NCBI GenBank assembly: GCA_965197525.1
Contig: OZ240211.1
Span: 1,568,001 to 1,632,000, forward strand
Source of the DNA: Nitrosopumilus sp.
GTDB lineage: Archaea > Thermoproteota > Nitrososphaeria > Nitrososphaerales > Nitrosopumilaceae
Direction: 5' to 3'
Length of the DNA stretch: 64,000 bases
Part shown: positions 1-64,000 of the stretch, piece after piece
Position numbering within the stretch: position 1 is the first letter of the stretch
Layout of the letters: every line of letters starts with the position of its first letter
The notes under the pieces: model-generated
What the model saw: the letters and a program-made list of their open reading frames with translations, nothing else
The model's database searches: none
Told to the model about the DNA's origin: nothing
Made by a program: the position numbers and the translations under genes

Positions 1-492
1 GGTACACTCTATTTGTTCTGTTTCTTTGGAAACCCAGAGACTGATGTTGAGGGCAGTCCATGAAAATGAGCGTACTGTCAAGGCAGGATCAGACAGGATT
101 TTTTGTGTGTGTTGGTTTAACATGATGTTGATAGAATTTCTACTCTTGTATGGAATTGTCAACAGTACACCATTGTGTTTTACTCCATAACAGTTTGTGA
201 TAAATGGTTTTTTTACCGTTGGATACTTCACTTTGATGCCACGTTTCACGGATTGTTTTCTGTTAGCTAGTATACCTGCAGCCCTTGATATTGCATTGAG
301 TTTGCATGATGATAAAATATCATAGTTTCTCAACTCGTGATAACACAGCATAGACAATCGCTTCATGTTATGGGTATCTTCTTTTAACCCCATCTTGATA
401 CAGCAGTTAACCATCTCTGTGAATGTGACCATCATACCCATGAGGTCTGAATTCGGTGTATATTTTTGTGCTATTGACTTTATCGCCCTCAA
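1..492 (-). CDS. tnpB: TnpB / IS200-IS605 family RNA-guided endonuclease, 5' part (runs off the window edge)
   Basis: Not in the ORF track. Manual translation from TTG at 492 is open to base 1: MRAIKSIAQKYTPNSDLMGMMVTFTEMVNCCIKMGLKEDTHNMKRLSMLCYHELRNYDILSSCKLNAISRAAGILANRKQSVKRG..., which resembles thaumarchaeal TnpB N-termini. RuvC motifs lie outside the window. Confidence 0.7.
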   Translation of the reverse strand, partial: MRAIKSIAQKYTPNSDLMGMMVTFTEMVNCCIKMGLKEDTHNMKRLSMLCYHELRNYDILSSCKLNAISRAAGILANRKQSVKRGIKVKYPTVKKPFITNCYGVKHNGVLLTIPYKSRNSINIMLNQHTQKILSDPALTVRSFSWTALNISLWVSKETEQIECT

Positions 493-609
493 AGGCTATA
501 TTACGATTCAAGGATATTTAAGTGTAGATATACTGAGTTATTAGCACCCGAAGATTACACAGAACCAACTTTTGTAATACTAATAAGTAGATTTAGACAT
601 TACAGAGTA

Positions 610-1797
610 TTGCAAATTGGTTTACTTGGAAAAGCAAATGTTGGGAAATCAACGTTCTTCTCTGCTGCAACTGAAACTCAGGTAGCTACTGGAAACTTTC
701 CATTTACAACTATTCAACCAAATATTGGCGTGGCCTATGTAAAATCTGATTGTGCCTGTAAACATTTCCAAATTTCACATGATAATCCATTATGTATTGA
801 TGGTACTCGTCTTATTCCTGTAAAATTAATTGATATCGCAGGACTAGTTCCTGGTGCGCATGAGGGGAAAGGATTAGGGAATCAGTTCCTAGATGATGCA
901 CGACAAGCTGAGGTTTTAATTCATGTTGTTGATATCGCAGGAACTACTGATATTCAAGGACAATCCGTACCAATTGGGACTCATGATCCCATGGAGGATA
1001 TCGTATTTGTTGCCGACGAGTTTGATCAATGGTTTGCAGATATTCTCAAAAGAGAATGGGACAAGATCACTCGTGAAATCGATCAAAAGCGAGCAAAACT
1101 CACAGACGGCATTGCCAAACGATTCTCTGGGTTGGGAATTAAAGACTATCAAGTACATATAATCTTGCAAAGATTAGGGTTGATTGCTAGAAATCCCAAG
1201 GAATGGAAGGATTCAGATATTTACACATTTGTCAAAGAGCTTCGAAAAGATACAAAACCTATGATCATTGCTGCAAACAAGGCAGATCTATGTCCTGATC
1301 TTGATATTTTAGAAAAAATCTCAGATACTGTAATCCCTTGCAGTGCAGAAACTGAACTACTCTTACGAAAAGCCTCAAAGTCAGGTATTGTAAGTTATTC
1401 TTCAGGTGATGATAATTTTACAATTGCAAACGACAAACAGCTTTTACCTCCACAACAAAAAGCCCTCGAGTTGGTAAGTTCTGTTTTTTCTAAAATTAAA
1501 ACAACAGGAATTCAACAAATTCTAAACACTGCAGTTTTTAACTCTCTAAAATTTATTGTAGTCTATCCCGTAGAAGACGAAACTAAACTTACCAATAAGG
1601 ACGGTGTCATCTTGCCTGATACCAAATTGCTTCCGCAAGATTCCACTGCAAAAGATTTGGCAGCCTTGATTCATGCAGATATTGCAAAAGGATTCTTACA
1701 TGCAATTGATTGTAAAACTAAGCAAAGAATCAGCGGCGATCAGAAATTAAATGATGGGGACGTAATCAAAATTGTGTCCACACTTAGTAGGGGATAA
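610..1797 (+). CDS. ychF: Obg-family ATPase YchF
   Basis: G1 GKANVGKST, FPFTTIQPN, DIAG, NKAD, C-terminal TGS domain. Confidence 0.93.
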   Translation: MQIGLLGKANVGKSTFFSAATETQVATGNFPFTTIQPNIGVAYVKSDCACKHFQISHDNPLCIDGTRLIPVKLIDIAGLVPGAHEGKGLGNQFLDDARQAEVLIHVVDIAGTTDIQGQSVPIGTHDPMEDIVFVADEFDQWFADILKREWDKITREIDQKRAKLTDGIAKRFSGLGIKDYQVHIILQRLGLIARNPKEWKDSDIYTFVKELRKDTKPMIIAANKADLCPDLDILEKISDTVIPCSAETELLLRKASKSGIVSYSSGDDNFTIANDKQLLPPQQKALELVSSVFSKIKTTGIQQILNTAVFNSLKFIVVYPVEDETKLTNKDGVILPDTKLLPQDSTAKDLAALIHADIAKGFLHAIDCKTKQRISGDQKLNDGDVIKIVSTLSRG

Positions 1798-1798
1798 T

Positions 1799-2785
1799 AT
1801 GCTTGGATTAGGTATTGAAAGTACAGCTCATACTTTTTCTTGTGCTGTTATTGAAAAAAATAAAAACAAAGGAAAGATTCTATCGGATATCAGGAAAATT
1901 TATCGTCCAAAAGATGGCCAAGGCATTCATCCGCGAGAAGCATCCCGCCATCATATTGAGAACAGTTCTCTTGTTTTATCTGAATGTTTGCAGGAGGCAG
2001 GCATTACCGTTAAAGATTTGGATATTATCTCCTATGCTGCAGGACCTGGGTTAGGACCATGTTTACGTGTAGGTGCAGTAGTTGCAAGATCATTATCTTC
2101 ATTTTATAAAATTCCTATATATCCTGTAAACCACGCACTTGGTCATATTGAGTTAGGAAAATTGCTGACCGGGGCTACCAATCCACTGGTATTATTGGTA
2201 TCTGGAGGGCATACAATGCTGCTAGCATTTCTTAACTTTCAGTGGCGTGTATTTGGCGAAACACTTGATATCACATTGGGCCAGCTCCTTGATCAGTTTG
2301 GTCGTTCTCTTGGATTTGCTTCTCCTTGTGGACGAGATATAGAAGAGTTAGCATCTACATCATCCTCAAACTATATCTTGTTACCTTATTCTGTAAAAGG
2401 AAATGACGTATCTTTCTCCGGCTTGCTATCTGCAACAAAATCTGTTGCCAAAAAAAATAGGACCGATGCGTGTTATTCTCTTCAAGAGACTGCATTTGCA
2501 ATGATCAGCGAGACCGTTGAACGAGCATTGTCCTTTACACGCAAAAAAGAATTGATGATAGTAGGAGGTGTTGCTGCTAACAAGAGGCTGTCTACGATGC
2601 TTCAAGATGTTTGCAAACGCCATCGAGCCAAATTTTTTGTAGTTCCATTACAATATGCAGGCGATTGCGGTTCTCAAATATGTTGGACCGGGCTCTTGGA
2701 ATCAAAAATTAAAAGAGGTGCTATGTTAAAGGATACTTTTGTAAGACAATCTTGGAGATTGGATTCAGTTAGAGTAGATTATTAG
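1799..2785 (+). CDS. kae1: KEOPS tRNA t6A threonylcarbamoyltransferase Kae1
   Basis: LGIESTAHT, GPGLGPCL, HALGH, LLVSGGHT, GETLDI motifs; probable start is ATG 1799, just after the ychF stop. Confidence 0.95.
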   Translation: MLGLGIESTAHTFSCAVIEKNKNKGKILSDIRKIYRPKDGQGIHPREASRHHIENSSLVLSECLQEAGITVKDLDIISYAAGPGLGPCLRVGAVVARSLSSFYKIPIYPVNHALGHIELGKLLTGATNPLVLLVSGGHTMLLAFLNFQWRVFGETLDITLGQLLDQFGRSLGFASPCGRDIEELASTSSSNYILLPYSVKGNDVSFSGLLSATKSVAKKNRTDACYSLQETAFAMISETVERALSFTRKKELMIVGGVAANKRLSTMLQDVCKRHRAKFFVVPLQYAGDCGSQICWTGLLESKIKRGAMLKDTFVRQSWRLDSVRVDY

Positions 2786-3108
2786 TCTTTGAACTCTTTT
2801 ATCTGTATGTTGATGGTTTTTAGCCAACCGTTTGTATTAAAGACTCCGAATTTAAAAGATTCCTCCTCTCCCTTGCTGGTTGTGACAGTAAAACATACCT
2901 TTTTTATGAATAATCCTTCTTTCCAGGTCTTTGTAATGTCTTTCAACGATACATCAAGTATGGTATCACCAAAACGTTTTGAAAAATCCATTATTCTTGC
3001 ATTAGTTTTATCAAATGCTAATCTCTTATTTGTTAATGTTAAAATTCCTGCCCCTAGGTTATCCTCGCTACAATCCTCTTGCTTTATCTTCTTTTCTCCC
3101 TCGTCCAT
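2782..3108 (-). CDS. Small hypothetical protein, possibly PH/GRAM-like fold
   Basis: 108 aa; GILTLTNKRLAF resembles a PH-like beta-strand motif; convergent between kae1 and bud32. Confidence 0.6.
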   Translation of the reverse strand: MDEGEKKIKQEDCSEDNLGAGILTLTNKRLAFDKTNARIMDFSKRFGDTILDVSLKDITKTWKEGLFIKKVCFTVTTSKGEEESFKFGVFNTNGWLKTINIQIKEFKD

Positions 3109-3130
3109 GATTAACTTTTATTGAATTCTT

Positions 3131-3766
3131 TTGAATATAACGTTAATGAAACTATTAAAAAAAGGCGCAGAAGCTGACATTTATCGGACCATGTGGCAAA
3201 ATTCTGATGCTATTTTGAAGAGTAGAAAAATAAAAAACTATCGTAACACTCTACTTGATTTAAAGATACGAAGACAACGAACAGTGAAAGAGTCGCAAAT
3301 GCTCTCATTTGTCAAGTCATTTGGTGTTCCCACACCGATTGTTTATTTTGTAAACTTGGACACTGCCTCAATTACTATGCAAGAAATTTCTGGAACACCA
3401 GTACATGACTTGCCTGAATCGCAAATTATTCAATTATCAAAAAATATAGGACAATTAGTGGGCACACTTCACAAAAATGGTGTAATGCATGGAGACTTGA
3501 CAACTTCGAATTTCATTCTCTCTGAAGATACCATCTTTGTAATTGATTTTGGCTTATCTCAAAATTCAATAAAACCTGAGGATCATGCAGTTGATCTAAG
3601 ATTAATCAAGGAGATCCTTAATAGCGCTCATGCTAAAATTATGCAACCATCTTGGAAGAATTTTCTATGTGGATACAAACGCGCAGTCGGCAATGCATAT
3701 TACATCAAAATAATTAGACTAGTTTCAGAGATCGAAAGTCGTGGTAGGTATGCCAATGTCGTCTAA
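3131..3766 (+). CDS. bud32: KEOPS kinase Bud32
   Basis: KGAEA, HGDLTTSN, IDFGL, AVDL motifs. Confidence 0.93.
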   Translation: MNITLMKLLKKGAEADIYRTMWQNSDAILKSRKIKNYRNTLLDLKIRRQRTVKESQMLSFVKSFGVPTPIVYFVNLDTASITMQEISGTPVHDLPESQIIQLSKNIGQLVGTLHKNGVMHGDLTTSNFILSEDTIFVIDFGLSQNSIKPEDHAVDLRLIKEILNSAHAKIMQPSWKNFLCGYKRAVGNAYYIKIIRLVSEIESRGRYANVV

Positions 3767-4298
3767 ATTACTCTTTGTATCATCAAATAATCACAAATAT
3801 CATGAAACAAAAGAGATCATGAATTCATTTGGAGTCTCTCTTGATTTCTGTAAATTAAATTTGGAAGAGATACAATCAAACACTCTTTCTGATGTTGCAG
3901 CAAAAAAAGCTCAAGACGCATTTGCGCAATGCCGAAAACCGCTCATTATTGAAGATGCAGGTTTATTTGTTGATGCGCTAGCAGGTTTTCCAGGACCTTA
4001 TTCATCATATGTCTTTAAAACCATTGGAAATGATGGAATTCTAAGTCTTGTAAAAAATAATCGCAAGGCAAAGTTTGTATCAATTGTCACTTTTTGTAAT
4101 GGAACCATTTTACAGTCTTTTGTTGGTAAATTGGATGGAACCATCTCTCAATCTAAGCAAGGAGATGGCTGGGGATATGATCCAATATTTATTCCAAAAA
4201 ATCTTGAAAAAACCTTTGCAAAAATAGATAATAAAAATACCCTGTCTCATAGATACAAGGCGTTAAAAAAATTCGCTAACTGGTATGCGCATAATTAG
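3741..4298 (+). CDS. rdgB: Non-canonical purine NTP pyrophosphatase (RdgB/HAM1)
   Basis: SSNNHK, EIQ, EDAGL, FPGPYS, GWGYDPIF, SHR motifs; true start probably a few codons downstream. Confidence 0.92.
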   Translation: MVGMPMSSKLLFVSSNNHKYHETKEIMNSFGVSLDFCKLNLEEIQSNTLSDVAAKKAQDAFAQCRKPLIIEDAGLFVDALAGFPGPYSSYVFKTIGNDGILSLVKNNRKAKFVSIVTFCNGTILQSFVGKLDGTISQSKQGDGWGYDPIFIPKNLEKTFAKIDNKNTLSHRYKALKKFANWYAHN

Positions 4299-5307
4299 AA
4301 ATATAACGATCAATGAATCGTTGATTGTTTTGCAAAATTACGATTCTTGAAACGATACTTTCATCCATTACTGAAAATATTTTATTTTGTTTTACAATCT
4401 CTTCGCTGAAATTTTTTATCTCTTGCATTTCTAACATATTTGCACGATCTAACCTATTAGTCGAACGTCCAATATGCATATAAGATTTAATTTCGATAAA
4501 ATGTGGGTTTGCTTTTCTGAACATCTCTGCAAATGCTGGAATTGTTTCCTTTCGATCATTGTAACCTCTGATCAATGTAATTCGCAATACAGTTCTTGTA
4601 TTCAAATTTTTTAACATTCCAAGCGTTCTATTCCATCTCTCCCATGAATCTTTGTATCTAGGTTGATTTATTCGCCTAAATGATTCATAATCTGCTGCAT
4701 TCGTTGAAAGATACAACTGGGTTGGTAGCGCATCTTCGTCTTGCAATCTTTGAATCATATCCGGTTCTTGACCGTTTGTTACTAGAAAAACTGACTTTGT
4801 TGCTTTTAGTGTATTTAAATATTTGATAAGTTCTGGAAGTTTCGGATACATTGTTGGTTCGCCAGATAGTGAAATTGCATAATGACTTGGCAGTAATGAT
4901 TCATCTAGTCGTTGTTTGTCATTTCTAGAATCACCGTAAAATCCATTGATCAATTTTTTTCTTTCTGCCATCAATTTTGTTAAGATTTCCTCTGGTTCTG
5001 CGACTTGCTGATATTCCATCTTCATTGAATCATAAAATTCCATTGGCCTCCAACAGTATACGCACCTATTTTCACAATGCATTCCTGCAGGAGAGAATTC
5101 CATGCATCGGTGTGTTGAAATTCCATAAAACTTGTGCTTGTAGCAGTTACCTTCGTGCTTGTATGATTTTTTTGTCCAATGGCAAAGTCCTACTGTTGCA
5201 TGATCTGCCACACCATATTTTGCCTTTTTTAGCTGTGCAGTTATTGCCGGTTTTATTTGAATTAGCTGTTCTTCTCCATCATCAACTATTTCACCTGAGC
5301 AACTCAC
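4276..5307 (-). CDS. tyw1: 4-demethylwyosine synthase Tyw1/Taw1 (radical SAM)
   Basis: CHWTKK, CxxxCxxC (CENRCVYCWR), AISLSGEPT, HFIEIKSYM. Confidence 0.93.
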   Translation of the reverse strand: MSCSGEIVDDGEEQLIQIKPAITAQLKKAKYGVADHATVGLCHWTKKSYKHEGNCYKHKFYGISTHRCMEFSPAGMHCENRCVYCWRPMEFYDSMKMEYQQVAEPEEILTKLMAERKKLINGFYGDSRNDKQRLDESLLPSHYAISLSGEPTMYPKLPELIKYLNTLKATKSVFLVTNGQEPDMIQRLQDEDALPTQLYLSTNAADYESFRRINQPRYKDSWERWNRTLGMLKNLNTRTVLRITLIRGYNDRKETIPAFAEMFRKANPHFIEIKSYMHIGRSTNRLDRANMLEMQEIKNFSEEIVKQNKIFSVMDESIVSRIVILQNNQRFIDRYISNYAHTS

Positions 5308-5446
5308 AGTTACTGATATTGTTTTACTTTACTTAAATTAATCGGGGTTTTTATAAAACTTGAAAAATTCTTCTGACAAATATTGTTAATTTGTGTTAAT
5401 ATTACAGTGAGGTTTAATAACTGGTTTTTCAAGATAGATTTAAGCA

Positions 5447-7882
5447 TTGAAAAAAATACAATCACTGGCATTTCTACTGTTACTTGTAACTACACTAACT
5501 AGTATGCCAATTAATCCTCCTGCATTTGCAGTAGATGACTTGGACGGTGATGGTGTTGATGATACTATGGATTTATGTCCTAATTTACAAGAAGATTATG
5601 AAGGTGTAACAGATGGTTGCCCCTCTTCATTTGTTCCATGGTATGATGAAGATTTTGATGGTATAGAAGATCATATTGATCAATGTCCAAGTCTTAGAGA
5701 ACATTATAATCAATTCCAAGATGATGATGGTTGTCCTGATACTCTTCCTGGAACTGGTTCCGGGGGCGCACCTGATTCTGATAATGATGGATTTATTGAT
5801 TTAGTTGATTTATGTCCAAATCAACCTGAAATACTTAATGGTGTTTTAGATAGAGATGGTTGTCCTGATTCGTATGATGCAGGCGACCGTGATTCTGATG
5901 GTATATCTGATTCTATAGATCAATGTCCACTAAGCTCTGAAACCTATAACCGGTTCCAAGATGATGATGGTTGTCCTGATACTGTAACTGATTCTGCTTT
6001 TGTTGATTCTGACAATGATGGCATTCAAGATCAAGTTGATTTTTGTATATCTGAGCCTGAAGTGTATAATGGCTACAGAGATTTTGACGGCTGTCCTGAT
6101 GTTTCATTAGATATTTCATTTACTGACGGTGACGGTGACGGTATAGCAGATCAATTTGATATCTGTCCTGTACACCCTGAAACTTTCAATCGATTTGCTG
6201 ACTATGACGGCTGTCCTGATACTCTTCCATTATTTACTAATGCGTTAAATGATATAGATGGAGATAGAGTGGCAGACATTGATGATGCATGTCCGTTAGA
6301 CCCTGAAAGATACAACGGTTTTGAAGATCATGACGGCTGTCCTGACGTTCCTGATTATGTACGAGATAATGATTCTGATTTTGATGCTATTCCTGACAGT
6401 CTTGATGAATGTCCACAGGTTGCAGAAACTTATAATCAATTCCAAGACGAGGACGGCTGTCCTGACTTTGTAGCATCACACACATCAGTACCTGACTCTG
6501 ACGGCGATGGATTTAATGACTATACAGATTTGTGTCCAAACCAACCAGAAACATTCAACAACATATCTGATAGAGACGGCTGTCCTGATAACAGTCCTAC
6601 AGTTGATAGAGACGGGGATGGAATTTCTGATAACATAGATGGATGTCCAATTGTACAAGAAACTTATAACAATATTAAAGATCATGACGGCTGTCCTGAC
6701 GACGGTTCTGAATTCTTTGGATCTGATTACGATAACGACGGTCTTCTTGATTTAAATGATCGATGTCCTCTAGTATCTGAGACTATCAATGGATATCAAG
6801 ATCAAGACGGCTGTCCTGACGTCTCAGTATCTGACGCTGATAATGATGGCGTACCTGACACAATAGATCAATGTCCTTTGACTAACGAAACTTGGAATCA
6901 CTATCAAGATAACGACGGCTGTCCTGACGTATCAGTATTGGATACTGACTTTGATGGATTAATTGATTCTGTAGACCAATGTATCTTTGACCGTGAAACC
7001 TTTAACGGCTTCGAAGACGAGGACGGCTGTCCTGACTATCCTGTATTTATTGCCACAGTTGATTCTGACTTTGACGGAATTATAGATGAGCTGGATCAAT
7101 GTCCGCGAATTCCTGAAACTTATAACAAGATGCAAGACGAGGACGGCTGTCCTGACTCTGTAATAGTTACTAGTGGCGTTCCTGACTCTGACGGTGATGG
7201 AATTAATGACTATAACGATCACTGTCCAAATCAAGCCGAGACGCGCAATGGAATTCTAGATTTTGACGGCTGCCCTGACAATTACATATCATCTGATGAT
7301 AGAGACTATGATGGATTACCTGATGCCATTGATGCCTGCCCAATCGCTAAAGAGACCTATAATAGATTCCAAGACGATGACGGCTGCCCAGACTTTGTAC
7401 TCGAATCAATTGTAGCGGATTCAGATAATGACGGAATACGTGATGTTATTGATGACTGTCCTCTTGAGAGTGAAATATTCAATGGTTTCCAAGACGAGGA
7501 TGGATGTCCTGATGTTATTGATTTACCACCCGATGCTGATGGCGATGGTGTTCCGGATGTAATGGACTTGTGTCCAGAACAAAGTGAGGTTTGGAATAGA
7601 TACGTTGACCATGATGGTTGTCCTGATATTATACCAATAGGAGATATCATAGTTGACAGTGATAATGATGGTATAACTGATGATGTTGATTTATGTCCAA
7701 ACGATAGAGAGTCATGGAATAAATACAACGATGCAGACGGCTGCCCTGACATCTCTCCTGAGCAGTCAAGATACAGACATGATGCTGATTTGGATGGTAT
7801 TATCAACGAAAGTGACGTATGTCCTCTAGAACCTGAAGATTATGACGGCAATCAAGACGAGGATGGTTGCCCTGACCCATAG
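5447..7882 (+). CDS. Secreted thrombospondin type-3 repeat protein (about 20 Ca-binding repeats)
   Basis: Signal peptide, then DxDxDGxxDxxDxCP...ExxNxxxDxDGCPD repeats. Confidence 0.9.
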   Translation: MKKIQSLAFLLLLVTTLTSMPINPPAFAVDDLDGDGVDDTMDLCPNLQEDYEGVTDGCPSSFVPWYDEDFDGIEDHIDQCPSLREHYNQFQDDDGCPDTLPGTGSGGAPDSDNDGFIDLVDLCPNQPEILNGVLDRDGCPDSYDAGDRDSDGISDSIDQCPLSSETYNRFQDDDGCPDTVTDSAFVDSDNDGIQDQVDFCISEPEVYNGYRDFDGCPDVSLDISFTDGDGDGIADQFDICPVHPETFNRFADYDGCPDTLPLFTNALNDIDGDRVADIDDACPLDPERYNGFEDHDGCPDVPDYVRDNDSDFDAIPDSLDECPQVAETYNQFQDEDGCPDFVASHTSVPDSDGDGFNDYTDLCPNQPETFNNISDRDGCPDNSPTVDRDGDGISDNIDGCPIVQETYNNIKDHDGCPDDGSEFFGSDYDNDGLLDLNDRCPLVSETINGYQDQDGCPDVSVSDADNDGVPDTIDQCPLTNETWNHYQDNDGCPDVSVLDTDFDGLIDSVDQCIFDRETFNGFEDEDGCPDYPVFIATVDSDFDGIIDELDQCPRIPETYNKMQDEDGCPDSVIVTSGVPDSDGDGINDYNDHCPNQAETRNGILDFDGCPDNYISSDDRDYDGLPDAIDACPIAKETYNRFQDDDGCPDFVLESIVADSDNDGIRDVIDDCPLESEIFNGFQDEDGCPDVIDLPPDADGDGVPDVMDLCPEQSEVWNRYVDHDGCPDIIPIGDIIVDSDNDGITDDVDLCPNDRESWNKYNDADGCPDISPEQSRYRHDADLDGIINESDVCPLEPEDYDGNQDEDGCPDP

Positions 7883-7891
7883 GAGCTGTCT

Positions 7892-10078
7892 TTGATAATG
7901 AAGGGTAGATATCTGCTAGGATTCTTACTTTTACTTACATCAACTATCGGTATGATGCCTGGTACTGTATTTGCTAATGATGCACTTGACTCTGACGGTG
8001 ATGGGATACCCAATAACTCAGATCAATGCCCACATCTTGTAGAGGATTATGATCCACAATATGGCGATATTGAGGACGGTTGTCCTGCAGATTTTATTCC
8101 TTGGTATGATGCTGATTTTGACGGAGTTCAAGATCATCTTGACGCCTGTCCAACTGTAAAAGAAACTCACAACCAATTCCAAGATGATGACGGCTGCCCT
8201 GATGTCTCTCCTTATACTACAGCATCCATTCCTGACACTGATGCAGACGGCTATTCTGACTATGTGGATTTATGTCCAACTCAACCTGAAACATTCAACG
8301 AATTCCAAGATGGAGACGGCTGCCCTGACAGATACTCTTTTACTCTAGATTTTGACAGTGACGGCATTCTTGATATCTTAGATACATGCCCACTAGAACC
8401 TGAAATATACAACCAACTCCAAGATGAAGACGGCTGTCCTGATACCATAGCCTCTCCTGATATACAATATCAATTTCCAGATAGTGACGGCGATGGTGTT
8501 GATGATAGATGGGACCAGTGTATTGGTGAGCTAGAAAATTATAATGGTTATTTGGACACAGACGGCTGCCCTGATGTGCCTGTTGTTTTGTCATCTCCTC
8601 CACCTGACGCTGATTATGACGGAATCTTAGACGATGTTGATGCCTGCCCACTCGAACGTGAAAACTATAATGATCTTCAAGACGAAGACGGCTGTCCTGA
8701 CGTACTAGTCTTTACAGTGGATAGAGATACTGATAAGGATGGTGTTTTAGATAAGAATGACTCTTGTCCTTTTAATCCTGAAACTTATAACGCATATCTT
8801 GACGAAGACGGCTGTCCTGACAATCTTATAACTAATCCACTTATCCCTGATTCTGACGGCGATGGATTTGCAGATTATGAAGATTTGTGCCCAATTCAAC
8901 CTGAGACATTCAACGGATTCCAAGACGAGGATGGATGTGCTGACAGCCATACCTCTACTGTGGACTCTGACTTTGATGGAGTTATAGATGCTTTAGATCA
9001 ATGTCCACAAGAACCTGAAATATACAACCAATTCCAAGACACAGACGGCTGTCCTGATGTTGTAGACGCTATTACTGGTACAACGTATCAGTTCCCAGAT
9101 GATGACGGCGATGGCATAGATGATAGGTGGGACCAGTGTCTGGGCGAGGCTGAAAATTATAATGATTATTTAGATCATGATGGCTGTATTGATATTTTAG
9201 GTACAGCATCCTCTCCTCCACTTGATTTAGATGGTGACTACATCCTAGATGATGTGGATCAATGCCCAAAATTGGCTGAGAGATACAACGGATTCCAAGA
9301 CGAGGATGGATGCCCTGATAACATTGACTACGCAATAGCAGTTATTGACACTGATTCTGATGGCATCTTCGACGATGTAGATCTCTGTCCTCTCATTAAG
9401 GAGATTTATAACCTATATGAGGATGCGGATGGATGCCCTGATCGTTTAGCAAGTGATAGACCTGTATACGATTCTGACGGCGATGGATTTGCAGATTATG
9501 CAGACTTGTGTCCAACACAACCTGAGACATTCAACGGATTCCAAGACGAGGATGGATGTGCTGACAGCCATACCTCTACTGTGGACTCTGACTTTGATGG
9601 AGTTATAGATGCTTTAGATCAATGTCCGCAAGAACCTGAAGTTTATAATCAATTCCAAGACACAGACGGCTGTCCTGATGCTGTAGATGCTACTCCTATT
9701 ACAACGTATCAGTTCCCAGATGGTGACGGTGATGGCATAGATGATAGGTGGGACCAGTGTTTGGGCGAGGCTGAAAATTATAATGGTTATTTAGATCATG
9801 ATGGCTGTATAGATATACCAGGATCATCTGCAAATGCTCCAGTTCCTATTGACTCTGATGGTGATGGATATCTTGACAGAAATGACTTATGCCCAACAAG
9901 TGCAGAAGTTTGGAACAAGTATCTTGATTGGGATGGCTGTCCTGATATAGCTCCTGAACAACAGAGATTTGTTCACGATTATGACTTGGATAGTATAATA
10001 AATCAAGACGATCTCTGTCCACTTGATCCTGAAGATTATGACGGCGACAATGATCTAGACGGCTGTCCTGATCCTTAG
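7892..10078 (+). CDS. Secreted thrombospondin type-3 repeat protein (about 17 repeats)
   Basis: Same repeat and signal peptide; contains an internal ~341-bp duplication. Confidence 0.9.
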   Translation: MIMKGRYLLGFLLLLTSTIGMMPGTVFANDALDSDGDGIPNNSDQCPHLVEDYDPQYGDIEDGCPADFIPWYDADFDGVQDHLDACPTVKETHNQFQDDDGCPDVSPYTTASIPDTDADGYSDYVDLCPTQPETFNEFQDGDGCPDRYSFTLDFDSDGILDILDTCPLEPEIYNQLQDEDGCPDTIASPDIQYQFPDSDGDGVDDRWDQCIGELENYNGYLDTDGCPDVPVVLSSPPPDADYDGILDDVDACPLERENYNDLQDEDGCPDVLVFTVDRDTDKDGVLDKNDSCPFNPETYNAYLDEDGCPDNLITNPLIPDSDGDGFADYEDLCPIQPETFNGFQDEDGCADSHTSTVDSDFDGVIDALDQCPQEPEIYNQFQDTDGCPDVVDAITGTTYQFPDDDGDGIDDRWDQCLGEAENYNDYLDHDGCIDILGTASSPPLDLDGDYILDDVDQCPKLAERYNGFQDEDGCPDNIDYAIAVIDTDSDGIFDDVDLCPLIKEIYNLYEDADGCPDRLASDRPVYDSDGDGFADYADLCPTQPETFNGFQDEDGCADSHTSTVDSDFDGVIDALDQCPQEPEVYNQFQDTDGCPDAVDATPITTYQFPDGDGDGIDDRWDQCLGEAENYNGYLDHDGCIDIPGSSANAPVPIDSDGDGYLDRNDLCPTSAEVWNKYLDWDGCPDIAPEQQRFVHDYDLDSIINQDDLCPLDPEDYDGDNDLDGCPDP
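8849..9810 (+). repeat. Near-identical intragenic direct repeat, 8849-9189 vs 9470-9810 (offset 621 bp = 207 aa)
   Basis: Long identical runs, e.g. cctgagacattcaacggattccaagacgaggatggatgtgctgacagccatacctctactgtggactctgactttgatggagttatagatgctttagatcaatgtcc in both copies. Confidence 0.9.
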
Positions 10079-10366
10079 TCTCTCACTTATTCTAGTGAAT
10101 ATACACGTCATAATTTATGAATACCAAGTAGTTTATCCATCATTAATATTATCGCACCCTGTTTCCATTCAACACCCTATTGATCTATTCTCCGAGCGAT
10201 TCGATCTTGTAATTTAAGAGAAGTTTTTTTTGTGCAAGATAATATATGTCGTAATTCTTGATATACAACGATTTATTCATAAATGAGGGGGTTCTTTGCC
10301 TATTTTTTTAAAAATTTTCCTATCGTGAGACTTAATAATTACATAATACAATCAACTTTAGAAACT

Positions 10367-12547
10367 ATGAAACGATATTATGCTTTAGGACTCTTGCTTT
10401 TTCTAACATTTACTATTGGCATGGTGCCTAGTAGTATATTTGCCAATGTGTCCCTTGATTCTGACGGCGATGGGGTGCCAAATAATGCTGATTTGTGTCC
10501 TCATCTTTTAGAGGACTATGATCCACAATATGGTAATAATATTGACGGTTGTCCTGCAGATTTTATTCCTTGGTATGATTATGACTATGATGGCATACCC
10601 GATCACATTGATAAATGCCCAGCTGTGAGAGAAACTCACAATAGATTCCAAGACGAAGACGGCTGTCCTGATATACTGCCTAGTGATGCAAGGGGTACAC
10701 CTGACACTGACGCTGATGGTTATAATGACTTTGTAGACCTATGTCCAACCCGATCTGAGACATTTAACGGAATTGATGATCTAGACGGCTGTCCTGACGA
10801 AGCTTTTACTTTGAAGGATGATGATCAAGATGGAATTTCAAACTCCATGGATGTATGTATATCACAACCTGAAACTCACAACTTGTACTTGGATGAAGAC
10901 GGCTGTCCTGACACTGTTGATACGTCTAGTTCTACATACATATTTCCTGATGATGACGGTGATGGCATAGATGATAGATGGGACCAATGTCTGGATGAGG
11001 CAGAAAATTATAACGAATTCTTGGATTGGGATGGCTGTATTGATGTACTAGGTTCGCCTTCTAACCCTCTTATTGATTCAGACTATGATAGTATTCTTGA
11101 TTCAGTCGACGCATGTCCGCTAGAGCGTGAAAATTATAATCGTTTCCAAGATGAGGATGGCTGTCCTGATCAGCTTGTGTTTATAACTGCAGGTGATTAT
11201 GATGGTGATGGAGTACCAAACGATGTTGATCTATGTCCTTACTATAAAGAAGTCTACAATTTGTTCCAAGACGAAGATGGCTGTCCTGATTCTGTCGCAA
11301 ATGGCTTTGTAACTCATGACTCTGATGGTGATGGAATTGTTGATAATCTGGACTTGTGTCCAACTCAACCTGAGACATTCAACGGATTCCAAGATAGTGA
11401 CGGATGTCCTGATAAACATACATCTACTGTGGACGCCGACTTTGACGGCATTTTAGATATTTTAGATCAGTGTCCATTAGAACCTGAAATATACAATCAG
11501 TTCCAAGACACAGACGGCTGTCCTGACGATGTATCTGAACCCTCATCTATTCTTACCTTCATTTATGATGATGCTGATAATGATGGAATAGATGATAGGT
11601 GGGACCAATGTCTGGGCGAGGCAGAAAATTATAATGGATTTTTAGATACTGATGGTTGTATTGATGTTCGTGGATTTACTCAACCTGCATTACTTGACTC
11701 TGACTATGATTTTATCCCAGATGTATATGATGAATGCCCAACTCTAGCTGAGAGATACAATCAATTCCAAGACGAGGATGGCTGTCCTGATGCTACGTCC
11801 TATGATTCCGTATCTGATACTGATCGTGATGGAATACCAAACCATCTTGATCAATGTATATTGATTCAAGAGACTTATAATAGATATCTTGATGAAGACG
11901 GCTGTCCTGACGGCATTACTGATACTCGCTCTTCTTTTGATAGTGACAATGACGGAATCATTGATAACGTAGATTATTGTCCAACCCAGCCTGAGACATT
12001 TAACGGATTCCAAGACGAGGATGGCTGTCCTGATCGTTTACTCTCTGTACTTGACTCTGATTCTGATGGACTCACAGACGGTCTTGATATGTGTCCATTC
12101 GAGCCTGAAATATACAATCAATTCCAAGACGAGGATGGCTGTCCTGACGATGTAGCTGACCCTGCTAGTTCAGAATATCAATTTTTAGATACTGACGGTG
12201 ACGGTATTGAGGATAGATGGGATCAATGTGTTACTGAAGTAGAGACCTATAACGATTATGTAGATACTGATGGCTGTCCTGATGTTATACCTGCAGAACC
12301 TATTGATGTCCCAAACCGTGATATTGATAACGATGGTTACTATAACGAAGTTGATCAATGTCCACAAAGTCCTGAAACATGGAATAAATACAATGATCAC
12401 GACGGCTGTCCTGATGTCATTCCTGAACAGCGACGATTCATCCATGATGCCGATCTAGACGATATTCTTAACAGCTATGATGCTTGCCCTCTAGATCCTG
12501 AAGATTACGACGGCGATAGAGACACTGACGGCTGTCCTGACAATTAA
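10367..12547 (+). CDS. Secreted thrombospondin type-3 repeat protein (about 17 repeats)
   Basis: Same repeat; probable start ATG 10367 (MKRYYALGLLL signal peptide). Confidence 0.9.
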   Translation: MKRYYALGLLLFLTFTIGMVPSSIFANVSLDSDGDGVPNNADLCPHLLEDYDPQYGNNIDGCPADFIPWYDYDYDGIPDHIDKCPAVRETHNRFQDEDGCPDILPSDARGTPDTDADGYNDFVDLCPTRSETFNGIDDLDGCPDEAFTLKDDDQDGISNSMDVCISQPETHNLYLDEDGCPDTVDTSSSTYIFPDDDGDGIDDRWDQCLDEAENYNEFLDWDGCIDVLGSPSNPLIDSDYDSILDSVDACPLERENYNRFQDEDGCPDQLVFITAGDYDGDGVPNDVDLCPYYKEVYNLFQDEDGCPDSVANGFVTHDSDGDGIVDNLDLCPTQPETFNGFQDSDGCPDKHTSTVDADFDGILDILDQCPLEPEIYNQFQDTDGCPDDVSEPSSILTFIYDDADNDGIDDRWDQCLGEAENYNGFLDTDGCIDVRGFTQPALLDSDYDFIPDVYDECPTLAERYNQFQDEDGCPDATSYDSVSDTDRDGIPNHLDQCILIQETYNRYLDEDGCPDGITDTRSSFDSDNDGIIDNVDYCPTQPETFNGFQDEDGCPDRLLSVLDSDSDGLTDGLDMCPFEPEIYNQFQDEDGCPDDVADPASSEYQFLDTDGDGIEDRWDQCVTEVETYNDYVDTDGCPDVIPAEPIDVPNRDIDNDGYYNEVDQCPQSPETWNKYNDHDGCPDVIPEQRRFIHDADLDDILNSYDACPLDPEDYDGDRDTDGCPDN

Positions 12548-12601
12548 ACCACTTGGACAATTTTTGAAATAGTAAATATACCCGGTTTGTAAATCTGTTT
12601 T

Positions 12602-13561
12602 ATGCTTCCAAAATTTTCTAGCAAGGCATTTTTAGCTCCTATGGCAGGGGTTAGTGATCCTGCCTTGCGGCTACAGTGTAAAATAATGGGAGCTGGATTG
12701 GTGGTTACGGAATTTACTAGTATACACAGTATTGTTGCACGTGAACAGCAACTCGAAGAGATGCAGACAATACAACAATTTATTGAATATTCTGATCAAG
12801 AGCGCCCACTCTCAATCCAATTGTTTGGTTCAAATCTGGCAGCTTTGGAGGAGGCTGCTAAAATTGTAGAACCGCATTTTGATATAATTGACTATAACAT
12901 GGGGTGTCCTGCACCTCATATAACCAGTCAAATGGCAGGAGGGGCACTCTTACAACAGGCTAATCTGACTCGTCAAATATTTTATACTCTTGTAAATGCC
13001 GTAAAGAAACCTGTAACCCTCAAAATTCGTTCCGGTGTAACTAGTGCAAGCAAATTTCTATTTCGAGATATCGCTGAAATTGCAGAAGAAGAAGGAATAC
13101 AAATGATTACACTACATCCCAGAACAGTAAGCCAGGGATATTCTGGCCACGCTGATTGGAAGATGATCAAAGAACTCAAAGAAGTTTCTAGCATCCCGAT
13201 TGTTGGGAATGGTGACATTACTACTCCTGAACATGCTAAAGCTATGATGGATGAAACTAATTGTGATTATGTGATGATAGGACGCGGTGCTATGGGCAAT
13301 CCATTCTTATTTGAGCAGATTAATGACTATCTTGAAACTAACTTTTACACTGAGTACTCGTTTAAAGATAAGTTGAATGCTTTTTTTGACTATCTTCGTC
13401 TTACTAGTCAATACAAGATAAAATTTGCAAATATCAAAGGTCAGGCAATGCGATTTACTAGAGGAGTGCCGGGTGCCTCTAAATTACGTTCACAAATTAC
13501 TGTTTCAGCCAGTGTTGAAGAATTAGAGAAGATTATGACCGATGCATGTTATTTATCTTAG
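12602..13561 (+). CDS. dusB: tRNA-dihydrouridine synthase (Dus family)
   Basis: LAPMAGVSD, QLFGS, NMGCP, KIRSG, HPRT, GNGDI, MIGRGAMGNP; the last G of the stop codon is the first base of the MITE. Confidence 0.93.
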   Translation: MLPKFSSKAFLAPMAGVSDPALRLQCKIMGAGLVVTEFTSIHSIVAREQQLEEMQTIQQFIEYSDQERPLSIQLFGSNLAALEEAAKIVEPHFDIIDYNMGCPAPHITSQMAGGALLQQANLTRQIFYTLVNAVKKPVTLKIRSGVTSASKFLFRDIAEIAEEEGIQMITLHPRTVSQGYSGHADWKMIKELKEVSSIPIVGNGDITTPEHAKAMMDETNCDYVMIGRGAMGNPFLFEQINDYLETNFYTEYSFKDKLNAFFDYLRLTSQYKIKFANIKGQAMRFTRGVPGASKLRSQITVSASVEELEKIMTDACYLS

Positions 13562-13618
13562 GTTCTGTTAATTAGTGGGTTGTTGGAAGGTCAGAACGCC
13601 CGATAAGTTAACAGAACC
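13561..13618. mobile_element. 58-bp MITE-like element with IS6-type ends (copy 1)
   Basis: GGTTCTGTTAA...TTAACAGAACC; flanked by TTATCTTA (13553-13560) and TTATCTTC (13619-13626); core TGTTGGAAGGTCAGA shared with the copies at 38862 and 39236. Confidence 0.75.
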
Positions 13619-13655
13619 TTATCTTCTACTCTGTTCAATATTAGGGAGTTTTCAA

Positions 13656-13780
13656 GAGACTGTAAAGTTAGGGATGTAATTATTACAAGTTTTAAGACTG
13701 TAAAATTCGGGAGGTATATCGTGATCTGTTTTGAGACTGTAAAGTTAGGGAGATGACACGTTGTTTGGCTTGAGACTGTT
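13656..13780 (+). repeat. Subterminal array of 19-bp GAGACTGTAAAGTTAGGGA motifs (left end)
   Basis: Copies at 13656, 13694 (degenerate), 13733 and 13772 (partial); 38-39 bp period. Confidence 0.85.
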
Positions 13781-13832
13781 ACACTGTTAAAAACACGTCT
13801 TCTTTATAATATAGCCTGATGAGTATTATCTT

Positions 13833-14705
13833 ATGAAACAAATTTCTATTATGATATTAGGTATCATAATAACAGGATCTATGTTTACAGTTTATGCTAT
13901 AGATCAGGCAACAGCACAAGAAAAATTAATTCCAGATTGGATAAAAGGCACTGCTAGTTTTTGGATTAATGATGATATCACAGATTCTGAATTTATACAA
14001 GCTATTGAATTTATGGTCAATAATGGAATAATTAAAATTCCAATGATTCAAAATCTTGAAAATGAATTATCAGTATCAAAAAACAAGATTATAGAGTTAG
14101 AAACGAATACATCAGAATTAAAAACATATACTAGCGTATCTAAAACAACAAAAGATTTCTTAACTTTCAGCGATAAGATTTATGAATTTGGGGATGATCG
14201 TGCCAAAATTGAATATGAAACTCTCATTAAATGTAAATCTGTTGATAATAATTTAAAATTTCTTGAATTTACTAAATGGTTATCATATTATACTAACTAT
14301 ACAGATGATTTGACAATACAGGTTGAGGAACTTACAGAATCATTTGAATCTATATCCATCACTGACGTAACACCAGAAGAAAAGGTTATGCTAAAATATC
14401 TATATGATGAAACTAATCTAATAAATGGTATACACTACAGTGAACTTCAATTTTCCATATATGATGAATTATTAACATGTTTAAATGAAGTTGAGAATAA
14501 ATTTCTAAAAAATCCCAATACACTCACAAATCCAACAACACAAACATGTAATTTGTTTTGTGATTCAAGAGGGTATGAACCACAATGGGCTAAATCAATA
14601 AGTGAAGAAACTGCTTTCAACACATGTATTGATACTATTCCATTAGATAATAGCCCAGACTCTTTATGGTGTGATGAGTTCATTGAATATCTAGTGTTAG
14701 GTTAG
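13833..14705 (+). CDS. Secreted/surface protein with thaumarchaeal IPxWIK domain and C-terminal Cys-rich domain
   Basis: Signal peptide; IPDWIKGTASFWINDDITDSEFIQAIEFMVNNGII; C-terminal CNLFCDSRGYEPQWAK...C...WCDE. Confidence 0.8.
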   Translation: MKQISIMILGIIITGSMFTVYAIDQATAQEKLIPDWIKGTASFWINDDITDSEFIQAIEFMVNNGIIKIPMIQNLENELSVSKNKIIELETNTSELKTYTSVSKTTKDFLTFSDKIYEFGDDRAKIEYETLIKCKSVDNNLKFLEFTKWLSYYTNYTDDLTIQVEELTESFESISITDVTPEEKVMLKYLYDETNLINGIHYSELQFSIYDELLTCLNEVENKFLKNPNTLTNPTTQTCNLFCDSRGYEPQWAKSISEETAFNTCIDTIPLDNSPDSLWCDEFIEYLVLG

Positions 14706-14954
14706 ATATCATCCCTTTCATTTTTTAGGATTTTGAAGAAATAATATCACTGTAAATATGAATACTATTCTTGATGCTATTATTCCTATAGTTATCTTGA
14801 CGACCTATATGATGCGTTAGAGTTGTTACAACTTCTTTGAACCAAGTTGAAATATTTACAAAAGTATCATTTTTGATTAACCACAATTTGTTGTTAACAT
14901 TGGTTACTTTACTGAAAATGTCATTTTTCGCTAACTAAAATACTCTAAAATGAT

Positions 14955-15566
14955 TTACTTTGGCGGCCTCTTACCGTCCATATATTCGATACACCAAGAG
15001 TAGTCTCGATCTTCAGTTATTAAGATGTCTAACATACCTCTATCTGAGTCTTCAATATAGGCAAAACATGTAAACTCGATAACACGCTCAGACTGTCCTT
15101 TGGCCCAGTCCGGTTCCCAGTCTCGTATAATTGATGGTACATTTTTCAATGCCTCTTCATACTCTCGTGCTTCTAGCTCTCTCTCTTCTAGCTCTCTCTC
15201 TTCTAGCTCTCTCTCTTCTCGCTCCCGCTCCCGCTCTTGTGCATACTCTTCATCATAAAATGGATATACAATTACTATAATAACAAACAATAACATTATG
15301 ACAATTATTAACAAACCTGCGATCCATGAATTTGATAGTTTGGCAAACCATGATAATCTATAGAATACGTAAGTACTCAATAATGATATGAGCCAAGTGG
15401 TCATCATGAAGACCGACACATAATCTTTTGAATCAAATGTAAAAATATCGGGTTGAATGGAATGTATATGTATTACATTAGACCCCATAACTGTAGCTAC
15501 CGCAAACGCAAGCAGAAATTTCAAAAATCCACTTTGATGTTTTTCTTCTGCTGTATGAGGAAGCAT
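14955..15566 (-). CDS. Membrane protein with Glu/Arg-rich linker and partial Cys-rich domain
   Basis: Three hydrophobic segments; ERELE repeats (15-bp DNA repeats); WEPDWAK...C...YSWCIE. Confidence 0.75.
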   Translation of the reverse strand: MLPHTAEEKHQSGFLKFLLAFAVATVMGSNVIHIHSIQPDIFTFDSKDYVSVFMMTTWLISLLSTYVFYRLSWFAKLSNSWIAGLLIIVIMLLFVIIVIVYPFYDEEYAQEREREREERELEERELEERELEAREYEEALKNVPSIIRDWEPDWAKGQSERVIEFTCFAYIEDSDRGMLDILITEDRDYSWCIEYMDGKRPPK

Positions 15567-15609
15567 AAATCAAAAAAATGTACCAATTATTTAAAAATTT
15601 AGAAGTCAT

Positions 15610-15748
15610 GGTTCTGTTAACTTGATGAGTGGTAGTTTACCATATGATATTATTGACATCAATTAATACTATAACAGGCATAATCCTACATCAGCGTTAT
15701 ACTCATCCCAGTACAACAACACATAACACCCGTCAAGTTAACAGAGCC
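15610..15748. mobile_element. 139-bp MITE-like element with IS6-type 16-bp TIRs
   Basis: GGTTCTGTTAACTTGA ... TCAAGTTAACAGAGCC (15/16 inverted match); no 8-bp TSD. Confidence 0.65.
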
Positions 15749-15875
15749 CATCTTTTTGAAACCTCAAACACTTTTTTGCAATCCATTATCTCACCGTTTA
15801 GGCGTTTCATCTTGTTGCTGTCACGATCTCTCTTCCCTGTAATGTAAACATGTCTAATATAATTTGTCTTCTTTT
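15749..15875 (-). pseudogene. Decayed IS6-like transposase fragment
   Basis: Minus-strand translation ...DSNKMKRLNGEI... resembles the NNKMERxNGE catalytic-Glu region of archaeal IS6-type transposases. Confidence 0.4.
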
Positions 15876-15968
15876 CAAAACTAAAAAACAGTTTTACACA
15901 AAATAATTTTTACGCCATATCCACATTATTAGACAGGACCCAAATCACCCCAAGCGTTTTTAAAAACA

Positions 15969-16199
15969 TTACTTTATCTTTTGTGTCTTCTTTAACAACT
16001 CATGAGTCATTCCAATCATAACAAATGCTCCGCCAAACAACCCGGCTATAATCCCATATAACAAATTGCCTGTCAACCAGTCCACCATGCATATAAATAG
16101 CAGTATACTAACGAACCCACTAACTAACACTATTACTGCAATACCTACTAGGCTTCCAATACTATTAGCTGTATCATCAAAGGCAGGCATGGCAAACAC
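15969..16199 (-). CDS. Small two-TM membrane protein
   Basis: 76 aa with two hydrophobic helices and a basic tail. Confidence 0.5.
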   Translation of the reverse strand: MFAMPAFDDTANSIGSLVGIAVIVLVSGFVSILLFICMVDWLTGNLLYGIIAGLFGGAFVMIGMTHELLKKTQKIK

Positions 16200-16283
16200 T
16201 GGAATTGATGCAATATTAAAGTATGAGACATAAACAAAAAGCGTTTCTTTGTTGATTAAAAGTGCTAAATAGTATAGATCAAG

Positions 16284-17312
16284 ATGTATTCTATCAGAAA
16301 AATGAAACTAATTGTCATTGTAATAATTGGGTTAATTATTGTAATCGGAGTACCGATATCACTGATATCATTTTTCATCTATGATGCAGGGCTTAAGGCC
16401 GAGAAGAAAGAGGCAGAATGGCAGGAAAGGGTTGAGGCACATAGGCTTCAAGAAGAGAAACAAGCAGCAGAGAGGTTAGAGGCAGAGGCTGTAGCAGAGA
16501 GGCAAGAGAGGTTAGAGGCAGAGGCTGTAGCAGAGAGGATAAAGGTAGAAAAAGCAAGAGAAAGTGAATCAATCTGTCATGATGAAATAATTAAAGAAAG
16601 AATAGAACAGGCTATCGTTCTTAGTAATCGATTCTATCAAGCGTGTGAACCTGTCCAATATGGATCATATAATGACTTTGTTATATTTTCTGACAAAATG
16701 CAGACTGTTGAAAATCAGATAAATCTTCAAACAAGTTTTCAAGCAATAAATGAAAGCATACTGGACTTGATTATCACAGTTGAAAACAACTGTCAGTATA
16801 CAGAAATACGTGACATAGGTATTGATCTAAAATATGACTTTATTGTAATGAGTTTATGCTTTGAAGAAGTGTATGAGCAGTTTGGAGAATTTCCAGGTAT
16901 GGAATTAGGGGTATGGGATAACGATCATAATCCTCAACATAATACAAACAATAGCCAATGTCATATATTTTGTGATTCAAGAGGATATGAACCCGATTGG
17001 ATAATATATCAAGAAGATCTAGATGATCTTCTAACAACGTGTGTAGATGATGTACCGTTGGATAATAGCCGAGATTCGTTATGGTGTGATGAATTATATG
17101 AATATGCACTTTCGCCAGGCGGAGTTTCCAGCGATTCTAATAGCCAATGTCATATATTTTGTGATATTTACGGATATGAGCCACAATGGGCCAAATCAAT
17201 GGATGTTTATCAAGCAGCTGGAGTATGTATGTCAATCTTTAATAATTCTGAACAGGCAAGTGATGATGATCTATCATGGTGTTATGAACTTGCAGGATAT
17301 CTAGTGGAATGA
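16284..17312 (+). CDS. Membrane-anchored protein with coiled coil and two C-terminal Cys-rich domains
   Basis: N-terminal TM; ERLEAEAVAER duplicated; two copies of QCHIFCDxxGYEPxW...C...WCxE. Confidence 0.8.
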   Translation: MYSIRKMKLIVIVIIGLIIVIGVPISLISFFIYDAGLKAEKKEAEWQERVEAHRLQEEKQAAERLEAEAVAERQERLEAEAVAERIKVEKARESESICHDEIIKERIEQAIVLSNRFYQACEPVQYGSYNDFVIFSDKMQTVENQINLQTSFQAINESILDLIITVENNCQYTEIRDIGIDLKYDFIVMSLCFEEVYEQFGEFPGMELGVWDNDHNPQHNTNNSQCHIFCDSRGYEPDWIIYQEDLDDLLTTCVDDVPLDNSRDSLWCDELYEYALSPGGVSSDSNSQCHIFCDIYGYEPQWAKSMDVYQAAGVCMSIFNNSEQASDDDLSWCYELAGYLVE

Positions 17313-17441
17313 TGTTAATCAAAAATTTAGGCTGTGATTTTGTAAAACGTTTTACAGTGTAAAACATCAACAAATGCGTTTTTTTGTTGATAATTGTCAA
17401 ACAACTCCATAAAAAGTGGAATTAAACAAATTACATAATAA

Positions 17442-17489
17442 TACACTGTTCCAAATTAGAGATATTTCCAGACACTGTTTAATTAGGGA
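17442..17489 (+). repeat. Solo degenerate copy of the 48-bp TIR
   Basis: TACACTGTTCCAAATTAGAGATATTTCCAGACACTGTTTAATTAGGGA; 37/48 ungapped identity to the left TIR. Confidence 0.7.
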
Positions 17490-17566
17490 CATATACACGG
17501 TCTATTTTAAAATCATTAAAGAAAGCCAAACTAATAACAAGATAAAACATGTTATAAAAAATAGAT

Positions 17567-17833
17567 ATGACGCGCAAACTGATACTCGCACTGCCAATCG
17601 GCATCCTGGTTTGCGCGGCTGCGATATTCTCGATTGAGGAACCGTCTCCAAATCCTTATCTGATGGAACCGGGAAGTTATGCAGGGCTACAATGTTGTAA
17701 CAATCATGAATGCTACGTCGCTCATGACATAGAATGGATGTCCCTTGAAACACATGAGTGTATTCCAAGAGCAGGTGCGGACAAACAACCCATACCCGAC
17801 GAATGGATTTGGCGTGACGATCTTTTAAAATAA
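17567..17833 (+). CDS. Small secreted Cys-containing protein
   Basis: 88 aa; hydrophobic N-terminus; CCNNHEC...C. Confidence 0.55.
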   Translation: MTRKLILALPIGILVCAAAIFSIEEPSPNPYLMEPGSYAGLQCCNNHECYVAHDIEWMSLETHECIPRAGADKQPIPDEWIWRDDLLK

Positions 17834-17856
17834 TATCTGAAAAATTATAGATTCTA

Positions 17857-18098
17857 TCAGATATTCCCCATCACATACTCTAACGCAACTCTAAACTCGT
17901 CTAGGGTTATCTGTTTTTTTATTACCAGTGGTGCAAGATCAGTCATGACCCAGGCAGGTATGTCTTCTCCCATGTGACTCAGGCCCATGGCATCCAGCAG
18001 CTGGCCGTCGTCTGCCACCTCGGACTCAAATCCAGACCACGCGCGCAGTACGGACAATGCGCGGTCATAATCTGAGTCATCATCAAAAGTCTCAATCC
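17857..18098 (-). pseudogene. Orphan C-terminal fragment of a large Nitrosopumilaceae surface protein
   Basis: RIETFDDDSDYDRALSVLRAWSGFE...DIPAWVMTDLAPLVIKKQITLDEFRVALEYV; in-frame TAG immediately upstream and no start or signal peptide. Confidence 0.6.
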
Positions 18099-18125
18099 GC
18101 TATTGGCTTTTCCTAAACTTCTTTT

Positions 18126-19550
18126 TTATTCCTTATTTGTGCAAAGAATATTTTGTGCATTGGAAACAATTCTATTTGCTTCTTCTTGGCAGTATTCCAA
18201 TAAAGATTTGTCTAAAATCTGGATGAAATCGGACTTGGACATATCCATAGTAACTGATACAACAAGTGCTATCCTTAGAATTTCCAATAATTCTTTGATA
18301 AAAGCATCCGGTCCACCATATTTTTTTAGTTTTTCCTCGTCCTTAGATCCAATACAATCGCCATGAACAAATTTACTTCTTATAGTATAGGCATCTTTTA
18401 TCTTGTCTCTTACATTCAGTTGATCTTTACCAAGAAACTTCATAAGGCTTGCGACTCTTAATGACAGCCTGAATGATAACTCCCCACTATCTTGTTGGAG
18501 AAATATACTTTCAAGCCCCATTACAGCATCAGCAATTTTTCGATCTGTAGAACTATTTTTCAGGCAGTCTACATATCTGTTGTAGGCTATTGTAGCAAAT
18601 TTATCTTTTTTTGATAAAGTGTTAGATATTTTTTTAGCATTGTCTTCAAGTGAAGAGAAAAATTTTTTCAAGCATTCTTTATCTGATTGTCTAACGAGGT
18701 AAGTGTGGGCTGCACGTGAATTATCTAACGTTTCTATGTTCATTCCCCCACCCCCAAACCAAGGATCCATTATAACAGAATGCATTTTAAAACGAATATG
18801 TCTGATACTTCCTACACGGAATAATCTTAATATGGATATTATATGTTTAATTCTATTTATTAATTCTATATCAGTTTTGGCATACATCTCCACATCAATA
18901 ATGGCAGTAGGATATTGTTTAGAAACATCACAATCCGCAGGATATGCGGGAAAGTTTTCATTAATGTCCTTTTCAGAAGTTTGCCGAATTTTTATTCCAC
19001 ATCCTAGATTAATAGACGGTTCTTGTAATATTATACCAATCAGTTCTACAGTAGCATAACATGGAAACTTCTCTCCTTTAAGATGTTTTAGTGCATCAGA
19101 TACAATTTTTTTAATTTCTTCACTAGTCCATTCATGCTTGAATGCAGATAGCATAAAAAGTCGTAAAGATACATCAACTGTGTTTTTTGGTAGTTGATAG
19201 TTGTCCAAAATTAATTTTTCAAGCTCTAACACTCGTGGTGATTTTAAAAAATGCTGTGTAACAGTCATATGTAAATCCGACCAATATAAAATAGGATTTT
19301 CTTCTTGTGTCATATTTGTAATTGTTATACCATTATTATGGACACCAGAATCATCATATGTAAAATTACTTACAGTCCATCGATATTGGGAATCCATACT
19401 GTTTGTTTTCAAAGTATCATCGTTTTTGCCATTTTTGATAATCCCAACTATTTCTGTTAAGATTTCAACAAATAATTGATGAACTAGATTGTCCACAGAT
19501 GAAGAAGCCATATGATAAAGTGTTGTATGCTTTACATATATAGAAATCAT
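18126..19550 (-). CDS. ApeA-like HEPN domain protein (candidate antiviral RNase)
   Basis: C-terminal GLESIF...ELSFRLSLRVA...YTIRSKFVHG with an Rx4H motif; probable start ATG 19511. Confidence 0.75.
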   Translation of the reverse strand: MISIYVKHTTLYHMASSSVDNLVHQLFVEILTEIVGIIKNGKNDDTLKTNSMDSQYRWTVSNFTYDDSGVHNNGITITNMTQEENPILYWSDLHMTVTQHFLKSPRVLELEKLILDNYQLPKNTVDVSLRLFMLSAFKHEWTSEEIKKIVSDALKHLKGEKFPCYATVELIGIILQEPSINLGCGIKIRQTSEKDINENFPAYPADCDVSKQYPTAIIDVEMYAKTDIELINRIKHIISILRLFRVGSIRHIRFKMHSVIMDPWFGGGGMNIETLDNSRAAHTYLVRQSDKECLKKFFSSLEDNAKKISNTLSKKDKFATIAYNRYVDCLKNSSTDRKIADAVMGLESIFLQQDSGELSFRLSLRVASLMKFLGKDQLNVRDKIKDAYTIRSKFVHGDCIGSKDEEKLKKYGGPDAFIKELLEILRIALVVSVTMDMSKSDFIQILDKSLLEYCQEEANRIVSNAQNILCTNKE

Positions 19551-19834
19551 TCTTTTCTACTGTTCTGTTAACTTGTTGAGGTATAATTCCTCGTGTTAAC
19601 TGTAGAAGGGTGTTTTTTATAGTCAATTGCGAATCGCATATAACTTGTCATTTAAATCTGCATACGGATTGTTAATCTGCCCTTCCGACATACTCTTTTT
19701 TTCTAATTTATATTCAATATTATCTAGATTCTTGATCACATCCATTATACCTTGAATTAATCAATAATGTTTGCAACGGTATTTCATAATCTCTTGCGAC
19801 TAATAATTATATGTGGTTTTATTGACGGATTTTT

Positions 19835-20998
19835 GTGTTTGGAAAAAACCTAGATGATGTAACTTATGATGACATAATCAAACTGAAAGAAAGAAAAATA
19901 GATGAAAGTGACATTTTAGATTACAAGATAGACTTTCAAAAAGAGGATGAGATCATAAAACATGTTTGTGCCTTGGCTAACACTCGTGGAGGATACTTGA
20001 TCTTTGGAATAAAAGCATCAAAGGATGGCGGACATCCAACAGAGATTAGAGGAATGGAGAATAACAAGATACATAAAGAAAAAATTGAAAATTTAATGCT
20101 GTCTAACATAGTTCCACGTTTGGACATCAAAATAAAAACAGTTGCAGTACCAGATACAGAAAATTCAATTTTGCTTGTACAAGTTCCTGACAGTTACAAC
20201 AAACCACACTATAATCAGAAGAACAATAAATTCTACAAACGATACAACTTTCAATCTAATGAAATGACAGAACAAGAAATTGCAGATTCCTACAGGAGAC
20301 GTTTTTCATCACATGATCAAGTTGAGCAATATGTGAATCGTTTGTTTAGAAAACAAAAGACGTCTTCCCTTGTTGAGAGCATCATAGTTATTCCGTCAAA
20401 TATAGAACATAGATTAATCGACACATTTGACCGCACAAAGTATGAATGGTTGGGAGATATTTCGCTAAAACATAGTTGGGGACCGCGTGCAAATCCAAAT
20501 AACTTTTTTCCGTCTAGTCTACGACCTTTTGCCGATGGACTTTATAGTAAGAATGGAGAAACACAAAGAACAGAGATTCATAGAAACGGCTGCATTTTTT
20601 ATACATCTGTCCATGAACAGTTACTCTATAATAATTTGAAAGCCAGATCTAATGACAACGATTATTATAATTTACTGTCTGGAGTATATGCAGTTAAAAC
20701 AATGCATACACTCCAAGCCGCATATCAGATCATGTCTCATTATAACTACCTCGGCGAGGTAAAGATTATTGCGAGAATTGTTTGTCCTCCTCACACTCAA
20801 TTACTTTTTAAGGATAATAGGCTTATACGCCTCTCTCAAAACTTAATCATTCACATAGAAAAGATGTTCTCATTACAACACATCAAAACCAATTATCAAG
20901 AGATTACCGCAGATGTTATGCATGAAGTAGTAAACCATTTTGGAGTAGAAAGATGTGAGTTATTTGATACAGAGGGACAATGGATAGAAGATTGCTAA
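19835..20998 (+). CDS. Schlafen AlbA_2 domain protein
   Basis: IDESDILDYK, VCALANTRGGYLIFGIK, KPH...FYKRYNFQS motifs. Confidence 0.85.
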   Translation: MFGKNLDDVTYDDIIKLKERKIDESDILDYKIDFQKEDEIIKHVCALANTRGGYLIFGIKASKDGGHPTEIRGMENNKIHKEKIENLMLSNIVPRLDIKIKTVAVPDTENSILLVQVPDSYNKPHYNQKNNKFYKRYNFQSNEMTEQEIADSYRRRFSSHDQVEQYVNRLFRKQKTSSLVESIIVIPSNIEHRLIDTFDRTKYEWLGDISLKHSWGPRANPNNFFPSSLRPFADGLYSKNGETQRTEIHRNGCIFYTSVHEQLLYNNLKARSNDNDYYNLLSGVYAVKTMHTLQAAYQIMSHYNYLGEVKIIARIVCPPHTQLLFKDNRLIRLSQNLIIHIEKMFSLQHIKTNYQEITADVMHEVVNHFGVERCELFDTEGQWIEDC

Positions 20999-21051
20999 TG
21001 AATTTTTGACAGGTCAATATGATTACTGACTATCTCTTGAGATTTTAAAAA

Positions 21052-21339
21052 TTAAGGTCTAACGTGATTTAACACTACTTTTTTACCATGTAGATCTTGG
21101 TTATGACAAAAATCAACCTGAAAATTAAAACCACAGTTAACACATAGAAAACCTGGCGTTGAGTTAGGTAATGTGTCGGCACATTCTGCACCGCATAGTA
21201 AACAATTCATCCCATGTGGGTCATACCATACCTCTGTTTTGCCGTCATCAGATACTTGATACCAATATCCTTGAGGAACTTCAAGTTGTCGTTCATGTCT
21301 TGTGACACCTTTTAGTGTCTTGTAGGCTGTAACCTCCAT
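21052..21339 (-). CDS. Small Zn-ribbon protein
   Basis: CLLCGAEC...CVNCG. Confidence 0.55.
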   Translation of the reverse strand: MEVTAYKTLKGVTRHERQLEVPQGYWYQVSDDGKTEVWYDPHGMNCLLCGAECADTLPNSTPGFLCVNCGFNFQVDFCHNQDLHGKKVVLNHVRP

Positions 21340-21460
21340 AGTATATTTTAGTGTAGATAGGGTTTAAAAGTTTGTTATAAAATTAGATATGATTAATTTT
21401 TGTTCTTTGTTAATTCATACTCACTAAGAATGGAACTTTGTAAAAATATTTCAAAGAACA

Positions 21461-21800
21461 TCAAATGCACAAGTTTGCATATTCCTCAACCTTACTACGA
21501 CCAATCATATGTGTATCGTTTTGATTACCAGAAGGTCTAGGACACAGTAACAACCAACGCTGTATCCGATTATGCCTCTGACATTTTGGCGGTTCTAAAA
21601 CTGGCAGATTCATTCTTTTCATGTCATGTTTGTTAATTCCGGTAACTAACACACCATTTGGTTTTAGCATTTGTGCAATATTTTGTAATATTTTTTTCTT
21701 AGATTTCATATCAATATAACGTATAACGTTCAGACAGATTATAATATCAAATTGATTTTCATATTTTAACTGCTGCAAGTCAGCACAGATAAATTCTACT
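21461..21800 (-). pseudogene. C-terminal half of a class I SAM methyltransferase (CheR-like)
   Basis: VEFICADLQQ...FDIIICLNVIRYI...LKPNGVLV; SAM-binding motif I is missing, and the fragment abuts the 509-aa gene. Confidence 0.6.
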
Positions 21801-21806
21801 CCACTG

Positions 21807-23336
21807 TTATTTTTCAGGGTTAGGATCAGAGGATATATTAGAATTGTGTCGAATATGAATATCCGTTTGCTTGAGGAGTTTGACTATGTCATTCCTTAAC
21901 GGATTAACCCTCCTGTCGAAACCAGTAGTTTCATGCGCATCACTCTCGATCACACACTTGCCGTAACCGTCTGGACATATGGCAATGTGTCCATTCCATT
22001 TGCTGTCATTTGGAAACTTGAGCCGAATAATGACTGCATTTTTATCGTTTATCGAAATGTTTGCGATCGGATCCTCAAAAGTAGCACACATACTTCGGAT
22101 GCATGGATCCGCATGCCATGCAGAGCTTGCAGCCTCTATATAACGCGTCCCGGAAAGTCTCCCTGTTCCAGTAATGCCGCCAATTGAGTCCCTAAGGGCA
22201 TCGAGAGCTGCGTAGGTCGTTACTGCTTCGTATAAGTCAGATGGTAATTTTTCAAGATCGCAGGTATTCGGAGTGATAGGTGTAGCCGGATCGTTCGCTA
22301 AATCCCTGATAGTTGAGTTGAGCGAAGATTTGGTCCGTAAAGAGTCGAGGAGTTGTGGTCCATACGCTTCTTTGACCGTTGACTTGGAATTGCGTTCATC
22401 AAGCACCTTTTGTGGACTTGAAGATTTCTCTGGAGATAGAACATCTGGCATGATTTGAGGGGTAAACCATCCGTGGCGTCCTTGCATTGCTTCCAGCATT
22501 GCTGATGAAACGTCTAGATCAACAGTGTCTTTTGCAGGTTCTTTGCTAGTCATTATCGCAAAGCGATATTCGCGTTGGTCTTGAAATCTGCGGTCTTTTA
22601 TAAAAAGTGGTAGTAACGTAAATGCAGTTTCCGTGGTTGAACTAAATATTACATCATATGGACCATCTGCATAAACTACGGGGCCATGATAGATAACCTG
22701 CCCTTTGTGCTTTGTGTTGAAAGTAGAATTATTACCAAAAGTGTGACGCATGGAGCCGTTATCACCCTGAGGCCCACACTGTTCTGCCACCATGGAGCCA
22801 AGAACCCGAGCAAATTCCCGCGGATGGCGTATGTATGAGGTATGGTCGTACTCACGCACAGATTCTTGCCACTTGTCTTTGTCACTCTGATTTGTTGGTT
22901 CGATTGAAGTGCAGAATATCCATCCACTCTTATCTGAAGTTAACGATTCTGTTGTCGTGGGTGTGATTTTGCCATCATCTACTCTATGTCTACTTGGTGT
23001 TTCCATTGGCTCTGATGCTAGATCAGATTTGTTATTGGCAGATTGTGCTCTTAGAGCACTATTCTGTTCGTTTAGTTTCCCGGAAGGATTAGTGCTAGAT
23101 TGTTTTGCTTCAGCAGTATCACCGATCAGACCTTTTTCGATATTCCTAAATACTTTCGGTTTAGATAAGTGTATTTTATTACATCTTTCAATTGCATACC
23201 GTTCATCACATCCTTTGATCAGTGTTGTGATTGGTACACGGTCAGATGGACGCCGAAAATCTACATATATTACCAGGATAAGATTGCCAGCGTTATCTAC
23301 ATGAAAACCTTCGGACATCAGAAAGGGCTCACACAT
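21807..23336 (-). CDS. Hypothetical 509-aa protein of atypical composition
   Basis: Long ORF; GWIFCTS, HGPVVY and KDRRFQDQREYRF motifs; visibly more GC-rich than its flanks. Confidence 0.75.
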   Translation of the reverse strand: MCEPFLMSEGFHVDNAGNLILVIYVDFRRPSDRVPITTLIKGCDERYAIERCNKIHLSKPKVFRNIEKGLIGDTAEAKQSSTNPSGKLNEQNSALRAQSANNKSDLASEPMETPSRHRVDDGKITPTTTESLTSDKSGWIFCTSIEPTNQSDKDKWQESVREYDHTSYIRHPREFARVLGSMVAEQCGPQGDNGSMRHTFGNNSTFNTKHKGQVIYHGPVVYADGPYDVIFSSTTETAFTLLPLFIKDRRFQDQREYRFAIMTSKEPAKDTVDLDVSSAMLEAMQGRHGWFTPQIMPDVLSPEKSSSPQKVLDERNSKSTVKEAYGPQLLDSLRTKSSLNSTIRDLANDPATPITPNTCDLEKLPSDLYEAVTTYAALDALRDSIGGITGTGRLSGTRYIEAASSAWHADPCIRSMCATFEDPIANISINDKNAVIIRLKFPNDSKWNGHIAICPDGYGKCVIESDAHETTGFDRRVNPLRNDIVKLLKQTDIHIRHNSNISSDPNPEK

Positions 23337-23818
23337 AGTAAATCTGTGTGACTGACAGAATTATAAATCAAGTGTTGTACGGGGTGTCATTCAAATCTCA
23401 GTTCTACAGATCGTAACAGGCTAGATTACCCGGAACGCTTCTGTCAGTTTTTCAAACCAATTCAATTCCTGATTACCCCACGTGAGTAGGCACGTCATTA
23501 TGGTGCCGAACATGATCTTTCCTATGACATCTACAAACTGCTGGCGTATCTCTGTTTGTTTCGCACATACGTTAGTTTTCATGTTCGGAGCCTAACTGCG
23601 ATTAACCCTAATGAATTGGTAAGAATGGTACTGAGTGATAGAGCTCGTATAGATATGTGTCCAACCATCTTCTTGGCGAAACACTGTTCCCAGCTGATGC
23701 CGTACTCAAACACACAAAAATCCAGAAAATCTTTAAAAAGAGTGCACATAGATATTCTTTTAGCTATAAGACTAATGATATCAGCACATCTATAAACTGT
23801 CATGTGTTTTGAATTCGC

Positions 23819-24214
23819 GTGCAGTATTCCAATTGGAATGATTTTGAAAAATTTCATCAGAAATCTACACGATTTAGTCGCAACACTATGGCTACAATGG
23901 GATTTGGTTATGGCGGTGCTAGTCCGGAAGCTAAATGTGCCGTGTTCTCGCTGTTATATATAAAGATGGTTGGGACGTTCCACAATAAAATAATAGATTA
24001 CTGTAGTCGCAACGAAATAAAAACTAAGAACAAACCCTTACGCATATTGTTGGACAAGATAAAAGAACATAATGTGATAAATTTGAATTTTGCAGAATTA
24101 GAATGCATACTCAGTAAGCGCAACAGTATAGCACATGAGCCTGATTTCCTTATATCCGAGAGTACGTTTGAGATGGATAAAAAAACACTGTTTGCTGAAT
24201 ATTCGAAATTATAG
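23819..24214 (+). CDS. Small stand-alone HEPN-like protein
   Basis: KRNSIAHE (Rx4H) near the C-terminus of a 131-aa helical protein; TTG/GTG-type start uncertain. Confidence 0.5.
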   Translation: MQYSNWNDFEKFHQKSTRFSRNTMATMGFGYGGASPEAKCAVFSLLYIKMVGTFHNKIIDYCSRNEIKTKNKPLRILLDKIKEHNVINLNFAELECILSKRNSIAHEPDFLISESTFEMDKKTLFAEYSKL

Positions 24215-24428
24215 TTAGGATCACAAATTCGTGTGGATTAATTCAGTTTTTTTGTTTATGTATTTAATCAATTTCAGATTGAATCATACTAGATAATATG
24301 TCGAGATGGCCATATATAGTTGGGGTCAAAAAGTTTCGATCATTGAATCTTATACTCCACGTAGCCAACATGAGCCGAATTTTTTGACTCCTATGCATTA
24401 TTGGAGCACATGCACGAGTTCAGATAAC

Positions 24429-24809
24429 TTAATGATACGACATACCGCTACTAGTGCGACGTAATATTCTAATGTAATTAGATAGTGGTTCTGAACATCT
24501 CTTGCAAAAGGTTGCTGTAGAACCTATTATTCTAACTTCTTTTACTGTTAATGGTTCAAATGTATCTAGGAACATAAGGCAATATGTCTGCACGCCAATA
24601 CAATCAATACCGCATGTAATACATATGCCATCTCCAAACTGTTGTATGACACGTTTGACATAATCAAAAAGATCCACCGTACATCTATTGCAAAATAAAA
24701 TACCGGTTCCGTCAAGATTCTTTACATTCAATGGCTTCAACGTAGTAGTTTCAAACAAATAACTTTTAGGTTCATTCCCGCATTCTGTGTCACAAATACC
24801 ACATTTCAT
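24429..24809 (-). CDS. Duplicated zinc-finger protein
   Basis: CGICDTEC...FCNRC and CITCGIDC...FCKRC; two homologous halves. Confidence 0.65.
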   Translation of the reverse strand: MKCGICDTECGNEPKSYLFETTTLKPLNVKNLDGTGILFCNRCTVDLFDYVKRVIQQFGDGICITCGIDCIGVQTYCLMFLDTFEPLTVKEVRIIGSTATFCKRCSEPLSNYIRILRRTSSGMSYH

Positions 24810-25533
24810 GCTATCACTATTCCGTTGATCATATAAATTGACTATAAGAGTTCATCGTACTGCGGTTTTGTCTAGTCAAAGTCACGAGGATGTTCTTCTC
24901 AACGTACGTGATATAAAATCTAGTGTCTGTCTGCATTCATATTTATTGATACAGATCGACCTTGGTAATGCATCAACTGGCTATAGTAACGCATATAAAT
25001 TTGCGCAGTCTTACCTGTAGCCAATTTCTTTGATTAGGTTATCATGATATGGTTGTAGGCACCATCGTGCATGGAAATGTATGTATTTTCTTCAAAAAAT
25101 AATGTTTAGGTGTACGAACTTATGCTTTTAGATGTATGTTTGTAATTATTCCATTCATGACGTTTCGCGGAATCGTTCTGGACCACCTGTATCTGGGAAG
25201 AATCCGGAGACTTTTGAGATCTCCATCGTAGTAACGGTACAGACAGTCGCAGATCCACGTGAGACAGTGTACCGGGATGTTGACAGTCCATCCACGGACA
25301 TGTCAAGGACTCGTACCATGCAAACGACGACTATTTTGATTTGAACCTTAGTCATCCTTCTTGCGTGCCTTTTCGAGTTCTTCCCGTTTTGTATCATCCA
25401 TGCATCTTTGAGATGAGATCTGATCTACAAACTTTTCAATTAATTATACGCAAACTTTGACGCGTCGATATAGGCACGTTTGAAGAGGTTGTGTGACTAG
25501 CTACATTTTGTAGAAAATTTTTACGCTAACTTT

Positions 25534-26469
25534 TCATTCTTGGTACAGTTCGGAGTATTTGGCAATCCACATAACAGATGCTTGGCTAAGACCAGTCAAC
25601 CACTTTAGTTGCGCGTGGGTGTGTTCCGGTTGTACGGGTTGAACAAATTTGGGCGGCCTGAGTGAACAGCCGAGTTTTACGGCAAGTTGGTCAAATTCGG
25701 CTAACAATTCATCCATATTATCCCCTTTTTTCTTGAGTTTTTCCTCCGGTGTATTACTCAGTGAGTGTGAGCCCATATTACGGGTTCTTCGTATGATGTC
25801 TACTGCGGCAAAGAATAGCTCGGCATCTGATCCCCAGCACTCATCGCTTTTGACCTTGTCCTTAAATTTGCACATTTTATTGTACATGGAACGCTCGTTC
25901 CACGTACCCATCATCTTGTCAGCATAATGCTCAATTGCCTGTAACATTGTGAGGAATAAACCACGCCATGCCGAAAGGTCATCGCGCCTCCTGATGTGAG
26001 CATGGATCAGACAGATCCCATATATGGAGAATTTATTGCCAGAACATAATGGTAGTACGTTAAACGGTAGAACCGGCGTAGGGATGTCATCTATACCATA
26101 CCACAACACATCCCAGTTCAGCATCAATCCATGGAATATTGCAGGTATGTTCTGTATTAAATAATCGGCATCCGCAAAGCGGGCAGATTTACTGCCCACT
26201 ATGACCACATCCACATCCAGAATGTTTCTAGGATCCAAGCCTAACTCATGTTCAATGTTAAATCCCATGCCTTTCAGGAATTGAACAATCTGATTCATTT
26301 CATAATGCATGTCATCCAGATCCGTGCTAATATGCAGTATGTTTACATACCTGGATCTGACTCTGTTGCGTCCTGTACACCGAAACATCTCAATACGAAA
26401 GTCCGCCATTGAATGGACGAATTTCCCCCAATCAAGTCTGGAATCAAACTTTGGTGTATTGGTAGTCAT
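25534..26469 (-). CDS. Hypothetical protein with C-terminal HEPN-like motif
   Basis: IIRRTRNMGSHS (Rx4H). Confidence 0.6.
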   Translation of the reverse strand: MTTNTPKFDSRLDWGKFVHSMADFRIEMFRCTGRNRVRSRYVNILHISTDLDDMHYEMNQIVQFLKGMGFNIEHELGLDPRNILDVDVVIVGSKSARFADADYLIQNIPAIFHGLMLNWDVLWYGIDDIPTPVLPFNVLPLCSGNKFSIYGICLIHAHIRRRDDLSAWRGLFLTMLQAIEHYADKMMGTWNERSMYNKMCKFKDKVKSDECWGSDAELFFAAVDIIRRTRNMGSHSLSNTPEEKLKKKGDNMDELLAEFDQLAVKLGCSLRPPKFVQPVQPEHTHAQLKWLTGLSQASVMWIAKYSELYQE

Positions 26470-26514
26470 GTAGCATCACACATGATTTAGATGACTCCAA
26501 GTATTATTCATATG

Positions 26515-27089
26515 TTAGTCAACAGGTGACATACTGTGGAATATGAAAAGTAATTACCCCCAAAAAAACTCCCCTTAAATAGAATTCAGTTATACAAATA
26601 ATGGAAACGTTGTGTTTGTTGCAAAAAATAAAAATAGAGATGTTTTGTTTTAAGATGTTTTTCAAACACAACAAACACAGCGTTTTCCAAACAACGATAA
26701 ATACAAACAACGATAAATACAAACAGTTGCCAGTCAACTGGATATTTTTTATTTAATGAAATAATTAGACATGTTTTTGTAGTCTGTGTTTATCATTTGC
26801 CTAAAAACCACCAAAAAAAGTGGCTTAAATAGAATTCATTTATCAAATAATGAAGATGTTGTAGTTTGTTATAAAAAATTAATAAGTTTGTTTGATGTCA
26901 ATACTTTTTGGTTTTAACCATAAAATAACAAATACAACATCTTCAAAATAACTATAAACCCAAACAGTTACTAGTCAACTGTATATTGATGAAGATACAC
27001 ATATTTTTAATAATCTTTAATTATTGTTTGTAATATATCCAAAAAACCCCAAAAAAAGTGGCTTATATACTATTCAATATTCTATAAAC
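26515..27089 (+). promoter_or_regulatory. Triplicated promoter-like unit (palindrome plus BRE/TATA) with two long hairpins
   Basis: CTTAAATA at 26574 and 26824, CTTATATA at 27062; CAGTTRCYAGTCAACTG at 26724 and 26965, partial at 26515; hairpins 26603-26688 and 26852-26944. Confidence 0.7.
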
Positions 27090-27650
27090 ATGAACATTTT
27101 AAAATGTTTACCAAAAAATGACCTCTTTACGCCACGTCAACGAAGACGAGCAGTATCAGGTCCAATTGTCGCAATTCTGATTATCGTTGTAGCAATTGCA
27201 ATTGTCGCAATTTTGATAGGTACAACTACTGATTTGATAGGTACAGCAAGTATTGTTGATTCAGTTGATCTTTCCAAGCAGACACTGTATGCAAAGCAAG
27301 AATTTGCCAGTATTACTGTGAAAAATAGTGGTACTACACCGATAGAAGATATTCAAGCATATTTGCTAATTACAAGTGACAGTGATTGTGGAAATGAGGG
27401 TACTTATAGAGCCTCAATTGGTGTAAATACTCTTACAAATGGTACTAAGGTTGTACAAGAGATAGAAGAACTAAATCCTGGTCAATCAGCAACAATTAGT
27501 GGTGATCTCTATCAAACTGATACTACCACTGGTATTGATTGCACTGGTACTAATAATATTGATGATCGAAAAGAATACATCATTCAAGTAGACGGTACGG
27601 GTGAAGGTACTCAAGAAACATCATTCACAACAACTGTCCGTTCTAGATAA
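27090..27650 (+). CDS. Archaeal type IV pilin / archaellin-like protein
   Basis: Class III signal peptide RQRRRA|VSGPIVAILIIVVAIAIVAIL; SITVKNSGT Ig-like motif; ATG 27090 lies 28 bp after the TATA box (leaderless). Confidence 0.85.
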   Translation: MNILKCLPKNDLFTPRQRRRAVSGPIVAILIIVVAIAIVAILIGTTTDLIGTASIVDSVDLSKQTLYAKQEFASITVKNSGTTPIEDIQAYLLITSDSDCGNEGTYRASIGVNTLTNGTKVVQEIEELNPGQSATISGDLYQTDTTTGIDCTGTNNIDDRKEYIIQVDGTGEGTQETSFTTTVRSR

Positions 27651-27751
27651 TCATAGATAGGACAATCAACATTTTTTTATTTTTTATTTAATGGAATGAC
27701 ATTTTTGTATTATTCTTTGTAACGCAGTGCCACATGCGCCCCCTTTCTCTT

Positions 27752-27820
27752 AAATTTTTTCATCCTAATTTTCGATTTTTAGATGAAATTTTTTCATCCT
27801 AATTTTCAAAATTTAGATGA
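27752..27820. repeat. Two tandem 34-bp imperfect palindromes
   Basis: ttttcatcctaattttcRaWWtttagatga twice (catcc at 27761 and 27795). Confidence 0.65.
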
Positions 27821-28214
27821 TTTTTTGTGGATTATATTGATGGGTTACATAGGCTTAAACTCAGACTCTGTTAACCCATCGAAACTTTTAGGCATTTTTA
27901 GTGACTGTGATCTAAAACACTCTACACGGTGTCTACGCTTGGCAAACATCAACAAGAATGTAATCCCAAACATCATGAGTAATGTAGAAATGGAAGATAG
28001 GTGGATTGATGTGTGGACAATACTATTACAAAAAACTCGACGAATGTTATTTGGTAGAAAATATTTAGGTAAACATACATTTGGATTGGCCTTCACATTT
28101 GTAGTCATGCTATTGTTTTCATCCCTGTCTCTTTTTTCTACAATGTGAATATGATTTGTCTTCTTTTCAAAACCAAAAAAGACATTTTATATAAAACGGA
28201 ATCGTAACCGACGT

Positions 28215-29597
28215 ATGGACTCTAGAAATAAGAAAGCAACGTTGATTTTCTCAGAACATAATCCAATAAAAAAGATAACAAAGAATCACTACACTGTAGA
28301 ATCGCAAACCTCAGATAATACATACAATGTTAGAAAAATGCCAAAATCTGATGTATGGACTTGTGAATGTAGTGATTTTCACTTTAGACTGAGAAAATCA
28401 GATGACAAACACTGCAAACACATCAAATCTTGTATTTTAGTGGTAAATTCTATAAGAATACATCGCAGAATAGAAAAAACTGACATGCCAAAGGTTTGCT
28501 CAGCGTGCTATTCTAATGAAATTATTAAATCTGGATTTAGAACACTAAAGAATGGAACAAAGAGACAGCGTTATGAATGCAAAAAATGTAACAATAGGTT
28601 TATTCTAGGTGAGAATGGATTTTCAAAGGTAGAAACAAATCCCAAAATAATCTCAGAATCCATCAATTTAGTCATGTCAGGAATGTCATATAGAAGTGTT
28701 GCAAGACATATTGAGACATCACGTCAAATCAAGATTAGTCATACGTCTGTAAATAGTTGGATAAAAAAATATACCATTCTAATCAAGGAATATGTAGATA
28801 CTCTTGTTCCTAATGTATCTGATGTATGGTCCTTGGATGAAATGTACCTAAAGGTTAAAAACACAAAAAAGACAGGCAAGGGATTCCATGATTGGTTATG
28901 GAATATAGTTGACCCCAAGACTAGATTTTTGATAGCTACAGAAGTATCAAAGAGAAGGGAAACTAGTGATGCAAGAAAAATTATCGCTAGTGGAAAGCGT
29001 ATTGTTTCACAGAATAATAGACCAAATTACGTTCTAACTGACTCTCTACACGCTTATGAAAAGGCGATAAGAAAAGAGTTGGCAAATCGTACTGCTCACG
29101 TCAAAACCAAGTCTCTCAAAGATGGTTTTGTTAACAGGCCTGTTGAGAGATACCATAACACATTTCGTGAAAATTTAAAGTCAAGACGCGGACTAGGAAA
29201 TGATGAATCTGCACAGAGATTTTCTGATTTACATAGAATACATTATAATTTTACAAAACCACATCAAGGATTAGACGGTAAGACTCCAGCTCAAGAAGCT
29301 GGAATTGATCTTAAATTAGGTCATGACAAGTATAGGGATTTAATCAAGTTAGCAGGAACTAAACCAAACTTTGTAAATAATTTGGGAAAGAGAATCGATA
29401 AACTATCAATAATTCATGAAGGCGACTGTATCAAAATTTCAACTAAAGAGTGGATTGACAAAAAAATCTGGAGAGAAATTAATGATATTCTAAGCCTTCA
29501 CAAATTTAGCTGGTTATCTAATGGTAAGGACAGTTGTTGGATTAGAATTAACTCTTTGCCAATAATACAAAAAGATAAAGACGATAACCAAGACTGA
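28215..29597 (+). CDS. IS6-like DDE transposase with N-terminal SWIM and Zn-ribbon domains
   Basis: WTCECSDF...CKHI; CSAC...CKKC; HTH MSYRSVARH; DDE in WSLDEMY, LTDSLHAY and VERYHNTFRE; frame intact. Confidence 0.85.
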   Translation: MDSRNKKATLIFSEHNPIKKITKNHYTVESQTSDNTYNVRKMPKSDVWTCECSDFHFRLRKSDDKHCKHIKSCILVVNSIRIHRRIEKTDMPKVCSACYSNEIIKSGFRTLKNGTKRQRYECKKCNNRFILGENGFSKVETNPKIISESINLVMSGMSYRSVARHIETSRQIKISHTSVNSWIKKYTILIKEYVDTLVPNVSDVWSLDEMYLKVKNTKKTGKGFHDWLWNIVDPKTRFLIATEVSKRRETSDARKIIASGKRIVSQNNRPNYVLTDSLHAYEKAIRKELANRTAHVKTKSLKDGFVNRPVERYHNTFRENLKSRRGLGNDESAQRFSDLHRIHYNFTKPHQGLDGKTPAQEAGIDLKLGHDKYRDLIKLAGTKPNFVNNLGKRIDKLSIIHEGDCIKISTKEWIDKKIWREINDILSLHKFSWLSNGKDSCWIRINSLPIIQKDKDDNQD

Positions 29598-29673
29598 AAA
29601 ATCCTAAAATACTATCACCTATATGCTCATTTATATCAGAATTTAGATTTAAGCAGAGATTTACAATAATAGA

Positions 29674-30624
29674 TTAAGGACAACTCCGACATTTGCCCTC
29701 TATAAATGGTCTTCTTTTAAGATCATCTTTGATCTTTTCTAATTCATTCTTAAAACAATCTAACTCTGTTGAGATATTATAGTATTCAGATCCATACTCG
29801 CTGTAGGATTTTTTCAATGAATCATCATTGATTATCTCTGTTACTAACTTCTTGTATTTCTCAAAATCTATCTCGCTATCAGACCCCATGTGAAAACCAT
29901 TAGGTTTCCACTTTGAATAAATTACTTTGTGTTCATTTGATTTATTATAATATAAAGATTTCAGAGCATGTTCAGAAAAACCATTAACATTTTTGAAATA
30001 ATCTATTATAAATTGTCGAATATTTGATATGTCGTAATATTTTAATTCAGTGACTCTATTTTCAAAGTCAGAAAAACACTCATCCATTTTTTCTTTTATC
30101 TTGTCTTCCAGAATTTCCGCAATACTGGTTTTGCTGTCGAGTTCGTCCAACATGGTTTTTACTTTTTCCCAGTGTTTGTAGATGTGCTTGTATTTATCCT
30201 TAAGATGCTCTATTGCAGAGTCATAATAGAGATAAGCAGATTCAGATTTCAACTGGTCTTCATATAATGTCTCAGGCAGTATGCCTTCCTCCAAGTCGTG
30301 ATAATAGTGGGGGCTATCTGGGTAGTATTCCTTTGGGAATTTGATAAAGTATTTCCACCGTTCTTCCCCTCTACCGTGATCAAGTTCAACAAGTGTAAGC
30401 ATTTTGTAGACTTCATTTATGGATTTTGTATGTTCTTTTTTCTCACTGCGTGGTACTTCATTTCCGAAAAAGAACTTCTTAAGAATTACTAGCAAAAATC
30501 CCACGCCCACAGTTCCAATAATTGGTGTAATTGACTTGCTTTCATCTGGTAATATTATAGGCAATAATAGAGCTACTGATATAACTAGGATTGCACTTAT
30601 GAACCAGATATACCTTCGTCGCAA
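29674..30624 (-). CDS. Membrane-anchored hypothetical protein
   Basis: 316 aa with two N-terminal hydrophobic helices. Confidence 0.75.
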   Translation of the reverse strand: MRRRYIWFISAILVISVALLLPIILPDESKSITPIIGTVGVGFLLVILKKFFFGNEVPRSEKKEHTKSINEVYKMLTLVELDHGRGEERWKYFIKFPKEYYPDSPHYYHDLEEGILPETLYEDQLKSESAYLYYDSAIEHLKDKYKHIYKHWEKVKTMLDELDSKTSIAEILEDKIKEKMDECFSDFENRVTELKYYDISNIRQFIIDYFKNVNGFSEHALKSLYYNKSNEHKVIYSKWKPNGFHMGSDSEIDFEKYKKLVTEIINDDSLKKSYSEYGSEYYNISTELDCFKNELEKIKDDLKRRPFIEGKCRSCP

Positions 30625-30718
30625 TTCTTAACCTGTTCGTCATTATTTTGTCAATATATAACCATTATAACATTCAATTTTATACCCCTATCACGACAAC
30701 TAAGCAGACACCAAATTT

Positions 30719-31081
30719 TTAACAGAATGTAAACGGGTGGCCTACCTTTCCACAGTTCATCTTATCAAGCCCCTGCACCATGAGCTCCTCGTTTATCTGA
30801 AGCATAAACAACTTGCCGCGATCTATGTATTTGCGGTTATCATACTGGAGTCTGCATTCGTTTGAACTGTAAGATTTTTTAGTACCATGCTTGCCTAGTT
30901 TGTCTGGAGAGGATGTGTTTTTGGTCATGATTGATAGTCTGATTGACAACGCACCTCTCTGTTCAATACAGTTTTCTATTGAAAGTGTTTGATACAACGT
31001 TCAAATTCAGTTGTTCTATGCCTAATCTGATCTGATTTTGGATTAGTTAGGCGTGGTTGATGATAATTAGGAAACAGAGTT
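30719..31081 (-). pseudogene. IS5-family remnant: left end plus transposase N-terminus
   Basis: End AACTCTGTTTCCTAA (31081-31067, minus strand), then YDNRKYIDRGKLF...KMNCGKVGHPFTF, resembling archaeal IS5-type N-termini; truncated. Confidence 0.55.
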
Positions 31082-31174
31082 CCGAAAAAGAACTTCTTAA
31101 GAATTACTAGCAAAAATCCCACGCCCACAGTTCCAATAATTGGTGTAATTGACTTGCTTTCATCTGGTAATATT
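31080..31174. repeat. Exact 95-bp copy of 30462-30556
   Basis: ttccgaaaaagaacttcttaag...catctggtaatatt in both places, offset 618. Confidence 0.92.
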
Positions 31175-31176
31175 GT

Positions 31177-31280
31177 AACTTGTAATAATTACATCCCTAA
31201 CTTTACAGTCTCACGCCAAATACCCTGTCACCTCCCTAACTTTACAGTCTCTTGAAAACTCCCGAATATTGAACAGAGTA
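31177..31280 (-). repeat. Right TIR with subterminal 19-bp motifs
   Basis: TCCCTAACTTTACAGTCTC at 31194-31212 and 31233-31251 (39-bp period); 31177-31193 is the reverse complement of 13675-13691. Confidence 0.9.
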
Positions 31281-31330
31281 TTATCTTCAACTCTGAATGC
31301 ATGTAAAAACATCCTCGTCGTAGTCTAGAT

Positions 31331-31448
31331 GATGGATCGACCCCTTGGGAAACATGTGCTTCGCGCACTTAACTTTGAATGGGGCAATCCGAGCTGCTGC
31401 GTTCCTGTGCCTCGCGCACTGATAGGTGATTGCAGCCTCCGATCCATC
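31331..31448 (+). ncRNA. Predicted bridge/seek RNA
   Basis: Closing stem GATGGATCG/CGATCCATC; two loops, each with a GTGC-YTCGC-GCAC hairpin; four guide segments match the element junctions. Confidence 0.8.
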
Positions 31449-31479
31449 AAAAACAATCCGCAAGGAGGTGATAAAAAGG

Positions 31480-32580
31480 ATGAGAAATATTGGAATAGAC
31501 ATTAGCAAGAGAAAATGCGTGGTATGTGTCATGGATGACAAGGAAAGAATACTAGAGGAGACTACATATGACAATACGCTAGAAGATGCAAAAGAGTTTG
31601 CAGGCAGGATGAAAAGAAAATACGGCAAGAGAAGGGGACAGTGCCGTGCGGCATGCGAGACTACAGGAAACATGTGGCTCAAGACATTTGAGGCATTTGA
31701 GGAACACGACATACCAATCCAGCTTGCCAACACCTACAAGATGAAGATAATATCAGATACTGACATCAAGACGGATCCCATCGATGCACGAAAGATTGCC
31801 AACATACTTCGTGTAGAGATGATTCCACGGTGTTATGTGGCGCCCCCAGTACTGCGTGATGCCAGAGAGCTGCTCAGGTACAGAATAAGCATGGTTCAGG
31901 CAAGGACTGCACTTATCAACTATACACACGGTCTGCTTGACAAGTACGATGTAAGACTGAACGTCTCAAACATGTACAGCAAAAAAGCCATCGGACTGCT
32001 CTCACATACAGAACTGAAAAGACCAAACGACAACCTGATACTAAAAAACTGTGCCAAAAGAATTGCACATGTCACAGAAGAGATAACAAATGTCGAAACA
32101 GAGATAGACAAACAAGCAGCAGTAAACGATGATGCAAGATTGCTTATGAGCATGACAGGACTGGATGTATTTGCATCAATGCTTGTCGTATCAGAGATTG
32201 GGGACATATCAAGATTCAAAACCCCGGAACACTTGGTCTCATGGGCAGGCATGTGTCCCACCGTCTACCAATCAGGTGATGTAACACATCATGGCCGCAT
32301 GAAAAAGGCAGCAAACAGAAGAATAAACTGGATACTTATTCAAGTAGCAAACGTGGCAGTAAGATACGATGACAAGTTAAAAGAGTTCTATGAGAGATGC
32401 AAAAAAAGACATGGCGGCAAACATGCGATTGCCGTAACACATGTGGCAAACAAGATGATACGAATCATTTGGGCCATACTGACACTCAGGGAACCGTACA
32501 AGTCACACAATGTACAAAGATATGGCAGAAAGATAAAGAGAATGAACAGTGTTCGACAGTCTATGCAGGGTACGGAATAG
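31480..32580 (+). CDS. IS110-family recombinase
   Basis: DEDD residues in GIDISK, ACET and KTDPID; C-terminal VYQSG serine; SD-like AGGAGGTG upstream of ATG 31480. Confidence 0.93.
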   Translation: MRNIGIDISKRKCVVCVMDDKERILEETTYDNTLEDAKEFAGRMKRKYGKRRGQCRAACETTGNMWLKTFEAFEEHDIPIQLANTYKMKIISDTDIKTDPIDARKIANILRVEMIPRCYVAPPVLRDARELLRYRISMVQARTALINYTHGLLDKYDVRLNVSNMYSKKAIGLLSHTELKRPNDNLILKNCAKRIAHVTEEITNVETEIDKQAAVNDDARLLMSMTGLDVFASMLVVSEIGDISRFKTPEHLVSWAGMCPTVYQSGDVTHHGRMKKAANRRINWILIQVANVAVRYDDKLKEFYERCKKRHGGKHAIAVTHVANKMIRIIWAILTLREPYKSHNVQRYGRKIKRMNSVRQSMQGTE

Positions 32581-32958
32581 CCAGTCAGTCACACATCTGT
32601 TGCAGTTTTTTTCCTAGCGATAGCTTTAAAAATATACACGTGTATTGTAGGCGTGGATCGAAGGCCAAATGGAAACCACGCGTGGCTGTGCCCGGATGTT
32701 TTAACATAGGCGTTTCCCAATTTCGATAAACGCATCTGAATTGCCATAAAGAACACGATTATCGTGTGGCTTGACACTGTTTACGGACTAAATTAATCGT
32801 AAAAGTACGAATTGTTTGAATTGAGAAACAAAGTTCAGCAATACAGACAGTTATATACACCCTATTTTATTCTAATATTGTAGTCAAGCATGATATTGAA
32901 TGATAACATTAAACATTGTATAATAAAGACGGTAAACACACTAAACAAGTCGCCGCAC

Positions 32959-35900
32959 ATGTCATTGTGTGGGGGGGGGGGGCGAGCGAGCAGAAATACG
33001 ATCCTGTTGGCTTCAACTATTTTATTATGTGTGGTTATGATAGGCATCTCTCCTGCAGCGTATGGAACCCTATCTGATCCTGTACCAGTGTCATCATTTG
33101 AAGATGGTGATACTGTCAACGGCAAGACGTTTGACGAACTTTTAGGAGCACGTGGTCTTACTACCATCGAGATCGATTCCAAGATATATGCACTGGTTAC
33201 ATCGGGTGTAGACTTTGGCGTTCAAATTATAGATATATCAGACCCTGCAAATCCAGCACCGGTGTCATCCTTTGATAATGGTGATACTGTAAACGGTAAG
33301 ACGTATGATGAGCTTGACGCTCCCAGACAAATAGCCTCAGTCAAGATCGGCTCAGGTACGTATGCACTTGTAGCAAATAATATGGACGGCGTTCAAATTA
33401 TAGACATAACCGATCCTGCAAATCCTGAACCTGTAACATCCTTTGATGATGGTGATACTGTAAACGGTAAGACGTTTGATGAGCTTAACGGGGCATACGG
33501 CATCACTACAATCAAGATCGGTTCCAGTACATACGCACTGGTAACGGCAGTTGATGATAATGGCGTTCAAATTATAGATATATCAGACCCTGCAAATCCA
33601 GCACCTGTATCATCCTTTGATGACGGAGATACTGTAAACGGTAAGACGTATGATGAGCTTGAAGACCCATACGACATCACTACAGTCAAGATCGGTTCCA
33701 AGACGTATGCACTGGTAGCGGCGCATGGCGACGACGGCGTTCAAATTATAGATATATCAGACCCTGCAAATCCAGCACCTGTATCATCCTTTGATGATGG
33801 TGATACTGTAGGTACTAAGACGTTTGATGAGCTTGCCGGGGCATACGGCATCACTACAGTCAAGATCGGTTCCAAGACGTATGCACTGGTAGCGACAGCT
33901 ACAGACGACGGCGTTCAAATTATAGATATATCAGACCCTGCAAATCCAGCACCTGTATCATCCTTTGATGACGGAGATAGTGTCATAGTCGGAAGTTTCG
34001 AGAGGCCATTTAGAGAGCTTGAATCGGGGTTTGGAATTACAACCTTGAAGTTTGGTCAGGGAGTGTATGCACTTGTGGCAGCACATGTAGACGACGGAGT
34101 TCAGATTATAGACATAACAAACCCTGCAAATCCAGTACCGGTGTCATCCGTTGACGACTTTGGCATTAATGGAGAACTTGATGGGGCATACACCGTCACT
34201 ACAGTCAAGATAGACTCCAAAGTGTATGCACTGGTGACGGGGTTTAATGATGCCGGAGTTCAAATAATTGATTTAGGAGAGGAACCGCCAGAGGGCCATC
34301 CTCTATTATCACCTAAACCTGTAACATCCTTTGATGACGGGGATTATGTAGGCAATAAGCAGTTTAAAGAACTCAATGGTGCACGTGGCATCACTACCAT
34401 CGAGATCGGCTCCAAGGTGTATGCACTGGTAGCAGCAGCCGTTGATAACGGCGTTCAGATTATAGATGTAACGAATCCTACAAATCCAGTACCGGTGTCA
34501 TCCGTTAATGACGGAAATACTAGAGGAGGCGTACAGTTACAAGAACTTAAGGGGGCGAATGGCATTACCACAATCGAGATCGCATCCAAGATATATGCAC
34601 TGGTAACGGCAGGTGGTGATAACGGCGTTCAGATTATAGACATAACAAACCCTGCCAGCATAAAAGGTGTGTCATCCTTTGATGACGGAGATACTGTAGG
34701 TACTGAGACGTTTGATGAGCTTACTACTCCCAGGAACATCGATGTCTTTAAGCTCGGCTTCAAGCTGTATGCCATTGTAGCATCATCTGGTGATAACGGC
34801 GTTCAAATTATAGACATAAGTAGTCCTCAAAACCCACTACCTGTATCATCCTTTGATGACGGAGATGCTGTAGGTACTGAGACGTTTAGTGAGCTTTTAC
34901 AAGCATTTGACGTCACTACAATCGAGATAGACTCTACTATGTATGCCTTGGTAGCAGCATTTGCCGACGACGGCGTTCAAATTATAAACATAACCGATCC
35001 TGCAAATCCTGCACCGGTGTCAGACTTTGATGATGGTGATATAGTTAGAGTTGGCTCTTTAGATCTAACATTTGACGAACTTGACGGGGCATACAGTATT
35101 ACTACCGTCACTATTGACTCCAAGGTGTATGCACTGGTAGTAGCACGTAATGACAACGGAGTTCAAATAGTAGACATATCCGATCCTGAAAATCCTGCAC
35201 CAGTATCATCATTTGATCACGGTGATACTGTAAACGGTAAAGTGTATGACGGGCTTAATAGGCCAACTAGTATTACCACATTGACGTTTGAGGGAGGAGT
35301 GTATGCGTTGGTAACGGCAATTAATAGCGACGGAGTTCAAATAGTAGACATATCCGATCCTGCAAATCCTGCACCAGTGTCATCCTTTGCTGATAGTGAT
35401 ATTGTCAACGGCAAGACGTTTGATAATCTTGGAGATCCATACGACATCACTACCGTCATGATCGGCTCCAAAGTGTATGCACTGGTAGCAGCACATTATA
35501 GCGACGGAGTTCAAATAATTGATCTTGGAGGGCCAAAGGTAGAGGTCCAGGGCAAGATCGCAGACAAAGGCGACACTTACAGTAGTGTGTGTAAGGCAGT
35601 CATCAAGGACATAAACCCAGATGTCAAGTGGAGTGCAGTTATTTCTGTGCATGGTTTTACGCCAGGGGAGTTTATCCGTGACACAATCACACTTGCAGCA
35701 GACGAATCATATGCAGAATCACCTAGTCCAAACTACCATTTTGTAATCAAAAAGTCCGATGCTTATGATGGTAGTGTCACGGTGCAATTCGTGGAAAGGG
35801 GTATCAATCCGTCCCACAGTGGTACATGTACGATTGACATAATGTCCTATGATGCATTGTTCGTAGAGAGGATCCCCGTCCCAGTGATCACACTTGACGA

Positions 35901-36312
35901 AGACGAAGGATCACCTAGGTTCGTTGCACGGTCAGTAGAGGGTATAGATAATACCAGTGCCGTATGTTTGGCCAGAGTAAATAACATAGACAGTTCTTTG
36001 GGTTGGTTTATAGACATTAGTCTGAGGGATCAGAATAACGATGTAATTGTTCAGACCCTGTCAGGTGTCGGGCCGCCAACAGTCAATTATTGGGTATCAG
36101 AAGATGTAACAGAGGATGGCATCATACAGGGTAAGAACTCTATGTATATGGGCAGGCAGAATTTTGTAATCGCAAAGTTGGTTTACTATGATGCAGACCC
36201 TGACAGGAATTATCAGTGCTTGTATGACGTGGGAGTGGATAGGAGAACATCAACAGGTGGGGCAGTAACCATAGACAATGTTGTCAGTGCTTTCGGCTAT
36301 ATCAGAAACTGA
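32959..36312 (+). CDS. Large surface protein with 14 LVIVD-like repeats (2 x 7-blade beta-propeller) and a C-terminal unique region
   Basis: 14 copies of YALV...GVQI(I/V)(D/N); repeats 7 and 14 end in IIDLG; probable start ATG 32959 followed by a signal peptide. Confidence 0.88.
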   Translation: MSLCGGGGRASRNTILLASTILLCVVMIGISPAAYGTLSDPVPVSSFEDGDTVNGKTFDELLGARGLTTIEIDSKIYALVTSGVDFGVQIIDISDPANPAPVSSFDNGDTVNGKTYDELDAPRQIASVKIGSGTYALVANNMDGVQIIDITDPANPEPVTSFDDGDTVNGKTFDELNGAYGITTIKIGSSTYALVTAVDDNGVQIIDISDPANPAPVSSFDDGDTVNGKTYDELEDPYDITTVKIGSKTYALVAAHGDDGVQIIDISDPANPAPVSSFDDGDTVGTKTFDELAGAYGITTVKIGSKTYALVATATDDGVQIIDISDPANPAPVSSFDDGDSVIVGSFERPFRELESGFGITTLKFGQGVYALVAAHVDDGVQIIDITNPANPVPVSSVDDFGINGELDGAYTVTTVKIDSKVYALVTGFNDAGVQIIDLGEEPPEGHPLLSPKPVTSFDDGDYVGNKQFKELNGARGITTIEIGSKVYALVAAAVDNGVQIIDVTNPTNPVPVSSVNDGNTRGGVQLQELKGANGITTIEIASKIYALVTAGGDNGVQIIDITNPASIKGVSSFDDGDTVGTETFDELTTPRNIDVFKLGFKLYAIVASSGDNGVQIIDISSPQNPLPVSSFDDGDAVGTETFSELLQAFDVTTIEIDSTMYALVAAFADDGVQIINITDPANPAPVSDFDDGDIVRVGSLDLTFDELDGAYSITTVTIDSKVYALVVARNDNGVQIVDISDPENPAPVSSFDHGDTVNGKVYDGLNRPTSITTLTFEGGVYALVTAINSDGVQIVDISDPANPAPVSSFADSDIVNGKTFDNLGDPYDITTVMIGSKVYALVAAHYSDGVQIIDLGGPKVEVQGKIADKGDTYSSVCKAVIKDINPDVKWSAVISVHGFTPGEFIRDTITLAADESYAESPSPNYHFVIKKSDAYDGSVTVQFVERGINPSHSGTCTIDIMSYDALFVERIPVPVITLDEDEGSPRFVARSVEGIDNTSAVCLARVNNIDSSLGWFIDISLRDQNNDVIVQTLSGVGPPTVNYWVSEDVTEDGIIQGKNSMYMGRQNFVIAKLVYYDADPDRNYQCLYDVGVDRRTSTGGAVTIDNVVSAFGYIRN
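32971..32982 (+). repeat. G12 homopolymer in the 5' coding region
   Basis: Twelve consecutive G encoding GGGG, four codons after the probable start. Confidence 0.85.
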
Positions 36313-36403
36313 CATCTTGTAATGTGTAACAATGGATATCTAGGGAATTATATAGTCAAGTAAGGTACCACTTTTTGCATACTTTTCCGTATGATTCTAT
36401 CCC

Positions 36404-37518
36404 TCATTTATTCCCACCCTCCAATTTTAGGACGAATTCATTGGGAGTGAGATATCCCAATGCGGAGTGAATCCTGTCCTTGTTGTAATCTACAAATGCT
36501 TTTGCTAAAACGACCTCTGCGTCTTGGAGGCGTGCAAACTCGTGCGGCCAGACATATTCCCTCTTGAGTGTTTCATGGAAAGACTCCACATGTCCGTTTT
36601 GCTCTGGAGTATTCTTCCAGATAAACTCGTGTCTTATTCCCAGTGTCTGCATGGATTTCTTGAACTCACGACTGCTGCTGTACTGCGTATCGTTGTCAGT
36701 TCTAAGCCTTAGATGTGAGATATCTTTTACAGACAATACTGCCTTTAGCACAGATTGAACGGTTGTGTGTGCCGTAGCTGCAGCATCAAAGATGTATGAT
36801 ATCCATTCCCTGGTAAACACATCTATGACGTTAAAGCAGTAACACCATCAGTCCATGCCAATGGATGTATGTCATGTCTGTCTCCCAAAGCTGGTTGGGT
36901 GCGTCAGGCTTGAACTTTCTGCGTCTTGATGTACGAATTATGCCGTTTTTGCTATTTTGAGGCTTATTCCGGCCTATTTTTCTATATATGCGCTGTATTT
37001 TTTTACGATTTGTAGGAATGTTCGTCTCTCTTGCAACCTGTGCTGTCATGCGTCTGGTTTCGTACGTGGGCCGCTTGGAGGACATCTTTTTTACCTTGTC
37101 TGTGACCTCTGCATTTATCAGAACATCTCTTGGTTTTTTAGTATAATACCAAGCATGTTTGGACATCCAGCAATACTGCAAGGCTTTGTTCAGACTCATT
37201 TCTTTGCTTGTTTCACGTACTGCCTGTATCCTCATCGATTTGTCCCATCCAAAGTTTTTTTTAAAACGTCGTTGGCTATGGTGATCTCACCTATTATACG
37301 CTTGAGATTCTCTCTACCTCCTTTGTATGATTTTTGGTCTTGTCTTCTTTGTTTAGGAGGAAGGCCTCCTTGCCTCCCTGCAGAAACTTGTCTTTCCAAT
37401 CTTGGAATGTAGTTGGAGATATGTTGTGTTTGCGACACAATTCGGCAGCAGATATACTGGTATTGATAAATTCCATTACTATTATTGCCTTGTCTTGGGG
37501 GTTATGCTTCTTGTTCAT
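36404..37518 (-). pseudogene. IS3-family transposase, frameshifted
   Basis: OrfA HTH (ISAAELCRKHNISPTTFQDWK) and rve motifs WETDMTY, LRTDN, NGHVESFHETLKRE split across four frames. Confidence 0.85.
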
Positions 37519-37765
37519 ACACTTCCTCTAACCTCCTGCTCCAAAAAGTATACGGATTTGATCGGTTTCATTATAGAGGGGTCTGCACCAGATTCCTTTA
37601 AAAAAATTGGATCTGTCCGGTTCTAACCTTCTGAAAGAGCCAAAATTAACCATCCGGTTCTAATCGTCCTGTATAGCAAAGGCTATACAAAATTATACAC
37701 TGTTCAATCTTAATGTCATTTGTCTGCTTTTCTACACTGTTCATTTAGGCGGATGGACCGTAAAG

Positions 37766-37990
37766 TTAGGGTGATGAGGGTTTGCATCGTTTACAATCAC
37801 GGTATTTCATAGAATGTTCTCTAGCTAATCTTTGAGCTATGTTTGTAGCGGTTTGAAGGGTTGGTGCAGTATGCCAATCTGAATTTTCAGCTAAAGGTTT
37901 TCTACATGTATAGTAATGACACTCTATATCATGAATCTTGATATCTGAGGCTTTTGGGATGTTGTGATAAATTGCAAATCTATCTATCAT
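37766..37990 (-). CDS. Small Cys/His hypothetical protein
   Basis: 74 aa; IHDIECH...DCKRC. Confidence 0.5.
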   Translation of the reverse strand: MIDRFAIYHNIPKASDIKIHDIECHYYTCRKPLAENSDWHTAPTLQTATNIAQRLAREHSMKYRDCKRCKPSSP

Positions 37991-38025
37991 AAAATTATGA
38001 TGTTGAACTTGTTAAAAAATTAAGC

Positions 38026-38860
38026 GACTAGCTTCAACCAGCAACTATCTTTTCCGTTTGACGGCCAGCTAAACCCATGAAGTCTGGGAATGTCGTTTAT
38101 CTCACGCCAGACATGATGTCTCATGTCAATCCAATTTTTAGGACCATAATGGTTACATTGATGGAATAGAAAGGCAGACCCATCATGCGGATGGCTATAG
38201 CCATCATTACAGAATGGGAGGATGCCAAAAAGGGCGTCTAGGCGTGATTCGTGGTTCGATGTAAAGGGTAAAGTTACCCCGGGACGGGCGCAACAGATCA
38301 AAAAGGTTCCTGACGGCACAGGATGCGTGATGCTTGATGAGGATATGACGTCAGGTGGCAGGAGAGGAATCCCAAGGAGTTTGAAGATGCGTACCACCAG
38401 CGTAGTATAGTGGAATCGGTGTTCTCTTCATTCAAGCACTGGTTTACTGCGGTTGTTCGTGCAAAGAAGATGGCAACGCAGAGACTGCAGCTGCTCTCCG
38501 GTGCATCTGTTACAACCTGCTGTCATAGTGGAACGACGTAAAAAACACGTGGTGTGTCTAGCGTATGCTGTACAACCATGCAACGTTTTGGTAGATACAC
38601 CTCATCATATCCTGCTGCTAGAAAATTATACAGGGAATCAAAAGCAATAAAGTCAGATTGACATCTAATAGGTTTGAAAAAATAAGATTTGGACAACGCC
38701 GACTAGCTTCAACCAGCAACTATCTTTTCCGTTTGACGGCCAGCTAAACCCATGAAGTCTGGGAATGTCGTTTATCTCACGCCAGACTGATTTGTCAATC
38801 CAATTTTTAGGAGTTACATTGATGGAATCACCCTCATTGGCTATAGTTACTTTCTTGATT
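38026..38860 (-). pseudogene. Two copies of an IS6-like transposase C-terminal tail flanking an IS5/IS4-type remnant
   Basis: About 87-bp direct repeat (38026-38112 and about 38700-38786) encoding VWREINDIPRLHGFSWPSNGKDSCWLKLV, homologous to the C-terminus of the 28215 transposase; plus-strand YHQRSIVESVFSSFK at about 38390-38435. Confidence 0.75.
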
Positions 38861-38861
38861 T

Positions 38862-38919
38862 GGTTCTGTAAAGTTAACAGGTGTTGGAAGGTCAGAGTAC
38901 TCGATGGGTTAACAGAATC
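38862..38919. mobile_element. 58-bp MITE-like element (copy 2)
   Basis: GGTTCTGTAAAGTTAACAGGTGTTGGAAGGTCAGAGTACTCGATGGGTTAACAGAATC; sits where the IS6 tail fragment breaks off. Confidence 0.75.
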
Positions 38920-39235
38920 GTTATTTACAGTTAATTACGGTTTTTCTGTAAATAACTCACAAGGACGTGGTGGAGAACCATCATCCATCTCTGGCTTGAT
39001 TTTATTTAATGCATCCTTTGCCTCTTGTGGTAGTTTTTCGTATTTGAATATGCCGAACTACAGACCTTGAAGAAGCTGGGGTGCAGTAAGTGTTTTGTTC
39101 GTACAATGTGGGGCAAACGTGTTGTTGAATGTTTGAGGATTATTTGTACTCATACAAATATTATCTCACAAGTTCTTTATACGTCTTTTTTACTGTGCTG
39201 GACCAGCTGCATCGTTATATTTACTGTTGCAGGAT

Positions 39236-39293
39236 GGTTCTGTAAAGTTAACGGGTGTTGGAAGGTCAGAGTACTAGACGAGTTAACAGAACC
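39236..39293. mobile_element. 58-bp MITE-like element (copy 3)
   Basis: GGTTCTGTAAAGTTAACGGGTGTTGGAAGGTCAGAGTACTAGACGAGTTAACAGAACC. Confidence 0.75.
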
Positions 39294-39343
39294 CAGTATT
39301 GTAATTATTTAACTACATTGTTTTGATTAAAGAAAAAATGAGG

Positions 39344-40642
39344 CTAGTTGATCGTAAACACAATACTGGTAAAATCCTCATTGGCATAATTGCCAGCAAT
39401 ATGCATCGATGACCAGTTGATCTGATGCTTTACAAAAATCTGATATTCGCCAGCAGGCGTATCTTCAGGTATCATATATGTCAAAGAAAACGTACTATCA
39501 TCAATATCTGTAAGACAGTATGGATATCCATAACGTTCACTATTGGTTCGCATTGTCAAACCATCTCCACTATAGTCACTACCTGATGCCCAGCATATAA
39601 TTTGGCCGGGAGCCTGAGCGCCCAAGATATTCTTACCCGGAAAGTTAACATGAACGTTAGTGTTACTATAGTAAGGGCCAAATGATAAAGATATCTGTCT
39701 CCTCTCTACCTGACCAGCATCAGGATCAAAAAATATACCTGTTTGCAATGCTTCAAAATGTTCATACAATTTTCCAGTAATTGTAATAGTATCCCCCGGA
39801 CTAAATGCTGTACCGTTTACCCTGACAAAAGATTCAGGCAGAGGCGCATCAGGCATAGCTAGAAATATCGCTGCACCTAGGTAATTATCCTCAGGATAAT
39901 CAGCCCATGGATCTATCCACAGCTTAACCTGAAGTTGTGATAATGCAAGCCGATCTTTAAACGCTGTCATATTTGTATTTGCTGCATCTAGCTTGGCTTG
40001 CATCTGTGCCATTTCTGCATTTGCTGCATCTAGCTTGGCTTGCATCTGTGCCATTTCTGCATTTGCTGCATCTAGCTTGGCTTGCATCTGTGCCATTTCT
40101 GCATTTGCTGCATCTAGCTTGGCTTGCATCTGTGCCATTTCTGCAGCATGATCTTCAGGTGTTGGTTCCGGTTCTGGTTCAGGTGTTGGTTCAGGTGTTG
40201 GTTCCGGTATAGTTAAACCTGTACTAATGAATACACTATCAGTCCAAGGTCCAGGGGGCGCTTCATTGTATCTTGGCCTAATCTTAATCTTATACAGTGT
40301 GTCTTCTTCCAAACCCTCTATGGTGTATGATGATTCTGTAGGATAGGCATTGTTACCATTAGCTAACCTGTAACTATGGTAGTTTTCTTCTGTTGCTTCT
40401 ATCCATGTTACCCTGTAATCTTTTGGCTCATTAACTGGCGCTTCCCATTGAATACTAATTGTGTTTGTTGTACTAGAAAAATTTGCACTCTTAATAATGA
40501 CGTGTTCGTTTATTCGATTTACATCCACGTCTTGATAGGTTACTGTTTCAGCGTATACATATCCAGTTATTGAAATACTGATAATTGCAACAAGCATAGA
40601 TGCAAGTAGTATTTTTGCAGGTTTGCCCATCATCGTCTTCAC
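39344..40642 (-). CDS. Secreted fibronectin type III protein with PE linker and tandem coiled-coil repeat
   Basis: Signal peptide; ISIQWEAP...YRVTW...YTIEGLEEDTLYKIKIRPRY; PEPTPE linker; AEMAQMQAKLDAAN x4. Confidence 0.85.
   Translation of the reverse strand: MKTMMGKPAKILLASMLVAIISISITGYVYAETVTYQDVDVNRINEHVIIKSANFSSTTNTISIQWEAPVNEPKDYRVTWIEATEENYHSYRLANGNNAYPTESSYTIEGLEEDTLYKIKIRPRYNEAPPGPWTDSVFISTGLTIPEPTPEPTPEPEPEPTPEDHAAEMAQMQAKLDAANAEMAQMQAKLDAANAEMAQMQAKLDAANAEMAQMQAKLDAANTNMTAFKDRLALSQLQVKLWIDPWADYPEDNYLGAAIFLAMPDAPLPESFVRVNGTAFSPGDTITITGKLYEHFEALQTGIFFDPDAGQVERRQISLSFGPYYSNTNVHVNFPGKNILGAQAPGQIICWASGSDYSGDGLTMRTNSERYGYPYCLTDIDDSTFSLTYMIPEDTPAGEYQIFVKHQINWSSMHIAGNYANEDFTSIVFTIN
39977..40144. 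repeat. Four exact 42-bp tandem repeats
   Basis: atttgctgcatctagcttggcttgcatctgtgccatttctgc x4. Confidence 0.93.
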
Positions 40643-40644
40643 GG

Positions 40645-42360
40645 TTAATTCACTGGCAGCAATACATCAAATGATGCCACAATACGATCATCTATAGTAG
40701 CACCACGTACACCGTCACCGTACGTATATCTTTCATATACCTGCGAGACTACCTCATGTGTGCCAACAGTCCAGTCTTCAGTAATGGTAAACTCTGCACT
40801 AAAAGTATAATCATCAGGGTTGAATACACAGGACTCTACGCCATGGTAACCATCATGTCCCCGATTGGTAAAATGAGTGTGTGTGATATCATCATGATCG
40901 TGACTAATCCTGTCGTCTACGCTATAATCATAGCCACATAATATCATGCTTTCAGTAGTAAAGACAGTTACGCCCCAAGCATGTAGTACAGGTTCTATGT
41001 CTATTCCATCAGCATCTTGTCTTGTTGTATTCAATTGTGGAAACATCTGGCCTGTAACCAGTATTGTATCTCCTGCACGTGCAGACGTGGTATTAAGCGT
41101 AATATGTGATTGCGGTTGTGGGGGTTCTATGTCTTCTGGTGTTGTTTCTTCTTCTTCTACCTGATCAGATGCAGTAGCTATGATGCTTCCTGTCATCCAA
41201 GGGTGCAGTATGCAAGTATATTGTTGAGTACCTATAGTAATAGGTGTCCATAGGTATGTCTCTCCTGGAAACATTAGACGACTATCAAACACTGAACCCA
41301 TGACATTAGTAAGGTCTGAAGCCTCTCCTGACATCCATCTATGAATAGTGTTGTCTGTATTTTTGAATGTAACAGTATTGTTAAGAGGAATAGTAAGCTC
41401 GTTTGGAGTGCTGCATCCGTCTACTGTATCTTCACATCCTGGTACACTAGAGCCTGCAACAGGTTCTATGATGTATTGTGGTAGTGGAAGAGGCTTACTT
41501 GTAAAAACATCGGCCCATTGTCCAGGGAGAGTTCTAATTATAAGATCATCAGTCCACGGTCCAGGGGGGCCACCGTTGTATCTAGGGCGTATTTTTATCT
41601 TATATTCTGTATCTTCTTCTAAATCTGTGATGGTATATTGTGAACGTATAGGAAAAGCATTATGGTCTAAGTTTCTAAAAGTTTTGAATTTTTCTTCAGT
41701 TGTTTCTACAAACGCTATTCTGTAATCTTTTGGATCTCCTTCAGTTGGTGGTTGCCAGTCCACACTAATACTATGATCAGTGGCAACCATAGTTACACCA
41801 TGTATAGTATCACCTGAAAGTGGTGCTGGTATTGGTGTTGATACTCCTGACGATACAGATGTTTTGTTTCCTATGACTGGATCTTGTGTTGTTTCTGGAT
41901 CTGGTACTTCGTATTGTATTATTTCTGGATCTGGCACTGGTTCTGGTTCACTTGGCAGTTGACCCGTAGTAATTATCATATCAAAAGTCCATATTGTTGA
42001 ACCGCTGTCATATAGTGCCTTAATTCTTACCTTGTATTCTGTATTTTCTTCAAGGCCTGTAATGGTGTAGAATGAATCTGTAGTGACTGCCTTCTGATTC
42101 AAGATATCAGATGATGTATAATCCTCATTAGATGGGGCCCATGCTACTTTATAACTTGTTGGTTCTTCCTCAGGTGCTTCCCATTCAAGATCAATTGTAT
42201 CTATAGTACTGGTAAGAGTTGCAGTGTATACAAGTCGTTCCAAACCCGTATTTACTGGGTTGTAAAACACCGTTTCGTCTGCATGGGCATAGACAGCTAT
42301 TGAGATACTCATAACTGCCACAAGCATAGATGCAAACAGCATAGTTGTTTTACTTGTCAA
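40645..42360 (-). CDS. Secreted protein with 2x FnIII and a type-1 (blue) copper cupredoxin domain
   Basis: Two FnIII domains; NTDNTIH...YTCILHPWMTG supplies the His/Cys/His/Met ligands. Confidence 0.85.
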   Translation of the reverse strand: MTSKTTMLFASMLVAVMSISIAVYAHADETVFYNPVNTGLERLVYTATLTSTIDTIDLEWEAPEEEPTSYKVAWAPSNEDYTSSDILNQKAVTTDSFYTITGLEENTEYKVRIKALYDSGSTIWTFDMIITTGQLPSEPEPVPDPEIIQYEVPDPETTQDPVIGNKTSVSSGVSTPIPAPLSGDTIHGVTMVATDHSISVDWQPPTEGDPKDYRIAFVETTEEKFKTFRNLDHNAFPIRSQYTITDLEEDTEYKIKIRPRYNGGPPGPWTDDLIIRTLPGQWADVFTSKPLPLPQYIIEPVAGSSVPGCEDTVDGCSTPNELTIPLNNTVTFKNTDNTIHRWMSGEASDLTNVMGSVFDSRLMFPGETYLWTPITIGTQQYTCILHPWMTGSIIATASDQVEEEETTPEDIEPPQPQSHITLNTTSARAGDTILVTGQMFPQLNTTRQDADGIDIEPVLHAWGVTVFTTESMILCGYDYSVDDRISHDHDDITHTHFTNRGHDGYHGVESCVFNPDDYTFSAEFTITEDWTVGTHEVVSQVYERYTYGDGVRGATIDDRIVASFDVLLPVN

Positions 42361-42403
42361 TGTATTTTTGTAATTAGGCCAGTATATGAATATAGTTATT
42401 GTC

Positions 42404-42432
42404 GGTTCTGTGAAGTTAACGGGTGCTGAAAG
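42404..42432 (+). repeat. Left half of the 58-bp MITE family
   Basis: GGTTCTGTGAAGTTAACGGGTGCTGAAAG. Confidence 0.65.
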
Positions 42433-42475
42433 AGATCACTGTTAACTTACCGTCACTTGAGATCTGGTTCGAAAG

Positions 42476-43820
42476 TGCTCTGTCGGATAACCCTGCCTAA
42501 AATTTCCTGAAACTGCAGTTGTGTAAACAAAATTTGAATGACAGCACAACAAACTATGTCTAATGGTATAAAATAGTAGGCGTACCCACACATCTCTAAC
42601 TTGCAAGAGAAAGATGGGCAGGCGTGCCAAATAACAAAACAACAATCAGGTTTATTATCTTTCGCACTGTTAGTAGAATCTCATATCGTAGGTGGTATGC
42701 TTTCATGACGCTTGATTCTGAAAAATATATCAATGTGGGCAGGCTAATGGTACTTGGACCCGACCCTAGATGGAAGGAAGATGTAAAGAAGGCCAACTAT
42801 CGCAAAAATGGGTATAAACCCGTTTATGTACAATGACGCGTTGTTTGCAGCGCTTGGTGTAATCAAAACCATTGCAGGACTGTCATACAAGAATCTAGAG
42901 GGATTATGTAAAGAAGCTCTCGGAGATGCAAACGCACCTGATCTCCATTATCCATGCAAGGATTACTAGTCTTGACATATCATTTGATGATTCCAATCGT
43001 GCCAATATCAAAACTCATGATGGTAAGACGATACGATTTGCCATAGATTCCACTGGAATGACTCCCTACAAACGTGGTGAGTCCATACACGAAAAATGGC
43101 ACGTCAAGCGAGGGTTCGTCAAACTGCACGTAATAGTGGATGAGTCTGACGGTACGGTGCTGTCAGCAAAACTGACAGATGATGACAGGGGTAGTGGGGA
43201 CACTTTACAGCTAGAAGAGCTGCTCGATGATGCACTAGAAAAGATTAAACCACAACAGACAGGTATCACGGAATGTGTAATTCAAAACTCAGACAAAGAA
43301 CAGCAACATCAAGATGTGGAATTGTTAGGAGATGATGGAGCATACGGTTCCCGGAAGAACGTGGCTGCGTGCAAAAAACGCAACGTATCTCCAATACTCA
43401 GACTTGCTGTGACATCAACTACGAGAGGAGATGGATACGGTGATGACTGGAGCAATCTTGTAAGAGAGCAATTTGGCTGCAAGACAAAAGGCGGCAGGAC
43501 GTACACCAACAGTCTAACCAAAAACGAAAAGTATGACAACCAGAAAAAATGGATGAAGGATACAAAGTATGGTAAGCGCTGGCGTGTAGAGTGTGTGTTC
43601 TCCTCCATCAAGCGCATCCAAGGTGAGGCGTTGTGGTCCCGCAAGGTACCGTACATGAAGCAGGAGATAAGACTTAGGATGTGGGTGCATAACGTGATCA
43701 CTAAGATGGGGGTGTACATATTTGACTGTCTATGATGGTCAATACGGAACATGGAAATCAAAACCGTCGCCTCCGTCACCCTTGTTGGGATCATGGGAGG
43801 GAAAGTTATCCGACAGAGCA
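42476..43820 (+). mobile_element. IS5-family element with frameshifted transposase
   Basis: Perfect 16-bp TIR TGCTCTGTCGGATAAC (42476-42491) / GTTATCCGACAGAGCA (43805-43820); AIDSTG, FVKLH, DDGAY and YGKRWRVECVFSSIK motifs; N-terminus broken across 42624-42836 and 42926-43735. Confidence 0.87.
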
Positions 43821-43959
43821 TTATCTTCAAGAACTTTAAATATATTTTACATTTGTCAATAAAATCATTAAAATTATTGCCAAATTTTTAAACATATGAG
43901 TTATTCTTATATATATTCAAATGCATATTTAATACATGAAGATCGAGGTTGAGTCTTAA

Positions 43960-44307
43960 TTGGCAACAGCTTATGTGCTAATAAACTGTGAACTAGGTTC
44001 TGAAGAGTTGGTAATCTCAGAGCTCAAATCCATAGATGGCGTTGTAGAAGTGCATGGTACATTTGGCGCGTATGATATTTTAGCTAAAGTTGAATCGGGC
44101 CAAGTTGAAGCACTACGTGAGACTATCACTTGGAAGATTAGAAAAATTCCAAAGATCAGATCCACGTTAACTCTGATGGGTATTGAACAGTACTTCAGGG
44201 AATTATATATCTGGGTTACGTTTCTGCACCAAGGTTTTTTTCTGACAGTCCAACAAATCATTCACAGCTTGGTTCTTGCCGTCTTTTTTAGAAACAACAT
44301 GGTGTAA
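43960..44307 (+). CDS. Lrp/AsnC ligand-binding-domain protein with C-terminus extended into IS sequence
   Basis: AYVLINCELG...GAYDILAKVE...IRSTLTLMGIE, followed by about 39 non-family residues. Confidence 0.85.
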   Translation: MATAYVLINCELGSEELVISELKSIDGVVEVHGTFGAYDILAKVESGQVEALRETITWKIRKIPKIRSTLTLMGIEQYFRELYIWVTFLHQGFFLTVQQIIHSLVLAVFFRNNMV

Positions 44308-45499
44308 GCCATGTTTTGATTCTTCTGTCTTGTGACGATAATCCCTACCGCCACTAATAACACTGACACTATTAGATGTGCCATTTTTATTAGCTAAAAT
44401 AATATTTTCCATGCTGTCACACCTGTAGTTTCCATATCTGTCTACAAGCGGGAGCCTTCGTATGCACGGAAGTCCGTAATGTCTGATGTTTGCGCCGGCG
44501 TTACCGTCTGCATCGCACAAAAATCCACAGTATACGCATTGAAACACATCCATGGGTTCTAGAGTTGCTGTTGATCATATTGCACTTACTACACGTTATG
44601 CTGGTGTAATGTGGAACAATCTCTAGTTCCATGGTTTTCGGCAGTCATTTTTATTCTATCCCTCATTCTTCCCATACCTGCCCCGAATCTCCCTGTTAAG
44701 GCCGCTTTTCCACTTTTCATTTTTTGCAGTCATATTGCCAATGTTTAGTTTCTCCATGACTATCACTCCTGCTCTCATCACAATCTGTTTGGCAAGGAAA
44801 TTATTGTGCTCGGTTCTTCTGTTGTTGAGTGTTTTCTTCATCCTCTTCAGTTTGCGATCCTCTTTTTTCCATCTGTTACTATGCAGTTTGTGACCGTCTC
44901 TTTTTGACTGTTCTTCTGAGACTACATCCTCTTTTTTTCTCATACAGGAATAAGGCGTCCTGTAAAAATCGGTGTTTATTCCGTCATGAACGACTAGGGA
45001 TTTCCTGACTCCAATGTCTATTCCGCATACGACTGTACGATCCGTAAGGTCTCTGTATTTTTAATGTCAGATGGATCTCAAACGTGCGGTTCGAATCGCT
45101 CGTATTGGCAGTGATTTTTTTGGTGTTCTCTACAAGCCTGTATGATACAATGTTGGTCTGGTAGAATTTACTAGTGCTGTTTTTGTCTTTTTCACATACC
45201 AGTTGCTTTGAAAGACTATTCAAAGACGACAACAGCTCCACCTGGCCTATGCCGGGCAGGTTCATGTACAGTTTTTTCCACTTTCCCATCCTTAGCGAGG
45301 GATGCTTACCGTTTACTGTTATGGATGCATGCTTTGCATTTTTGGCATTTCTGAACAAACTGTTTCTGTCAATCCATTTGTTTGGTTTGAGATTTTTAAA
45401 TGACGTGTGCCAGTTGTGGTTCTTGCCGCCAGTCTTTTTTGCCCAGTTTCGTACCCTACGTTTTTTTGCGCAGGATTTCAAATGTTTGTCTGCCTTCAA
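44184..45499 (-). pseudogene. tnpB: Decayed IS200/IS605 TnpB
   Basis: RuvC-I GIDIG, RuvC-II MEKLNI, Zn-finger CVYC and RuvC-III DADGNAGANI split over at least three frames; probable right end ...TTCAA near 44184. Confidence 0.8.
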
Positions 45500-45682
45500 A
45501 CCTATTACCTTTTATACTTAAATTGTAATAGTAATTATCAATGACCTTCACAATCACTGTTCTATAAATAAAATCTTCTATTTCTTTTTCCATCCAGATA
45601 TATGATTGACGTATAATGTAATTATGTCCCCCTTAAATTGTAATAGTAATTACCCCTTCACAAATAAAAAAATGATGTAACC

Positions 45683-45715
45683 TTACTGGGAGGATCTCTC
45701 AGATCCTCTCAGTAA
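45683..45715. other. 15-bp-stem hairpin downstream of the P-II gene
   Basis: TTACTGGGAGGATCT-CTC-AGATCCTCTCAGTAA (one G.T pair). Confidence 0.6.
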
Positions 45716-45758
45716 TTACCAAGATTTGTTTTTAGTAAAATAAAATAAAATAAAATGG

Positions 45759-46100
45759 TTAGAGAGCTTCTGAACCACTATTTTTGGATGCTATATTATA
45801 AACACTATCTATATTAGATACTGTTATAATTCCATCTCCGCCTTTTCCTGTATAGGCCGCATCTGCAATAGCTGCAGAGACTTTCTCTACATCTCCGTCA
45901 TCAACTATTGTGACAACCACTGCAACTTTGTTATACTCTGCAGTAACTGTACCTGTACCTCTACCTGATCTGATCTCTTGTCTTGCTCCTGAACCTCTAC
46001 CATTTCCTTCCAAAATAGTAAATCCTCCAACAGCATCATTTATTGCGTCTGATACTGTTCCTATTTTGCTGCTTGGGATAGTTGCCTCGATTCGTTTCAT
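45759..46100 (-). CDS. glnB: P-II family nitrogen regulatory protein
   Basis: MKRIEA, GNGRGSG T-loop, TGKGGDGII. Confidence 0.9.
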   Translation of the reverse strand: MKRIEATIPSSKIGTVSDAINDAVGGFTILEGNGRGSGARQEIRSGRGTGTVTAEYNKVAVVVTIVDDGDVEKVSAAIADAAYTGKGGDGIITVSNIDSVYNIASKNSGSEAL

Positions 46101-46217
46101 TGTTATTTAATTTTTATTGATGTTTAAAAGCGATCCTATGTTTTTACTTTTATTTTATGATACTTGGGTTATTGTGTTATACTCAGATCTTTTTAGTAAT
46201 ACTAATCAACAAACATT

Positions 46218-46394
46218 GTGAAAAGTGACGAAAAGAGATCTCATCGACTTAACTATCTACTAAAGTGTTATCTGACTAATCCTGCAGAGAACGAATTGTA
46301 TATGCGTGCCAAACAGATGGGCGTAGCTGATTCAACTGCAAAAGATTATACAAGAACAGTAATGATACAAGCCCAAAAGATACGTTCAAGATAG
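46218..46394 (+). CDS. Small hypothetical protein (58 aa), below the ORF-track cutoff
   Basis: GTG start; MKSDEKRSHRLNYLLKCYLTNPAENELYMRAKQMGVADSTAKDYTRTVMIQAQKIRSR. Confidence 0.6.
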   Translation: MKSDEKRSHRLNYLLKCYLTNPAENELYMRAKQMGVADSTAKDYTRTVMIQAQKIRSR

Positions 46395-46487
46395 CATCAT
46401 TATCTTTTGTCTGGGTAGCATTGGTTTGGACAATTCTTTTTTAATTCATCAAGATATTCATAAATAATCAGTTGGTAATAGGAAATT

Positions 46488-47267
46488 ATGGTAGATCAAT
46501 CTCTATTAGATGATGTAAAGAGTTTGTTAGATCGCGATTTTGGTGATGATAGAATTCTCAAACAAATTTTTAGAGCATGTCAACGTGATGAAGTTATTAG
46601 TAATTATGAAAGAAACTATGTTAAACGCTTAGCAGAAATGTATCTAGAAAAAAGACCTGATTTTTCTTCTCCTGATAATAATGATCTGTCTCAACCATTA
46701 ACAACATCTCCATCACCTCCTACTACTATACCTGATGTTGTACTACCTTTGACTAGTAAGACATTACAAATACAGCCGTTGCAAAAATCACAATCCAAGT
46801 CGTTTCTTAGTTCAAAAAAGGGTAAAGTGTTGATAGGGATTGGTATATTTGTTGTTTTGATAATGGTTATAGCAGTTGTAGCATTTGTATCTTTTGTCAA
46901 CTTAGTTAGTGATGGTACTGGTGGTGCTATTGACGCTGTAACTCCTCCTGCCGTGACTCCTATCATACCTCCATCTACTGTTTTTGAAGGATCGTTTATT
47001 CAAACTGATGTGTCATCTTATGTACATAAAGATCTCATCTCAATTAATGGCGCAATTAGTAGTGATACAGACCAAACTGTGCATCTGACTATCAAAGATC
47101 CAAATGACATAGTTGTGTGGGAAGAGCGACTTTCTTTGAAATCTAATGGAGAGTTCTCTACTTTAACAATTGCAGGTGGGTTAGGCTGGGATGATTCTGG
47201 TTTATATACACTTACAGCCGTAACTAATGTGGATATAATAGAAGCTAACTTTTTACTTACTAGATAG
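46488..47267 (+). CDS. Conserved single-TM hypothetical protein
   Basis: LLDDVKSLLDRDFGDDRILKQI N-terminus, central TM, Ig-like C-terminus. Confidence 0.8.
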   Translation: MVDQSLLDDVKSLLDRDFGDDRILKQIFRACQRDEVISNYERNYVKRLAEMYLEKRPDFSSPDNNDLSQPLTTSPSPPTTIPDVVLPLTSKTLQIQPLQKSQSKSFLSSKKGKVLIGIGIFVVLIMVIAVVAFVSFVNLVSDGTGGAIDAVTPPAVTPIIPPSTVFEGSFIQTDVSSYVHKDLISINGAISSDTDQTVHLTIKDPNDIVVWEERLSLKSNGEFSTLTIAGGLGWDDSGLYTLTAVTNVDIIEANFLLTR

Positions 47268-47412
47268 TCGCTATTTTGTACGGCAACTCCTAGTTTTTAC
47301 TAGTCAGTCATGTTGTTTTAAAGTTAGCACCAATTGAAACATACACATCGATCTATCCTATTGTTAAATTAACCAAAACATGATTTTGGTTAATCTTCTT
47401 ACTTGATTGGAG

Positions 47413-47634
47413 TTATCTGCAACAAAATTCATCTTTTGTCCCTTTGTATAAAACAAAATATTCCTCTTGGGGATGTCTATCTTTTTTGGCCTTCAAAGCA
47501 TCTTGATACATTTCAAAATGTTCAATTAAATATAGTTGCCCTTCCGGTGATTCAAAATAATCTATTCCAACTAGATTAAAACCTGTTTTGGGTGTTAGCT
47601 TTATTTTTTCATCTTTAAATATGTCACTAGTCAA
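47413..47634 (-). CDS. Conserved hypothetical protein
   Basis: 73 aa; PKTGFNLVGIDYFE. Confidence 0.7.
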   Translation of the reverse strand: MTSDIFKDEKIKLTPKTGFNLVGIDYFESPEGQLYLIEHFEMYQDALKAKKDRHPQEEYFVLYKGTKDEFCCR

Positions 47635-47652
47635 TTTTTCAACTATCTCAAA

Positions 47653-48216
<564 letters not shown>

Positions 48217-48280
48217 AGCAACGAGTTTTGTATGATCCTTTATATATATCCGCAATATCTTTTTTAAAAATTCTATTATC

Positions 48281-48742
48281 TTAATGATGACCTACCCATT
48301 GATATCTATACTCTTCTTCAAATATCTCTGTCAACATATCTCTGTCCTTGATAATACTTGTTTCTGGTATGTTGTCTACATCAAATAGTCCTAGTTGACC
48401 TTTCAATGGGATTGGTTCTTGAAATATTCTTGCATTTTTTAACATAAATCCAAACGTCCTTTCCTGCAATTGCTGTGCTGAGAAATGGAATTTTTGATCT
48501 GCTTTTAACTCTTTTGCTGTTTTGTATTTTTTTATTTGGTATAATTCTGCTTTACCAACAATTGCCCCTGTAACAAATTTTTTCTTAATTTTTAATCGTT
48601 TAGAGTCAGCAACTCGTATTTTTAACGGTGCATGTACTAAAAATTCTCCACGAAATTTAGTATTCCAGCTTCGCAAATCAATGATTTTCTTTCCAGAGAT
48701 CACTAAATCAGCAAATGGTTGTGATATGCAAAGACATTTCAA
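48281..48742 (-). CDS. ASCH domain protein
   Basis: CISQPFADLVISGKKIIDLRSWNTKFRG...PIPLKGQLGLF. Confidence 0.85.
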   Translation of the reverse strand: MKCLCISQPFADLVISGKKIIDLRSWNTKFRGEFLVHAPLKIRVADSKRLKIKKKFVTGAIVGKAELYQIKKYKTAKELKADQKFHFSAQQLQERTFGFMLKNARIFQEPIPLKGQLGLFDVDNIPETSIIKDRDMLTEIFEEEYRYQWVGHH

Positions 48743-48747
48743 GATTA

Positions 48748-50361
48748 TTAACTAGTAGCTACTTTGATTAATTGGCCAGGATTCTTGTCTCTTCCTTCCG
48801 GCAAGTTTGTTATTCCTCCACTCAAACTCTGAGTTTGAATTCCTTTGCTTGCAAGTACGTTGGCTGTCATAAGTGAAGTATTTCCTGCCATGCAAATTAG
48901 TAACGATCTGCCTTTTGATCCTTTTAGATCTTCTTTGAGCTCGTCTGGAACTTGACGTGTTGATAGTAATTGCTCTATGGTGCTTGCGTTTGGTATCTTT
49001 ATTTTTGATTTATCAACTCCAAGGGATTTTGCAATAACTTCTATCCCTTCCTCACGTGGAGTGTATTGAGTATGGACCCAAATAACTTTGTCATAGTCAT
49101 CTACCTTTGATGCTGCTTCTTGTAATGATACTTGGATACTTTCTTTCTCCTTTAGTATCTCCTCTAGATTCTTTCTATACTTTCCTATTCCGTCAGCAAC
49201 AATAATCATAAATTTTGAATTGTTATCCTCTGATATAGATATCATCTTCATTGCTTGGTAAAGTGCAAGAGCTGTACTCTCACCTATATCATGTCCCTTG
49301 TCTACAAAAAATTTTAAGAGGTACTTTGCTTGGTTAAAGTCAACTTCGTGCTCTTCAGCATATATTTCAGGCATGTATAACCCCAATCCTGCTGCTTTAT
49401 CCTTTGTTCTAATTCCTGCAACATCTTGACCTGCAGGAGGGAAAACTACATGTAGTGATTTTTTATTATATTTTTCTGACATGTATTTACTTAAACCACC
49501 TGATGTGCCACCGGTACCAAAAGCACAGATGGTCTTATAGTCTTCTAGACTATCTCCTTTATCATGTAGTTGTTGATCTATCTCTGCTGCGGTAACTGTT
49601 TTATGCACATCAATGTTTAGTTGGTTGTCGTATTGTTCTGGACAGAATAGATCATATATTTTTGCAAGAAATTTTGCTAAATTTATTATATCTTGTTTGG
49701 CCAAAAGTGTCTCTATCTCAGAGATCTCTTTGTCAAATATGTTAATATCAAATCCAAGTCCTACTAACTGTGAGCGAATATTGGCAGCAGCTGCTTTTGC
49801 TGCTAGAGCATTTTGATTATCTTGACTCCCTGGCGCAGGACAGATATCCATATCTAGATCCATAATGTGAATGTTCTCATCACGCAATTCTTTGAAGACA
49901 CCTTCTTGCAGCTTTCTTGACACAAGTGACACTACTTGTATTCCAAGCTTTGATAGTTGCCCTAGTGCTATTCCAAAGTTTCCAGAGGTAGCTTCAATTA
50001 CAGTCTGCCCCTCTCTTAATTTTCCAGTTACAATCGCATCATGTATTATGTGAACTGCTGCTCTTACCTTGATTGAACCACTGATCAGATTAGAGTCAAA
50101 CTTGCCGAAAATTTTCAAACTGCTATTATCTGTAAGATCTAATTTATACACATTTTTTGCACACCCTTTAAAATCATCTGTTAGGTCAACTAATGGTGTA
50201 GGATTAACAATAACGGTTTCATTGTTTTGTTTCTTCTCTTGATGAGGTACCTTGTTCCATATCTCCTTTTCAAATCGTTCAAGTAGACTAGTATCAGCGA
50301 CTCCATCTTCTTGCGTCTTCTTCTTCTTCAATGTATCGTCCATGACTTCTTGTTTTTTCAT
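48748..50361 (-). CDS. PLP-dependent cysteine-synthase-like enzyme with C-terminal rhodanese-like domain
   Basis: SGSIKVR, EATSGNFG, FGTGGT; ICMAGNTS...SLSGGI. Confidence 0.8.
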   Translation of the reverse strand: MKKQEVMDDTLKKKKTQEDGVADTSLLERFEKEIWNKVPHQEKKQNNETVIVNPTPLVDLTDDFKGCAKNVYKLDLTDNSSLKIFGKFDSNLISGSIKVRAAVHIIHDAIVTGKLREGQTVIEATSGNFGIALGQLSKLGIQVVSLVSRKLQEGVFKELRDENIHIMDLDMDICPAPGSQDNQNALAAKAAAANIRSQLVGLGFDINIFDKEISEIETLLAKQDIINLAKFLAKIYDLFCPEQYDNQLNIDVHKTVTAAEIDQQLHDKGDSLEDYKTICAFGTGGTSGGLSKYMSEKYNKKSLHVVFPPAGQDVAGIRTKDKAAGLGLYMPEIYAEEHEVDFNQAKYLLKFFVDKGHDIGESTALALYQAMKMISISEDNNSKFMIIVADGIGKYRKNLEEILKEKESIQVSLQEAASKVDDYDKVIWVHTQYTPREEGIEVIAKSLGVDKSKIKIPNASTIEQLLSTRQVPDELKEDLKGSKGRSLLICMAGNTSLMTANVLASKGIQTQSLSGGITNLPEGRDKNPGQLIKVATS

Positions 50362-50395
50362 GCTCTTATAAAATATCTGATATGACTATCTTATA

Positions 50396-51961
50396 TCATA
50401 CATTTAAAATATTGATTACTTTGTTTGGAATATCCTTTAATCTACTAACTGCCATGGTTTTTTCATAGCCTAGATGTCTCAAGTTATTGGTTATCGTAGT
50501 GGCCCTTACCGTATTTGGCCCTAATCCTAATGCAACCATGCTAATTCCTAACCCTTTAAACGATTTGACCATGCCTCTTACAGCATTTGGATCTGATGGT
50601 TCGCCATCAGTTAATGTCAAGAAAATATCCGGTCTCTTTGATTGCAATACGTTGAACATCTTGTCGTAGATCTCAGCTAGCGGTGTTGAACCGTTTGCAA
50701 CAATCTGTGCCAATCTCTTTGCAGTTATGCTGTTCCACTTGACGTTTTCAGGTTTTATCGCCCAGCAGATCATCGCTCTATTTTCTGTATTAAACGCGTA
50801 CACTGCAAACTTTACCTGCAGAAAAGATAAAACCTCACACAGTGCCAAAGTCGCTTTTTTATACTCTTTGGCATCAGATGCGATACTTGAGGAGTGATCT
50901 AGCAGTATTACGATTTTGGTCTTGATGGATTTCTTGACGTCTGTGAAGAATGGTTTATGACCATCCATGTAACTCTCCTCATCGAACTCTTCACCTGTTC
51001 GCAAATGCTGTTCTCTCCAACCTGTTCTCCACTCCTTGAATTTCATCTTTAATCCATTAATCAAACTCATATCGTAAATTGTTGTTTCATCAACATTACT
51101 TGTTGATGGAATTTGAATACCTATTGTCTCTGATGCCACTCCTCTATTCTCTGTTTTTTTATTCTCATCAAGTAATACCTTGTATTCCTGATACACGTTA
51201 TCACCTTGGATGATAGCTGCTGAATCAACTTTACCGAATTCTCCTTCTTTGTTTTTAGCTATTATCTTGAGTATTCTAAGCAATTCTTCTTGCGTTAATG
51301 CCATACCCGCTTTCATAAATGCCAGAGATACTGGAATTGTCAAAAGCGAATCAATCTCTAGTATCTTAATGATTGTACCTATCTTCGTTTCAAGCCATTT
51401 GGTATCTTGTTCTTCATCAATCGCTTGCTTGATAATCCGTTTTGCAAATACAACCGCTTTTTTTACCTTCTCTAAGCTACTTGATTGTATCTCTCCTTTG
51501 ATTGCTCCAAACATAAAATATTGATAAAATGCTTCAACAATTCTTGCTCTTCCATACACTGTATGCAGTTGAGGCCTTGCAATAAGCATGTATGTATAGT
51601 TAAAGATTACTTCCTCATCCATTCCCTTCCAAATCTTTCTTCCTAAATGTTCAATTCGCTGTGTCTCTATTGTATTGAGGATGAATCCAAATGCATGATC
51701 ATTACTAAGTATCTCTTTACAATGTTTCATTCGCATCGCTTCGTACCACAACGATGTTCTAAACTGTCTATATTTCTGAAAATCGTCTCCTATTCTTTTC
51801 TTTAGTGGAGTTATGATTATCTTGTTCTCTTTCAGCCTTGTTCTAGTTTCTGTCTTTTCTGATATCTCTACTATGACGCCATCTTTTTCAGACCATCGTC
51901 TAACTAGAAAAGTTGCGATCTCTATTAACGAATCATTTTGTAATGAAGTGATTGATTGCAT
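50396..51961 (-). CDS. vWA domain protein (MoxR partner)
   Basis: MIDAS motif LLDHSSS, NGSTPL, LTDGEP. Confidence 0.88.
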   Translation of the reverse strand: MQSITSLQNDSLIEIATFLVRRWSEKDGVIVEISEKTETRTRLKENKIIITPLKKRIGDDFQKYRQFRTSLWYEAMRMKHCKEILSNDHAFGFILNTIETQRIEHLGRKIWKGMDEEVIFNYTYMLIARPQLHTVYGRARIVEAFYQYFMFGAIKGEIQSSSLEKVKKAVVFAKRIIKQAIDEEQDTKWLETKIGTIIKILEIDSLLTIPVSLAFMKAGMALTQEELLRILKIIAKNKEGEFGKVDSAAIIQGDNVYQEYKVLLDENKKTENRGVASETIGIQIPSTSNVDETTIYDMSLINGLKMKFKEWRTGWREQHLRTGEEFDEESYMDGHKPFFTDVKKSIKTKIVILLDHSSSIASDAKEYKKATLALCEVLSFLQVKFAVYAFNTENRAMICWAIKPENVKWNSITAKRLAQIVANGSTPLAEIYDKMFNVLQSKRPDIFLTLTDGEPSDPNAVRGMVKSFKGLGISMVALGLGPNTVRATTITNNLRHLGYEKTMAVSRLKDIPNKVINILNV

Positions 51962-52759
51962 TTAACTCTCAAACATGGATGTAATAATGTCACTTACTTT
52001 TTGATATTCAATATCTCCCCATTGGGCATACACATTTCCAAAAACAATATGTGCAATCTCTTGCGGTGATGATTTTCCGTTCAGTAATCTTCCAAAGGCA
52101 ATTGTCTCCCTTAAACTAGGAGAGTAAAACAACTCTTCAACAGCCGCTGCCTGTCTTAACGTATTTGCTAGTTTGATTGCTTGAACTATCTCTGCTTCGT
52201 TGATGTTTCCTGTTACATGTCTTTTTACAATTTCTAGTTCTATGTTCTCTGGAGGATATTCTAACCTAATTCGTACGGGGAATCTGCTTAGTAACTGTGG
52301 TGGCAGTTCTTTTGTTCCTGTATGTGTTAATGGATTAATTGTTGAAACTACAAACCAACTTTCTTTTGCTTTGATGGTATCTCCTGTTGACTCTTTTAGT
52401 ACTATCTGTCGTCTGTCATCTAATGCTTCGTCTAATCTGAGCAGAACGTCTGCTTCTGCTGAATTAATCTCATCTAAATATAACATATCCCCCCTCTTCA
52501 TTGATTTTACCAAGAGTCCCTCTTCAAAATTTACGGTTCCTTCGTTGAGCGTCTTTGTGCCAATTAGGTGACTCTCTCTTGTTCTAAGGCTAAAGTTAAT
52601 TGATGCCAAATTTGCATTCTTACTTTTTGCAAACTCTCTTACCAGTGATGTTTTTCCTGTTCCTTTTGGACCTATAATTAAAACAAAAAGACCGACCTCA
52701 TATGCCTTGTTTAAAATTTGAATTGAGTTATTCCAATCAAGATATTGAATCTCTTCCAA
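51962..52759 (-). CDS. MoxR/CbbQ/NorQ-type AAA+ ATPase
   Basis: GPKGTGKT, LYLDEIN, TINP, LLSRF. Confidence 0.9.
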   Translation of the reverse strand: MEEIQYLDWNNSIQILNKAYEVGLFVLIIGPKGTGKTSLVREFAKSKNANLASINFSLRTRESHLIGTKTLNEGTVNFEEGLLVKSMKRGDMLYLDEINSAEADVLLRLDEALDDRRQIVLKESTGDTIKAKESWFVVSTINPLTHTGTKELPPQLLSRFPVRIRLEYPPENIELEIVKRHVTGNINEAEIVQAIKLANTLRQAAAVEELFYSPSLRETIAFGRLLNGKSSPQEIAHIVFGNVYAQWGDIEYQKVSDIITSMFES

Positions 52760-52803
52760 AGTAAATCTTCATTAATTTAAACGATATTTAACGTTAGGTA
52801 TCA

Positions 52804-54279
52804 TTATGCCCCAAACGATTCTACTTTTGTAAATGCCTCATTGAGTCTTTGATGCAACGTTTTATGCCACTCTTTGAATCCTGATGGGTCTTGCGGATAA
52901 TTATTATAATGTTCTACTAACCATTGATTCTGTTTTGACGTATACTTGAGCCCATCTGCAACCGTTTTATTCATCGCACCTCTGATAATCATTCCAATCT
53001 TTCCCAATCCTGAGAAATCCGGATGCTCTCCCTTGCTAATTGACTCTACATCCATATTTCCCAAAAAGTGCTTCATACCATAGCTTATCTGTTCGTTTGT
53101 CATTTGCTGTACTAGTCTTCTAAATAATTCCAGACCTGCAGTTTTGTATCCATACTCTCTGATAAAATCTAGATTATATTGCCATAAACCTGCTTCAGAG
53201 ACGTCATCTGCTTGTAGTGCTTGCGCTACATTATTTCCAATAATTGTGCCTGCAATTAAAGCGGGGCCTATCCCGCCTGCATCAATTGGTTTTGGCATCC
53301 ATGCAGAATCTCCTACCATCATATATCCTGCTGACACCATACAGTCATTTTGCCTTCTGACTGAAACTTGAAAGACTCCTGAATTGTTATTGATGTCTTC
53401 AGGATCTTCTGAGAGTTTTGCGTTTTTTATTGCCGTGTTTCTATACAAGTATTCTTTCATCAATGATTCAACATTGTCTTTTTTACTCAATCTCTTGTTT
53501 CTCTTATCTAGGAGAGATTTTTCTACTCCTAAACCAATGTTGACTTTGTTGTCGTCTTTTGGAAAAACCCATCCATATCCGCCGGGGGCAATGTCTTGAT
53601 CTAGATGTATTATACAATAATCAGGATCGAATTCTGTCAGATCTTTTTGTCCCTGATCAAAGTACATAATGTATCTTCCAGTAGATTCCAAATCTCGTCT
53701 GTCTATCCTTCTTTCTATTTTGGTAGAATTTTGTAATCCATTTCTAAGCATAGAAGTTACACCTGTCGCATCAATTACAATCCTTGATGTCTTTTTGAAG
53801 GGTTGTTTTGTCTTGTTATCTACGCCTTGAATTCCTACTACTTGCTGCTCTTCATACATTAAACCTGTGATATTAATCTCATACTCAAAGTCGACACCTA
53901 TTTTTTGACATCGCTGGTTTTGAATTTCAGGTAATTTTTGACGATTTAACATGTATCCTGCACCGTCAAATGGGATTCCTGTCTTTCTGTCAGGCGAGAA
54001 TGCCATGACCCCTTTGACGTCGTGCTCTATCTCTGGCCCATTCCATGCAATTTTGATTCTCTCTGTCATAAAATCGACTGCTTCTTTAGAGCATGCATCA
54101 CCGCATACCCAGCCTGCCAATGATTTTCTGCCTGGTACAAACTCTGTATTTCTATCTACAACTAGGACCCTTGCGTTTTGATTTGAGTAATGTGATATAG
54201 CTTGTGCTGTAATCGTACCTGCAAGACCCCCGCCTGCAACTATGACGTCATAATCTGCCATATACTTGAGTTTGTTCAT
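52804..54279 (-). CDS. Geranylgeranyl reductase family flavoprotein
   Basis: VAGGGLAG, VCGDA, GYGWVFPK, VGDSA...PIDAGGIG. Confidence 0.88.
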   Translation of the reverse strand: MNKLKYMADYDVIVAGGGLAGTITAQAISHYSNQNARVLVVDRNTEFVPGRKSLAGWVCGDACSKEAVDFMTERIKIAWNGPEIEHDVKGVMAFSPDRKTGIPFDGAGYMLNRQKLPEIQNQRCQKIGVDFEYEINITGLMYEEQQVVGIQGVDNKTKQPFKKTSRIVIDATGVTSMLRNGLQNSTKIERRIDRRDLESTGRYIMYFDQGQKDLTEFDPDYCIIHLDQDIAPGGYGWVFPKDDNKVNIGLGVEKSLLDKRNKRLSKKDNVESLMKEYLYRNTAIKNAKLSEDPEDINNNSGVFQVSVRRQNDCMVSAGYMMVGDSAWMPKPIDAGGIGPALIAGTIIGNNVAQALQADDVSEAGLWQYNLDFIREYGYKTAGLELFRRLVQQMTNEQISYGMKHFLGNMDVESISKGEHPDFSGLGKIGMIIRGAMNKTVADGLKYTSKQNQWLVEHYNNYPQDPSGFKEWHKTLHQRLNEAFTKVESFGA

Positions 54280-54340
54280 CGGTATTTAAAATAATGCTAT
54301 GTCATGTCCTTGAGTAATCATCTACTAATTGATTAAAGAT

Positions 54341-54408
54341 GGGTCGGTTCGTCGCGGCTTCTTCATGGTTTTCACTCAGACTGGAGCGGCTAATATCTCC
54401 TCATTCCC
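54341..54408 (-). ncRNA. C/D box sRNA; D' guide predicted for 23S rRNA Gm2251 (E. coli numbering)
   Basis: GGG-A-AUGAGGA(C)...GCCGCUCCAGU-CUGA(D')...AUGAAGA(C')-AGCCGCGACGAA-CCGA(D)-CCC; terminal GGG/CCC stem. Confidence 0.75.
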
Positions 54409-54438
54409 AAATTTTTATGTCCTGCCGTTCCTATTTAA

Positions 54439-54867
54439 TCAGTTGGCAGTTTGAAGAATTTCTGTAAATATCTTGACTGTATCTTTTTTATGGTAAATCG
54501 GAGTAAAAATTTTTAGCTTTATTGCACCTCCTCCTTCTCTGATTGTTAATCTCCCTTTGACTAGTTCTTGCTTATCCAACCTCATGTGAAGCCTAGAGTT
54601 TACCGTCCTCTCTTCGATCTGTTCTGCCAGCTCCGTTATTTGCTGTGTAGGTAATAGTTCAAGCATTTTGTCTACAACCTTTTGAGCCTGCTTCTTTTCA
54701 ATTTTTACATTTAGCATAATTATTGAGTTCTCAAAATGTCCTTGAATCTTATTAATTGTAAAATCTTCTTTTTGTATATCTAATATTTCAAAAGCCTCGA
54801 AAATTTTTGAAATATTCTCCGTTGCGTGAACAATTACATCTATTGTAACCTGAATCTTACTAATCAT
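54439..54867 (-). CDS. Archaeal RNA-binding protein (DUF54 family)
   Basis: VIVHATE...GHFEN...LHMRLDKQ motifs; typical neighbour of rps3ae. Confidence 0.75.
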   Translation of the reverse strand: MISKIQVTIDVIVHATENISKIFEAFEILDIQKEDFTINKIQGHFENSIIMLNVKIEKKQAQKVVDKMLELLPTQQITELAEQIEERTVNSRLHMRLDKQELVKGRLTIREGGGAIKLKIFTPIYHKKDTVKIFTEILQTAN

Positions 54868-54912
54868 TATTGTAATTTTAAAAATATTCAGATGTTGTTA
54901 TTACTGTTGTTA

Positions 54913-55524
54913 CTATGCTTCAAGTAGTTTTGTCTCTTTATCTGCTGTTCTGACAAGTTTTACCTTCTCTAAACCTACATGTCGAACCCTGATCACTTTC
55001 TTAAATGCTGCCATGATATCTGAATTAATCTTACTGTAACATGTTGCTTGAACAAATTGGTCAATTGTCATCTCCGGAATTGTTTTATTAATTATATCTT
55101 GTGCAATTAATCTAAGTGCATGTTGTCTTGATGTATTTAGTTGCCTGTGGGTTAGTGCCAGTAGTTTTATTCTAAATATGTACCCGTCTTTTGTTTTGAT
55201 GTCGATAAAAAAGTTGATCTTTGAGGAACCACGTCTAATCAAACTACGTAAAAATTCTTTTGAATACTCGTATCTCTTGAAAATTGTTGATGCTTTATCG
55301 CCGTCAACTTTGACAATCTGGAAATAAATTTTGTATTGGTGCTGTGAGGGGTCTCCTTTTAGAATGTCGTATAGTGTGACCTCTAATACTCTCCCTTCTG
55401 CGTTTTGATCATCGGTAATTGGTACATAGGCAATTGGGACATTGTTAAATGAGTCAGGTGCATATGCTGTAATCCAGCGTTTCTCTCTCCACTTGTCTTT
55501 TACTCTGCTCTTTCTACGTGCCAA
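54913..55524 (-). CDS. rps3ae: 30S ribosomal protein S3Ae (eS1)
   Basis: KDKWREKRW, GRVLEVTLYDI, SLIRRGSSKI. Confidence 0.95.
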   Translation of the reverse strand: MARRKSRVKDKWREKRWITAYAPDSFNNVPIAYVPITDDQNAEGRVLEVTLYDILKGDPSQHQYKIYFQIVKVDGDKASTIFKRYEYSKEFLRSLIRRGSSKINFFIDIKTKDGYIFRIKLLALTHRQLNTSRQHALRLIAQDIINKTIPEMTIDQFVQATCYSKINSDIMAAFKKVIRVRHVGLEKVKLVRTADKETKLLEA

Positions 55525-55563
55525 TTATTAACGACCTTTAAATCCAAAATATAAGGGTAGTCA

Positions 55564-56853
55564 TTAAGAGATCTCCTTTTGTTCACTGTTGCCCATATAC
55601 CTTCGTAAAATCTTGGGAATTGTAATATGCCCGTCCTTAGTTTGGAAATTCTCTATAATTGCTACTAAAACCCGCGTTGTAGCAATTAACGTACTGTTTA
55701 GCGTGTGTAGATATTGGGTATCCTCGTTTGTCTTATCTCTGAATCTAATCTTTAATCTTCGTGCTTGATATTCTAAGCAGTTTGAGCATGAAACAACTTC
55801 CCTGTATGCTTTTTGTCCTGCCATCCATGCTTCAATATCATACGTTTTTGCTGAAACTTTTCCCATGTCTCCAGTTGAGAGTAGCATAACTTTGTATGGG
55901 ATCTCCAAATTTTGATAAAATTCTTCTGCAACCATTAACATTTGTTCATGCTCTCTCCAAGAATCCTCAGGCCTCGAAAATACGAATTGTTCTATTTTGT
56001 CAAATTGATGAACTCTAAAGATTCCTTTCTGATCCCTTCCATGCGCTCCTGCCTCTTTTCTAAAACATGGACTTGTACCTGCATATCTTATTGGCAGTTC
56101 TCCACCTTCTATGATCTCCTTTTGATGCATTGCTGCCATGGCGTGCTCTGATGTTCCAATCATGTATAGATCCTCATCTTCAACTTTGTATATGACCTCT
56201 TCAAAATCATCTGCAATAATTGCGCCGTCCATAGATTCTTTATTTATCATATACGGAGGTTGTAAAAGGGAATATCCCTTTTCTGCAAGAAAATCCAGTC
56301 CGTAGTGGATTAGTGCTTGGTTTAATCTTACAAGATCATTCTTTAGATAGTAGAACCTAGCCCCTGATACCTTTGCTGCACGCCGCAGATCTACTAAATT
56401 CAAATTTTCTGAAATGGTTATGTGATCATCGGGTCTAAAATCAAAATTTGGTATGCCGCCCCATCTTCTTACTTCTTTGTTAGAAGATTCATCCGTTCCT
56501 ATTGGAACTGATTTGTCAATTAGATTTGGCAGCGTGGATGCTAATTTTGAATATGCCCTTTTAATGTTGTCTTGCTCTGATTCCAATTTTGCCAGTTGCA
56601 TTGATATATTTTTCATCTCGGTTAATTGTGATGACACGTCATCATCATCATCATTCTTCTTTGCTTTCTTTTTTTGCGAAATCTCTGTCCCAATCTTGTT
56701 CTTCTTTTCTCGTAATTGATCAGTTTTTACTATATACTCTCGTCGTTTTTGATCCGCATTAATCAGTGCTTGTAAATCAAAATCTACACATCTTGCTTTG
56801 AGCATGTCTTCAATAACCTGTGGGTTTTCTTTGATTAGTTTTGGATCTAACAT
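55564..56853 (-). CDS. serS: Seryl-tRNA synthetase
   Basis: GTSEH, FRKEAG, GIFRVHQFDKIE, SCSNC, HTLNST. Confidence 0.97.
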   Translation of the reverse strand: MLDPKLIKENPQVIEDMLKARCVDFDLQALINADQKRREYIVKTDQLREKKNKIGTEISQKKKAKKNDDDDDVSSQLTEMKNISMQLAKLESEQDNIKRAYSKLASTLPNLIDKSVPIGTDESSNKEVRRWGGIPNFDFRPDDHITISENLNLVDLRRAAKVSGARFYYLKNDLVRLNQALIHYGLDFLAEKGYSLLQPPYMINKESMDGAIIADDFEEVIYKVEDEDLYMIGTSEHAMAAMHQKEIIEGGELPIRYAGTSPCFRKEAGAHGRDQKGIFRVHQFDKIEQFVFSRPEDSWREHEQMLMVAEEFYQNLEIPYKVMLLSTGDMGKVSAKTYDIEAWMAGQKAYREVVSCSNCLEYQARRLKIRFRDKTNEDTQYLHTLNSTLIATTRVLVAIIENFQTKDGHITIPKILRRYMGNSEQKEIS

Positions 56854-57095
56854 TATTGAATCACTTTTAAAGCCACCTGAATATGTTCAACTACTTCATC
56901 TACTGTGCTGACAAGCTGTTTGATGTTCTTCATACTTTTAAAATTAAAAACTAGCTTGTTATCAATATTTTCAACATAAAGGCTCAATCCTTCTGGAAAC
57001 TCTACATTATCTGGTTCAATAGCATCTCTGATTGCTTTTGCTTCTTTTACAGTTACGTTGTTGAGAACCAGCTGTAGCTTACACGTTAATGACAT
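56853..57095 (-). CDS. pcc1: KEOPS subunit Pcc1
   Basis: 80 aa; AIEPDN...LVSTVDEV; position next to serS. Confidence 0.75.
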   Translation of the reverse strand: MSLTCKLQLVLNNVTVKEAKAIRDAIEPDNVEFPEGLSLYVENIDNKLVFNFKSMKNIKQLVSTVDEVVEHIQVALKVIQ

Positions 57096-58488
57096 TTGCT
57101 TCTAGATATTTGAGAAATTCCTCTAATTTGTCTCTAGTTATTTCTGCTCTACCGGTGGCAGCATTTTGACCTCCGCCTGTTCCGCCAAATTTTTCAGCAC
57201 CTTTCTGCATCACGTCACTGAGATCAATATCTGATTTGCAACCAATAGATTTCTTTGCAGAAAATTTTACTGCATTGTTGTTTCTTTTTGCCCTTAAAAT
57301 TATAATTTTGCCTGAATTTTTAGGCGAGCCTGCCATTAGAGATGTAATGGTTCCAGTCATTGTATCTTGTACTATGTCCTCACCGTTTATCATTATACAC
57401 GTCTCATTCTCTGAAATCCTCCACCTCTGATTTGATAAAACATTCATGCACTCTTTGATTATATTTCTGTAGTCAGCTAAGATACCTTCTGATTTATGTA
57501 AAATACCGGCATCTCTATCTCCCATACATATTGATACTCCTATACCTGAATTGTTAATCCTTCCACATGCGTTTAACATGGTTGAGAATTCTCTTCCATC
57601 TCTCAAAAAGCTCTTTTTATCTTCTCTTGGAAACGTATACGTATACCCGATTAAATCTGACATTATTTCAGTAATATTATTCCCAGAAGCAAATTTTGTA
57701 ATCAATTCAACTACTTGGCTTTTTTCACTCTCCTCTAATTCTGCCGGAACTCTCCACTTACCTTTGTCTTTTAGCTTAATTTTTGAATCTAGTAGCGCAA
57801 GGCATGCATCTCTATTCCATGCCAATCCTTCAACAAATGGTTGTGATGTCAGCGATAAAGCATCTGCAAGTGGTTTTGTCTCTCTTCCTACTAGCAGTAA
57901 ATCTAGGTCATTTTCTAACAACTCTTGTTTTTTAGCCGTATTTGCAATTTCAAAATTTTTGCCTACAAGTGATCTCTTTTCTCCTTTGTCCTGTCTGTCT
58001 CCTAATGCTGCAACCACTGCAATGGCTGATAGATCCAAGTTTTTTTCATCTATTTCCATTGATGCAAGATAAGCCATTCCACCTGTACATATATCCACTC
58101 CTCCATCAATTCCATATTTCCACGAGTTGATAACATTTTGATTCTCTATCTCTTCATCTGATATTGGATGATGATCTAAAATGACCCATTCATCTTTTAA
58201 TGTTTTATCCAACTCATCTGCAAATCCTCCTCCTAGATCAGCTATTATGTGAAAATCTCTAGAATCTGTCTTGAACGATTTGATTACATCTTTATTCAAT
58301 TCTTTTATTGTTCTAACAGTACATTTAGCACCTGTTCGTATCAGAGCTTTGGCAATTATACTACCTGACGCAATTCCATCGCAGTCCATATGTGTTATCA
58401 CAGAAATTGATCTGTTGGATTTTACGCAGTCTAAAATTTTATCTTTGAATAGTGAAAGTGATTCATCAAGCGTCGTTGTTACCATCAC
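57079..58488 (-). CDS. DHH/DHHA1 family phosphoesterase (RecJ-like)
   Basis: THMDCDG, DLGGG, LDHH, GDRQD, GGGQNAA (DHHA1 variant). Confidence 0.9.
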   Translation of the reverse strand: MMVTTTLDESLSLFKDKILDCVKSNRSISVITHMDCDGIASGSIIAKALIRTGAKCTVRTIKELNKDVIKSFKTDSRDFHIIADLGGGFADELDKTLKDEWVILDHHPISDEEIENQNVINSWKYGIDGGVDICTGGMAYLASMEIDEKNLDLSAIAVVAALGDRQDKGEKRSLVGKNFEIANTAKKQELLENDLDLLLVGRETKPLADALSLTSQPFVEGLAWNRDACLALLDSKIKLKDKGKWRVPAELEESEKSQVVELITKFASGNNITEIMSDLIGYTYTFPREDKKSFLRDGREFSTMLNACGRINNSGIGVSICMGDRDAGILHKSEGILADYRNIIKECMNVLSNQRWRISENETCIMINGEDIVQDTMTGTITSLMAGSPKNSGKIIILRAKRNNNAVKFSAKKSIGCKSDIDLSDVMQKGAEKFGGTGGGQNAATGRAEITRDKLEEFLKYLEANVINV

Positions 58489-58934
58489 TCTAATTGAGCT
58501 ACTACTGATTTATATTTCCAAGTTTTAGATATTCTACCAATTCTTTTGTAGTATACTGACAATCTATGTACTTTGGCCTCAATTAGTTCTAAAGATCTAA
58601 CATTTCTGTTATCCCCTTTATTGGCTTTGAGATGTCTTTGAAGACCCACTGCTTTTTTAACTATATTTTCAAGATCTTCAGGCATCTCTGGTTTCAGATC
58701 GTGTTCTTCTAAAATTTTACCCATACTTTTTTTGATAATCGGTTTAACTAGTGGAATTGAATGCTGATCTCTTAGTTTTATTCCAATTTGGCTAGGAGTC
58801 AGCCCATCTTTGGAATATTTTACGACCAGTTCTTCAATTTCTGTGGGACTTTGAGTAATCCATGAAGGTGCACGTAGTGTAGATGGCCTAATAGAGTGCG
58901 ATTTACCATGTCTATGAGTATGCATTCGTCCCAT
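58485..58934 (-). CDS. rps15: 30S ribosomal protein S15 (uS15/S13e)
   Basis: MGRMHTHRHGKSHS, LRDQHSIP, PEDLENI. Confidence 0.97.
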   Translation of the reverse strand: MGRMHTHRHGKSHSIRPSTLRAPSWITQSPTEIEELVVKYSKDGLTPSQIGIKLRDQHSIPLVKPIIKKSMGKILEEHDLKPEMPEDLENIVKKAVGLQRHLKANKGDNRNVRSLELIEAKVHRLSVYYKRIGRISKTWKYKSVVAQLE

Positions 58935-59058
58935 GATCTCGCTAATTTTAGAGCAGAATTAAACGTTTCTTATAACTAGTTTTGTCAATTTTCTTTAAAT
59001 TTAGGAATAGAATAAAAGTTAAATAAGTCTCTAGATTCAAAACGAGTAGGTAAACAGT

Positions 59059-59391
59059 ATGAATACAAAAGTACTATTAACAGCGTCCTTAATTGCTGTC
59101 TTCGCTATTGGACTCTCTGCCGATGATGCAATGGTATTTGCACAGTATTTCGGCAATGTGGGTGGCCAAGGTGAAACTGGTTCTCATACATTAGAGGAAG
59201 CACTAAAAGTTCAAGCAGCTAGAGTTGCATCTGCAGAAGCTAATCCTGCTGCTGGATCAGGAACTCCAATTATTGGGGTAGATGGTATAGTTGGTGCTTC
59301 AGTTATTGCAGGAGCCGTATTTGGTGGTATTGCAGGTGCCTTCTTCATCAGAGGTAGATCTGGCAAATACGCAGCAATGGGTAGAGGATAA
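59059..59391 (+). CDS. AOA-specific secreted/membrane protein, probable AmoZ-like AMO subunit
   Basis: Signal peptide, TLEEAL...NPAAGSGTP, C-terminal TM and RGRSGKYAAMGRG; the amo assignment is from recall of sequence and context, not verified. Confidence 0.5.
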   Translation: MNTKVLLTASLIAVFAIGLSADDAMVFAQYFGNVGGQGETGSHTLEEALKVQAARVASAEANPAAGSGTPIIGVDGIVGASVIAGAVFGGIAGAFFIRGRSGKYAAMGRG

Positions 59392-59502
59392 AAACTCTAA
59401 CTTTTCTCTTATTTTATTATTTATTGCTAGTGTTTACTAATATTATGTTCTTTTAGGCCTAAAAGAAATGTATATATCGTAGAAATAGAGTTAAAATGTA
59501 CA

Positions 59503-59772
59503 ATGATACCAATCGTAGGAACATTTCTGAGTGTTCTGTCGTCACTTACAGGGCAATTAGGACCAAACTATGATCCATTATTCTACGATGTAATGATCTA
59601 CATCTTCGGAACCATGATGTTTACTGTATTCCTTTTGGGAATTATCTCATTCTGGTTACGTGTACACGGATGGGCTTACAAAGACAATCGTGAAAGATGG
59701 GTTGATGAACTAGACCGACACTTTGAGAGAGAAGGTATTGGTCTTATTCCAGATAATGGTAAATACTGGTAA
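59503..59772 (+). CDS. Small single-TM protein, probable AmoY-like AMO subunit
   Basis: One TM followed by YKDNRERWVDELD; adjacent to the AmoZ-like gene; assignment unverified. Confidence 0.45.
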   Translation: MIPIVGTFLSVLSSLTGQLGPNYDPLFYDVMIYIFGTMMFTVFLLGIISFWLRVHGWAYKDNRERWVDELDRHFEREGIGLIPDNGKYW

Positions 59773-60543
59773 ACTCAATCACTCTCTTCTTTTCATTATT
59801 TTTATTATCCATTAACTCGATGTGTATATGTGCATTTGATTGTGTGTAATATTTTATGCTGTATCTATCAACAACAACAACTGCAAACATCTCCGTGCAA
59901 GATTCCTGGTAACGAAATCATGTTTTTCGATTTGACATGATGAAATGAAGTACGCGATGTCTGGAAATCTATTTGCCTAGTAATAAGACGAAACAAGAGA
60001 TCTCAAACAAGATAAAAGTTAAGAGTAAAGAACTACAAGATTGAGTTTAAACATCTCTGTCCAATTATTTCAAAAATTGCAAGTGAAATATTGTCTATAC
60101 AGTCAATTGGCTGAATTAAAAAAAGGCATAATGCCCATATGATGAAGTCGTTTGAATTGCGTTGTACCACGCACACATCTTATATTTATTAACAATATCC
60201 ACTCTAAGCTGTTGATGTCTACATATGACTATCCGGTAAGCGCTTAGACATCTACGATGGTGCAATTTTATATATGATGTGATACCTGTTACAAAAATAT
60301 GATGTGTAAAAACACAATCAGGATTGACCAATGACAACTAATGGACATTACATACATAGATCTCAGACTTTCTTATTCTATCCTATTATATGGTAACAAG
60401 TAAAGCCGTTCAAATTGGCGATGATAATGTTTAGAACATTTCCATCAATTGATTCTCTCAACAAACTAGCATTGATGGATAGTGCGTAAGATTAAAAATT
60501 TTTAATCCTGATATGTGCTATCATATTTTACAGGCGGCACAAG

Positions 60544-61149
60544 TTAACTTTCTGGTGGTAGGAAGTCAATATCTTTACTTGTATCATATGATTTTGATGT
60601 GAACACTGCTTTATAGTGTGCACCATCTTCTAGTAGATGGTTGATAAAGTACGGCGATTTCACATCATTGACATAAATTTCTGATTTAGCCTGATCCATA
60701 TCTCGTAGAGGAAAGTCCCATATCCACAAAAAATGGCCAATCTCAAATGGGTATTCTTCCTCCCATTCAGCATAAATTGTACCATCATTAGTCAACGTGT
60801 ATAGTGTTCTCTGGCATTGATTATCATTTAATCCAATACCTGCTGGTATGTCTGCCTGTTTGCCATCAACGATTAGTTCTAGTGTGGCAGTAGTCTTGTA
60901 TGGTGTGTTTCTATCATCAATGCAAACTTTGAGCGGATCATTTTGACCAAGCTGTCCTTGCAAAACACTGCTTGCCACTCCAACTGATACTGCAATGATA
61001 GCAGTTATTGCTAGAAATCTTAATGTTTTTCTTCTTTTATATGGGTCGCTTGTACCTGGCCATTTCATACAATTAAATTCAACTAATTCCTTAAAGCCCT
61101 TTCTCAATTTGTCCCTTTTATACAAAGAATAATAAGCAAAGATTCTCAA
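60544..61149 (-). CDS. Conserved membrane-anchored hypothetical protein
   Basis: KRRKTLRFLAITAIIAV TM; IPAGIG...LYTLTNDGTIY...FEIGHFLWIW; true start probably near 61068. Confidence 0.75.
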   Translation of the reverse strand: MRIFAYYSLYKRDKLRKGFKELVEFNCMKWPGTSDPYKRRKTLRFLAITAIIAVSVGVASSVLQGQLGQNDPLKVCIDDRNTPYKTTATLELIVDGKQADIPAGIGLNDNQCQRTLYTLTNDGTIYAEWEEEYPFEIGHFLWIWDFPLRDMDQAKSEIYVNDVKSPYFINHLLEDGAHYKAVFTSKSYDTSKDIDFLPPES

Positions 61150-61159
61150 AAAATGTCAC

Positions 61160-63298
61160 TTGATAGCAAACACCAAACTTGTAACTATAGGACGTTTTGA
61201 TTTAAAATTAAACCATCTGTTAATAATTGGAATTCTTGTTTTGTCATTTAGCATATCATTTCTTCTTCGTGCACAGCCTGCCGATTTTGGTTTTGAACTA
61301 AACGAATTTGATCCTTTTTTTAATTATCGGGCAACTCAGTATATAGTTGATAATGGTATACCTGCATATTATGAATGGAACGACGATCTAAGTTGGTATC
61401 CTCATGGTAGAAACGTTTCAGGCAACTCCCAGATAGCTCTTCATGTAACGGCTGCTATAACGTACTGGATGTTTGGTGGCAACACTGATCTTTATGACTT
61501 TACCATCATATTCCCGGCAGTTTTTGGTGCTTTATCCTCAATTGTAATATTTGCACTGGTGCGAGTTATTGGGGGTACTACTGCTGGATTATTTGCCGCA
61601 TTGTTGTTTTCAACTGCTTTGCCTATTCTGATTAGAGGTCCGATTGGATGGTTTAAATCAGAACCATTTGGATTATTCTTGGCTATTTTAGCTACCTATC
61701 TGTTATTAAGCGGAATCAATACTCGCAATAAAAAAATTGTATTTGCCAAGCTCATAGGAGCTGGATTCTTTACTTCATTTGCCATTTCAGCTTGGGGCGG
61801 AAATCTGTTCTTTATGCTCGTCGTCAGTCTGTTTTTTGTTACTTTGCCATTTTTGCGAAATGATCATAAATTTCTAATAACAATGATTCCTTTTTACACC
61901 GCTATTGTGTTTTTGACAACTTTTGCGTTTCCTCGAGTTGTCTCTACTTTTACATTTGGACTGGCAGGCATTGCATTACTAGTATCTACTGCATTTCTTG
62001 TGGCGTGTATTTTAATTCAACACAAGAGCTCAAAAAATAAGACAAGAAATGGGTTGCTGTTTTTACTGATTCTTTTAGTAACTGTCCCAACTGCGTTATT
62101 AATTAACGCGGAATTCCAATTTCTGCCATCTACTAGTCACAGATATCTTAATGCTCTAAACCCATTCTTAACTACAACAAACCCGTTAGTCGATTCCGTG
62201 TCTGAACACGGAACTACTACACCGGCACAATCGTTTTTGTTTCATTCATCTTTGATGGCATTTGCAGGTATGGGGGTTTGGCTTGTCATTAAAAATCTCC
62301 AAAGCAAAACTCATAATTTCTTGAAAAATGATATGATAGCATTTTCATTAATTCTAAGCTTTATTGGTGTTTATCTTAGCTCTACATTTGTTAGATTGGA
62401 AACCTTTGGGTCTATATCTGTTATTTTATTGGCATCTTTGGGATTAACTATACTGGCAAAACATTTCTTCACTAAAAATCCTGAATCTCGTAAATTACCT
62501 AGCATGTCATTACAGCTATCATTTGTTGCAGGGGTCACTATTCTTTTAATGGTGCCATTGGTATATCCTGTTAATTCTGAGGTATCTACTCTCGTTGACA
62601 TTCCTCCTACTATTCTCACTGGCGCCACTGGATATCCGGTTACCACCAATGATTGGTTAGATGCTTTGGATTGGATTAAAAACAATACTCCAAAAGATGC
62701 CGTTTTTGCATCTTGGTGGGATTACGGTTATTGGATAGCTACAATGGGTGAACGAGCAACACTGGCAGATAATTCAACTAGTTATACAAGCATAATTGAA
62801 AATATCGCAAGAATCTTCTTCTCTGATCCTGACACGGCATGGGTTGCTCTTAACGAAACACAGTCTGACTATTTTCTTATTTTTATAGCTGGTGAGAATC
62901 TGAGTAATGACGCTAATAATCCACTGTATGTACTGGGAGGTGGTGGAGATGAATCTAAAAAACAATGGTTCCTTCGAATTGCAGGGTATGATCTCTCAAA
63001 ATATCTACATTCAGATGGAATTAGTGCTACTGATTCTTTTCATAATGAAACCTTACTTGGTCAGATGACTCCATTCTCTTTACTGGTATACGTTAATCCT
63101 GCCGATTTTAATCAACAGTCTGATACTTATCTTCCCGGTATGACTGGTTTGTATTCCCAGGATATCAAATATCCTGCTGATGGTGACGGACCACTAAGAC
63201 TTGTTTATGCCTCTCCTAGTTTTGTTAGCGAGAAATCAGGACCTATGCACGGGATCTTTATTTACGAAATTAACAAGGATTATCAGCCTTCCTCCTGA
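61160..63298 (+). CDS. aglB: Oligosaccharyltransferase AglB (STT3)
   Basis: LNEFDPFFNYR, SVSEH, WWDYG, multiple TM helices. Confidence 0.93.
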   Translation: MIANTKLVTIGRFDLKLNHLLIIGILVLSFSISFLLRAQPADFGFELNEFDPFFNYRATQYIVDNGIPAYYEWNDDLSWYPHGRNVSGNSQIALHVTAAITYWMFGGNTDLYDFTIIFPAVFGALSSIVIFALVRVIGGTTAGLFAALLFSTALPILIRGPIGWFKSEPFGLFLAILATYLLLSGINTRNKKIVFAKLIGAGFFTSFAISAWGGNLFFMLVVSLFFVTLPFLRNDHKFLITMIPFYTAIVFLTTFAFPRVVSTFTFGLAGIALLVSTAFLVACILIQHKSSKNKTRNGLLFLLILLVTVPTALLINAEFQFLPSTSHRYLNALNPFLTTTNPLVDSVSEHGTTTPAQSFLFHSSLMAFAGMGVWLVIKNLQSKTHNFLKNDMIAFSLILSFIGVYLSSTFVRLETFGSISVILLASLGLTILAKHFFTKNPESRKLPSMSLQLSFVAGVTILLMVPLVYPVNSEVSTLVDIPPTILTGATGYPVTTNDWLDALDWIKNNTPKDAVFASWWDYGYWIATMGERATLADNSTSYTSIIENIARIFFSDPDTAWVALNETQSDYFLIFIAGENLSNDANNPLYVLGGGGDESKKQWFLRIAGYDLSKYLHSDGISATDSFHNETLLGQMTPFSLLVYVNPADFNQQSDTYLPGMTGLYSQDIKYPADGDGPLRLVYASPSFVSEKSGPMHGIFIYEINKDYQPSS

Positions 63299-63790
63299 TA
63301 TTTGAGAATATTTTTGAGCATTAGAATTTAGCATATCAGTCAAGAGACTCATTTTGTGACAGATTTTTAGTATCAAGCAACTAATTGGAGATCACTATTT
63401 CCATACATGCTAGTTTGCTGTGACATTCTGTTAGTTTTCATTTCAAACAATTAATTTTCAGTTACAAGTTCTACCATCTCTGATAAATTCCATCTCTTTT
63501 TTGATTGCATTACTTTGACAATTCTCCTACTTTAACGAGATTGTTAGCTCTGCACGCAAGTACCGTAATTTGCTTATGGTAACTATACAATCTAAATCAA
63601 AAAAAAAAAAATAATAACGCAATTCATCATACAGAGGCAAAACTCTAAGCGTGGATTTGAGTGTATACTTTTTACACTCATGTTTTAAATTTTTGAAAAT
63701 TATCTGATTATTTTTCCTAATTCTAATACTGTAAAACATGGGAACAAAATCTGCACACAATTTAATTATGTAATTTATCAAGGTTGAGTC

Positions 63791-64000
63791 GTGAGCCAAC
63801 AAGAACAGATCTCAGTAAACATAGGACCATGGGTTCTATTGAGCAGCTTGAGAGATGATACTAATCCCTCTGATGTCGAGAGATTAGTTCCTCAAATTCA
63901 AGCATTAGTAGATGACTGGCAGTCTGCTGGGAAGATAATGTGGTCCGGACCATTAGACAATGAAAAGTCTGGAATGGCAATATTTGAGGCAGAAGAGCAT
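63791..64000 (+). CDS. YciI-like dimeric alpha-beta barrel protein, partial
   Basis: Open from GTG 63791 to the window end: ...GKIMWSGPLDNEKSGMAIFEAEE. Confidence 0.6.
   Translation, partial: MSQQEQISVNIGPWVLLSSLRDDTNPSDVERLVPQIQALVDDWQSAGKIMWSGPLDNEKSGMAIFEAEEH

Follow-up and report, generated by a model that had tools for sequence, protein, structure and literature searches.

Genomic islands of archaea, including Thaumarchaeota, are usually ascribed to tyrosine integrases or casposons. Other routes to clustered insertions are known. Tn7-like elements form tandem arrays at attTn7 with a dedicated target-selector protein, a conserved att site and target immunity. IS26 prefers to insert beside a resident IS26 copy, and this targeted mode generates no new TSD. 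IS30, IS911 and IS21 target inverted repeats (IRs) by copy-out/paste-in through junctions of circles or dimers whose spacers measure 2-4 bp; to our knowledge, this mechanism has not been described in IS1/IS6-like or IS5 elements, nor in archaea. The dusA islands of Proteobacteria, described by Farrugia and colleagues in 2015, reportedly integrate in the dusA 5' end via a tyrosine integrase and an att site. Tandems split and flanked by one TSD are the signature of repeated same-site insertion, as in the P-element, hobo and R1 double insertions and in bacterial IS dimers with the TSD in the junction (McGurk & Barbash, doi 10.1101/158386). Tandem casposons, which use a Cas1 integrase and a sequence-specific target, occur in Nitrosopumilus ef-2, and thaumarchaeal IS-like transposons have been described as only 1-2-gene elements (PMC6563490).

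The island described here lies between dus and lrp in a Nitrosopumilus genome, within an analysed stretch of 64,000 nucleotides (the window). With some confidence, we favor reading this 30.3-kb island as three stacked DDE-transposon insertions (E1, E2 and E3), in which newcomers land against a resident tip and re-duplicate its TSD while the 8-mer itself goes unrecognised. It would be a 30-kb island put together purely by DDE transposons in one TSD, and the same stacked architecture is seen at unrelated sites in other Nitrosopumilus-like genomes. As with the dusA islands, the neighbor is a dihydrouridine synthase gene, but here the insertion point is the stop codon at the 3' end of an archaeal dus, with no sign of dus recognition; the contrast that the original prediction drew with dusA integrase islands is valid, since DDE transposons and TSDs are found here. 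Like the Tn7 arrays, it is an integrase-free island of successive insertions at a fixed position by a conserved gene's 3' end; it differs in having no selector, variable sites and a behavior resembling the opposite of immunity. With IS30, IS911 and IS21 it shares insertion beside a resident IR and abutted ends with a TSD-length spacer, and with the ef-2 casposons the archaeal group and the presence of TIR/TSD elements, two in that case, in tandem in one target. The P-element, hobo, R1 and IS dimers are copies of one element at a preferred motif, whereas here there are three elements of two IS families and no conserved target motif. Unlike in IS26 targeting, the TSD is re-duplicated and the neighbors are heterologous. 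The site comprises the following features.

12602-13561, plus strand: dus (dihydrouridine synthase; Pfam Dus, 1.6e-70)
13553-13560, plus strand: 8-mer copy a, TTATCTTA, abutting the E1 left tip
13619-13626, plus strand: 8-mer copy b, TTATCTTC, between E1 and E2
31281-31288, plus strand: 8-mer copy c, TTATCTTC, between E2 and E3
43821-43828, plus strand: 8-mer copy d, TTATCTTC, the E3 right border, followed by the native lrp upstream region
43960-44193, plus strand: Lrp/AsnC ligand-domain gene, 79 aa in relatives, with a multicopy 1.3-kb IS (44194-45494) substituting for its last 3 codons

Aligning relatives across dus-lrp had been proposed as a check. The lrp upstream region lies directly after the dus stop in 15 of 19 same-genus relatives; therefore, 13561-43820 is an insertion of ~30.3 kb, and homology to relatives picks up again exactly at copy d. 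All four 8-mers claimed to lie flush with element termini are present. TTATCTT[AC] has a frequency of ~6.9e-5 per position per strand in this genome, so that three extra flush 8-mers at element tips are not chance, as had been argued. The E1 tips are GGTTCTGT at 13561 and its complement ending at 13618, those of E2 are TACTCTGT at 13627 and its complement ending at 31280, and the right tip of E3 is TGCTCTGT, as complement ending at 43820. The motif NN(C/T)TCTGT, which the original prediction assigned to all termini, fits the quoted flush tips but not literally 31289-31296, the E3 left tip, which reads AACTCTGA as it stands because an IS110 element (about 31294-32711) interrupts that end; with the IS110 and its TG core taken out, the tip AACTCTGTTTCCC is restored.

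The dus TAG stop consists of the TA of copy a and the first G of E1, and Dus terminates where it does in relatives, the majority of the 17 aligned having their stop here. TTATCTTA followed by AAGAAC would give a TAA stop at that codon. From these sequences, A is probably the ancestral eighth base of the 8-mer, because this needs one mutation and an ancestral C needs two; the C-to-A change once held to have created the dus stop probably ran in reverse. E1 was probably the first to arrive. The first element would have entered the short spacer that separates the lrp promoter from the dus stop, and later elements would have inserted flush with the resident element's tip, with one staggered cut at the tip/flank bond (the bond normally cleaved by the transposase) and the other 8 bp off. 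Because the cuts would fall at these two places, the resident's TSD would be copied again with each new insertion. The first two elements are as follows.

13561-13618, unstranded: E1, a 58-bp MITE with perfect 11-bp IRs GGTTCTGTTAA, from a MITE family with IS6-like GGTTCTGT tips
13627-31280, plus strand: E2, a 17,654-bp cargo transposon with 51-nt TIRs and a perfect 8-bp TSD
28215-29597, plus strand: E2 transposase, 460 aa (Pfam DDE_Tnp_IS240, 2.5e-15)
29674-30624, minus strand: conserved partner ORF, 316 aa, convergent with the E2 transposase

E1 and E2 are members of an IS1/IS6-like family. The E2 transposase carries an N-terminal CxC..CxH (SWIM-like) motif and a Zn ribbon before its DDE domain, which is closest to IS6 and IS1: it passes Pfam DDE_Tnp_IS240 (57, cut-off 27) and falls short of the curated cut-offs of NCBIfam IS6 NF033587 (105.1 bits, cut-off 125) and of the NCBIfam IS1 model (67, cut-off 100). 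IS6 traits are the 8-bp TSD (TTATCTTC on either side of E2, CTATTGTG and TTTAATAG in paralogues, AAGATTTG in the genome G070 and TTTGATAG in G110) and the cTGTt motif, with tips of GG..CTGTT in E1-type elements or ..CTCTGTTCAA in E2, whose tip is TA. IS6 elements in their compact form have IRs of 15-40 bp, a length of 0.7-1.5 kb and an ORF of ~230-260 aa; E2-type elements differ, with 2-17.7 kb including cargo, multi-site TIRs of at least 51 nt and a 460-aa transposase with extra N-terminal Zn modules. The 51-nt TIRs of E2 are 96% complementary, and each end has 3-4 subterminal repeats of ~19-22 bp (13656-13779, 31177-31251), predicted to be binding sites; its GC content is 35.4%. The transposase has 308 homologues, those with names being from Nitrosopumilus, Nitrosotalea and Nitrososphaera. 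The partner ORF has no family match, and a homologue of it (48% identical) adjoins a paralogous transposase at C1:583878-584813. A MITE related to E1 lies at 15610-15748, and two further 58-bp copies lie in E3.

E3 (31289-43820) is the third element, whose mismatched ends share only CTCTGT at their tips.

31289-32838, plus strand: E3 left end, the 137-bp IS5-type MITE 'M3' (IR AACTCTGTTTYCCAATT), split by IS110
About 31294-32711, plus strand: IS110-family IS, recombinase gene 31426-32580 (NCBIfam IS110, 7.4e-68)
32839-42475, unstranded: E3 interior, with surface-protein genes, IS, MITE and transposase remnants
32890-36312: LVIVD-repeat surface protein, E3 interior
36364-37590: IS3-family IS, E3 interior
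About 38029-38292 and 38704-38871: E2-like transposase remnants, E3 interior
38862-38919 and 39236-39293: two 58-bp MITEs, E3 interior
39344-42360, minus strand: two fn3 proteins, E3 interior
42404-42475: truncated IS6-like left end, E3 interior
42476-43820, plus strand: 1345-bp IS5-family IS with 16-bp perfect IRs TGCTCTGTCGGATAAC

The element splitting M3 belongs to the IS110 family (229 bits against NF033542, cut-off 140) and shows that family's traits of a DEDD recombinase, absence of TIRs and a sequence-specific target; with its three other full copies in the genome, all four begin and end on identical bases. Intact M3 copies lie at C1:827065 and C1:2176442, each with an 8-bp TSD. At the right end, the IS has a DDE_Tnp_1 transposase (7e-14, 52.5 bits against a cut-off of 23) between short IRs, as expected of IS5, and matches NCBIfam IS5 (4e-27) and, below its cut-off, IS5_2 (95 against 140); its transposase frame (about 42706-43735) has an apparent frameshift. 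The interior DNA has no homologue in 60 genomes of the genus except IS, MITE and low-complexity pieces. An 8-mer left of 42404, TTATTGTC (6/8 identical), was considered as a fifth, decayed TSD copy and rejected, the segment on its left being without a transposon tip.

Since the ends of E3 belong to different IS5-family elements, we can only infer that it moved as one unit, through the IR of an IS5-type MITE and that of a second IS5-family IS. The right terminus is the right IR of the 1345-bp IS and is paired with an IR 1.3 kb upstream, at 42476. This IS has no TSD, its flanks being unlike (TTCGAAAG on the left, TTATCTTC on the right), it truncates the IS6-like left end at 42475, the remainder of which is missing, and the region is IS-dense. 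E3 might therefore not be an independent hybrid-ended insertion: the IS could have deleted the original right end by an intramolecular adjacent deletion to the old tip, or IS-IS recombination could have exchanged it. We consider this rather unlikely, since the end point would have to match the old tip/TSD bond exactly and both E3 borders carry a perfect 8-bp, possibly 9-bp (TTATCTTCA), direct repeat; moreover, it would alter the history of E3 alone and leave the TSD copy count unaffected.

Ends abutting at an 8-bp distance are seen again elsewhere in the genus. A search for an E2-type end followed by 9-15 nt and then CTGK gave 12 matches, 9 of them at exactly 12 nt (an 8-bp spacer and a 4-nt tip), against a chance expectation of ~0.8 for some 98 E2-type ends; kin genomes among them are not independent, G070 and G092 apparently carrying one orthologous insertion. 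G070 is a full replicate: AAGATTTG, a 15.7-kb E2-like element, AAGATTTG, a 17.7-kb E2-like element and AAGATTTG follow each other, the TIRs of the pair differ, each element has one transposase, and a paralogous copy of the target close by is empty. In G110, an IS6-type right end, TTTGATAG, a 4.3-kb E2-like element and TTTGATAG are arranged in this order, and in G007, G156 and the metagenome contig L059 different ends lie 8 bp apart. Of the E2-type ends, only about 6% abut another tip, which makes any tip preference partial. A looser tip-to-tip scan stayed at background level in this genome and across 81 genomes, its candidates in G002 and G009 being coding sequence or ambiguous, and a scan from IS5-type ends showed no enrichment, though the E3 insertion used such ends. 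A metagenome scan for back-to-back TACACTGTTCAA tips yielded 43 contigs with an 8-nt spacer in 45 of 46 junctions; on inspection these were a GC-richer hairpin repeat with a near-constant loop, CACGGAMG, and were discarded as evidence. Neither an exact look-up of the Dus protein nor a search of metagenomes with the 20-mer from the dus 3' end found a closer strain or intermediate state.

These junctions also weigh on the idea that the site itself is a hot spot, either through selection, insertions being tolerated only in the few bp that separate the lrp TATA box from the dus stop, or through local structure that attracts 8-bp-stagger transposases. The TATA-like TTTAAATA begins 7 bp past the 8-mer on the lrp side, the E1 DNA hairpin (-12.1 kcal/mol) has its base at the junction, and the site has been used by elements from two unrelated families. 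The spacer of G017, the only occupied one among the 19 relatives, likewise carries an insertion, an unrelated 2.2-kb TIR element ~20 bp further downstream. Once the first insertion had occurred, however, later elements could have used over 17 kb of neutral DNA, yet the same bonds were reused, and the same architecture occurs with unrelated 8-mers and sites in G070, G110, G007, G156 and L059. We therefore regard an intrinsic hot spot as unlikely.

If the locus were a specific attachment site of the kind that attTn7 is for Tn7, TTATCTTC or the 3' end of dus would be recognised by the related transposases. Four flush copies of one 8-mer beside a conserved gene end, and the CTGT common to all tips, would agree with this. 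The TSDs of other family members speak strongly against it: paralogous IS6-like elements have CTATTGTG and TTTAATAG and the IS5-type ISx/M3 family has ATGTAAAC, GTAACTAT and CAAAACCA, all 8 bp and unlike the dus-lrp 8-mer, while GCGGTCGC adjoins one E2-type right end, whose neighboring transposase is 96% identical, and TAGTTATA and ATAATTTA adjoin two other E2 copies. With such unrelated flanks around similar ends at other loci, the family target is neither the 8-mer nor dus. Such ends, which the original prediction had named as evidence against itself, thus exist for IS6-like, IS5-type and E2 copies. The dus-lrp junction of relatives is either empty or, in G017, hit at another position, neither a selector protein nor an integrase is evident, and the E3 ends are IS5-type, not IS6-like. 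An attachment site is accordingly very improbable, and the island's link to dus looks coincidental. From the predicted succession of insertions by related DDE transposases into the same target, the integrase-free DDE-type insertions and the re-duplication of the same 8 bp stand; the relatedness does not, the ends of E3 being IS5-family and E1 and E2 IS1/IS6-like, nor does a shared target, TSDs elsewhere being unrelated.

As predicted, no tyrosine or serine integrase lies in the window: our six-frame search of the whole genome found a single Phage_integrase (PF00589) match, which lies outside the window at C1:1848724, and none to Resolvase (PF00239). The recombinase that characterises an att/integrase island is thus absent in and beside this one, which supports integrase-free growth of the island through successive DDE-type insertions that re-duplicated one 8 bp. 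A site-specific recombinase supplied in trans, with the 8-mers as its crossover cores and the inverted tips as its lox/dif-like binding arms, can be dismissed as exceedingly improbable, for although the internal junctions resemble inverted arms about an 8-bp spacer, the outer ones have no such arms, the genome has one tyrosine and zero serine recombinases, and the tips are TIRs of DDE-transposase elements whose families generate 8-bp TSDs in many unrelated places.

Returning to the stacked-insertion model, we infer that resident tips serve as a target beacon. More tentatively, archaeal IS1/IS6-like cargo transposons (2-18 kb, with multi-site TIRs and a Zn-finger transposase) could generally target resident tips, the incoming 3' end attacking the tip/flank bond, so that islands grow by TSD re-duplication; this might be a general integrase-free route to accessory and defence islands in ammonia-oxidising archaea. 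If true, tip targeting would be the functional opposite of target immunity, would explain cargo clustering without att sites and would provide, for a transposase family as yet uncharacterised, a rule of target selection that can be tested. PADLOC gave no match for ten E2 ORFs, and the cargo of relatives includes TIR, SIR2, Mrr, NERD and helicase genes. Of additional note, the same M3/ISx IR position has been hit by two IS110-type insertions, the one at 31294-32711 and a related end at C1:1256292.

Based on these results, we propose that E1, E2 and E3, the three elements stacked in one 8-bp site between dus and lrp, accumulated there because later elements inserted against the tip (the terminal bases) of one already resident. 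This reading explains the data best at present, and we hold it with moderate confidence. The features concerned are as follows.

13553: 8-mer copy TTATCTTA, flush with an element terminus
13561-13618: E1, a 58-bp MITE with perfect 11-bp inverted repeats (IRs), GGTTCTGTTAA
13619, 31281 and 43821: 8-mer copies TTATCTTC, each flush with an element terminus
13627-31280: E2, a 17.65-kb transposon
28215-29597: E2 transposase, 460 aa, nearest IS6 and IS1
31289-43820: E3, a heterogeneous element
~31294-32711: IS110-family IS in the E3 left end, core TG, with three other full copies
42476-43820: a separate IS5-family IS, 1345 bp, with 16-bp perfect IRs; its right IR is the E3 right terminus

The four flush 8-mers of the original prediction are all present at element termini, and the frequency of the degenerate 8-mer in the whole 2.21-Mb genome (~6.9e-5 per position per strand) excludes chance placement of the three extra copies at junctions. 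One of the termini it quoted does not stand there as written: 31289-31296 reads AACTCTGA, because the IS110-family IS interrupts that end. The expected empty site was found as well: a Dus protein search of 40 relatives gave 19 same-genus loci, 15 of which have the lrp upstream region and gene immediately after the dus stop. The other four comprise two contigs ending before the lrp point, G010, which is without lrp, and G017, whose dus-lrp spacer carries an unrelated 2.2-kb element with terminal inverted repeats (TIRs) ~20 bp further downstream. Since homology to the relatives restarts exactly at 43821/43829, 13561-43820 is ~30.3 kb of strain-specific DNA. As predicted, the window has neither a tyrosine nor a serine integrase; in six-frame family searches, the only tyrosine recombinase of the genome lies elsewhere (C1:1848724, C1 being this genome's contig) and no serine recombinase was found in the whole genome. 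The likeness to dusA integrase islands is nominal. Beyond the island, a 1.3-kb IS at 44194-45494 (at least six other copies, 93-95% identity) swaps the last 3 codons (GQQ) of a 79-aa Lrp/AsnC ligand-domain protein for a 38-aa extension.

E2 is a genuine transposon, with 51-nt TIRs that are 96% complementary, a ~19-22-bp unit repeated 3-4 times subterminally at each end, and a perfect 8-bp target site duplication (TSD). Its transposase scores under the curated cut-offs of both IS6 and IS1 and has additional N-terminal zinc motifs; the source-named ones among its 308 homologues are from Nitrosopumilus, Nitrosotalea and Nitrososphaera. Paralogues of ~30% identity in the same genome lie in 2-5-kb elements with GGTTCTGT tips, two of which have clean 8-bp TSDs (CTATTGTG and TTTAATAG). 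Sister copies of E1 occur twice within E3, and a related MITE lies within E2.

In the window, E1 abuts the left end of E2, and M3, a 137-bp IS5-type MITE, abuts its right end; removal of the IS110 shows the E3 left end to be the left IR of M3. M3 has six other copies, two of them intact (TSDs GTAACTAT and CAAAACCA), and an autonomous relative, the IS5-family ISx (IR AACTCTGTTTCCTAATTA, TSD ATGTAAAC), whose transposase is 30% identical to that of the IS at 42476-43820. The E3 interior holds an LVIVD surface protein, two fn3 proteins, one IS3 and MITEs; IS, MITE and low-complexity pieces excepted, its DNA is without a homologue across 60 genus genomes. Both borders carry a perfect 8-bp repeat, which may extend to 9 bp (TTATCTTCA); this indicates that the E3 segment was inserted by a TSD-generating event, most simply as one unit whose ends are hybrid. 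Alternatively, the internal IS at 42476-43820 may have made an adjacent deletion up to the old tip; this IS lacks its own TSD and cuts short an IS6-like left end at 42475. A second, independent IS110-like end (C1:1256292) lies in another M3/ISx terminal IR at the same position as in the window. Upstream of the IS110 recombinase gene, TTGGGAAAC is the reverse complement of the right target flank GTTTCCCAA. These observations suggest an RNA-guided IS aiming at the ends of other transposons.

The 8-mer itself is not the target. The remaining TSDs of the two families bear no relation to it, so the proposed mechanism of related transposases specific for the 8-mer or dus is not supported. Similar ends also lie elsewhere in other flanks: GCGGTCGC beside an E2-type right end in another metagenome, adjoining a transposase 96% identical to that of E2, and TAGTTATA and ATAATTTA beside two more distant E2 copies. 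Differing flanks of this kind are what the original prediction itself had named as refuting its target specificity.

What recurs is the spacing. A scan of 151 genus genomes for an E2-type end followed by 9-15 nt and CTGK returned 12 matches. Nine have a distance of exactly 12 nt, corresponding to an 8-bp spacer and the 4-nt tip, and 3 fall at the other six spacings combined; with ~98 E2-type ends in these genomes, the expectation is ~0.8 for each spacing. Among the nine, two are one junction on both strands and two share an orthologous outer flank (G070 and G092). A second tip is recognisable at distinct junctions in G110, G007, G070, G156 and the window; G054 is a possible one, and the G150 spacer is 9 bp. 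G070 is a full replicate, reading AAGATTTG / 15.7-kb E2-like element / AAGATTTG / 17.7-kb E2-like element / AAGATTTG, in which the second element has its own transposase and TIRs unlike its neighbour's, and an uninterrupted paralogous copy of the target lies 4 kb away. The order in G110 is IS6-type right end / TTTGATAG / 4.3-kb E2-like element / TTTGATAG, and on metagenome contig L059 E2-like right end / ATAATTTA / degenerate E2-like left end. The preference is partial, ~6% of E2-type ends being abutted; looser tip-to-tip scans and a scan from IS5-type ends gave no signal. If the adjoining 8 bp are re-duplicated, the geometry would have the incoming 3'-OH attack the phosphodiester that the transposase cleaves at the resident right tip. 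The target could thus be defined by a transposase that binds or nicks that tip, which is in agreement with the data.

The A/C difference between 8-mer copies bears on element order. Dus ends at the 8-mer codon in most of 17 aligned relatives; with AAGAAC after it, TTATCTTA supplies a TAA stop there, whereas TTATCTTC would make Dus longer by 11 codons. Today's stop is TAG, using the first G of E1. An ancestral A would require one change, from A to C in the non-coding right copy at a time between the E1 insertion and those of E2 and E3, versus two for an ancestral C (stop lost, then regained). On this codon comparison, E1 is favoured as the oldest element and A as ancestral, the reverse of the C-to-A change first thought to have made the dus stop.

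Targeting of IRs is known for IS30, IS911 and IS21, and Tn7 forms tandem arrays at attTn7. Tandem elements sharing a TSD, as in our stack, are an accepted mark of double insertion for P-element, hobo, R1 and bacterial IS dimers (McGurk & Barbash, doi 10.1101/158386), and tandem casposons occur in Nitrosopumilus ef-2 (PMC6563490). It is the combination that is new here: the stacked elements are heterologous and come from two IS families, the large cargo transposons belong to an IS1/IS6-like archaeal family that is uncharacterised, and the arrangement turns up again at unrelated sites. The stacked-insertion pattern is more general than the original prediction had it.

In AOA, defence genes may travel on E2-family elements. 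On metagenome contigs L056-L059, elements with transposases 79-96% identical to that of E2 have cargo that is defence-like: TIR-domain proteins, Mrr_cat, Fic/TPR, NERD, SIR2_2 and SNF2/ResIII helicases. Within E2, a Schlafen AlbA_2 protein (19835-20998) shows a weak HEPN match, and PADLOC found nothing among the E2 ORFs. The G070 17.7-kb element (L067:98-17796) resembles a 3.6-kb autonomous IS, whose transposase lies immediately within an internal right end at 3728, extended by 14 kb of cargo and a solo right end at the far side; this layout suggests that cargo transposons arise when an IS pairs with a distant end copy. A solo E2-like left end lies inside E2 (17442-17510). Just inside the E2 right TIR, a 98-bp direct duplication (99% identical; 30462-30559 and 31080-31177), unusually long for a TSD, surrounds a 520-bp insert including an ISx fragment (30724-31084). 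In two independent cases (C1:825074-825350 and L056:10840-10985), an E2-like right end sits directly within the end module (~145 bp) of a second E2-like element and has the same orientation, which suggests that insertions nest at the inner edge of the array bound by the transposase. At L055 (G070:C1, ~2016429), a ~320-bp GGTTCTGT-type MITE with an imperfect 8-bp TSD (TCATAAAG / TCATAACA) lies exactly 8 bp past an IS5-type right end, next to and not within that element's presumed TSD. An abundant hairpin repeat on GC-richer metagenome contigs (L073-L115) has a 13-bp stem that includes TACACTGTTCAA and matches the E2-family tip, yet the element appears unrelated; its 8-nt loop, CACGGAMG, is nearly constant, and it is at times tandem with periods of 116-132 bp.

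Follow-up and report, generated by a model that had tools for sequence, protein, structure and literature searches.

A 17.65-kb unit transposon with multi-site ends and a putative IS6-type transposase in an ammonia-oxidising archaeon

The element at the locus

The window analysed here, a stretch of 64,000 nucleotides from Nitrosopumilus sp. (GCA_965197525.1, OZ240211.1:1568001-1632000), carries a 17.65-kb element at positions 13627-31280, counted from the first letter of the window. The element and its immediate surroundings comprise the following features.

13553-13560, plus strand: TTATCTTA, left flank of the 58-bp MITE, 7/8 identical to TTATCTTC
13561-13618, no strand: 58-bp palindromic MITE with GG-tipped IS6-type ends (GGTTCTGTTAA...TTAACAGAACC)
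13619-13626, plus: left copy of the 8-bp target-site duplication TTATCTTC, directly adjoining the left tip
13627-13677, plus: left terminal inverted repeat, tip TACTCTGTTCAA
13631-13750, plus: left-end array of four direct 14-nt sites (13631-13644, 13660-13673, 13698-13711, 13737-13750)
13833-17312, no strand: cargo block 1, function from sequence features only
13833-14705 and 16284-17312, plus: two paralogous secreted or membrane Cys-rich proteins (cargo block 1)
14955-15566, minus: membrane protein (cargo block 1)
15610-15748: 139-bp GG-type palindromic repeat (cargo block 1)
17442-17500, plus: internal solo end belonging to another subtype (TACACTGTTCC...GACACTGTTTAATTAGGGAC)
18126-19550, minus: 474-aa cargo protein, no family match, C-terminal R-x4-H motif, HEPN-like by eye only
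19835-20998, plus: 387-aa Schlafen/AlbA_2-domain protein (PF04326, 9.4e-22)
21461-26469, minus: cargo block 2
21461-21778, minus: SAM-methyltransferase fragment (cargo block 2)
21807-23336 and 25534-26469, minus: unknown proteins of 509 aa and 311 aa (cargo block 2)
23418-23762: one example of the nested small repeats of cargo block 2
27024-27650, plus: 208-aa protein, weak archaeal pilin-like (UpsA) match below cut-off
27783-28148, plus: 121-aa ORF immediately 5' of the transposase, within a 96%-identical DNA block common to L030 and L031
28215-29597, plus: transposase P0001, 460 aa, stop 1,683 bp from the right tip
29674-30624, minus: P0002, 316-aa membrane/coiled-coil protein of no known family
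30724-31081, no strand: multicopy-repeat fragment, with copies of 97-100% identity at three further sites in the genome
31195-31276, minus: right-end array of three direct 14-nt sites (31263-31276, 31234-31247, 31195-31208)
31230-31280, minus: right terminal inverted repeat
31281-31288, plus: right copy of TTATCTTC, directly adjoining the right tip
31289-32710, plus: IS110-family insertion sequence, abutting the right duplication and outside the transposon

The terminal inverted repeats form 51-nt arms that are 96% complementary, and over their outermost 48 nt the left and right tips are identical at 47/48 positions. An 8/8 match at two fixed positions, as seen for the flanking duplication, would arise by chance about once in 65,000 cases. 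The subterminal 14-nt motif, CTGT(T/A)(C/A)A(A/G)(T)T(A/C)GGG, recurs in direct orientation at offsets of 5, 34, 72 and 111 from the left tip and of 5, 34 and 73 from the right tip. An earlier reading of this DNA from its letters only (referred to as the sequence-only reading) had reported the 47/48 identity and the perfect 8-bp duplication, both of which were found again, as well as subterminal repeated motifs, which were located as seven direct sites (four left, three right). Its proposal of a unit transposon with multi-site ends is borne out: the segment 13627-31280 is a genuine, complete unit (non-composite) DNA transposon with one transposase.

The left junction was bridged with zero mismatches by one short-read contig from the probable source sample (contig data only), and no bridging of the right junction was seen among the contigs listed from that sample. 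An empty site for the 17.65-kb copy was not found, the nearest relatives being approximately 78% identical in the flanking dus gene. Relative to six of seven congeners, positions 13562-43830 (approximately 30 kb) constitute an insertion; as a candidate empty site this comparison was rejected, since it exposes the ~30-kb insertion only and not the transposon's own boundaries. In a run labelled as viral metagenome, a dus at 94% identity and a related transposase were the only matches, with no bearing on packaging. The IS110-family element beyond the right duplication has three further genome copies at 96-98% identity.

Inside the element, the solo end at 17442-17500 precedes an 88-aa ORF with 92% identity to one in L030, and together they are a remnant of a nested or accreted relative. 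Directly after the multicopy-repeat fragment, a 98-bp duplicate (31080-31177) repeats positions 30462-30559, and contigs of the source sample connect 30725 to 31174. P0002 has a 48%-identical paralogue, which neighbours a transposase paralogue at another locus of the genome; P0002 was considered as an accessory gene and rejected, as it is missing from the other elements of the family described below.

Related elements, phased neighbours and the state of the copy

Homologues of P0001 (43-96% identical, approximately 445-460 aa) were found in 25 other elements of 2.4-11.6 kb from ammonia-oxidising archaeal genomes and metagenomes, all with the same layout, the 17.65-kb copy being the largest found here. 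The sequence-only reading was to be given up if its terminal repeat never occurred paired elsewhere; related ends are in fact paired in all 25. Among the 26 elements in total, defined by their inverted repeats, 17 are flanked by perfect 8-bp duplications whose sequences are unrelated between elements (16 of the 25 others and the 17.65-kb copy), and a matching duplication is missing in nine. The ends measure 45-90 nt with two to four IS6-like 14-nt sites each, and most elements have TA or GA tips, with GG occurring only in the 43%-identical member L079. The transposase is the only protein cluster common to the elements. Moreover, end similarity follows transposase similarity (Spearman 0.51, a value reached by 0 of 2000 permutations).

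Mobility of the family is visible at several sites. The insertion site of element L017 is uninterrupted in two congeneric genomes, with a single CTAGATTT in the one junction inspected. L005 and L015 are 100%-identical copies within one genome, and a further copy, 99.9% identical, lies in another genome with a different left flank; intramolecular replicative inversion was considered for L005 and L015 and rejected, their flanks failing to cross-match as predicted. Movement may be either replicative, as for IS26, or cut-and-paste; the only indirect hints of replicative cointegrates are the identical copies in one genome and the 9/26 elements without matching duplications. The transposase was found in only 6/151 genomes of the order, a patchy occurrence as expected of a mobile element. 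In the source genome itself, attempts to pair the other related ends yielded only 95414-96521 with a near-duplication (7/8), the rest looking mostly like unpaired relics.

Family cargo consists mostly of restriction-modification systems (types I/IIG, II, III and ISP), to which some elements add TIR-domain, GmrSD or GIY-YIG genes, and the usual restriction-modification load is transcribed opposite to the transposase. GIY-YIG was considered as a further core nuclease comparable to TnsA, but with occurrences in two elements only it is not core. Restriction-modification and other defence genes are mostly what these elements carry in ammonia-oxidising archaea. The 17.65-kb copy holds no intact restriction-modification system, and PADLOC returned no defence-system match for its cargo, so that the defence-like cargo of the sequence-only reading stands only as one Schlafen/AlbA_2 match and motifs.

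The right tip of the 58-bp MITE faces the left tip of the transposon at exactly 8 bp, and the intervening 8-mer, TTATCTTC, is the flank of both. This double role of the left copy had been missed in the sequence-only reading. The outer MITE flank, TTATCTTA, differs by a single substitution, which lies within the dus stop codon. The MITE was also considered as a high-copy target and set aside, as it has few close copies in the source genome. Another IS6-type tip faces the element at exactly 8 bp in 10/26 elements; counted by sides, facing tips at offset 8 number 12/52 against 0.035 expected, with 0-1 at each other offset. The neighbours of L016 and L059 are large-family ends and not MITEs. The phasing is symmetrical, and as such silent on which neighbour came first.

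This tip-8 bp-tip phasing suggests end-adjacent targeting, for which we infer a direction from large element to resident end. Small GG-tipped MITEs might instead home to transposon flanks: small non-autonomous elements are often more mobile, and a symmetrical arrangement gives no direction of its own. However, the 8-mers around the large element are identical whereas the outer MITE flank is one base different, which fits the large element having arrived last, albeit on a single substitution within the dus stop codon, and homing by MITEs does not account for L016 and L059. We therefore regard MITE homing as possible, although on balance doubtful.

The 17.65-kb copy has probably grown by accretion of nested relatives and small repeats. 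Given these nested ends and repeats, and the lack of an intact restriction-modification system, the copy may be old and have lost its mobility. Taken further, the copy might be a dead fossil, once a transposon and now a fixed part of the 30-kb island, with its intact look a coincidence of recent arrival. The nested solo ends, several small repeats, methyltransferase fragment and partial gene duplication would agree with such decay, as would the lack of a second copy in the genome and the preponderance of unpaired relics among its other related ends. The tips (47/48), the duplication (8/8) and the full-length transposase ORF with all invariant residues argue against it, however, and so does the occurrence in metagenome contigs of a 96%-identical transposase and the same right end with different cargo. 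On this evidence a dead copy appears unlikely.

The transposase and a proposed mechanism

P0001 combines an N-terminal SWIM finger (C50, C52, C67, H69), a zinc ribbon (C95, C98, C122, C125) and an HTH with a DDE core (D208, D276, E311, R318) and a C-terminal alpha/beta domain at approximately 385-447. Across 112 sequences D208, E311, R318 and the SWIM motif are invariant and D276 is at least 90% conserved; the P0001 ORF is full length with every invariant residue present. For the C-terminal domain, the predicted model (pLDDT 80) gave a best structural match of Z 6.0 and Foldseek E values above 0.007, which are uninformative, and a sequence search of solved structures with P0001 gave no match. 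P0001 is the sole transposase domain among the scanned ORFs of the element, in agreement with the one intact IS6-like DDE transposase reported earlier at about 1.7 kb inside the right end. That reading had left the choice between an IS6-like and an IS5-like enzyme open. Because the P0001 gene is the only one common to the elements, the ends co-vary with it and no IS5-like enzyme was found among the scanned ORFs of the element, we consider the choice settled in favour of P0001 (SWIM/IS6-like) as the putative mover.

IS256/Mutator-like elements capture genes, make duplications of 8-9 bp and pair a SWIM finger with long inverted repeats that contain multiple sites, and the long ends and cargo of Mutator-like elements are resembled by this archaeal family. 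Its placement with those elements rather than with IS6 could draw on the invariant SWIM motif and on the closest solved fold, the IS256-family ISCth4 transposase. That fold match reaches a TM of 0.30-0.38 only and had no IS6 competitor, as no chain annotated as IS6-family transposase appeared in the PDB sequence or fold searches; moreover, the SWIM finger is N-terminal here. Sequence profiles point the other way. In Pfam the assignment is PF13610 DDE_Tnp_IS240, at 57.3 bits (gathering score 27; E 2.5e-15), and the best NCBIfam model is IS6 (NF033587), matched over 2-202 of 202 with 105.1 bits, short of the curated equivalog cut-off of 125, as against 67 bits for IS1 and 23.7 bits for IS256 (cut-off 150). 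P0001 is 26% identical to ISCpe7 (E 4e-30), and every label among the annotated plasmid matches reads either IS6 family or generic DDE transposase. ISCpe7 and the IS6 consensus (PMC7986276) have the end core CTGTT...AA(G)TT in common with these ends; the tip carries a variant form of the catalogued IS6 end motif (cTGTt...caa), and the element is therefore an elaborated IS6 relative. An IS256/Mutator affiliation is very improbable in this light, and by its profile matches P0001 is a distant DDE-type member of the IS6 family that additionally carries a SWIM finger, zinc ribbon and C-terminal domain. The undescribed type proposed by the sequence-only reading holds insofar as no description was found in the literature searched; the IS6-variant tip keeps it within known superfamilies.

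It is scarcely credible that, with the ends genuine, some other enzyme moves the element in trans, the 460-aa gene being cargo or a nested IS: the genome does encode six SWIM/IS6-like paralogues (~30% identical) with GG-tipped ends, at least one of which makes a simple 1,972-bp IS with such ends, and GG-tipped ends carry a similar 14-nt core, but the 460-aa gene has no close flanking inverted repeats, its homologue lies beside the right end in 26/26 elements, end subtypes co-vary with it, and elements in other genomes need none of those paralogues.

As a whole, the element is best explained as a unit transposon that would be moved by an IS6-type enzyme, belongs to a cargo family in ammonia-oxidising archaea and would insert beside resident ends, an explanation to which we give a probability of about 0.85. 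Several transposase protomers would bind the three to four directly repeated IS6-IR-like 14-nt sites of each end, with particular protein domains presumably assigned to particular sites, and would then bring the two ends together and attach their 3' tips to target DNA at an 8-bp stagger, so that all DNA between the paired ends would move as cargo. Insertion would be directed to 8 bp beside a resident IS6-type end, here the 58-bp MITE, a preference that would build tandem arrays and ease the capture of new cargo via an outer end. More tentatively, and at slightly less than even odds, these elements could be dedicated defence shuttles that use resident IS6-type ends as landing pads (8 bp beside), build phased tandem defence islands and take up cargo through the outer neighbour's end.

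Such elements would mean that a single-gene IS6-type enzyme can move units of 2-18 kb, and would make these units a main vehicle for restriction-modification and other defence genes in globally abundant nitrifiers, whose strain-variable islands would thereby be explained in part. Phasing at exactly 8 bp provides a testable handle on IS6-type target choice, a question that also concerns the clinically important IS26, and one protein with defined ends is a candidate genetic tool for organisms currently without any. Should the landing-pad reading be true, it would represent a mode of protein-guided homing undescribed among unit transposons, and Nitrososphaerota would have their first family of autonomous cargo transposons.

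Comparison with known systems

According to a 2019 survey of integrated mobile elements in this phylum, transposons with passengers had not been detected in archaea, thaumarchaea included (PMC6563490), and we found no prior description of the present family in the literature searched (ISfinder lay outside its scope). Tn7-like and Mu-like elements share with this family the asymmetric arrays of repeated transposase-binding sites and a defence-rich cargo (PMC8649781). However, Tn7-like elements have a 5-bp duplication, TGT...ACA tips and an rve/TnsB core, as opposed to 8 bp, other tips and an IS6-like core here; no TnsA, TnsB, TnsC/MuB ATPase or target selector was found among the scanned element ORFs, and no second gene is conserved family-wide. 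The scanned ORFs likewise gave no match to the Cas1 or PolB of casposons and no Tn3 transposase or resolvase domain, and Tn3 has ~38-bp repeats and a 5-bp duplication, in contrast to the 8 bp of the archaeal element.

Bacterial restriction-modification units with 26-65-bp inverted repeats, 8-bp duplications and empty sites have been described (Furuta et al. 2010, PMC2853133). These were chosen after removal of mobility-gene-linked systems, and so have no linked transposase; they occurred as isolated cases in Xanthomonas and Neisseria, and none from archaea passed the screen (PMC2853133). Whereas those units lack a linked transposase, the archaeal units appear to be autonomous and form a family.

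The closest likeness is to IS6 (IS26, IS257 and IS6100, with ISCpe7 compared directly), with which the family shares the IS6/IS240 DDE signature with a basic residue 7 after the E, an 8-bp target duplication, a single transposase gene and an end core of cTGTt followed by caa/aagtt. IS6 ends nevertheless consist of one 15-20-nt repeat with GG tips, whereas the archaeal ends span 45-90 nt with two to four sites and mostly TA or GA tips, so that they contain the cTGTt and CAA core and depart from the short-repeat, GG-tip definition of IS6. IS6 members are small (0.7-1.8 kb), carry no passengers and form pseudo-compound structures with two directly repeated copies, in contrast to 1-15 kb of cargo and one transposase gene within one pair of ends; in the 2021 IS6 review, ISDsp3 alone among the members is listed with a passenger, a single gene (PMC7986276). 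The archaeal transposase is approximately twice the IS6 length, with an additional SWIM finger and C-terminal domain, and its hosts are Nitrososphaerota. In IS6 clade i, which has three entries in ISfinder (Halanaerobia and Thermoanaerobacter) and was compared by description only, the transposases are similar in length (approximately 450 aa), zinc finger and extra N-terminal extension, but the elements are 1.7-kb bacterial insertion sequences, unlike the multi-kb archaeal cargo elements. IS26, finally, prefers insertion beside another IS26 (PMC7986276), yet its targeted reaction leaves no duplication, whereas the targeted insertions of the archaeal family would retain the 8-bp duplication.

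Anatomy of the transposon and its transposase

The source genome is a single contig of 2.21 Mb, in which the window corresponds to G000:C1:1568001-1632000. We read window positions 13627-31280 as a unit transposon that carries a single IS6-related DDE transposase and belongs to an archaeal family (probability about 0.85). The near-identical terminal inverted repeats, perfect 8-bp target duplication, repeated subterminal motifs and single DDE transposase about 1.7 kb inside the right end that the sequence-only reading had described were all recovered, as listed below together with neighbouring features.

Features of the large transposon and its surroundings (window coordinates)
13561-13618: 58-bp palindromic MITE directly left of the transposon, its arms GG-tipped and IS6-type
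13619-13626 and 31281-31288: 8-bp duplication TTATCTTC, touching both tips
13627-13677 and 31230-31280: inverted arms of 51 nt each, 96% complementary, with 47/48 identities across the outermost 48 nt
17442: internal solo end of another subtype
28215-29597, plus strand: 460-aa transposase (P0001), ending 1,683 bp from the right tip
30724-31081: truncated multicopy repeat; another copy, 100% identical, lies at genome 1064077-1064434
31289-32710: IS110-family element (DEDD transposase 31426-32580)
32712-32837: repeat of about 125 bp
37696-38918: decayed family relative, with an end at 37696 (TACACTGTTCAATCTTAATG...)
38029-38292 and 38704-38871, minus strand: transposase C-terminal fragments of this relative
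38861-38918 and 39236-39293: copies of the 58-bp palindrome, about 79% identical
about 44190-45740: further 1.5-kb insertion

Within the ends, the 14-nt motif CTGT(T/A)(C/A)A(A/G)(T)T(A/C)GGG occurs as direct repeats, four in the left end and three in the right. Among the scanned ORFs of at least 70 aa, only the 460-aa ORF contained a transposase domain. Pfam assigned this protein to DDE_Tnp_IS240, well above threshold, while the best NCBIfam model was IS6, matched end to end at 105 bits (under the 125-bit cut-off) and followed by IS1 (67 bits) and IS256 (24 bits). The plasmid matches that bore an annotation were all IS6-family or generic DDE transposases, and identity to ISCpe7 was 26% across the helix-turn-helix and DDE regions (E 4e-30). 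Judging by sequence, P0001 is an IS6-related enzyme.

Alignment of 112 sequences revealed invariant SWIM residues (C50, C52, C67 and H69), zinc-ribbon cysteines (C95, C98, C122 and C125) and D208, E311 and R318, with D276 present in at least 90%. In a confident AlphaFold model (pLDDT 86.9), the predicted RNase-H-like core matched ISCth4, retroviral integrases and TnsB. Sequence and fold searches of the PDB returned no chain annotated as an IS6-family transposase, and the C-terminal alpha/beta domain gave no informative structural match.

The family, its copies and its cargo

Homologues of P0001 number in the hundreds (about 445-450 aa, 50-96% identity), and those with a source name bear the labels Nitrosopumilus, Nitrosotalea or Nitrososphaera. 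An exhaustive profile search separated three protein groups, namely the full-length P0001 group, a larger set of shorter proteins (about 380 aa) without the C-terminal domain, and one of about 280 aa that lacks the SWIM region. Loci were drawn from reference genomes, genomes of the same order and metagenomes, and ends were located by profile and de novo inverted-repeat searches. Related ends indeed proved to be paired elsewhere around other cargo, giving 26 elements of 2.4-17.65 kb in all. Their common layout runs from the left end through cargo, mostly on the opposite strand, to a transposase pointing to the right end, with one to three extra genes between transposase and right end in some elements. 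Insertion is staggered by 8 bp, as seen from perfect duplications in 17 of the 26 elements, the duplicated sequences being unrelated among elements; matching duplications are absent in the other nine. The transposase is the only protein cluster common to the elements, and pairwise end similarity rises with pairwise transposase similarity (Spearman 0.51; none of 2000 label permutations as high), a correlation to be read with the caution that ends and transposase are co-inherited.

One element (L017, duplication CTAGATTT) has a clean empty site in congeners, as the insertion point is uninterrupted in alignment with two congeneric genomes and the one inspected at the junction holds a single CTAGATTT. 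Near-identical sequences in differing contexts are further signs of recent movement: two copies in the same genome show 100% identity across 4,973 bp, an element of 5.9 kb recurs at 99.9% identity in a second genome with another left flank, a transposase and right-end module is 99.95% identical between elements differing in cargo and left ends, and on a metagenome contig a transposase of 96% identity and a right end of 94% identity are accompanied by wholly different cargo on either side of the transposase. Of 151 genomes sampled in the order, only six had a P0001-type transposase (E <= 1e-100), a patchy distribution as expected for a mobile element. A 3.3-kb contig in a Dehalococcoidia MAG bin (L014, CBDCPD010000005.1) carries a transposase of 70% identity and a right end of the family type; its assignment to a bacterium is probably a binning error.

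In the source genome itself, ends related to those of the large transposon occur at about 20 other sites, mostly as unpaired relics. Family-type ends also form two short pairs, neither with matching duplications, at 1260501-1262331 and 590137-591903; inside one is another IS110-family transposase (440 aa), inside the other a secreted protein of 429 aa but no transposase.

Restriction-modification genes predominate in the cargo, which is interchangeable among elements.

Restriction-modification cargo of the family
Type II: MvaI/BcnI, HaeIII, EcoRI-type methylase, C5 methylase
Type III: Res and Mod
Type I/IIG: N6_Mtase/Eco57I with S subunit
Type ISP: found together with a PLD-SNF2 protein

Downstream of the transposase, two elements encode TIR-domain (CAP12/Pycsar-like) proteins and two a small GIY-YIG nuclease (121-122 aa, before the right end; L008 11349-11717 and L044 1120-1485), which could be part of a restriction system or a transposition accessory. 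One element with further downstream genes has a GmrSD-HNH enzyme beside a methylase, upstream of the transposase.

The window's copy is atypical in its cargo. It carries one Schlafen/AlbA_2 protein, three Cys-rich paralogues that are secreted or membrane-bound, a weakly pilin-like protein, a methyltransferase fragment and three unknown proteins with R-x4-H motifs, HEPN-like by eye only. PADLOC found no defence system in this copy. Also present are a GG-type palindrome of 139 bp and several small multicopy repeats, and the truncated repeat precedes a 98-bp stretch that duplicates the 5′ part of a 316-aa gene (region 30462-31177). In the probable source sample, contigs run directly from 30725 to 31174, suggesting a variant without these 448 bp. 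The window's copy looks like an old element enlarged by accretion. At genome 583878-585976, the gene for a paralogue of this 316-aa membrane protein (48% identity) converges with that for a SWIM/IS6-like transposase of 32% identity. Although the two types are found paired again here, the 316-aa protein is absent from other family elements.

Ends, neighbours and movement

Ends of the IS6 family are 15-20 bp long, with a GG tip, cTGTt and caaa motifs and 8-bp direct repeats (PMC7986276). The tips of the large transposon read TA-CA-CTGTT-CAA, its internal sites CTGTTAA(A/G)TTAGGG match the ISCpe7 end core TCTGTTA(A/G)GTT, and L079, the most distant member examined (43% identity), has true GG tips. 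Because of these matches, each end is best read, across the family, as IS6-type repeats arranged in an array. The first site is at position 5, the second at 34 or 43 and the third at 55-73, and the large transposon has a fourth.

The MITE is flanked by TTATCTTA on its outer side and TTATCTTC toward the large transposon, so that the 8-mer is present three times, with the outer copy the odd one. As the copies flanking the large transposon are identical, this weakly favours, without proving, that the MITE arrived first. The triple arrangement returns in L079, with a 23-bp mini-palindrome. Family-wide, on 12 of 52 sides (10 of 26 elements; both sides in L016 and L059) the tip of the element and that of another IS6-type end point at each other across exactly 8 bp, against 0.035 expected per offset from the motif background frequency and 0 or 1 at each other offset from 0 to 30. 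The simplest reading is end-bound target capture, whereby transposase on a resident end would capture that end as target and place its staggered cuts in the flank; that targeted end-adjacent insertion caused the phasing is roughly an even bet.

The large transposon forms the left edge of a variable island of about 30 kb (13562-43830), since in six of seven congeners the homologue of window 43830-44187 directly follows the conserved gene dus. The left edge of the IS110-family element lies at most a few bases from the right duplication; as the flanks of its three other genome copies (96-98% identity) lack transposon ends, this adjacency may be chance. The repeat of about 125 bp after it recurs at seven other places in the genome with 82-91% identity; at two of them (about 827 and 1256 kb), family-type ends lie no more than a few kb away.

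Transposase oligomers might bind the site arrays, and site recognition or the capture of end-bound targets might involve the SWIM finger, the zinc ribbon or the C-terminal domain. Elements might in turn grow by using a neighbour's outer end, which fits the double left end of L044, whose duplication matches the outer end. By analogy with IS6 precedent, and given the nine elements without matching duplications, we lean towards a replicative (cointegrate) component over cut-and-paste. For one pair of copies, replicative inversion was considered and its specific inversion prediction failed.

Comparison with known systems

Tn7-like, Tn3-like, casposon and IS256/Mutator-like identities were each tested, and by these tests none of them fits the element. 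No prior description of the family appeared in the literature searched (ISfinder lay outside it), and the initial proposal of a unit transposon with multi-site ends, possibly of an undescribed type, was essentially right. In bacteria, restriction-modification units resembling transposons, with inverted repeats and 8-bp duplications, have been described; they were chosen after removal of mobility-gene-linked systems, and no archaeal case was found among them (PMC2853133). A 2019 survey of the thaumarchaeal mobilome noted that transposons with passenger genes were so far undetected in archaea (PMC6563490). Within the IS6 family, one member with a single passenger gene has been reviewed, as has clade i (450 aa, zinc finger and N-terminal extension), comprising three bacterial insertion sequences (PMC7986276). 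IS26 is known to insert preferentially beside IS26; the counterpart in this family would keep a duplication. Beyond the first observation, our analysis places the element in a family, describes that family's defence cargo and adds the phasing at 8 bp from neighbouring ends. Functionally the element resembles those of the IS6 family, sharing catalytic signature, duplication length and end core, but departs from IS6 definitions in end length, tip, element size and mode of cargo carriage, and scores below the curated NCBI IS6 equivalog cut-off.

What the first reader, a model, noticed from the sequence alone, without database searches (positions are those of the whole stretch)
31067..32720. The IS110 targets transposon ends: one hit site and one empty site 200 bp apart
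Seen: removing the IS restores AACTCTGTTTCCCAATT, which starts exactly after the TTATCTTC junction. A near-identical uninterrupted AACTCTGTTTCCTAATT is the left end of the IS5 remnant at 31081 (minus). Known: IS4321/IS5075 of the IS1111 group target Tn21 TIRs. Inference: an archaeal RNA-guided IS that parasitises, and may immobilise, IS5-type ends; here it disrupts the left end of the 12.5-kb unit at its 7th base.
Basis: partly seen in the sequence, partly recalled or inferred. Interest (0 to 1): 0.75.

Follow-up and report, generated by a model that had tools for sequence, protein, structure and literature searches.

The report
RNA-guided IS that lands in IS5 ends
In an ammonia-oxidising archaeon, a jumping gene of the IS110 family carries a small guide RNA that matches the terminal repeats of other jumping genes (IS5 family and their miniature derivatives), so it inserts into their ends; bacteria are known to have the same habit.

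Summary
A 1415-bp IS110-family element (window 31296-32710) splits AACTCTG|TTTCCCAATT. An intact AACTCTGTTTCCTAATT lies 207 bp away at 31066-31082 (minus strand).

- **What the two sites are.** The intact site is the terminal inverted repeat (TIR) of an IS5-family element that has three full copies with 8-bp target duplications. The split site is the left TIR of a 130-bp MITE (miniature non-autonomous element) with the same kind of end.
- **How the target is chosen.** The left end of the IS110 element encodes a two-loop bridge RNA. Its target loop spells both halves of the TIR, and its donor loop spells the element's own joined ends. The fold is supported by covariation across 13 genomes.
- **Reprogramming within the genome.** Sister copies 96-98% identical carry changed guides. 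Two are set to a second IS5 TIR (TAGTTTG|TTTCATAA), and one of these sits in that TIR. The third is set to the IS 'E' TIR but sits off target.
- **Off-target copies.** Two of the four intact copies lie in unique intergenic DNA that matches only the left half of the guide, so TIR targeting is preferred but not exclusive.
- **Relatives.** Relatives in other genera sit in IS5 TIRs (3 of 3 copies) and in IS66 TIRs.
- **Novelty.** This is a new archaeal member of a known kind, after IS1383 in IS1384 ends and IS4321/IS5075 in Tn21 ends.

Whether the insertion immobilises its host element was not tested.

The parts
30724..31082 (-). Remnant (about 358 bp) of IS5-family element 'E': its end plus the first ~77 codons of the transposase
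   Evidence: 100% identical to genome 1064077-1064434, the end of a full copy. tblastn with the E2 transposase matches residues 1-77.
31066..31082 (-). Uninterrupted TIR AACTCTGTTTCCTAATT: the empty site
   Evidence: Read directly. Identical to the TIRs of the full copies E1, E2 and E3. Matches the A-type and B-type guides when wobble is allowed.
31281..31288 (+). TTATCTTC, an 8-bp direct repeat also present at 13619 and 43821; a target duplication shared by the two abutting large units
31289..31295 (+). Outer 7 nt (AACTCTG) of the MITE left TIR: the left target half-site, ending in the core TG
31296..32710 (+). IS110-family element, 1415 bp, one of four copies 96-100% identical
   Evidence: Boundaries from copy comparison. 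Pfam PF01548 and PF02371. NF033542 at 229 bits against a cut-off of 140.
31304..31314 (+). Left sub-terminal inverted repeat TAAAAACATCC (partner at 32694-32704)
   Evidence: 10 of 11 complementary. Co-varies in relatives, for example TAACCACCCC / GGGGTGGTTA in G014.
31331..31448 (+). Bridge RNA core: closing stem 31331-31339 with 31440-31448, enclosing the target loop and the donor loop
   Evidence: 93.5% of cells paired, 13 of 26 pairs with compensatory changes, 0 of 500 shuffles as good, slid controls 31-50%
31345..31355 (+). Target loop, 5' strand UUGGGAAACAU: complementary to top-strand TG TTTCCCAA (right half-site)
   Evidence: Read directly. Varies GGG / AGG / GUG among the copies, tracking three different TIR variants.
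31369..31380 (+). Target loop, 3' strand UUAACUUUGAAU: same sense as AACTYTG (left half-site), followed by AAU, which equals the first 3 nt of the IS
   Evidence: AAC changes to UAG in copies C and D, whose flank is TAGTTTG. Cognate match 4.14 of 5 against 1.59 for non-cognate pairs.
31398..31406 (+). Donor loop, 5' strand UGCGUUCCU: UGCGUUC pairs with G+AATGCA, the core G plus the IS left tip (one G:T)
   Evidence: Read directly
31420..31431 (+). Donor loop, 3' strand UGAUAGGUGAUU: AUAGGUGA equals right tip ATAGG + core TG + A of the left tip, that is, the circle junction
   Evidence: Read directly. The same relation holds in the G041 and G014 relatives.
31480..32580 (+). DEDD/Ser recombinase gene, 366 aa; D7, E60, D99, D102 and S265 align with IS621 D11, E60, D102, D105 and S241
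   Evidence: IS621 residues from PMC11208158
32614..32636 (+). Conserved CTAGCGATAGC-TTTAAAAATATA in the right end, facing outward: candidate BRE/TATA promoter that would read across a circle junction (inference)
   Evidence: Conserved at the same place in the G006, G014 and G041 relatives
32694..32704 (+). Right sub-terminal inverted repeat GGATGTTTTAA
32711..32712 (+). Second copy of the core dinucleotide (CG here, TG in the other three copies)
32713..32835 (+). Rest of the MITE (TTTCCCAATTT ... GAGAAACAAAGTT)
   Evidence: 83-87% identical to six other copies; two of them have 8-bp duplications, GTAACTAT and CAAAACCA
42471..43825 (+). IS5-family element forming the right end of the proposed 12.5-kb unit
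   Evidence: 28-nt inverted arms. ORF 42926-43735 matches NF033579 at E 3.9e-27, below the cut-off, and is truncated. Followed by TTATCTTC at 43821.

Best explanation
The element is an active, multi-copy member of the IS110 family in a Nitrosopumilaceae-type archaeon. It chooses its insertion site with a bridge RNA encoded in its own left end.

Shown by the sequence:
- The target loop carries one strand complementary to top-strand TG-TTTCCCAA. Its other strand has the same sense as AACTYTG, so it would pair with the bottom strand. Together they specify the first 15 nt of the TIR of a resident IS5-family element and its MITE.
- The donor loop likewise spells the joined right and left tips of the IS around the same TG core.

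Inferred by analogy with IS621:
- Recombination at the TG core places the IS after TIR base 7, with the recombinase gene reading into the host element.

The guides are naturally reprogrammed. Within this genome, near-identical copies carry a variant set to the TIR of IS 'E', and another variant set to the TIR of a second IS5-family element, 'F'.

TIRs are multi-copy, dispensable and renewed each time the host IS moves, so they act as a safe harbour (inference). Copies in unique DNA are off-target events that satisfy only the left half-site.

Splitting the TIR probably disables that end for the IS5 transposase. This is inferred and was not tested.
For: 1. Anatomy. Four copies define the ends and a repeated TG core.

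2. RNA.
- The two-loop fold holds across 19 left ends from 13 genomes: 93.5% of cells paired, 13 pairs with compensatory changes, 0 of 500 shuffles as good, slid controls 31-50%.
- Guides match their own flanks at 4.14 of 5 (left) and 4.5 of 7 (right) positions, against 1.59 and 1.90 for non-cognate pairs. No permutation in 20,000 did as well.

3. Reprogramming within the genome.
- Copy A has guides GGGAAAC and AACUUUG and sits in AACTCTG|TTTCCCAA.
- Copies C and D have GUGAAAC and UAGUUUG and are flanked by TAGTTTG.
- Copy C sits in TAGTTTG|TTTCATAA.

4. The targets are real TIRs.
- E and F are IS5-family elements: NF033579 at 201 and 155 bits against a cut-off of 140.
- Their copies have 8-bp duplications.
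- The duplication TCAAAAAC brackets TAGTTTG + IS110 + the rest of F. F therefore arrived first.

5. Specificity. 14 of 16 empty sites that fit the A-type guide, and 4 of 7 that fit the C/D-type guide, are IS5 or MITE ends.

6. A second event. About 20 nt of a right-end remnant abut another MITE copy that lacks exactly its first 7 nt.

7. Other genera.
- In G041 (50% amino-acid identity), 3 of 3 copies split the TIR TAGTCTGTTG|CACAACT of an IS5-family element, at either end. Duplications flank the composite.
- In G014 (49% identity), copies split the TIR GTAAGTGTTTACGTCGTG|CCTAGA of an IS66-family element.

8. The enzyme looks intact: all five catalytic residues align.
Against: - Two of four intact copies (B, D) lie in unique intergenic DNA with no IS end. 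B's guide fits the IS 'E' TIR, not its own right flank.
- Several decayed left-end fragments, and the 57%-identical relative IS110-2, have guides that fit their flanks poorly.
- In G041 the right guide matches the TIR only partly: 5 Watson-Crick pairs and 3 wobble pairs out of 10.
- Only about 2-3 of roughly 30 TIR ends in the genome are occupied.
- Folding the single sequence is not better than shuffles (z = -0.76), and no Rfam family matches.
- No RNA, circle junction or transposition has been observed. Everything here is comparative.
- The window copy has CG, not TG, at the right junction.
Confidence: 0.87

Rival explanations
1. The targeting is RNA-guided, but there is no specialisation on transposon ends. 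The short guide happens to fit an abundant repeat, and TIR hits simply reflect that IS5 and MITE ends are the commonest sequences carrying AACTYTG/TAGTTTG followed by TTT.
For: Half of the intact copies are in unique DNA. The left heptamer alone is enough for B and D. Relatives in G006 sit in a small palindromic repeat rather than an IS end, and the targets in G065 and G135 are not resolved.
Against: Three guide variants each fit a different TIR over the full 15 nt. This includes B, which is not in a TIR. Relatives at about 50% identity in two other genera sit in IS5 and IS66 TIRs with quite different guide sequences. That pattern is recurrent retargeting onto IS ends, not one coincidence.
Confidence: 0.09
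2. The site is recognised mainly by the recombinase protein, or by an IS5-encoded factor bound at the TIR. On this view the RNA-like complementarity is a by-product of the IS carrying copies of its junctions.
For: No direct evidence. The AAU after the left guide and the AUAGGUGA in the donor loop do read like junction sequences.
Against: The guide positions change together with the flanks, while the protein stays 96-98% identical. Guide-flank matching holds across 14 elements. The stems around the guides are kept by compensatory changes. RNA guidance has been shown experimentally for the family (PMC11208160, PMC11187229).
Confidence: 0.03
3. Reverse order of events: the IS5-type element or MITE inserted next to, or around, a resident IS110 copy.
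For: IS5-type elements here do insert exactly beside one another (same 8-mer three times).
Against: The TIR is split, with 7 nt left of the IS110 and the rest to its right. The 8-bp duplications bracket the composite in copy C and in G041. Intact TIRs of the same sequence exist elsewhere.
Confidence: 0.01

Closest known systems
IS1383 (IS110 family), which integrates into the inverted repeats of IS1384 in Pseudomonas putida H (Mueller, Lauf & Hermann 2001; reference 13 in PMC11208160, title read)
   Same: An IS110-family element whose specific target is the terminal inverted repeat of another insertion sequence. From memory, IS1384 is an IS5-family element; I did not check this here.
   Different: That case is bacterial, and no guide RNA was known when it was described. 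Here the host is an archaeon, the guides can be read from the sequence, two IS5 TIR types and a MITE are hit in one genome, and there are off-target copies.
IS4321 / IS5075 (IS1111 group), which target the 38-bp TIRs of Tn21-family transposons (Partridge & Hall 2003, cited in PMC11187229 and PMC11208160)
   Same: Site- and orientation-specific insertion inside a transposon TIR; sub-terminal inverted repeats; and a guide order in which the top-strand complement comes before the bottom-strand match, as in IS1111-type seekRNAs (PMC11187229).
   Different: Those elements carry the non-coding RNA region downstream of the gene, whereas here it is upstream. Their targets are Tn3-family TIRs, whereas here they are IS5 and (in G014) IS66 TIRs. 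Terminal extensions outside the sub-terminal repeats are 8 and 6 nt here, against 7 and 3.
IS621 bridge RNA system (Durrant et al. 2024, PMC11208160; Hiraizumi et al. 2024, PMC11208158)
   Same: RNA encoded in the left end; two internal loops, with the target loop first and the donor loop second; each loop pairs with one strand on each side of a core dinucleotide; DEDD + Ser recombinase with all five catalytic residues.
   Different: The proteins are only distantly related (phmmer E 1.6e-7). [quoted passage not shown] Here the 5' side pairs with the top strand on the right, so the order is reversed. The core is TG rather than CT. The sub-terminal repeats are 10-11 bp rather than 2-3 bp. The natural target is an IS end rather than a REP element.
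Natural retargeting of seekRNAs (ISEc11 vs ISXne4, ISEc21 vs ISMch6; Siddiquee et al. 2024, PMC11187229)
   Same: Close relatives differ at the guide positions, and their flanks differ to match.
   Different: Here the retargeted variants (96-98% identical in protein) coexist in one genome and are set to the TIRs of two different resident IS5-family elements.

Membership tests
IS110 family (sensu ISfinder, DEDD recombinases) | Recombinase with an N-terminal DEDD RuvC-like domain and a C-terminal Tnp domain | tested here: met
   PF01548 E 3.9e-23 and PF02371 E 4.4e-24. NF033542 at 229 bits against a cut-off of 140.
IS110 family (sensu ISfinder, DEDD recombinases) | Catalytic D, E, D, D and Ser conserved | tested here: met
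   D7, E60, D99, D102 and S265 align with IS621 D11, E60, D102, D105 and S241 (residues from PMC11208158).
IS110 family (sensu ISfinder, DEDD recombinases) | No classical terminal inverted repeats, and no target duplication beyond a short repeated core | tested here: met
   The ends AATGCATG... and ...AACATAGG are not inverted repeats. Only TG is repeated at the junctions of four copies.
IS110 family (sensu ISfinder, DEDD recombinases) | Bridge/seek RNA with loops complementary to both the target and the donor | tested here: met
   Loops read directly. Structure covariation. Guide-flank statistics. Expression of the RNA was not tested.
IS110 family (sensu ISfinder, DEDD recombinases) | Moves through a circular intermediate with abutted ends | not testable with these tools
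   The donor loop spells the predicted junction ATAGG-TG-AATGCA, which is consistent with a circle, but no circle was observed.
IS110 group (as opposed to IS1111 group) | Long left end that carries the RNA, upstream of the gene | tested here: met
   The left end is 184 nt with the RNA at 31331-31448. The right end is 130 nt.
IS110 group (as opposed to IS1111 group) | Only 2-3-bp sub-terminal repeats; 5' side of each loop pairs with the bottom strand (PMC11208160) | tested here: not met
   The sub-terminal repeats are 10-11 bp (31304-31314 with 32694-32704). [quoted passage not shown]
IS1111 group | Sub-terminal inverted repeats of 7-17 bp | tested here: met
   TAAAAACATCC / GGATGTTTTAA, 10 of 11 complementary. 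In G014 and G041 the repeat has changed on both sides together, to TAACCACCCC / GGGGTGGTTA.
IS1111 group | Top-strand complement lies 5' of the bottom-strand match in the RNA (PMC11187229) | tested here: met
   UUGGGAAACA (complement of the top strand) precedes UAACUUUG (same sense as the top strand).
IS1111 group | Non-coding RNA region downstream of the recombinase gene (stated as 'usually') | tested here: not met
   The RNA lies upstream of the gene. Group placement by protein phylogeny was not tested because no named IS1111 references were to hand.
IS5 family (the host elements E and F, and X in G041) | DDE transposase of the IS5 type, terminal inverted repeats and target duplications | tested here: met
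   NF033579 at 201, 155 and 173 bits against a cut-off of 140. PF01609. 17-bp TIRs and 8-bp (7-bp for X) duplications.

The most novel reading that the evidence does not exclude
Nitrosopumilaceae-type archaea may harbour a distinct lineage of bridge-RNA recombinases with an architecture between the IS110 and IS1111 groups: RNA in the left end, long sub-terminal repeats, reversed guide order, and a complete outward-facing archaeal promoter in the right end. On this reading the lineage has specialised, by repeated natural reprogramming, on the ends of other insertion sequences (IS5 in two genera, IS66 in a third). It would be a hyperparasite of transposons that caps their ends and so limits their spread.
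Probability: 0.3. Interest if true: 0.65.

Novelty: new member of a known kind. Interest (0 to 1): 0.5.

Why it matters
- It gives a clean natural example, in archaea, of RNA-guided recombinases being retargeted by a few base changes. Near-identical copies in one genome are set to the ends of different resident transposons.
- Insertion into transposon ends is therefore not a bacterial curiosity (IS1383, IS4321/IS5075). It recurs in an archaeal clade, against IS5 and IS66 ends.
- For annotators, it explains why IS5 elements and MITEs in these genomes appear to lack one end.
- For engineers, it offers compact recombinase-RNA pairs (366 aa plus about 120 nt) with a TG core and a guide order different from IS621.
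- The effect on the host IS (loss of a usable end) is a testable case of conflict between mobile elements.

Tried and rejected
- **Rfam.** A scan of 31200-32800 at E up to 1 found no match, so the RNA is not a curated family.
- **Single-sequence folding.** The left end gave z = -0.76 and the G041 left end z = 0.09. These are uninformative; the structure was established by covariation instead.
- **Own duplication for the window MITE.** I looked for one and found none: the left flank is TTATCTTC and the right flank is CAGCAATA. The MITE end therefore belongs to a larger unit or has been rearranged.
- **Do copies B and D interrupt genes or old IS ends?** No ORF of 50 aa or more spans either reconstructed empty site. 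The flanks are unique in the genome at blastn word size 11, E 1e-5.
- **IS110-2** (57% identity, genome 1456853-1458325). Its guides fit its flanks only partly (4 of 7 on the left), so I did not pursue it.
- **G065 and G135 relatives.** Guide-flank covariation is clear, but I could not settle whether the targets are IS ends. One 47-nt right flank recurs inverted 1.2 kb away.
- **Partridge & Hall 2003** (PMC219399) is not held in the library. It is cited only through other papers' reference lists.
- **Literature.** A search for archaeal IS110 elements in IS ends found nothing specific.
- **Not attempted.** No structure prediction, complex prediction or large protein search was run, because none would change the reading.
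Full report
**1. The observation**

The window reads ...GTATTATCTTC AACTCTG | AATGCATGTAAAAAC ... TTTTAACATAGG | CG | TTTCCCAATTTCGATAAAC.... AACTCTG lies at 31289-31295 and TTTCCCAATT at 32713-32722.

The ORF between them (31480-32580, 366 aa) carries both IS110-family Pfam domains. It scores 229 bits on NCBIfam NF033542, 'IS110 family RNA-guided transposase', against a cut-off of 140.

The window lies at 1568001-1632000 of a single 2.21-Mb contig. BLAST against the whole genome finds four copies 96-100% identical. Their junctions are:

| Copy | Genome position | Left flank | Right junction and flank |
|---|---|---|---|
| A | the window | AACTCTG | CG TTTCCCAATT |
| B | 712167-713588, minus | AACTTTG | TG ATACCTGAAC |
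| C | 1421266-1422687 | TAGTTTG | TG TTTCATAACATGCC |
| D | 1995750-1997170, minus | TAGTTTG | TG TTTTGGAGTG |

The element therefore runs from AATGCATG to AACATAGG (1415 bp), with a TG core present at both junctions. Copy A has CG on the right.

The reverse complement of 31066-31082 is the uninterrupted AACTCTGTTTCCTAATT, 207 bp away.

**2. What the two sites are**

*The empty site.* Window 30724-31081 is 100% identical to genome 1064077-1064434. That stretch is the end of a 1.36-1.42-kb element, here called E. E has three full copies, each with the TIR AACTCTGTTTCCTAATT and an 8-bp target duplication (ATGTAAAC, TCGTGTTA, TAACAGTT). Its 385-aa transposase scores 201 bits on NF033579, 'IS5 family transposase', against a cut-off of 140. 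It also matches PF01609. The empty site is thus the true terminus of an IS5-family remnant.

*The occupied site.* The sequence to the right of the IS110 element (32713-32835) is repeated six times in the genome at 83-87% identity. In the uninterrupted copies it starts AACTCTGTTTTCCAATTTCG and ends ...GGGAAACAAAATT. Two copies have 8-bp duplications, GTAACTAT and CAAAACCA. It is a 130-bp MITE with IS5-E-type ends. The window IS110 splits its left TIR after base 7.

**3. The guide RNA**

The 184-nt left end contains the following, read 5' to 3':
- a closing stem, GAUGGAUCG ... CGAUCCAUC;
- a first internal loop, CCCC-[UUGGGAAACAU]-GUGC UUCG C GCAC-[UUAACUUUGAAU]-GGGG;
- a second internal loop, GCUGC-[UGCGUUCCU]-GUGC CUCG C GCAC-[UGAUAGGUGAUU]-GCAGC.

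In the first loop the 5' strand is the reverse complement of TG-TTTCCCAA, the right half of the target. The 3' strand has the same sense as AACTYTG, the left half, followed by AAU, which equals the first three bases of the IS.

In the second loop AUAGGUGA equals right tip ATAGG + TG + A of the left tip. UGCGUUC pairs with G-AATGCA, with one G:T. The second loop therefore spells the junction expected in a circular form of the IS.

This is the target-loop and donor-loop plan of the IS621 bridge RNA (PMC11208160).

Single-sequence folding is not informative (z = -0.76) and Rfam has no match. Comparative evidence is strong:
- I aligned the left ends of 19 elements from this genome and 12 others of the same family. 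These were found by searching 201 genomes, of which 32 had a match.
- On that alignment the five helices pair in 93.5% of cells and 13 of 26 pairs show compensatory changes.
- No shuffle out of 500 does as well, and sliding the partners by 1-3 columns drops pairing to 31-50%.

**4. Guides co-vary with flanks**

Among the four near-identical copies the loop strands differ exactly where the flanks differ.

| Copy | Right guide | Left guide | Where it sits |
|---|---|---|---|
| A | GGGAAAC | AACUUUG | AACTCTG\|TTTCCCAA |
| B | AGGAAAC | AACUUUG | AACTTTG\|ATACCTGA (its guide fits TTTCCTAA, the E TIR) |
| C | GUGAAAC | UAGUUUG | TAGTTTG\|TTTCATAA |
| D | GUGAAAC | UAGUUUG | TAGTTTG\|TTTTGGAG |

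Across 14 elements, cognate guide-flank pairs match far better than non-cognate pairs. On the left they match at 4.14 of 5 variable positions against 1.59. On the right they match at 4.5 of 7 against 1.90. No permutation out of 20,000 reached the observed totals.

The same covariation appears inside other genomes:
- G065: CCAUGUG against CCAAAUG.
- G014: GUCGUG against UUUGUG.
- G135: CUCUUG against CUAUUG.

**5. The second target is also an IS5 TIR**

The right flank of copy C matches, over 1367 bp at 98.7%, an element here called F. F has an intact copy at genome 1061630-1063001. Its TIR is TAGTTTGTTTCATAAC and its duplication is ATGTAAAC. Its 356-aa transposase passes the IS5-family model above cut-off at 155 bits.

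Copy C splits the left TIR of F after base 7. The 8-mer TCAAAAAC brackets TAGTTTG + IS110 + the rest of F. F therefore transposed first and was hit later.

**6. Specificity and exceptions**

Allowing G:U and G:T wobble:
- The A-type guide fits 16 empty sites in the genome, against about 1 expected from composition. Fourteen of them are E or MITE ends.
- The C/D-type guide fits 7 sites, of which 4 are F ends.

A further MITE copy (genome about 1256275, minus) lacks exactly its first 7 nt. It is preceded by GATGTTTTAACACAAGTG, which resembles the last 20 nt of the IS110 right end. This is the scar of a second hit at the same position.

Against exclusivity:
- B and D lie in unique intergenic DNA. 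Their flanks have no repeat elsewhere in the genome, and no ORF spans either junction.
- Both have a perfect 7-nt left half-site but match the guide at only 4 of 7 positions on the right.
- A 2026 preprint reports that IS621 off-target insertions often satisfy only half of the guide (10.64898/2026.08.31.748434). B and D fit that picture, but this is analogy only.
- Only 2-3 of roughly 30 TIR ends are occupied.

**7. Other genera**

| Genome | Identity to the window recombinase | Where its copies sit |
|---|---|---|
| G041 | 50% | All three copies fetched split the TIR TAGTCTGTTG\|CACAACT of an IS5-family element (173 bits on NF033579). One copy is at one end and two at the other; duplications TGCCTAA and CCGCGCG bracket two of the composites |
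| G014 | 49% | Copies split GTAAGTGTTTACGTCGTG\|CCTAGA, the TIR of an IS66-family element (NF033517, 237 bits) |
| G006 | 73% | Inside a small palindromic repeat; the record is titled Cenarchaeum sp. MAG |

Targets in G065 and G135 were not resolved. Insertion into the ends of other IS elements is thus recurrent in this clade, but not universal.

**8. Comparison with known systems**

The mechanism matches the bridge RNA or seekRNA systems shown experimentally for IS621, ISEc11, ISEc21 and others (PMC11208160, PMC11187229). The five catalytic residues of IS621 align with D7, E60, D99, D102 and S265 here.

Insertion into transposon ends has bacterial precedents:
- IS1383 inserts into the inverted repeats of IS1384 (title seen).
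- IS4321 and IS5075 insert into Tn21-family TIRs.

The element mixes group traits:
- Like the IS110 group, its RNA lies upstream of the gene.
- Like the IS1111 group, it has 10-11-bp sub-terminal inverted repeats that co-vary in relatives.

I did not place the protein by phylogeny.

**9. Verdict**

This is an archaeal IS110-family element whose bridge RNA is programmed to IS5-type TIRs, with natural reprogramming between two TIR types in one genome. It is a new member of a known kind. Immobilisation of the host element, and the status of the 12.5-kb unit, remain inferences.

Noticed in passing
window 13619-13626, 31281-31288, 43821-43828; genome 1061622-1064442 (L001): The same 8-mer occurs three times around two abutting IS5-type units, in two independent places. 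TTATCTTC brackets the 17.65-kb element (13627-31280) and the 12.5-kb unit (31289-43820). ATGTAAAC brackets F and E1. These elements seem to insert exactly at the edge of a resident relative and re-duplicate its target duplication.
   Followed up: partly
window 32614-32636: Conserved CTAGCGATAGC-TTTAAAAATATA in the IS110 right end, about 85 nt from the tip and facing outward. It is also present in the G006, G014 and G041 relatives. It looks like a complete archaeal BRE/TATA promoter that would read across the right-left junction of a circle into the bridge RNA, and in the integrated state out into the host element.
   Followed up: partly
window 30462-30559 and 31080-31177: A 98-nt direct repeat (99% identical) brackets the IS-E remnant plus 164 nt of other sequence. 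One copy lies inside ORF 29674-30624. The rearrangement is unexplained.
   Followed up: no
window 42471-43825: A third IS5-family element with 28-nt inverted arms (GCTCTGTCGGATAAC...) and a truncated transposase ORF. It has no duplication of its own, and its right end is followed by TTATCTTC.
   Followed up: partly
genome 1712322, 2186892, 161836, 1812747(-), 2177464, 474709, 1892607: Seven decayed left-end fragments of related IS110 elements. Most are still preceded by AACTCTG, AACTATG, AACGTTG or TAGTTTG. They record older insertions with the same left half-site.
   Followed up: partly
genome 1063383-1063549 (L001): Copy E1 of the IS5 element carries an internal 54-57-bp inverted duplication or inversion that breaks its transposase into three ORFs.
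   Followed up: no
window 32890-36312: Just right of the MITE lies a 1140-aa ORF with about 174-nt tandem repeats and choice-of-anchor B domains (TIGR04312, 125 bits). It is a large surface protein, with a G12 run at 32969-32980 near its start.
   Followed up: no
window 28215-29597: A 460-aa ORF with an IS240/IS6-type DDE domain (PF13610), unusually long for that family. It lies inside the 17.65-kb element.
   Followed up: no

Follow-up and report, generated by a model that had tools for sequence, protein, structure and literature searches.

The window analysed here, a stretch of 64,000 nucleotides from the genome of a Nitrosopumilus sp. (contig OZ240211.1), carries at positions 31296 to 32712 what is very probably an intact IS110/IS1111 insertion sequence guided by a bridge RNA (seekRNA). 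As the original prediction had proposed, the RNA appeared bispecific, with its first loop changing along with the sequences that flank the insertions and its second loop along with the element ends. The genome (Nitrosopumilaceae), a single contig of 2.21 Mb, harbors four copies of this insertion sequence, referred to as c1 (the window copy) to c4, all of exactly 1417 bp and 97–98% identical, with unrelated flanks. The archaeal nature of the host was borne out by its GTDB family, which this genome shares with a Cenarchaeum sp. genome. Such a host is not in itself unusual, as had been claimed, since 662 archaeal homologues of IS110/IS1111 elements are already on record (10.1101/2024.06.21.599552).

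The insertion sequence and its recombinase gene

The features of the element and its gene were the following.

31296–32712, + strand: insertion sequence, 1417 bp (31294–32710 by the IS1111 convention, in which TG is given to the left end)
31301–31314, + strand: left subterminal inverted repeat ATGTAAAAACATCC, matching the reverse complement of 32694–32707 at 13/14 positions
31464–31471, + strand: Shine-Dalgarno-like GGAGGTGA, 8 nt 5′ of the ATG, conserved in homologues
31480–32580, + strand: IS110-family DEDD recombinase, 366 aa, with Pfam, NCBIfam and PDB matches
32606–32612, + strand: run of seven T, 26 nt 3′ of the stop codon
32625–32636, + strand: TATA-like box TTTAAAAATATA, with a conserved TAGCGNTAGC just 5′, pointing at the right end
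32694–32707, + strand: right subterminal inverted repeat GGATGTTTTAACAT, followed by a 3-bp extension AGG and then by the core position
32711–32712, + strand: right-hand core position, CG in the window copy and TG in the three other copies

The boundaries of the element were confirmed by paralogous empty sites, which presented a single TG, no duplication and precise limits; for example, the empty site at C1:1061630, AAACTAGTTTGTTTCATAACATGCCACAG, corresponded to the joined flanks of c3. The junctions read ..AACTCTG / AATGC...ATAGGCG / TTTCCCAA in c1, ..AACTTTG / ...ATAGGTG / ATACCTGA in c2, ..TAGTTTG / ...ATAGGTG / TTTCATAA in c3 and ..TAGTTTG / ...ATAGGTG / TTTTGGAG in c4. Of 17 copies from five element families and five genomes, 16 had TG at each junction, namely c2, c3, c4 and all 13 copies of the four related families found in other genomes. 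The exception was c1, with TG at the left junction and CG at the right one as a result of a T>C substitution at 32711 found in this copy alone. Because TG flanks three of the four copies and every copy of the related families, the core was assigned to the dinucleotide TG, and the 1-nt G core first proposed from the window copy had to be abandoned. Positions 31521 (G) and 31761 (T) also carry variants specific to c1.

The joining of the ends would produce a circle junction predicted as ...ACATAGG-TG-AATGCATG..., in which the subterminal repeats would stand 10 bp apart, in agreement with the spacing initially put forward. Equivalent repeats were present in the related families, being short in genome G235. 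The contigs of four public runs contained neither a circle junction nor any sequence across the empty site at the locus, and the search for a right end in four truncated relatives (L006–L009), as possible miniature non-autonomous elements, returned none. A TATA-like TAAAAA lies inside the left subterminal repeat, about 25 nt 5′ of the RNA fold, and might conceivably act as a promoter.

The product of the open reading frame at 31480–32580 presented the Pfam domains PF01548 (DEDD_Tnp_IS110, E 3.5e-23) and PF02371 (Transposase_20, E 4.1e-24), and scored 229 bits, above the cut-off of 140, with the NCBIfam equivalog model NF033542 ('IS110 family RNA-guided transposase'). Its residues D7, E60, D99, D102 and S265 were aligned by phmmer with the catalytic residues of IS621, the PDB matches being ISCro4 and IS621; we take their IS621 counterparts to be D11, E60, D102, D105 and S241. 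These results supported its identity as an IS110-family RNA-guided transposase, upholding the assignment made at the outset, and its nearest homologues were found in Cenarchaeum and Nitrososphaerales genomes. Downstream of the gene, the run of seven T could be an archaeal terminator, and the outward TATA-like box in the right end might constitute a promoter reading across the circle junction. Three families retained the motif TAGCG-N-TAGCT(T/A)TAAA in their 3′ non-coding regions, and no significant fold was detected in the 132-nt 3′ non-coding region of the element (z -0.29).

The predicted two-loop RNA and its guides

The 184-nt 5′ non-coding region, on the left-end side of the recombinase gene, contained the following predicted RNA features, listed together with the right target half.

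31331–31448, + strand: bridge RNA fold, 118 nt, two internal loops, each with a 4-bp hairpin cap (GTGC-N5-GCAC)
31331-39/31440-48: outer stem, 9 bp
31341-44/31381-84: loop-1 stem
31345–31354, + strand: target loop 5′ guide TTGGGAAACA, complementary to TG+TTTCCCAA at every base
31356–31368, + strand: hairpin capping the target loop, GTGC-TTCGC-GCAC, whose stem pairs covary (UA/GC/AU and GC/CG/UA)
31369–31380, + strand: target loop 3′ guide TTAACTTTG plus an invariant AAT; the guide equals the left flank plus core and pairs with the bottom strand
31391-97/31432-39: loop-2 stem, with one bulge
31398–31404, + strand: donor loop 5′ guide TGCGTTC, pairing with the left end AATGCA and the G of the core
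31407–31419, + strand: hairpin capping the donor loop, GTGC-CTCGC-GCAC, with compensatory changes in 4/4 pairs
31422–31428, + strand: donor loop 3′ guide ATAGGTG, with the sequence of the right end plus core
32713–32720, + strand: right target half TTTCCCAA, complement of 31345–31352

Support for the predicted two-loop fold came from homologue comparison. A covariance model (R1) was built from the hand-drawn structure, comprising the outer stem and the two stems that enclose the capped loops, and of the 151 genomes sampled from the order, 10 had a match to it, placed immediately 5′ of related recombinase genes. The fold anticipated upstream of the recombinase was kept in 27 homologues, in which 92.6% of cells were paired, against 22–48% in slid controls, and 23 of the 28 pairs showed changes on both sides, pair counts that lean towards the structure because the alignment was itself fitted to R1. 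In these homologues the hairpin stems alternated among GUGC/GCAC, GGGC/GCCC, GACC/GGUC and others, and loop 1 was hypervariable, whereas loop 2 was conserved. The minimum-free-energy fold of the single sequence differed from the two-loop fold and its energy was unexceptional (z -0.62), and RNAalifold applied to a plain MAFFT alignment recovered the fold in parts only. Rfam searches of positions 31000–33000 at E<=10 revealed no bridge-RNA family, returning a trivial match to a 13-nt hairpin and a weak snoRNA-like match at 31048–31127. A contig from the RNA library of a relative covers 31294–31432 at a depth of about 3.6, which may reflect DNA or read-through and is not evidence of a discrete RNA.

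Direct reading of the sequence recovered all four of the guide matches that had been predicted. In the target loop, TTGGGAAAC (31345–31353) was the exact reverse complement of GTTTCCCAA (32712–32720), extended by the pairing of A 31354 with T 31294. The 3′ guide TTAACTTTG (31369–31377) differed from the left flank TCAACTCTG (31287–31295) at two positions, both placing a guide U opposite a bottom-strand G, and the AAT that follows at 31378–31380 corresponded to the first three bases of the element. Moreover, only five sites varied among the four copies in the 184-nt region, and four of them coincided with guide positions of loop 1, which number 19 (Fisher p=4e-4): 31347 and 31348, which changed with the right flank, and 31371 and 31373, which changed with the left flank (AAC in c1 and c2, TAG in c3 and c4). 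Thus, c1 and c2 combined TTAACTTTG with AACT(C/T)TG flanks, and c3 and c4 combined TTTAGTTTG with TAGTTTG flanks. This guide-flank pattern was also observed in genome G235, in which the guides AAATG, ATGTG and AGATG had matching flanks, and in genome G092, with GTCGTG against TTTGTG.

The covariation of guides with flanks across homologues, suggested beforehand as a check, was evaluated by scoring the 17 copies from the five families and five genomes on a scale with a maximum of 19. Copies scored 13.97 with their own flanks and 9.03 (sd 2.08) in cross pairings, and the observed self score was reached by 0 of 20000 global permutations (p<5e-5) and by 2 of 20000 within-family permutations (p=1e-4). 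The 3′ guide paired with the core plus 4 nt in about 100% of the 17 copies, against 23–36% in cross-family pairings, and the pairing of the 5′ guide was above background over the core plus about 6 nt; therefore, the recognised target would comprise about 12 bp. The match was not uniform. At the c2 and c4 sites it was limited to the left half plus 3–4 nt of the right half, the right flank of one Cenarchaeum copy (L067) mismatched its guide, and the guides of the truncated old relatives L007 and L008 misfitted their own flanks, a situation compatible with decay or with action in trans.

In the donor loop, the 5′ guide TGCGTTC differed from the reverse complement of GAATGCA (31295–31301) by one G.T wobble, and the 3′ guide ATAGGTG presented one mismatch to the right end of the window copy, ATAGGCG (32706–32712). 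Across the five families the 5′ guide followed the left end (ACGCA/ATGCA, ACACA, AAGC, ATACA), changing with it from G to A in Cenarchaeum and to AAGC in G235, and the 3′ guide was identical to the right end at 7/7 positions in all five, in three states (ATAGGTG, ATAGATG and ACAGGTG). The loop-2 covariation involves few independent states, drawn from five families.

The site occupied by the window copy was itself part of a mobile element, as follows.

31289–31295, + strand: left target half plus core, AACTC-TG, at the outer end of the terminal repeat of a 130-bp MITE
32713–32835, + strand: remainder of the 130-bp MITE, whose other terminal repeat, at 32821–32835, is unoccupied and matches the guides

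The interrupted MITE (31289–31295 plus 32713–32835) has 6–7 paralogues in the genome, and in uninterrupted ones, at C1:827065 and C1:2176442, AACTCTG is directly followed by TTTTCCAATTTCG. The free second site reads AACTTTGTTTCTCAA on the minus strand, at C1:1600821. Sites defined by the guides were common in the genome and arranged in pairs: AACT(C/T)TGTTT(C/T)CCAA bracketed 130-bp miniature elements, and AACTCTGTTTCCTAA and TAGTTTGTTTCATAA bracketed elements of 1.35–1.4 kb encoding DDE_Tnp_1 transposases. The targets are terminal inverted repeats of IS5-type elements and of their miniature derivatives. Since the paired sites bracket such elements, the three loop-1 variants correspond to three terminal-repeat families.

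Proposed mechanism and rival explanations

According to the mechanism proposed, the 118-nt RNA, whose coding sequence lies after the left end and before the recombinase gene, would hold two internal loops on its outer stem. The donor loop (loop 2) would pair with both strands of the joined ends, ...ATAGG-TG-AATGCA..., and the target loop (loop 1) with both strands of a site of about 12 bp, NNNN-TG-NNNNNN, here AACT(C/T)-TG-TTTCCCAA; in each loop the 5′ arm would complement the top strand and the 3′ arm would be identical to it. By analogy with the biochemistry of IS621 and ISEc11, the RNA-bound DEDD/Ser recombinase would exchange strands at the shared TG core, and the excised circle would insert without target duplication. 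Point mutations in loop 1 would have retargeted the sister copies.

A reading that takes the 5′ structure for a normal leader or regulator of the transposase mRNA, with IS5-type repeats read by the protein itself and coincidental guide matches, could draw on the location of the fold directly upstream of the ribosome-binding site, on its unremarkable single-sequence folding energy and on the T-rich consensus around TG that is common to all targets. This explanation is scarcely credible, considering that the guide-flank association withstood permutation within families, that the variation among near-identical copies was concentrated at guide positions, that the guide variants fitted different repeat families exactly and that the protein family has been demonstrated experimentally to be RNA-guided (PMC11208160, PMC11187229). 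It is also very unlikely, if less so, that the RNA guides only the choice of target while the protein recognises the ends by means of the 14-bp subterminal repeats, the loop-2 matches being due to shared ancestry. In its favour, loop 2 is conserved, as are the ends, their covariation comes from five families with 3–4 sequence states, the 5′ donor guide is mismatched beside the core in three families, and the way the ends are recognised may not be the same in IS1111 and IS110 types (Siddiquee et al., PMC11187229). Against this stand the complete identity of the 3′ donor guide with the right end in the five families and its shifts with that end (ATAGG/ATAGA/ACAGG), the parallel shifts of the 5′ donor guide with the left end in Cenarchaeum and G235, and the geometry of loop 2, which is the same as that of loop 1.

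An explanation that accepts the RNA-guided family and bears on the window copy alone is that this copy is a dead relic, whose excision was lost through the T>C change at 32711. The CG found only in this copy is mismatched to its donor guide ATAGGTG, and the identity of the core is critical in IS621 (PMC11208160); the C at 32711 may therefore impair the window copy. However, its ORF, RNA and both repeats are intact, the U opposite a bottom-strand G would form a wobble pair with no clash, and this copy could still provide RNA and protein in trans. The relic explanation is considered rather unlikely. An intact insertion sequence guided by a bridge RNA through both loops is the preferred reading.

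Comparison with known systems

A target loop, a donor loop and a common core, as expected of a bridge RNA or seekRNA, were recognisable in the sequence. IS1111-type elements are defined by the guide order, by subterminal repeats of 7–17 bp (usually 11–13) and by extensions of 7 bp on the left and 3 bp on the right (PMC11187229). Here, the repeat had 14 bp (13/14), the left extension was TG+AATGC (7 bp) and the right one AGG (3 bp), an end geometry that also held in the four related families, and the order of the guides was that reported for IS1111-family seekRNAs (PMC11187229). The RNA, however, lies in the 184-nt 5′ region and not downstream of the gene. Elements of the IS110 group, which are IS621-like, have a target loop whose 5′ arm equals the left flank and whose 3′ arm complements the right flank, and they lack long subterminal repeats; in the present element the guide order was reversed in the frame of the gene and the 14-bp subterminal repeat was present. 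Based on guide order and ends, which mirror those of IS621, the predicted element is thus of the IS1111 type, with an atypical upstream RNA. As a circle, it differs from a standard IS1111 element only in the order of RNA and gene.

The IS1111 elements with a seekRNA, such as ISEc11, ISPa11 and ISKpn4 (Siddiquee et al. 2024, PMC11187229), resemble the archaeal element in their subterminal repeats, in the lack of target duplication, in the 7-bp left and 3-bp right extensions with TG counted on the left, and in natural reprogramming between relatives. They differ in carrying the RNA downstream of the recombinase gene, whereas in the archaeal element it is upstream, its donor and target sites lie in simple, near-symmetrical internal loops and the host is a Nitrososphaeria archaeon. 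IS621 and ISCro4 (Durrant et al. 2024, PMC11208160; PDB 8wt6, 9t56) share with it a DEDD + Ser recombinase, a 5′-located RNA with target and donor internal loops, the pairing of each loop with the two DNA strands around a common 2-nt core, and a long guide of about 8–9 nt alongside a short one of about 6 nt. On the other hand, their proteins are only distantly related (E 1e-7 to 1e-8), their core is CT instead of TG (CA on the other strand), their RNA has 177 nt instead of 118 nt, they lack the long subterminal repeats, and the guide order relative to the gene is opposite in IS621 (PMC11208160).

The closest named transposase was that of another archaeal element, ISHvo10 from Haloferax volcanii pHV4, with 31.6% identity over 99% of the length. 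ISHvo10 has been described as a diverged relative that has a long non-coding region on either side, and a few IS1111-type elements, such as ISMtsp17, present an upstream non-coding region (Siddiquee et al. 2024, PMC11187229). The combination of IS1111-type repeats with a 5′ RNA that the original prediction had singled out as unusual is present, and it has precedent in ISMtsp17 and ISHvo10. No RNA was described for either of the two in the literature examined, and model R1 had no match in the ISHvo10 or Natrinema loci. The tendency to insert at the ends of further mobile elements also finds a parallel in IS4321/IS5075, which insert into the terminal repeats of the Tn21 family. A broader proposal, distinctly improbable as a whole, is that this Nitrososphaeria lineage represents a third bridge-recombinase arrangement, in which a compact 118-nt upstream RNA with near-identical loop modules goes together with IS1111 polarity and ends, and possibly with an outward TATA promoter in the right end that would turn on RNA and recombinase only once the circle has formed. 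Rapid guide mutation would specialise such elements in the terminal repeats of other transposons, and they would act as a parasite of, or a brake on, the IS5-type elements of the host.

RNA-guided recombination is already known from bacteria, and the concept is unchanged by the archaeal element; a large-scale search for IS110-adjacent RNAs across bacterial and archaeal genomes has also been published (PMC11208160; bioRxiv 10.64898/2026.10.21.760802). No description of a bridge RNA in Nitrososphaeria was found in the literature searched. Considering the small size of the RNA (118 nt) and of the protein (366 aa), and the simplicity of the loops, the element would be a reasonable system to test for programmable recombination. 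The IS1111-type polarity of sites would also prove workable with an upstream RNA. Moreover, a single genome offers a natural reprogramming series, in which three guide variants each fit a distinct transposon terminal repeat, and a readable and internally validated bridge-RNA targeting is extended to the ammonia-oxidising archaea.

Target site and flanks of the bridge element

In the window, the bridge element, an IS110/IS1111-type insertion sequence with a predicted guide RNA, is positioned inside one terminal repeat of a MITE of ~130 bp, which is present in 6-7 copies in the genome and whose terminal repeats read AACT(C/T)TGTTT(C/T)CCAA. The interrupted MITE and its paralogues on the host genome contig (C1) are the following:

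window 31289-31295 and 32713-32835, MITE hit by the bridge element
C1:827065, MITE paralogue
C1:2176442, MITE paralogue
C1:1235494, MITE paralogue
C1:1256153, MITE paralogue
C1:1147871, MITE paralogue
C1:1099759, MITE paralogue

The left flank carries an 18-nt direct repeat, CCCTAACTTTACAGTCTC, at window 31195-31212 and 31234-31251, and part of this flank was found again at C1:1581627. To the right, an ORF of 1140 aa (window 32890-36312) begins 180 bp from the element and is composed of many repeats of ~55 aa (SSFDDGDTV...GVQIIDIS..PANP). Within the right end itself, one of the four genomic copies (c2) differed from the others at 5 sites in 13 nt (window 32633-32645), a cluster placed directly after a TATA-like box.

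Remnants and relatives

Four truncated relatives, 74-79% identical, have kept their left end as well as the RNA fold, and each lacks a right end:

C1:1712310, truncated relative (L006)
C1:2186890, truncated relative (L007)
C1:161826, truncated relative (L008)
C1:2177465, truncated relative (L009)

The first three still carry the first 20-37 codons, no coding remnant was detectable in L009, and the loop-1 guides, the RNA arms predicted to pair with the target flanks, showed no match to their own flanks in any of the four. Solo fragments were also observed, comprising two left ends of ~45-50 nt that end within the outer stem (L011, C1:474702; L016, C1:1892601) and a right-end remnant (L012, C1:1256233) adjoining another copy of the MITE target.

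A sister family, 58% identical, was represented by L005 (C1:1456883-1458120), with an intact gene and an RNA bearing a G-rich 18-nt insertion in the linker that joins both loops. Three more intact genes, with 29-31% identity, and one fragment (C1:1841872, 1261524, 865657 and 368687) belong to other IS110-family types, and the motif of R1, the covariance model of the two-loop fold, was not found upstream of these four.

In Cenarchaeum sp. G038, two copies (L068 and L069), flanked by inverted copies of a host repeat, presented a changed left terminus, ATTCATTTGG in place of AACACATGG, which is similar to the 3′ target guide of the same copies.

IS5-like elements and guide-matching sites

An additional guide-matching site, AACTCTGTTTCCTAA, was located on the minus strand at window 31053-31067, 230 bp left of the bridge element. 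It seems to correspond to the terminus of an IS5-like element, and a weak snoRNA-like Rfam match at 31048-31127 overlaps it. Elsewhere in the genome, two neighbouring DDE_Tnp_1 (IS5-like) elements of ~1.36-1.4 kb each (L076, C1:1061500-1064600), one intact (356 aa) and the other broken, have as terminal repeats the sequences that the guide variants of the bridge element specify.
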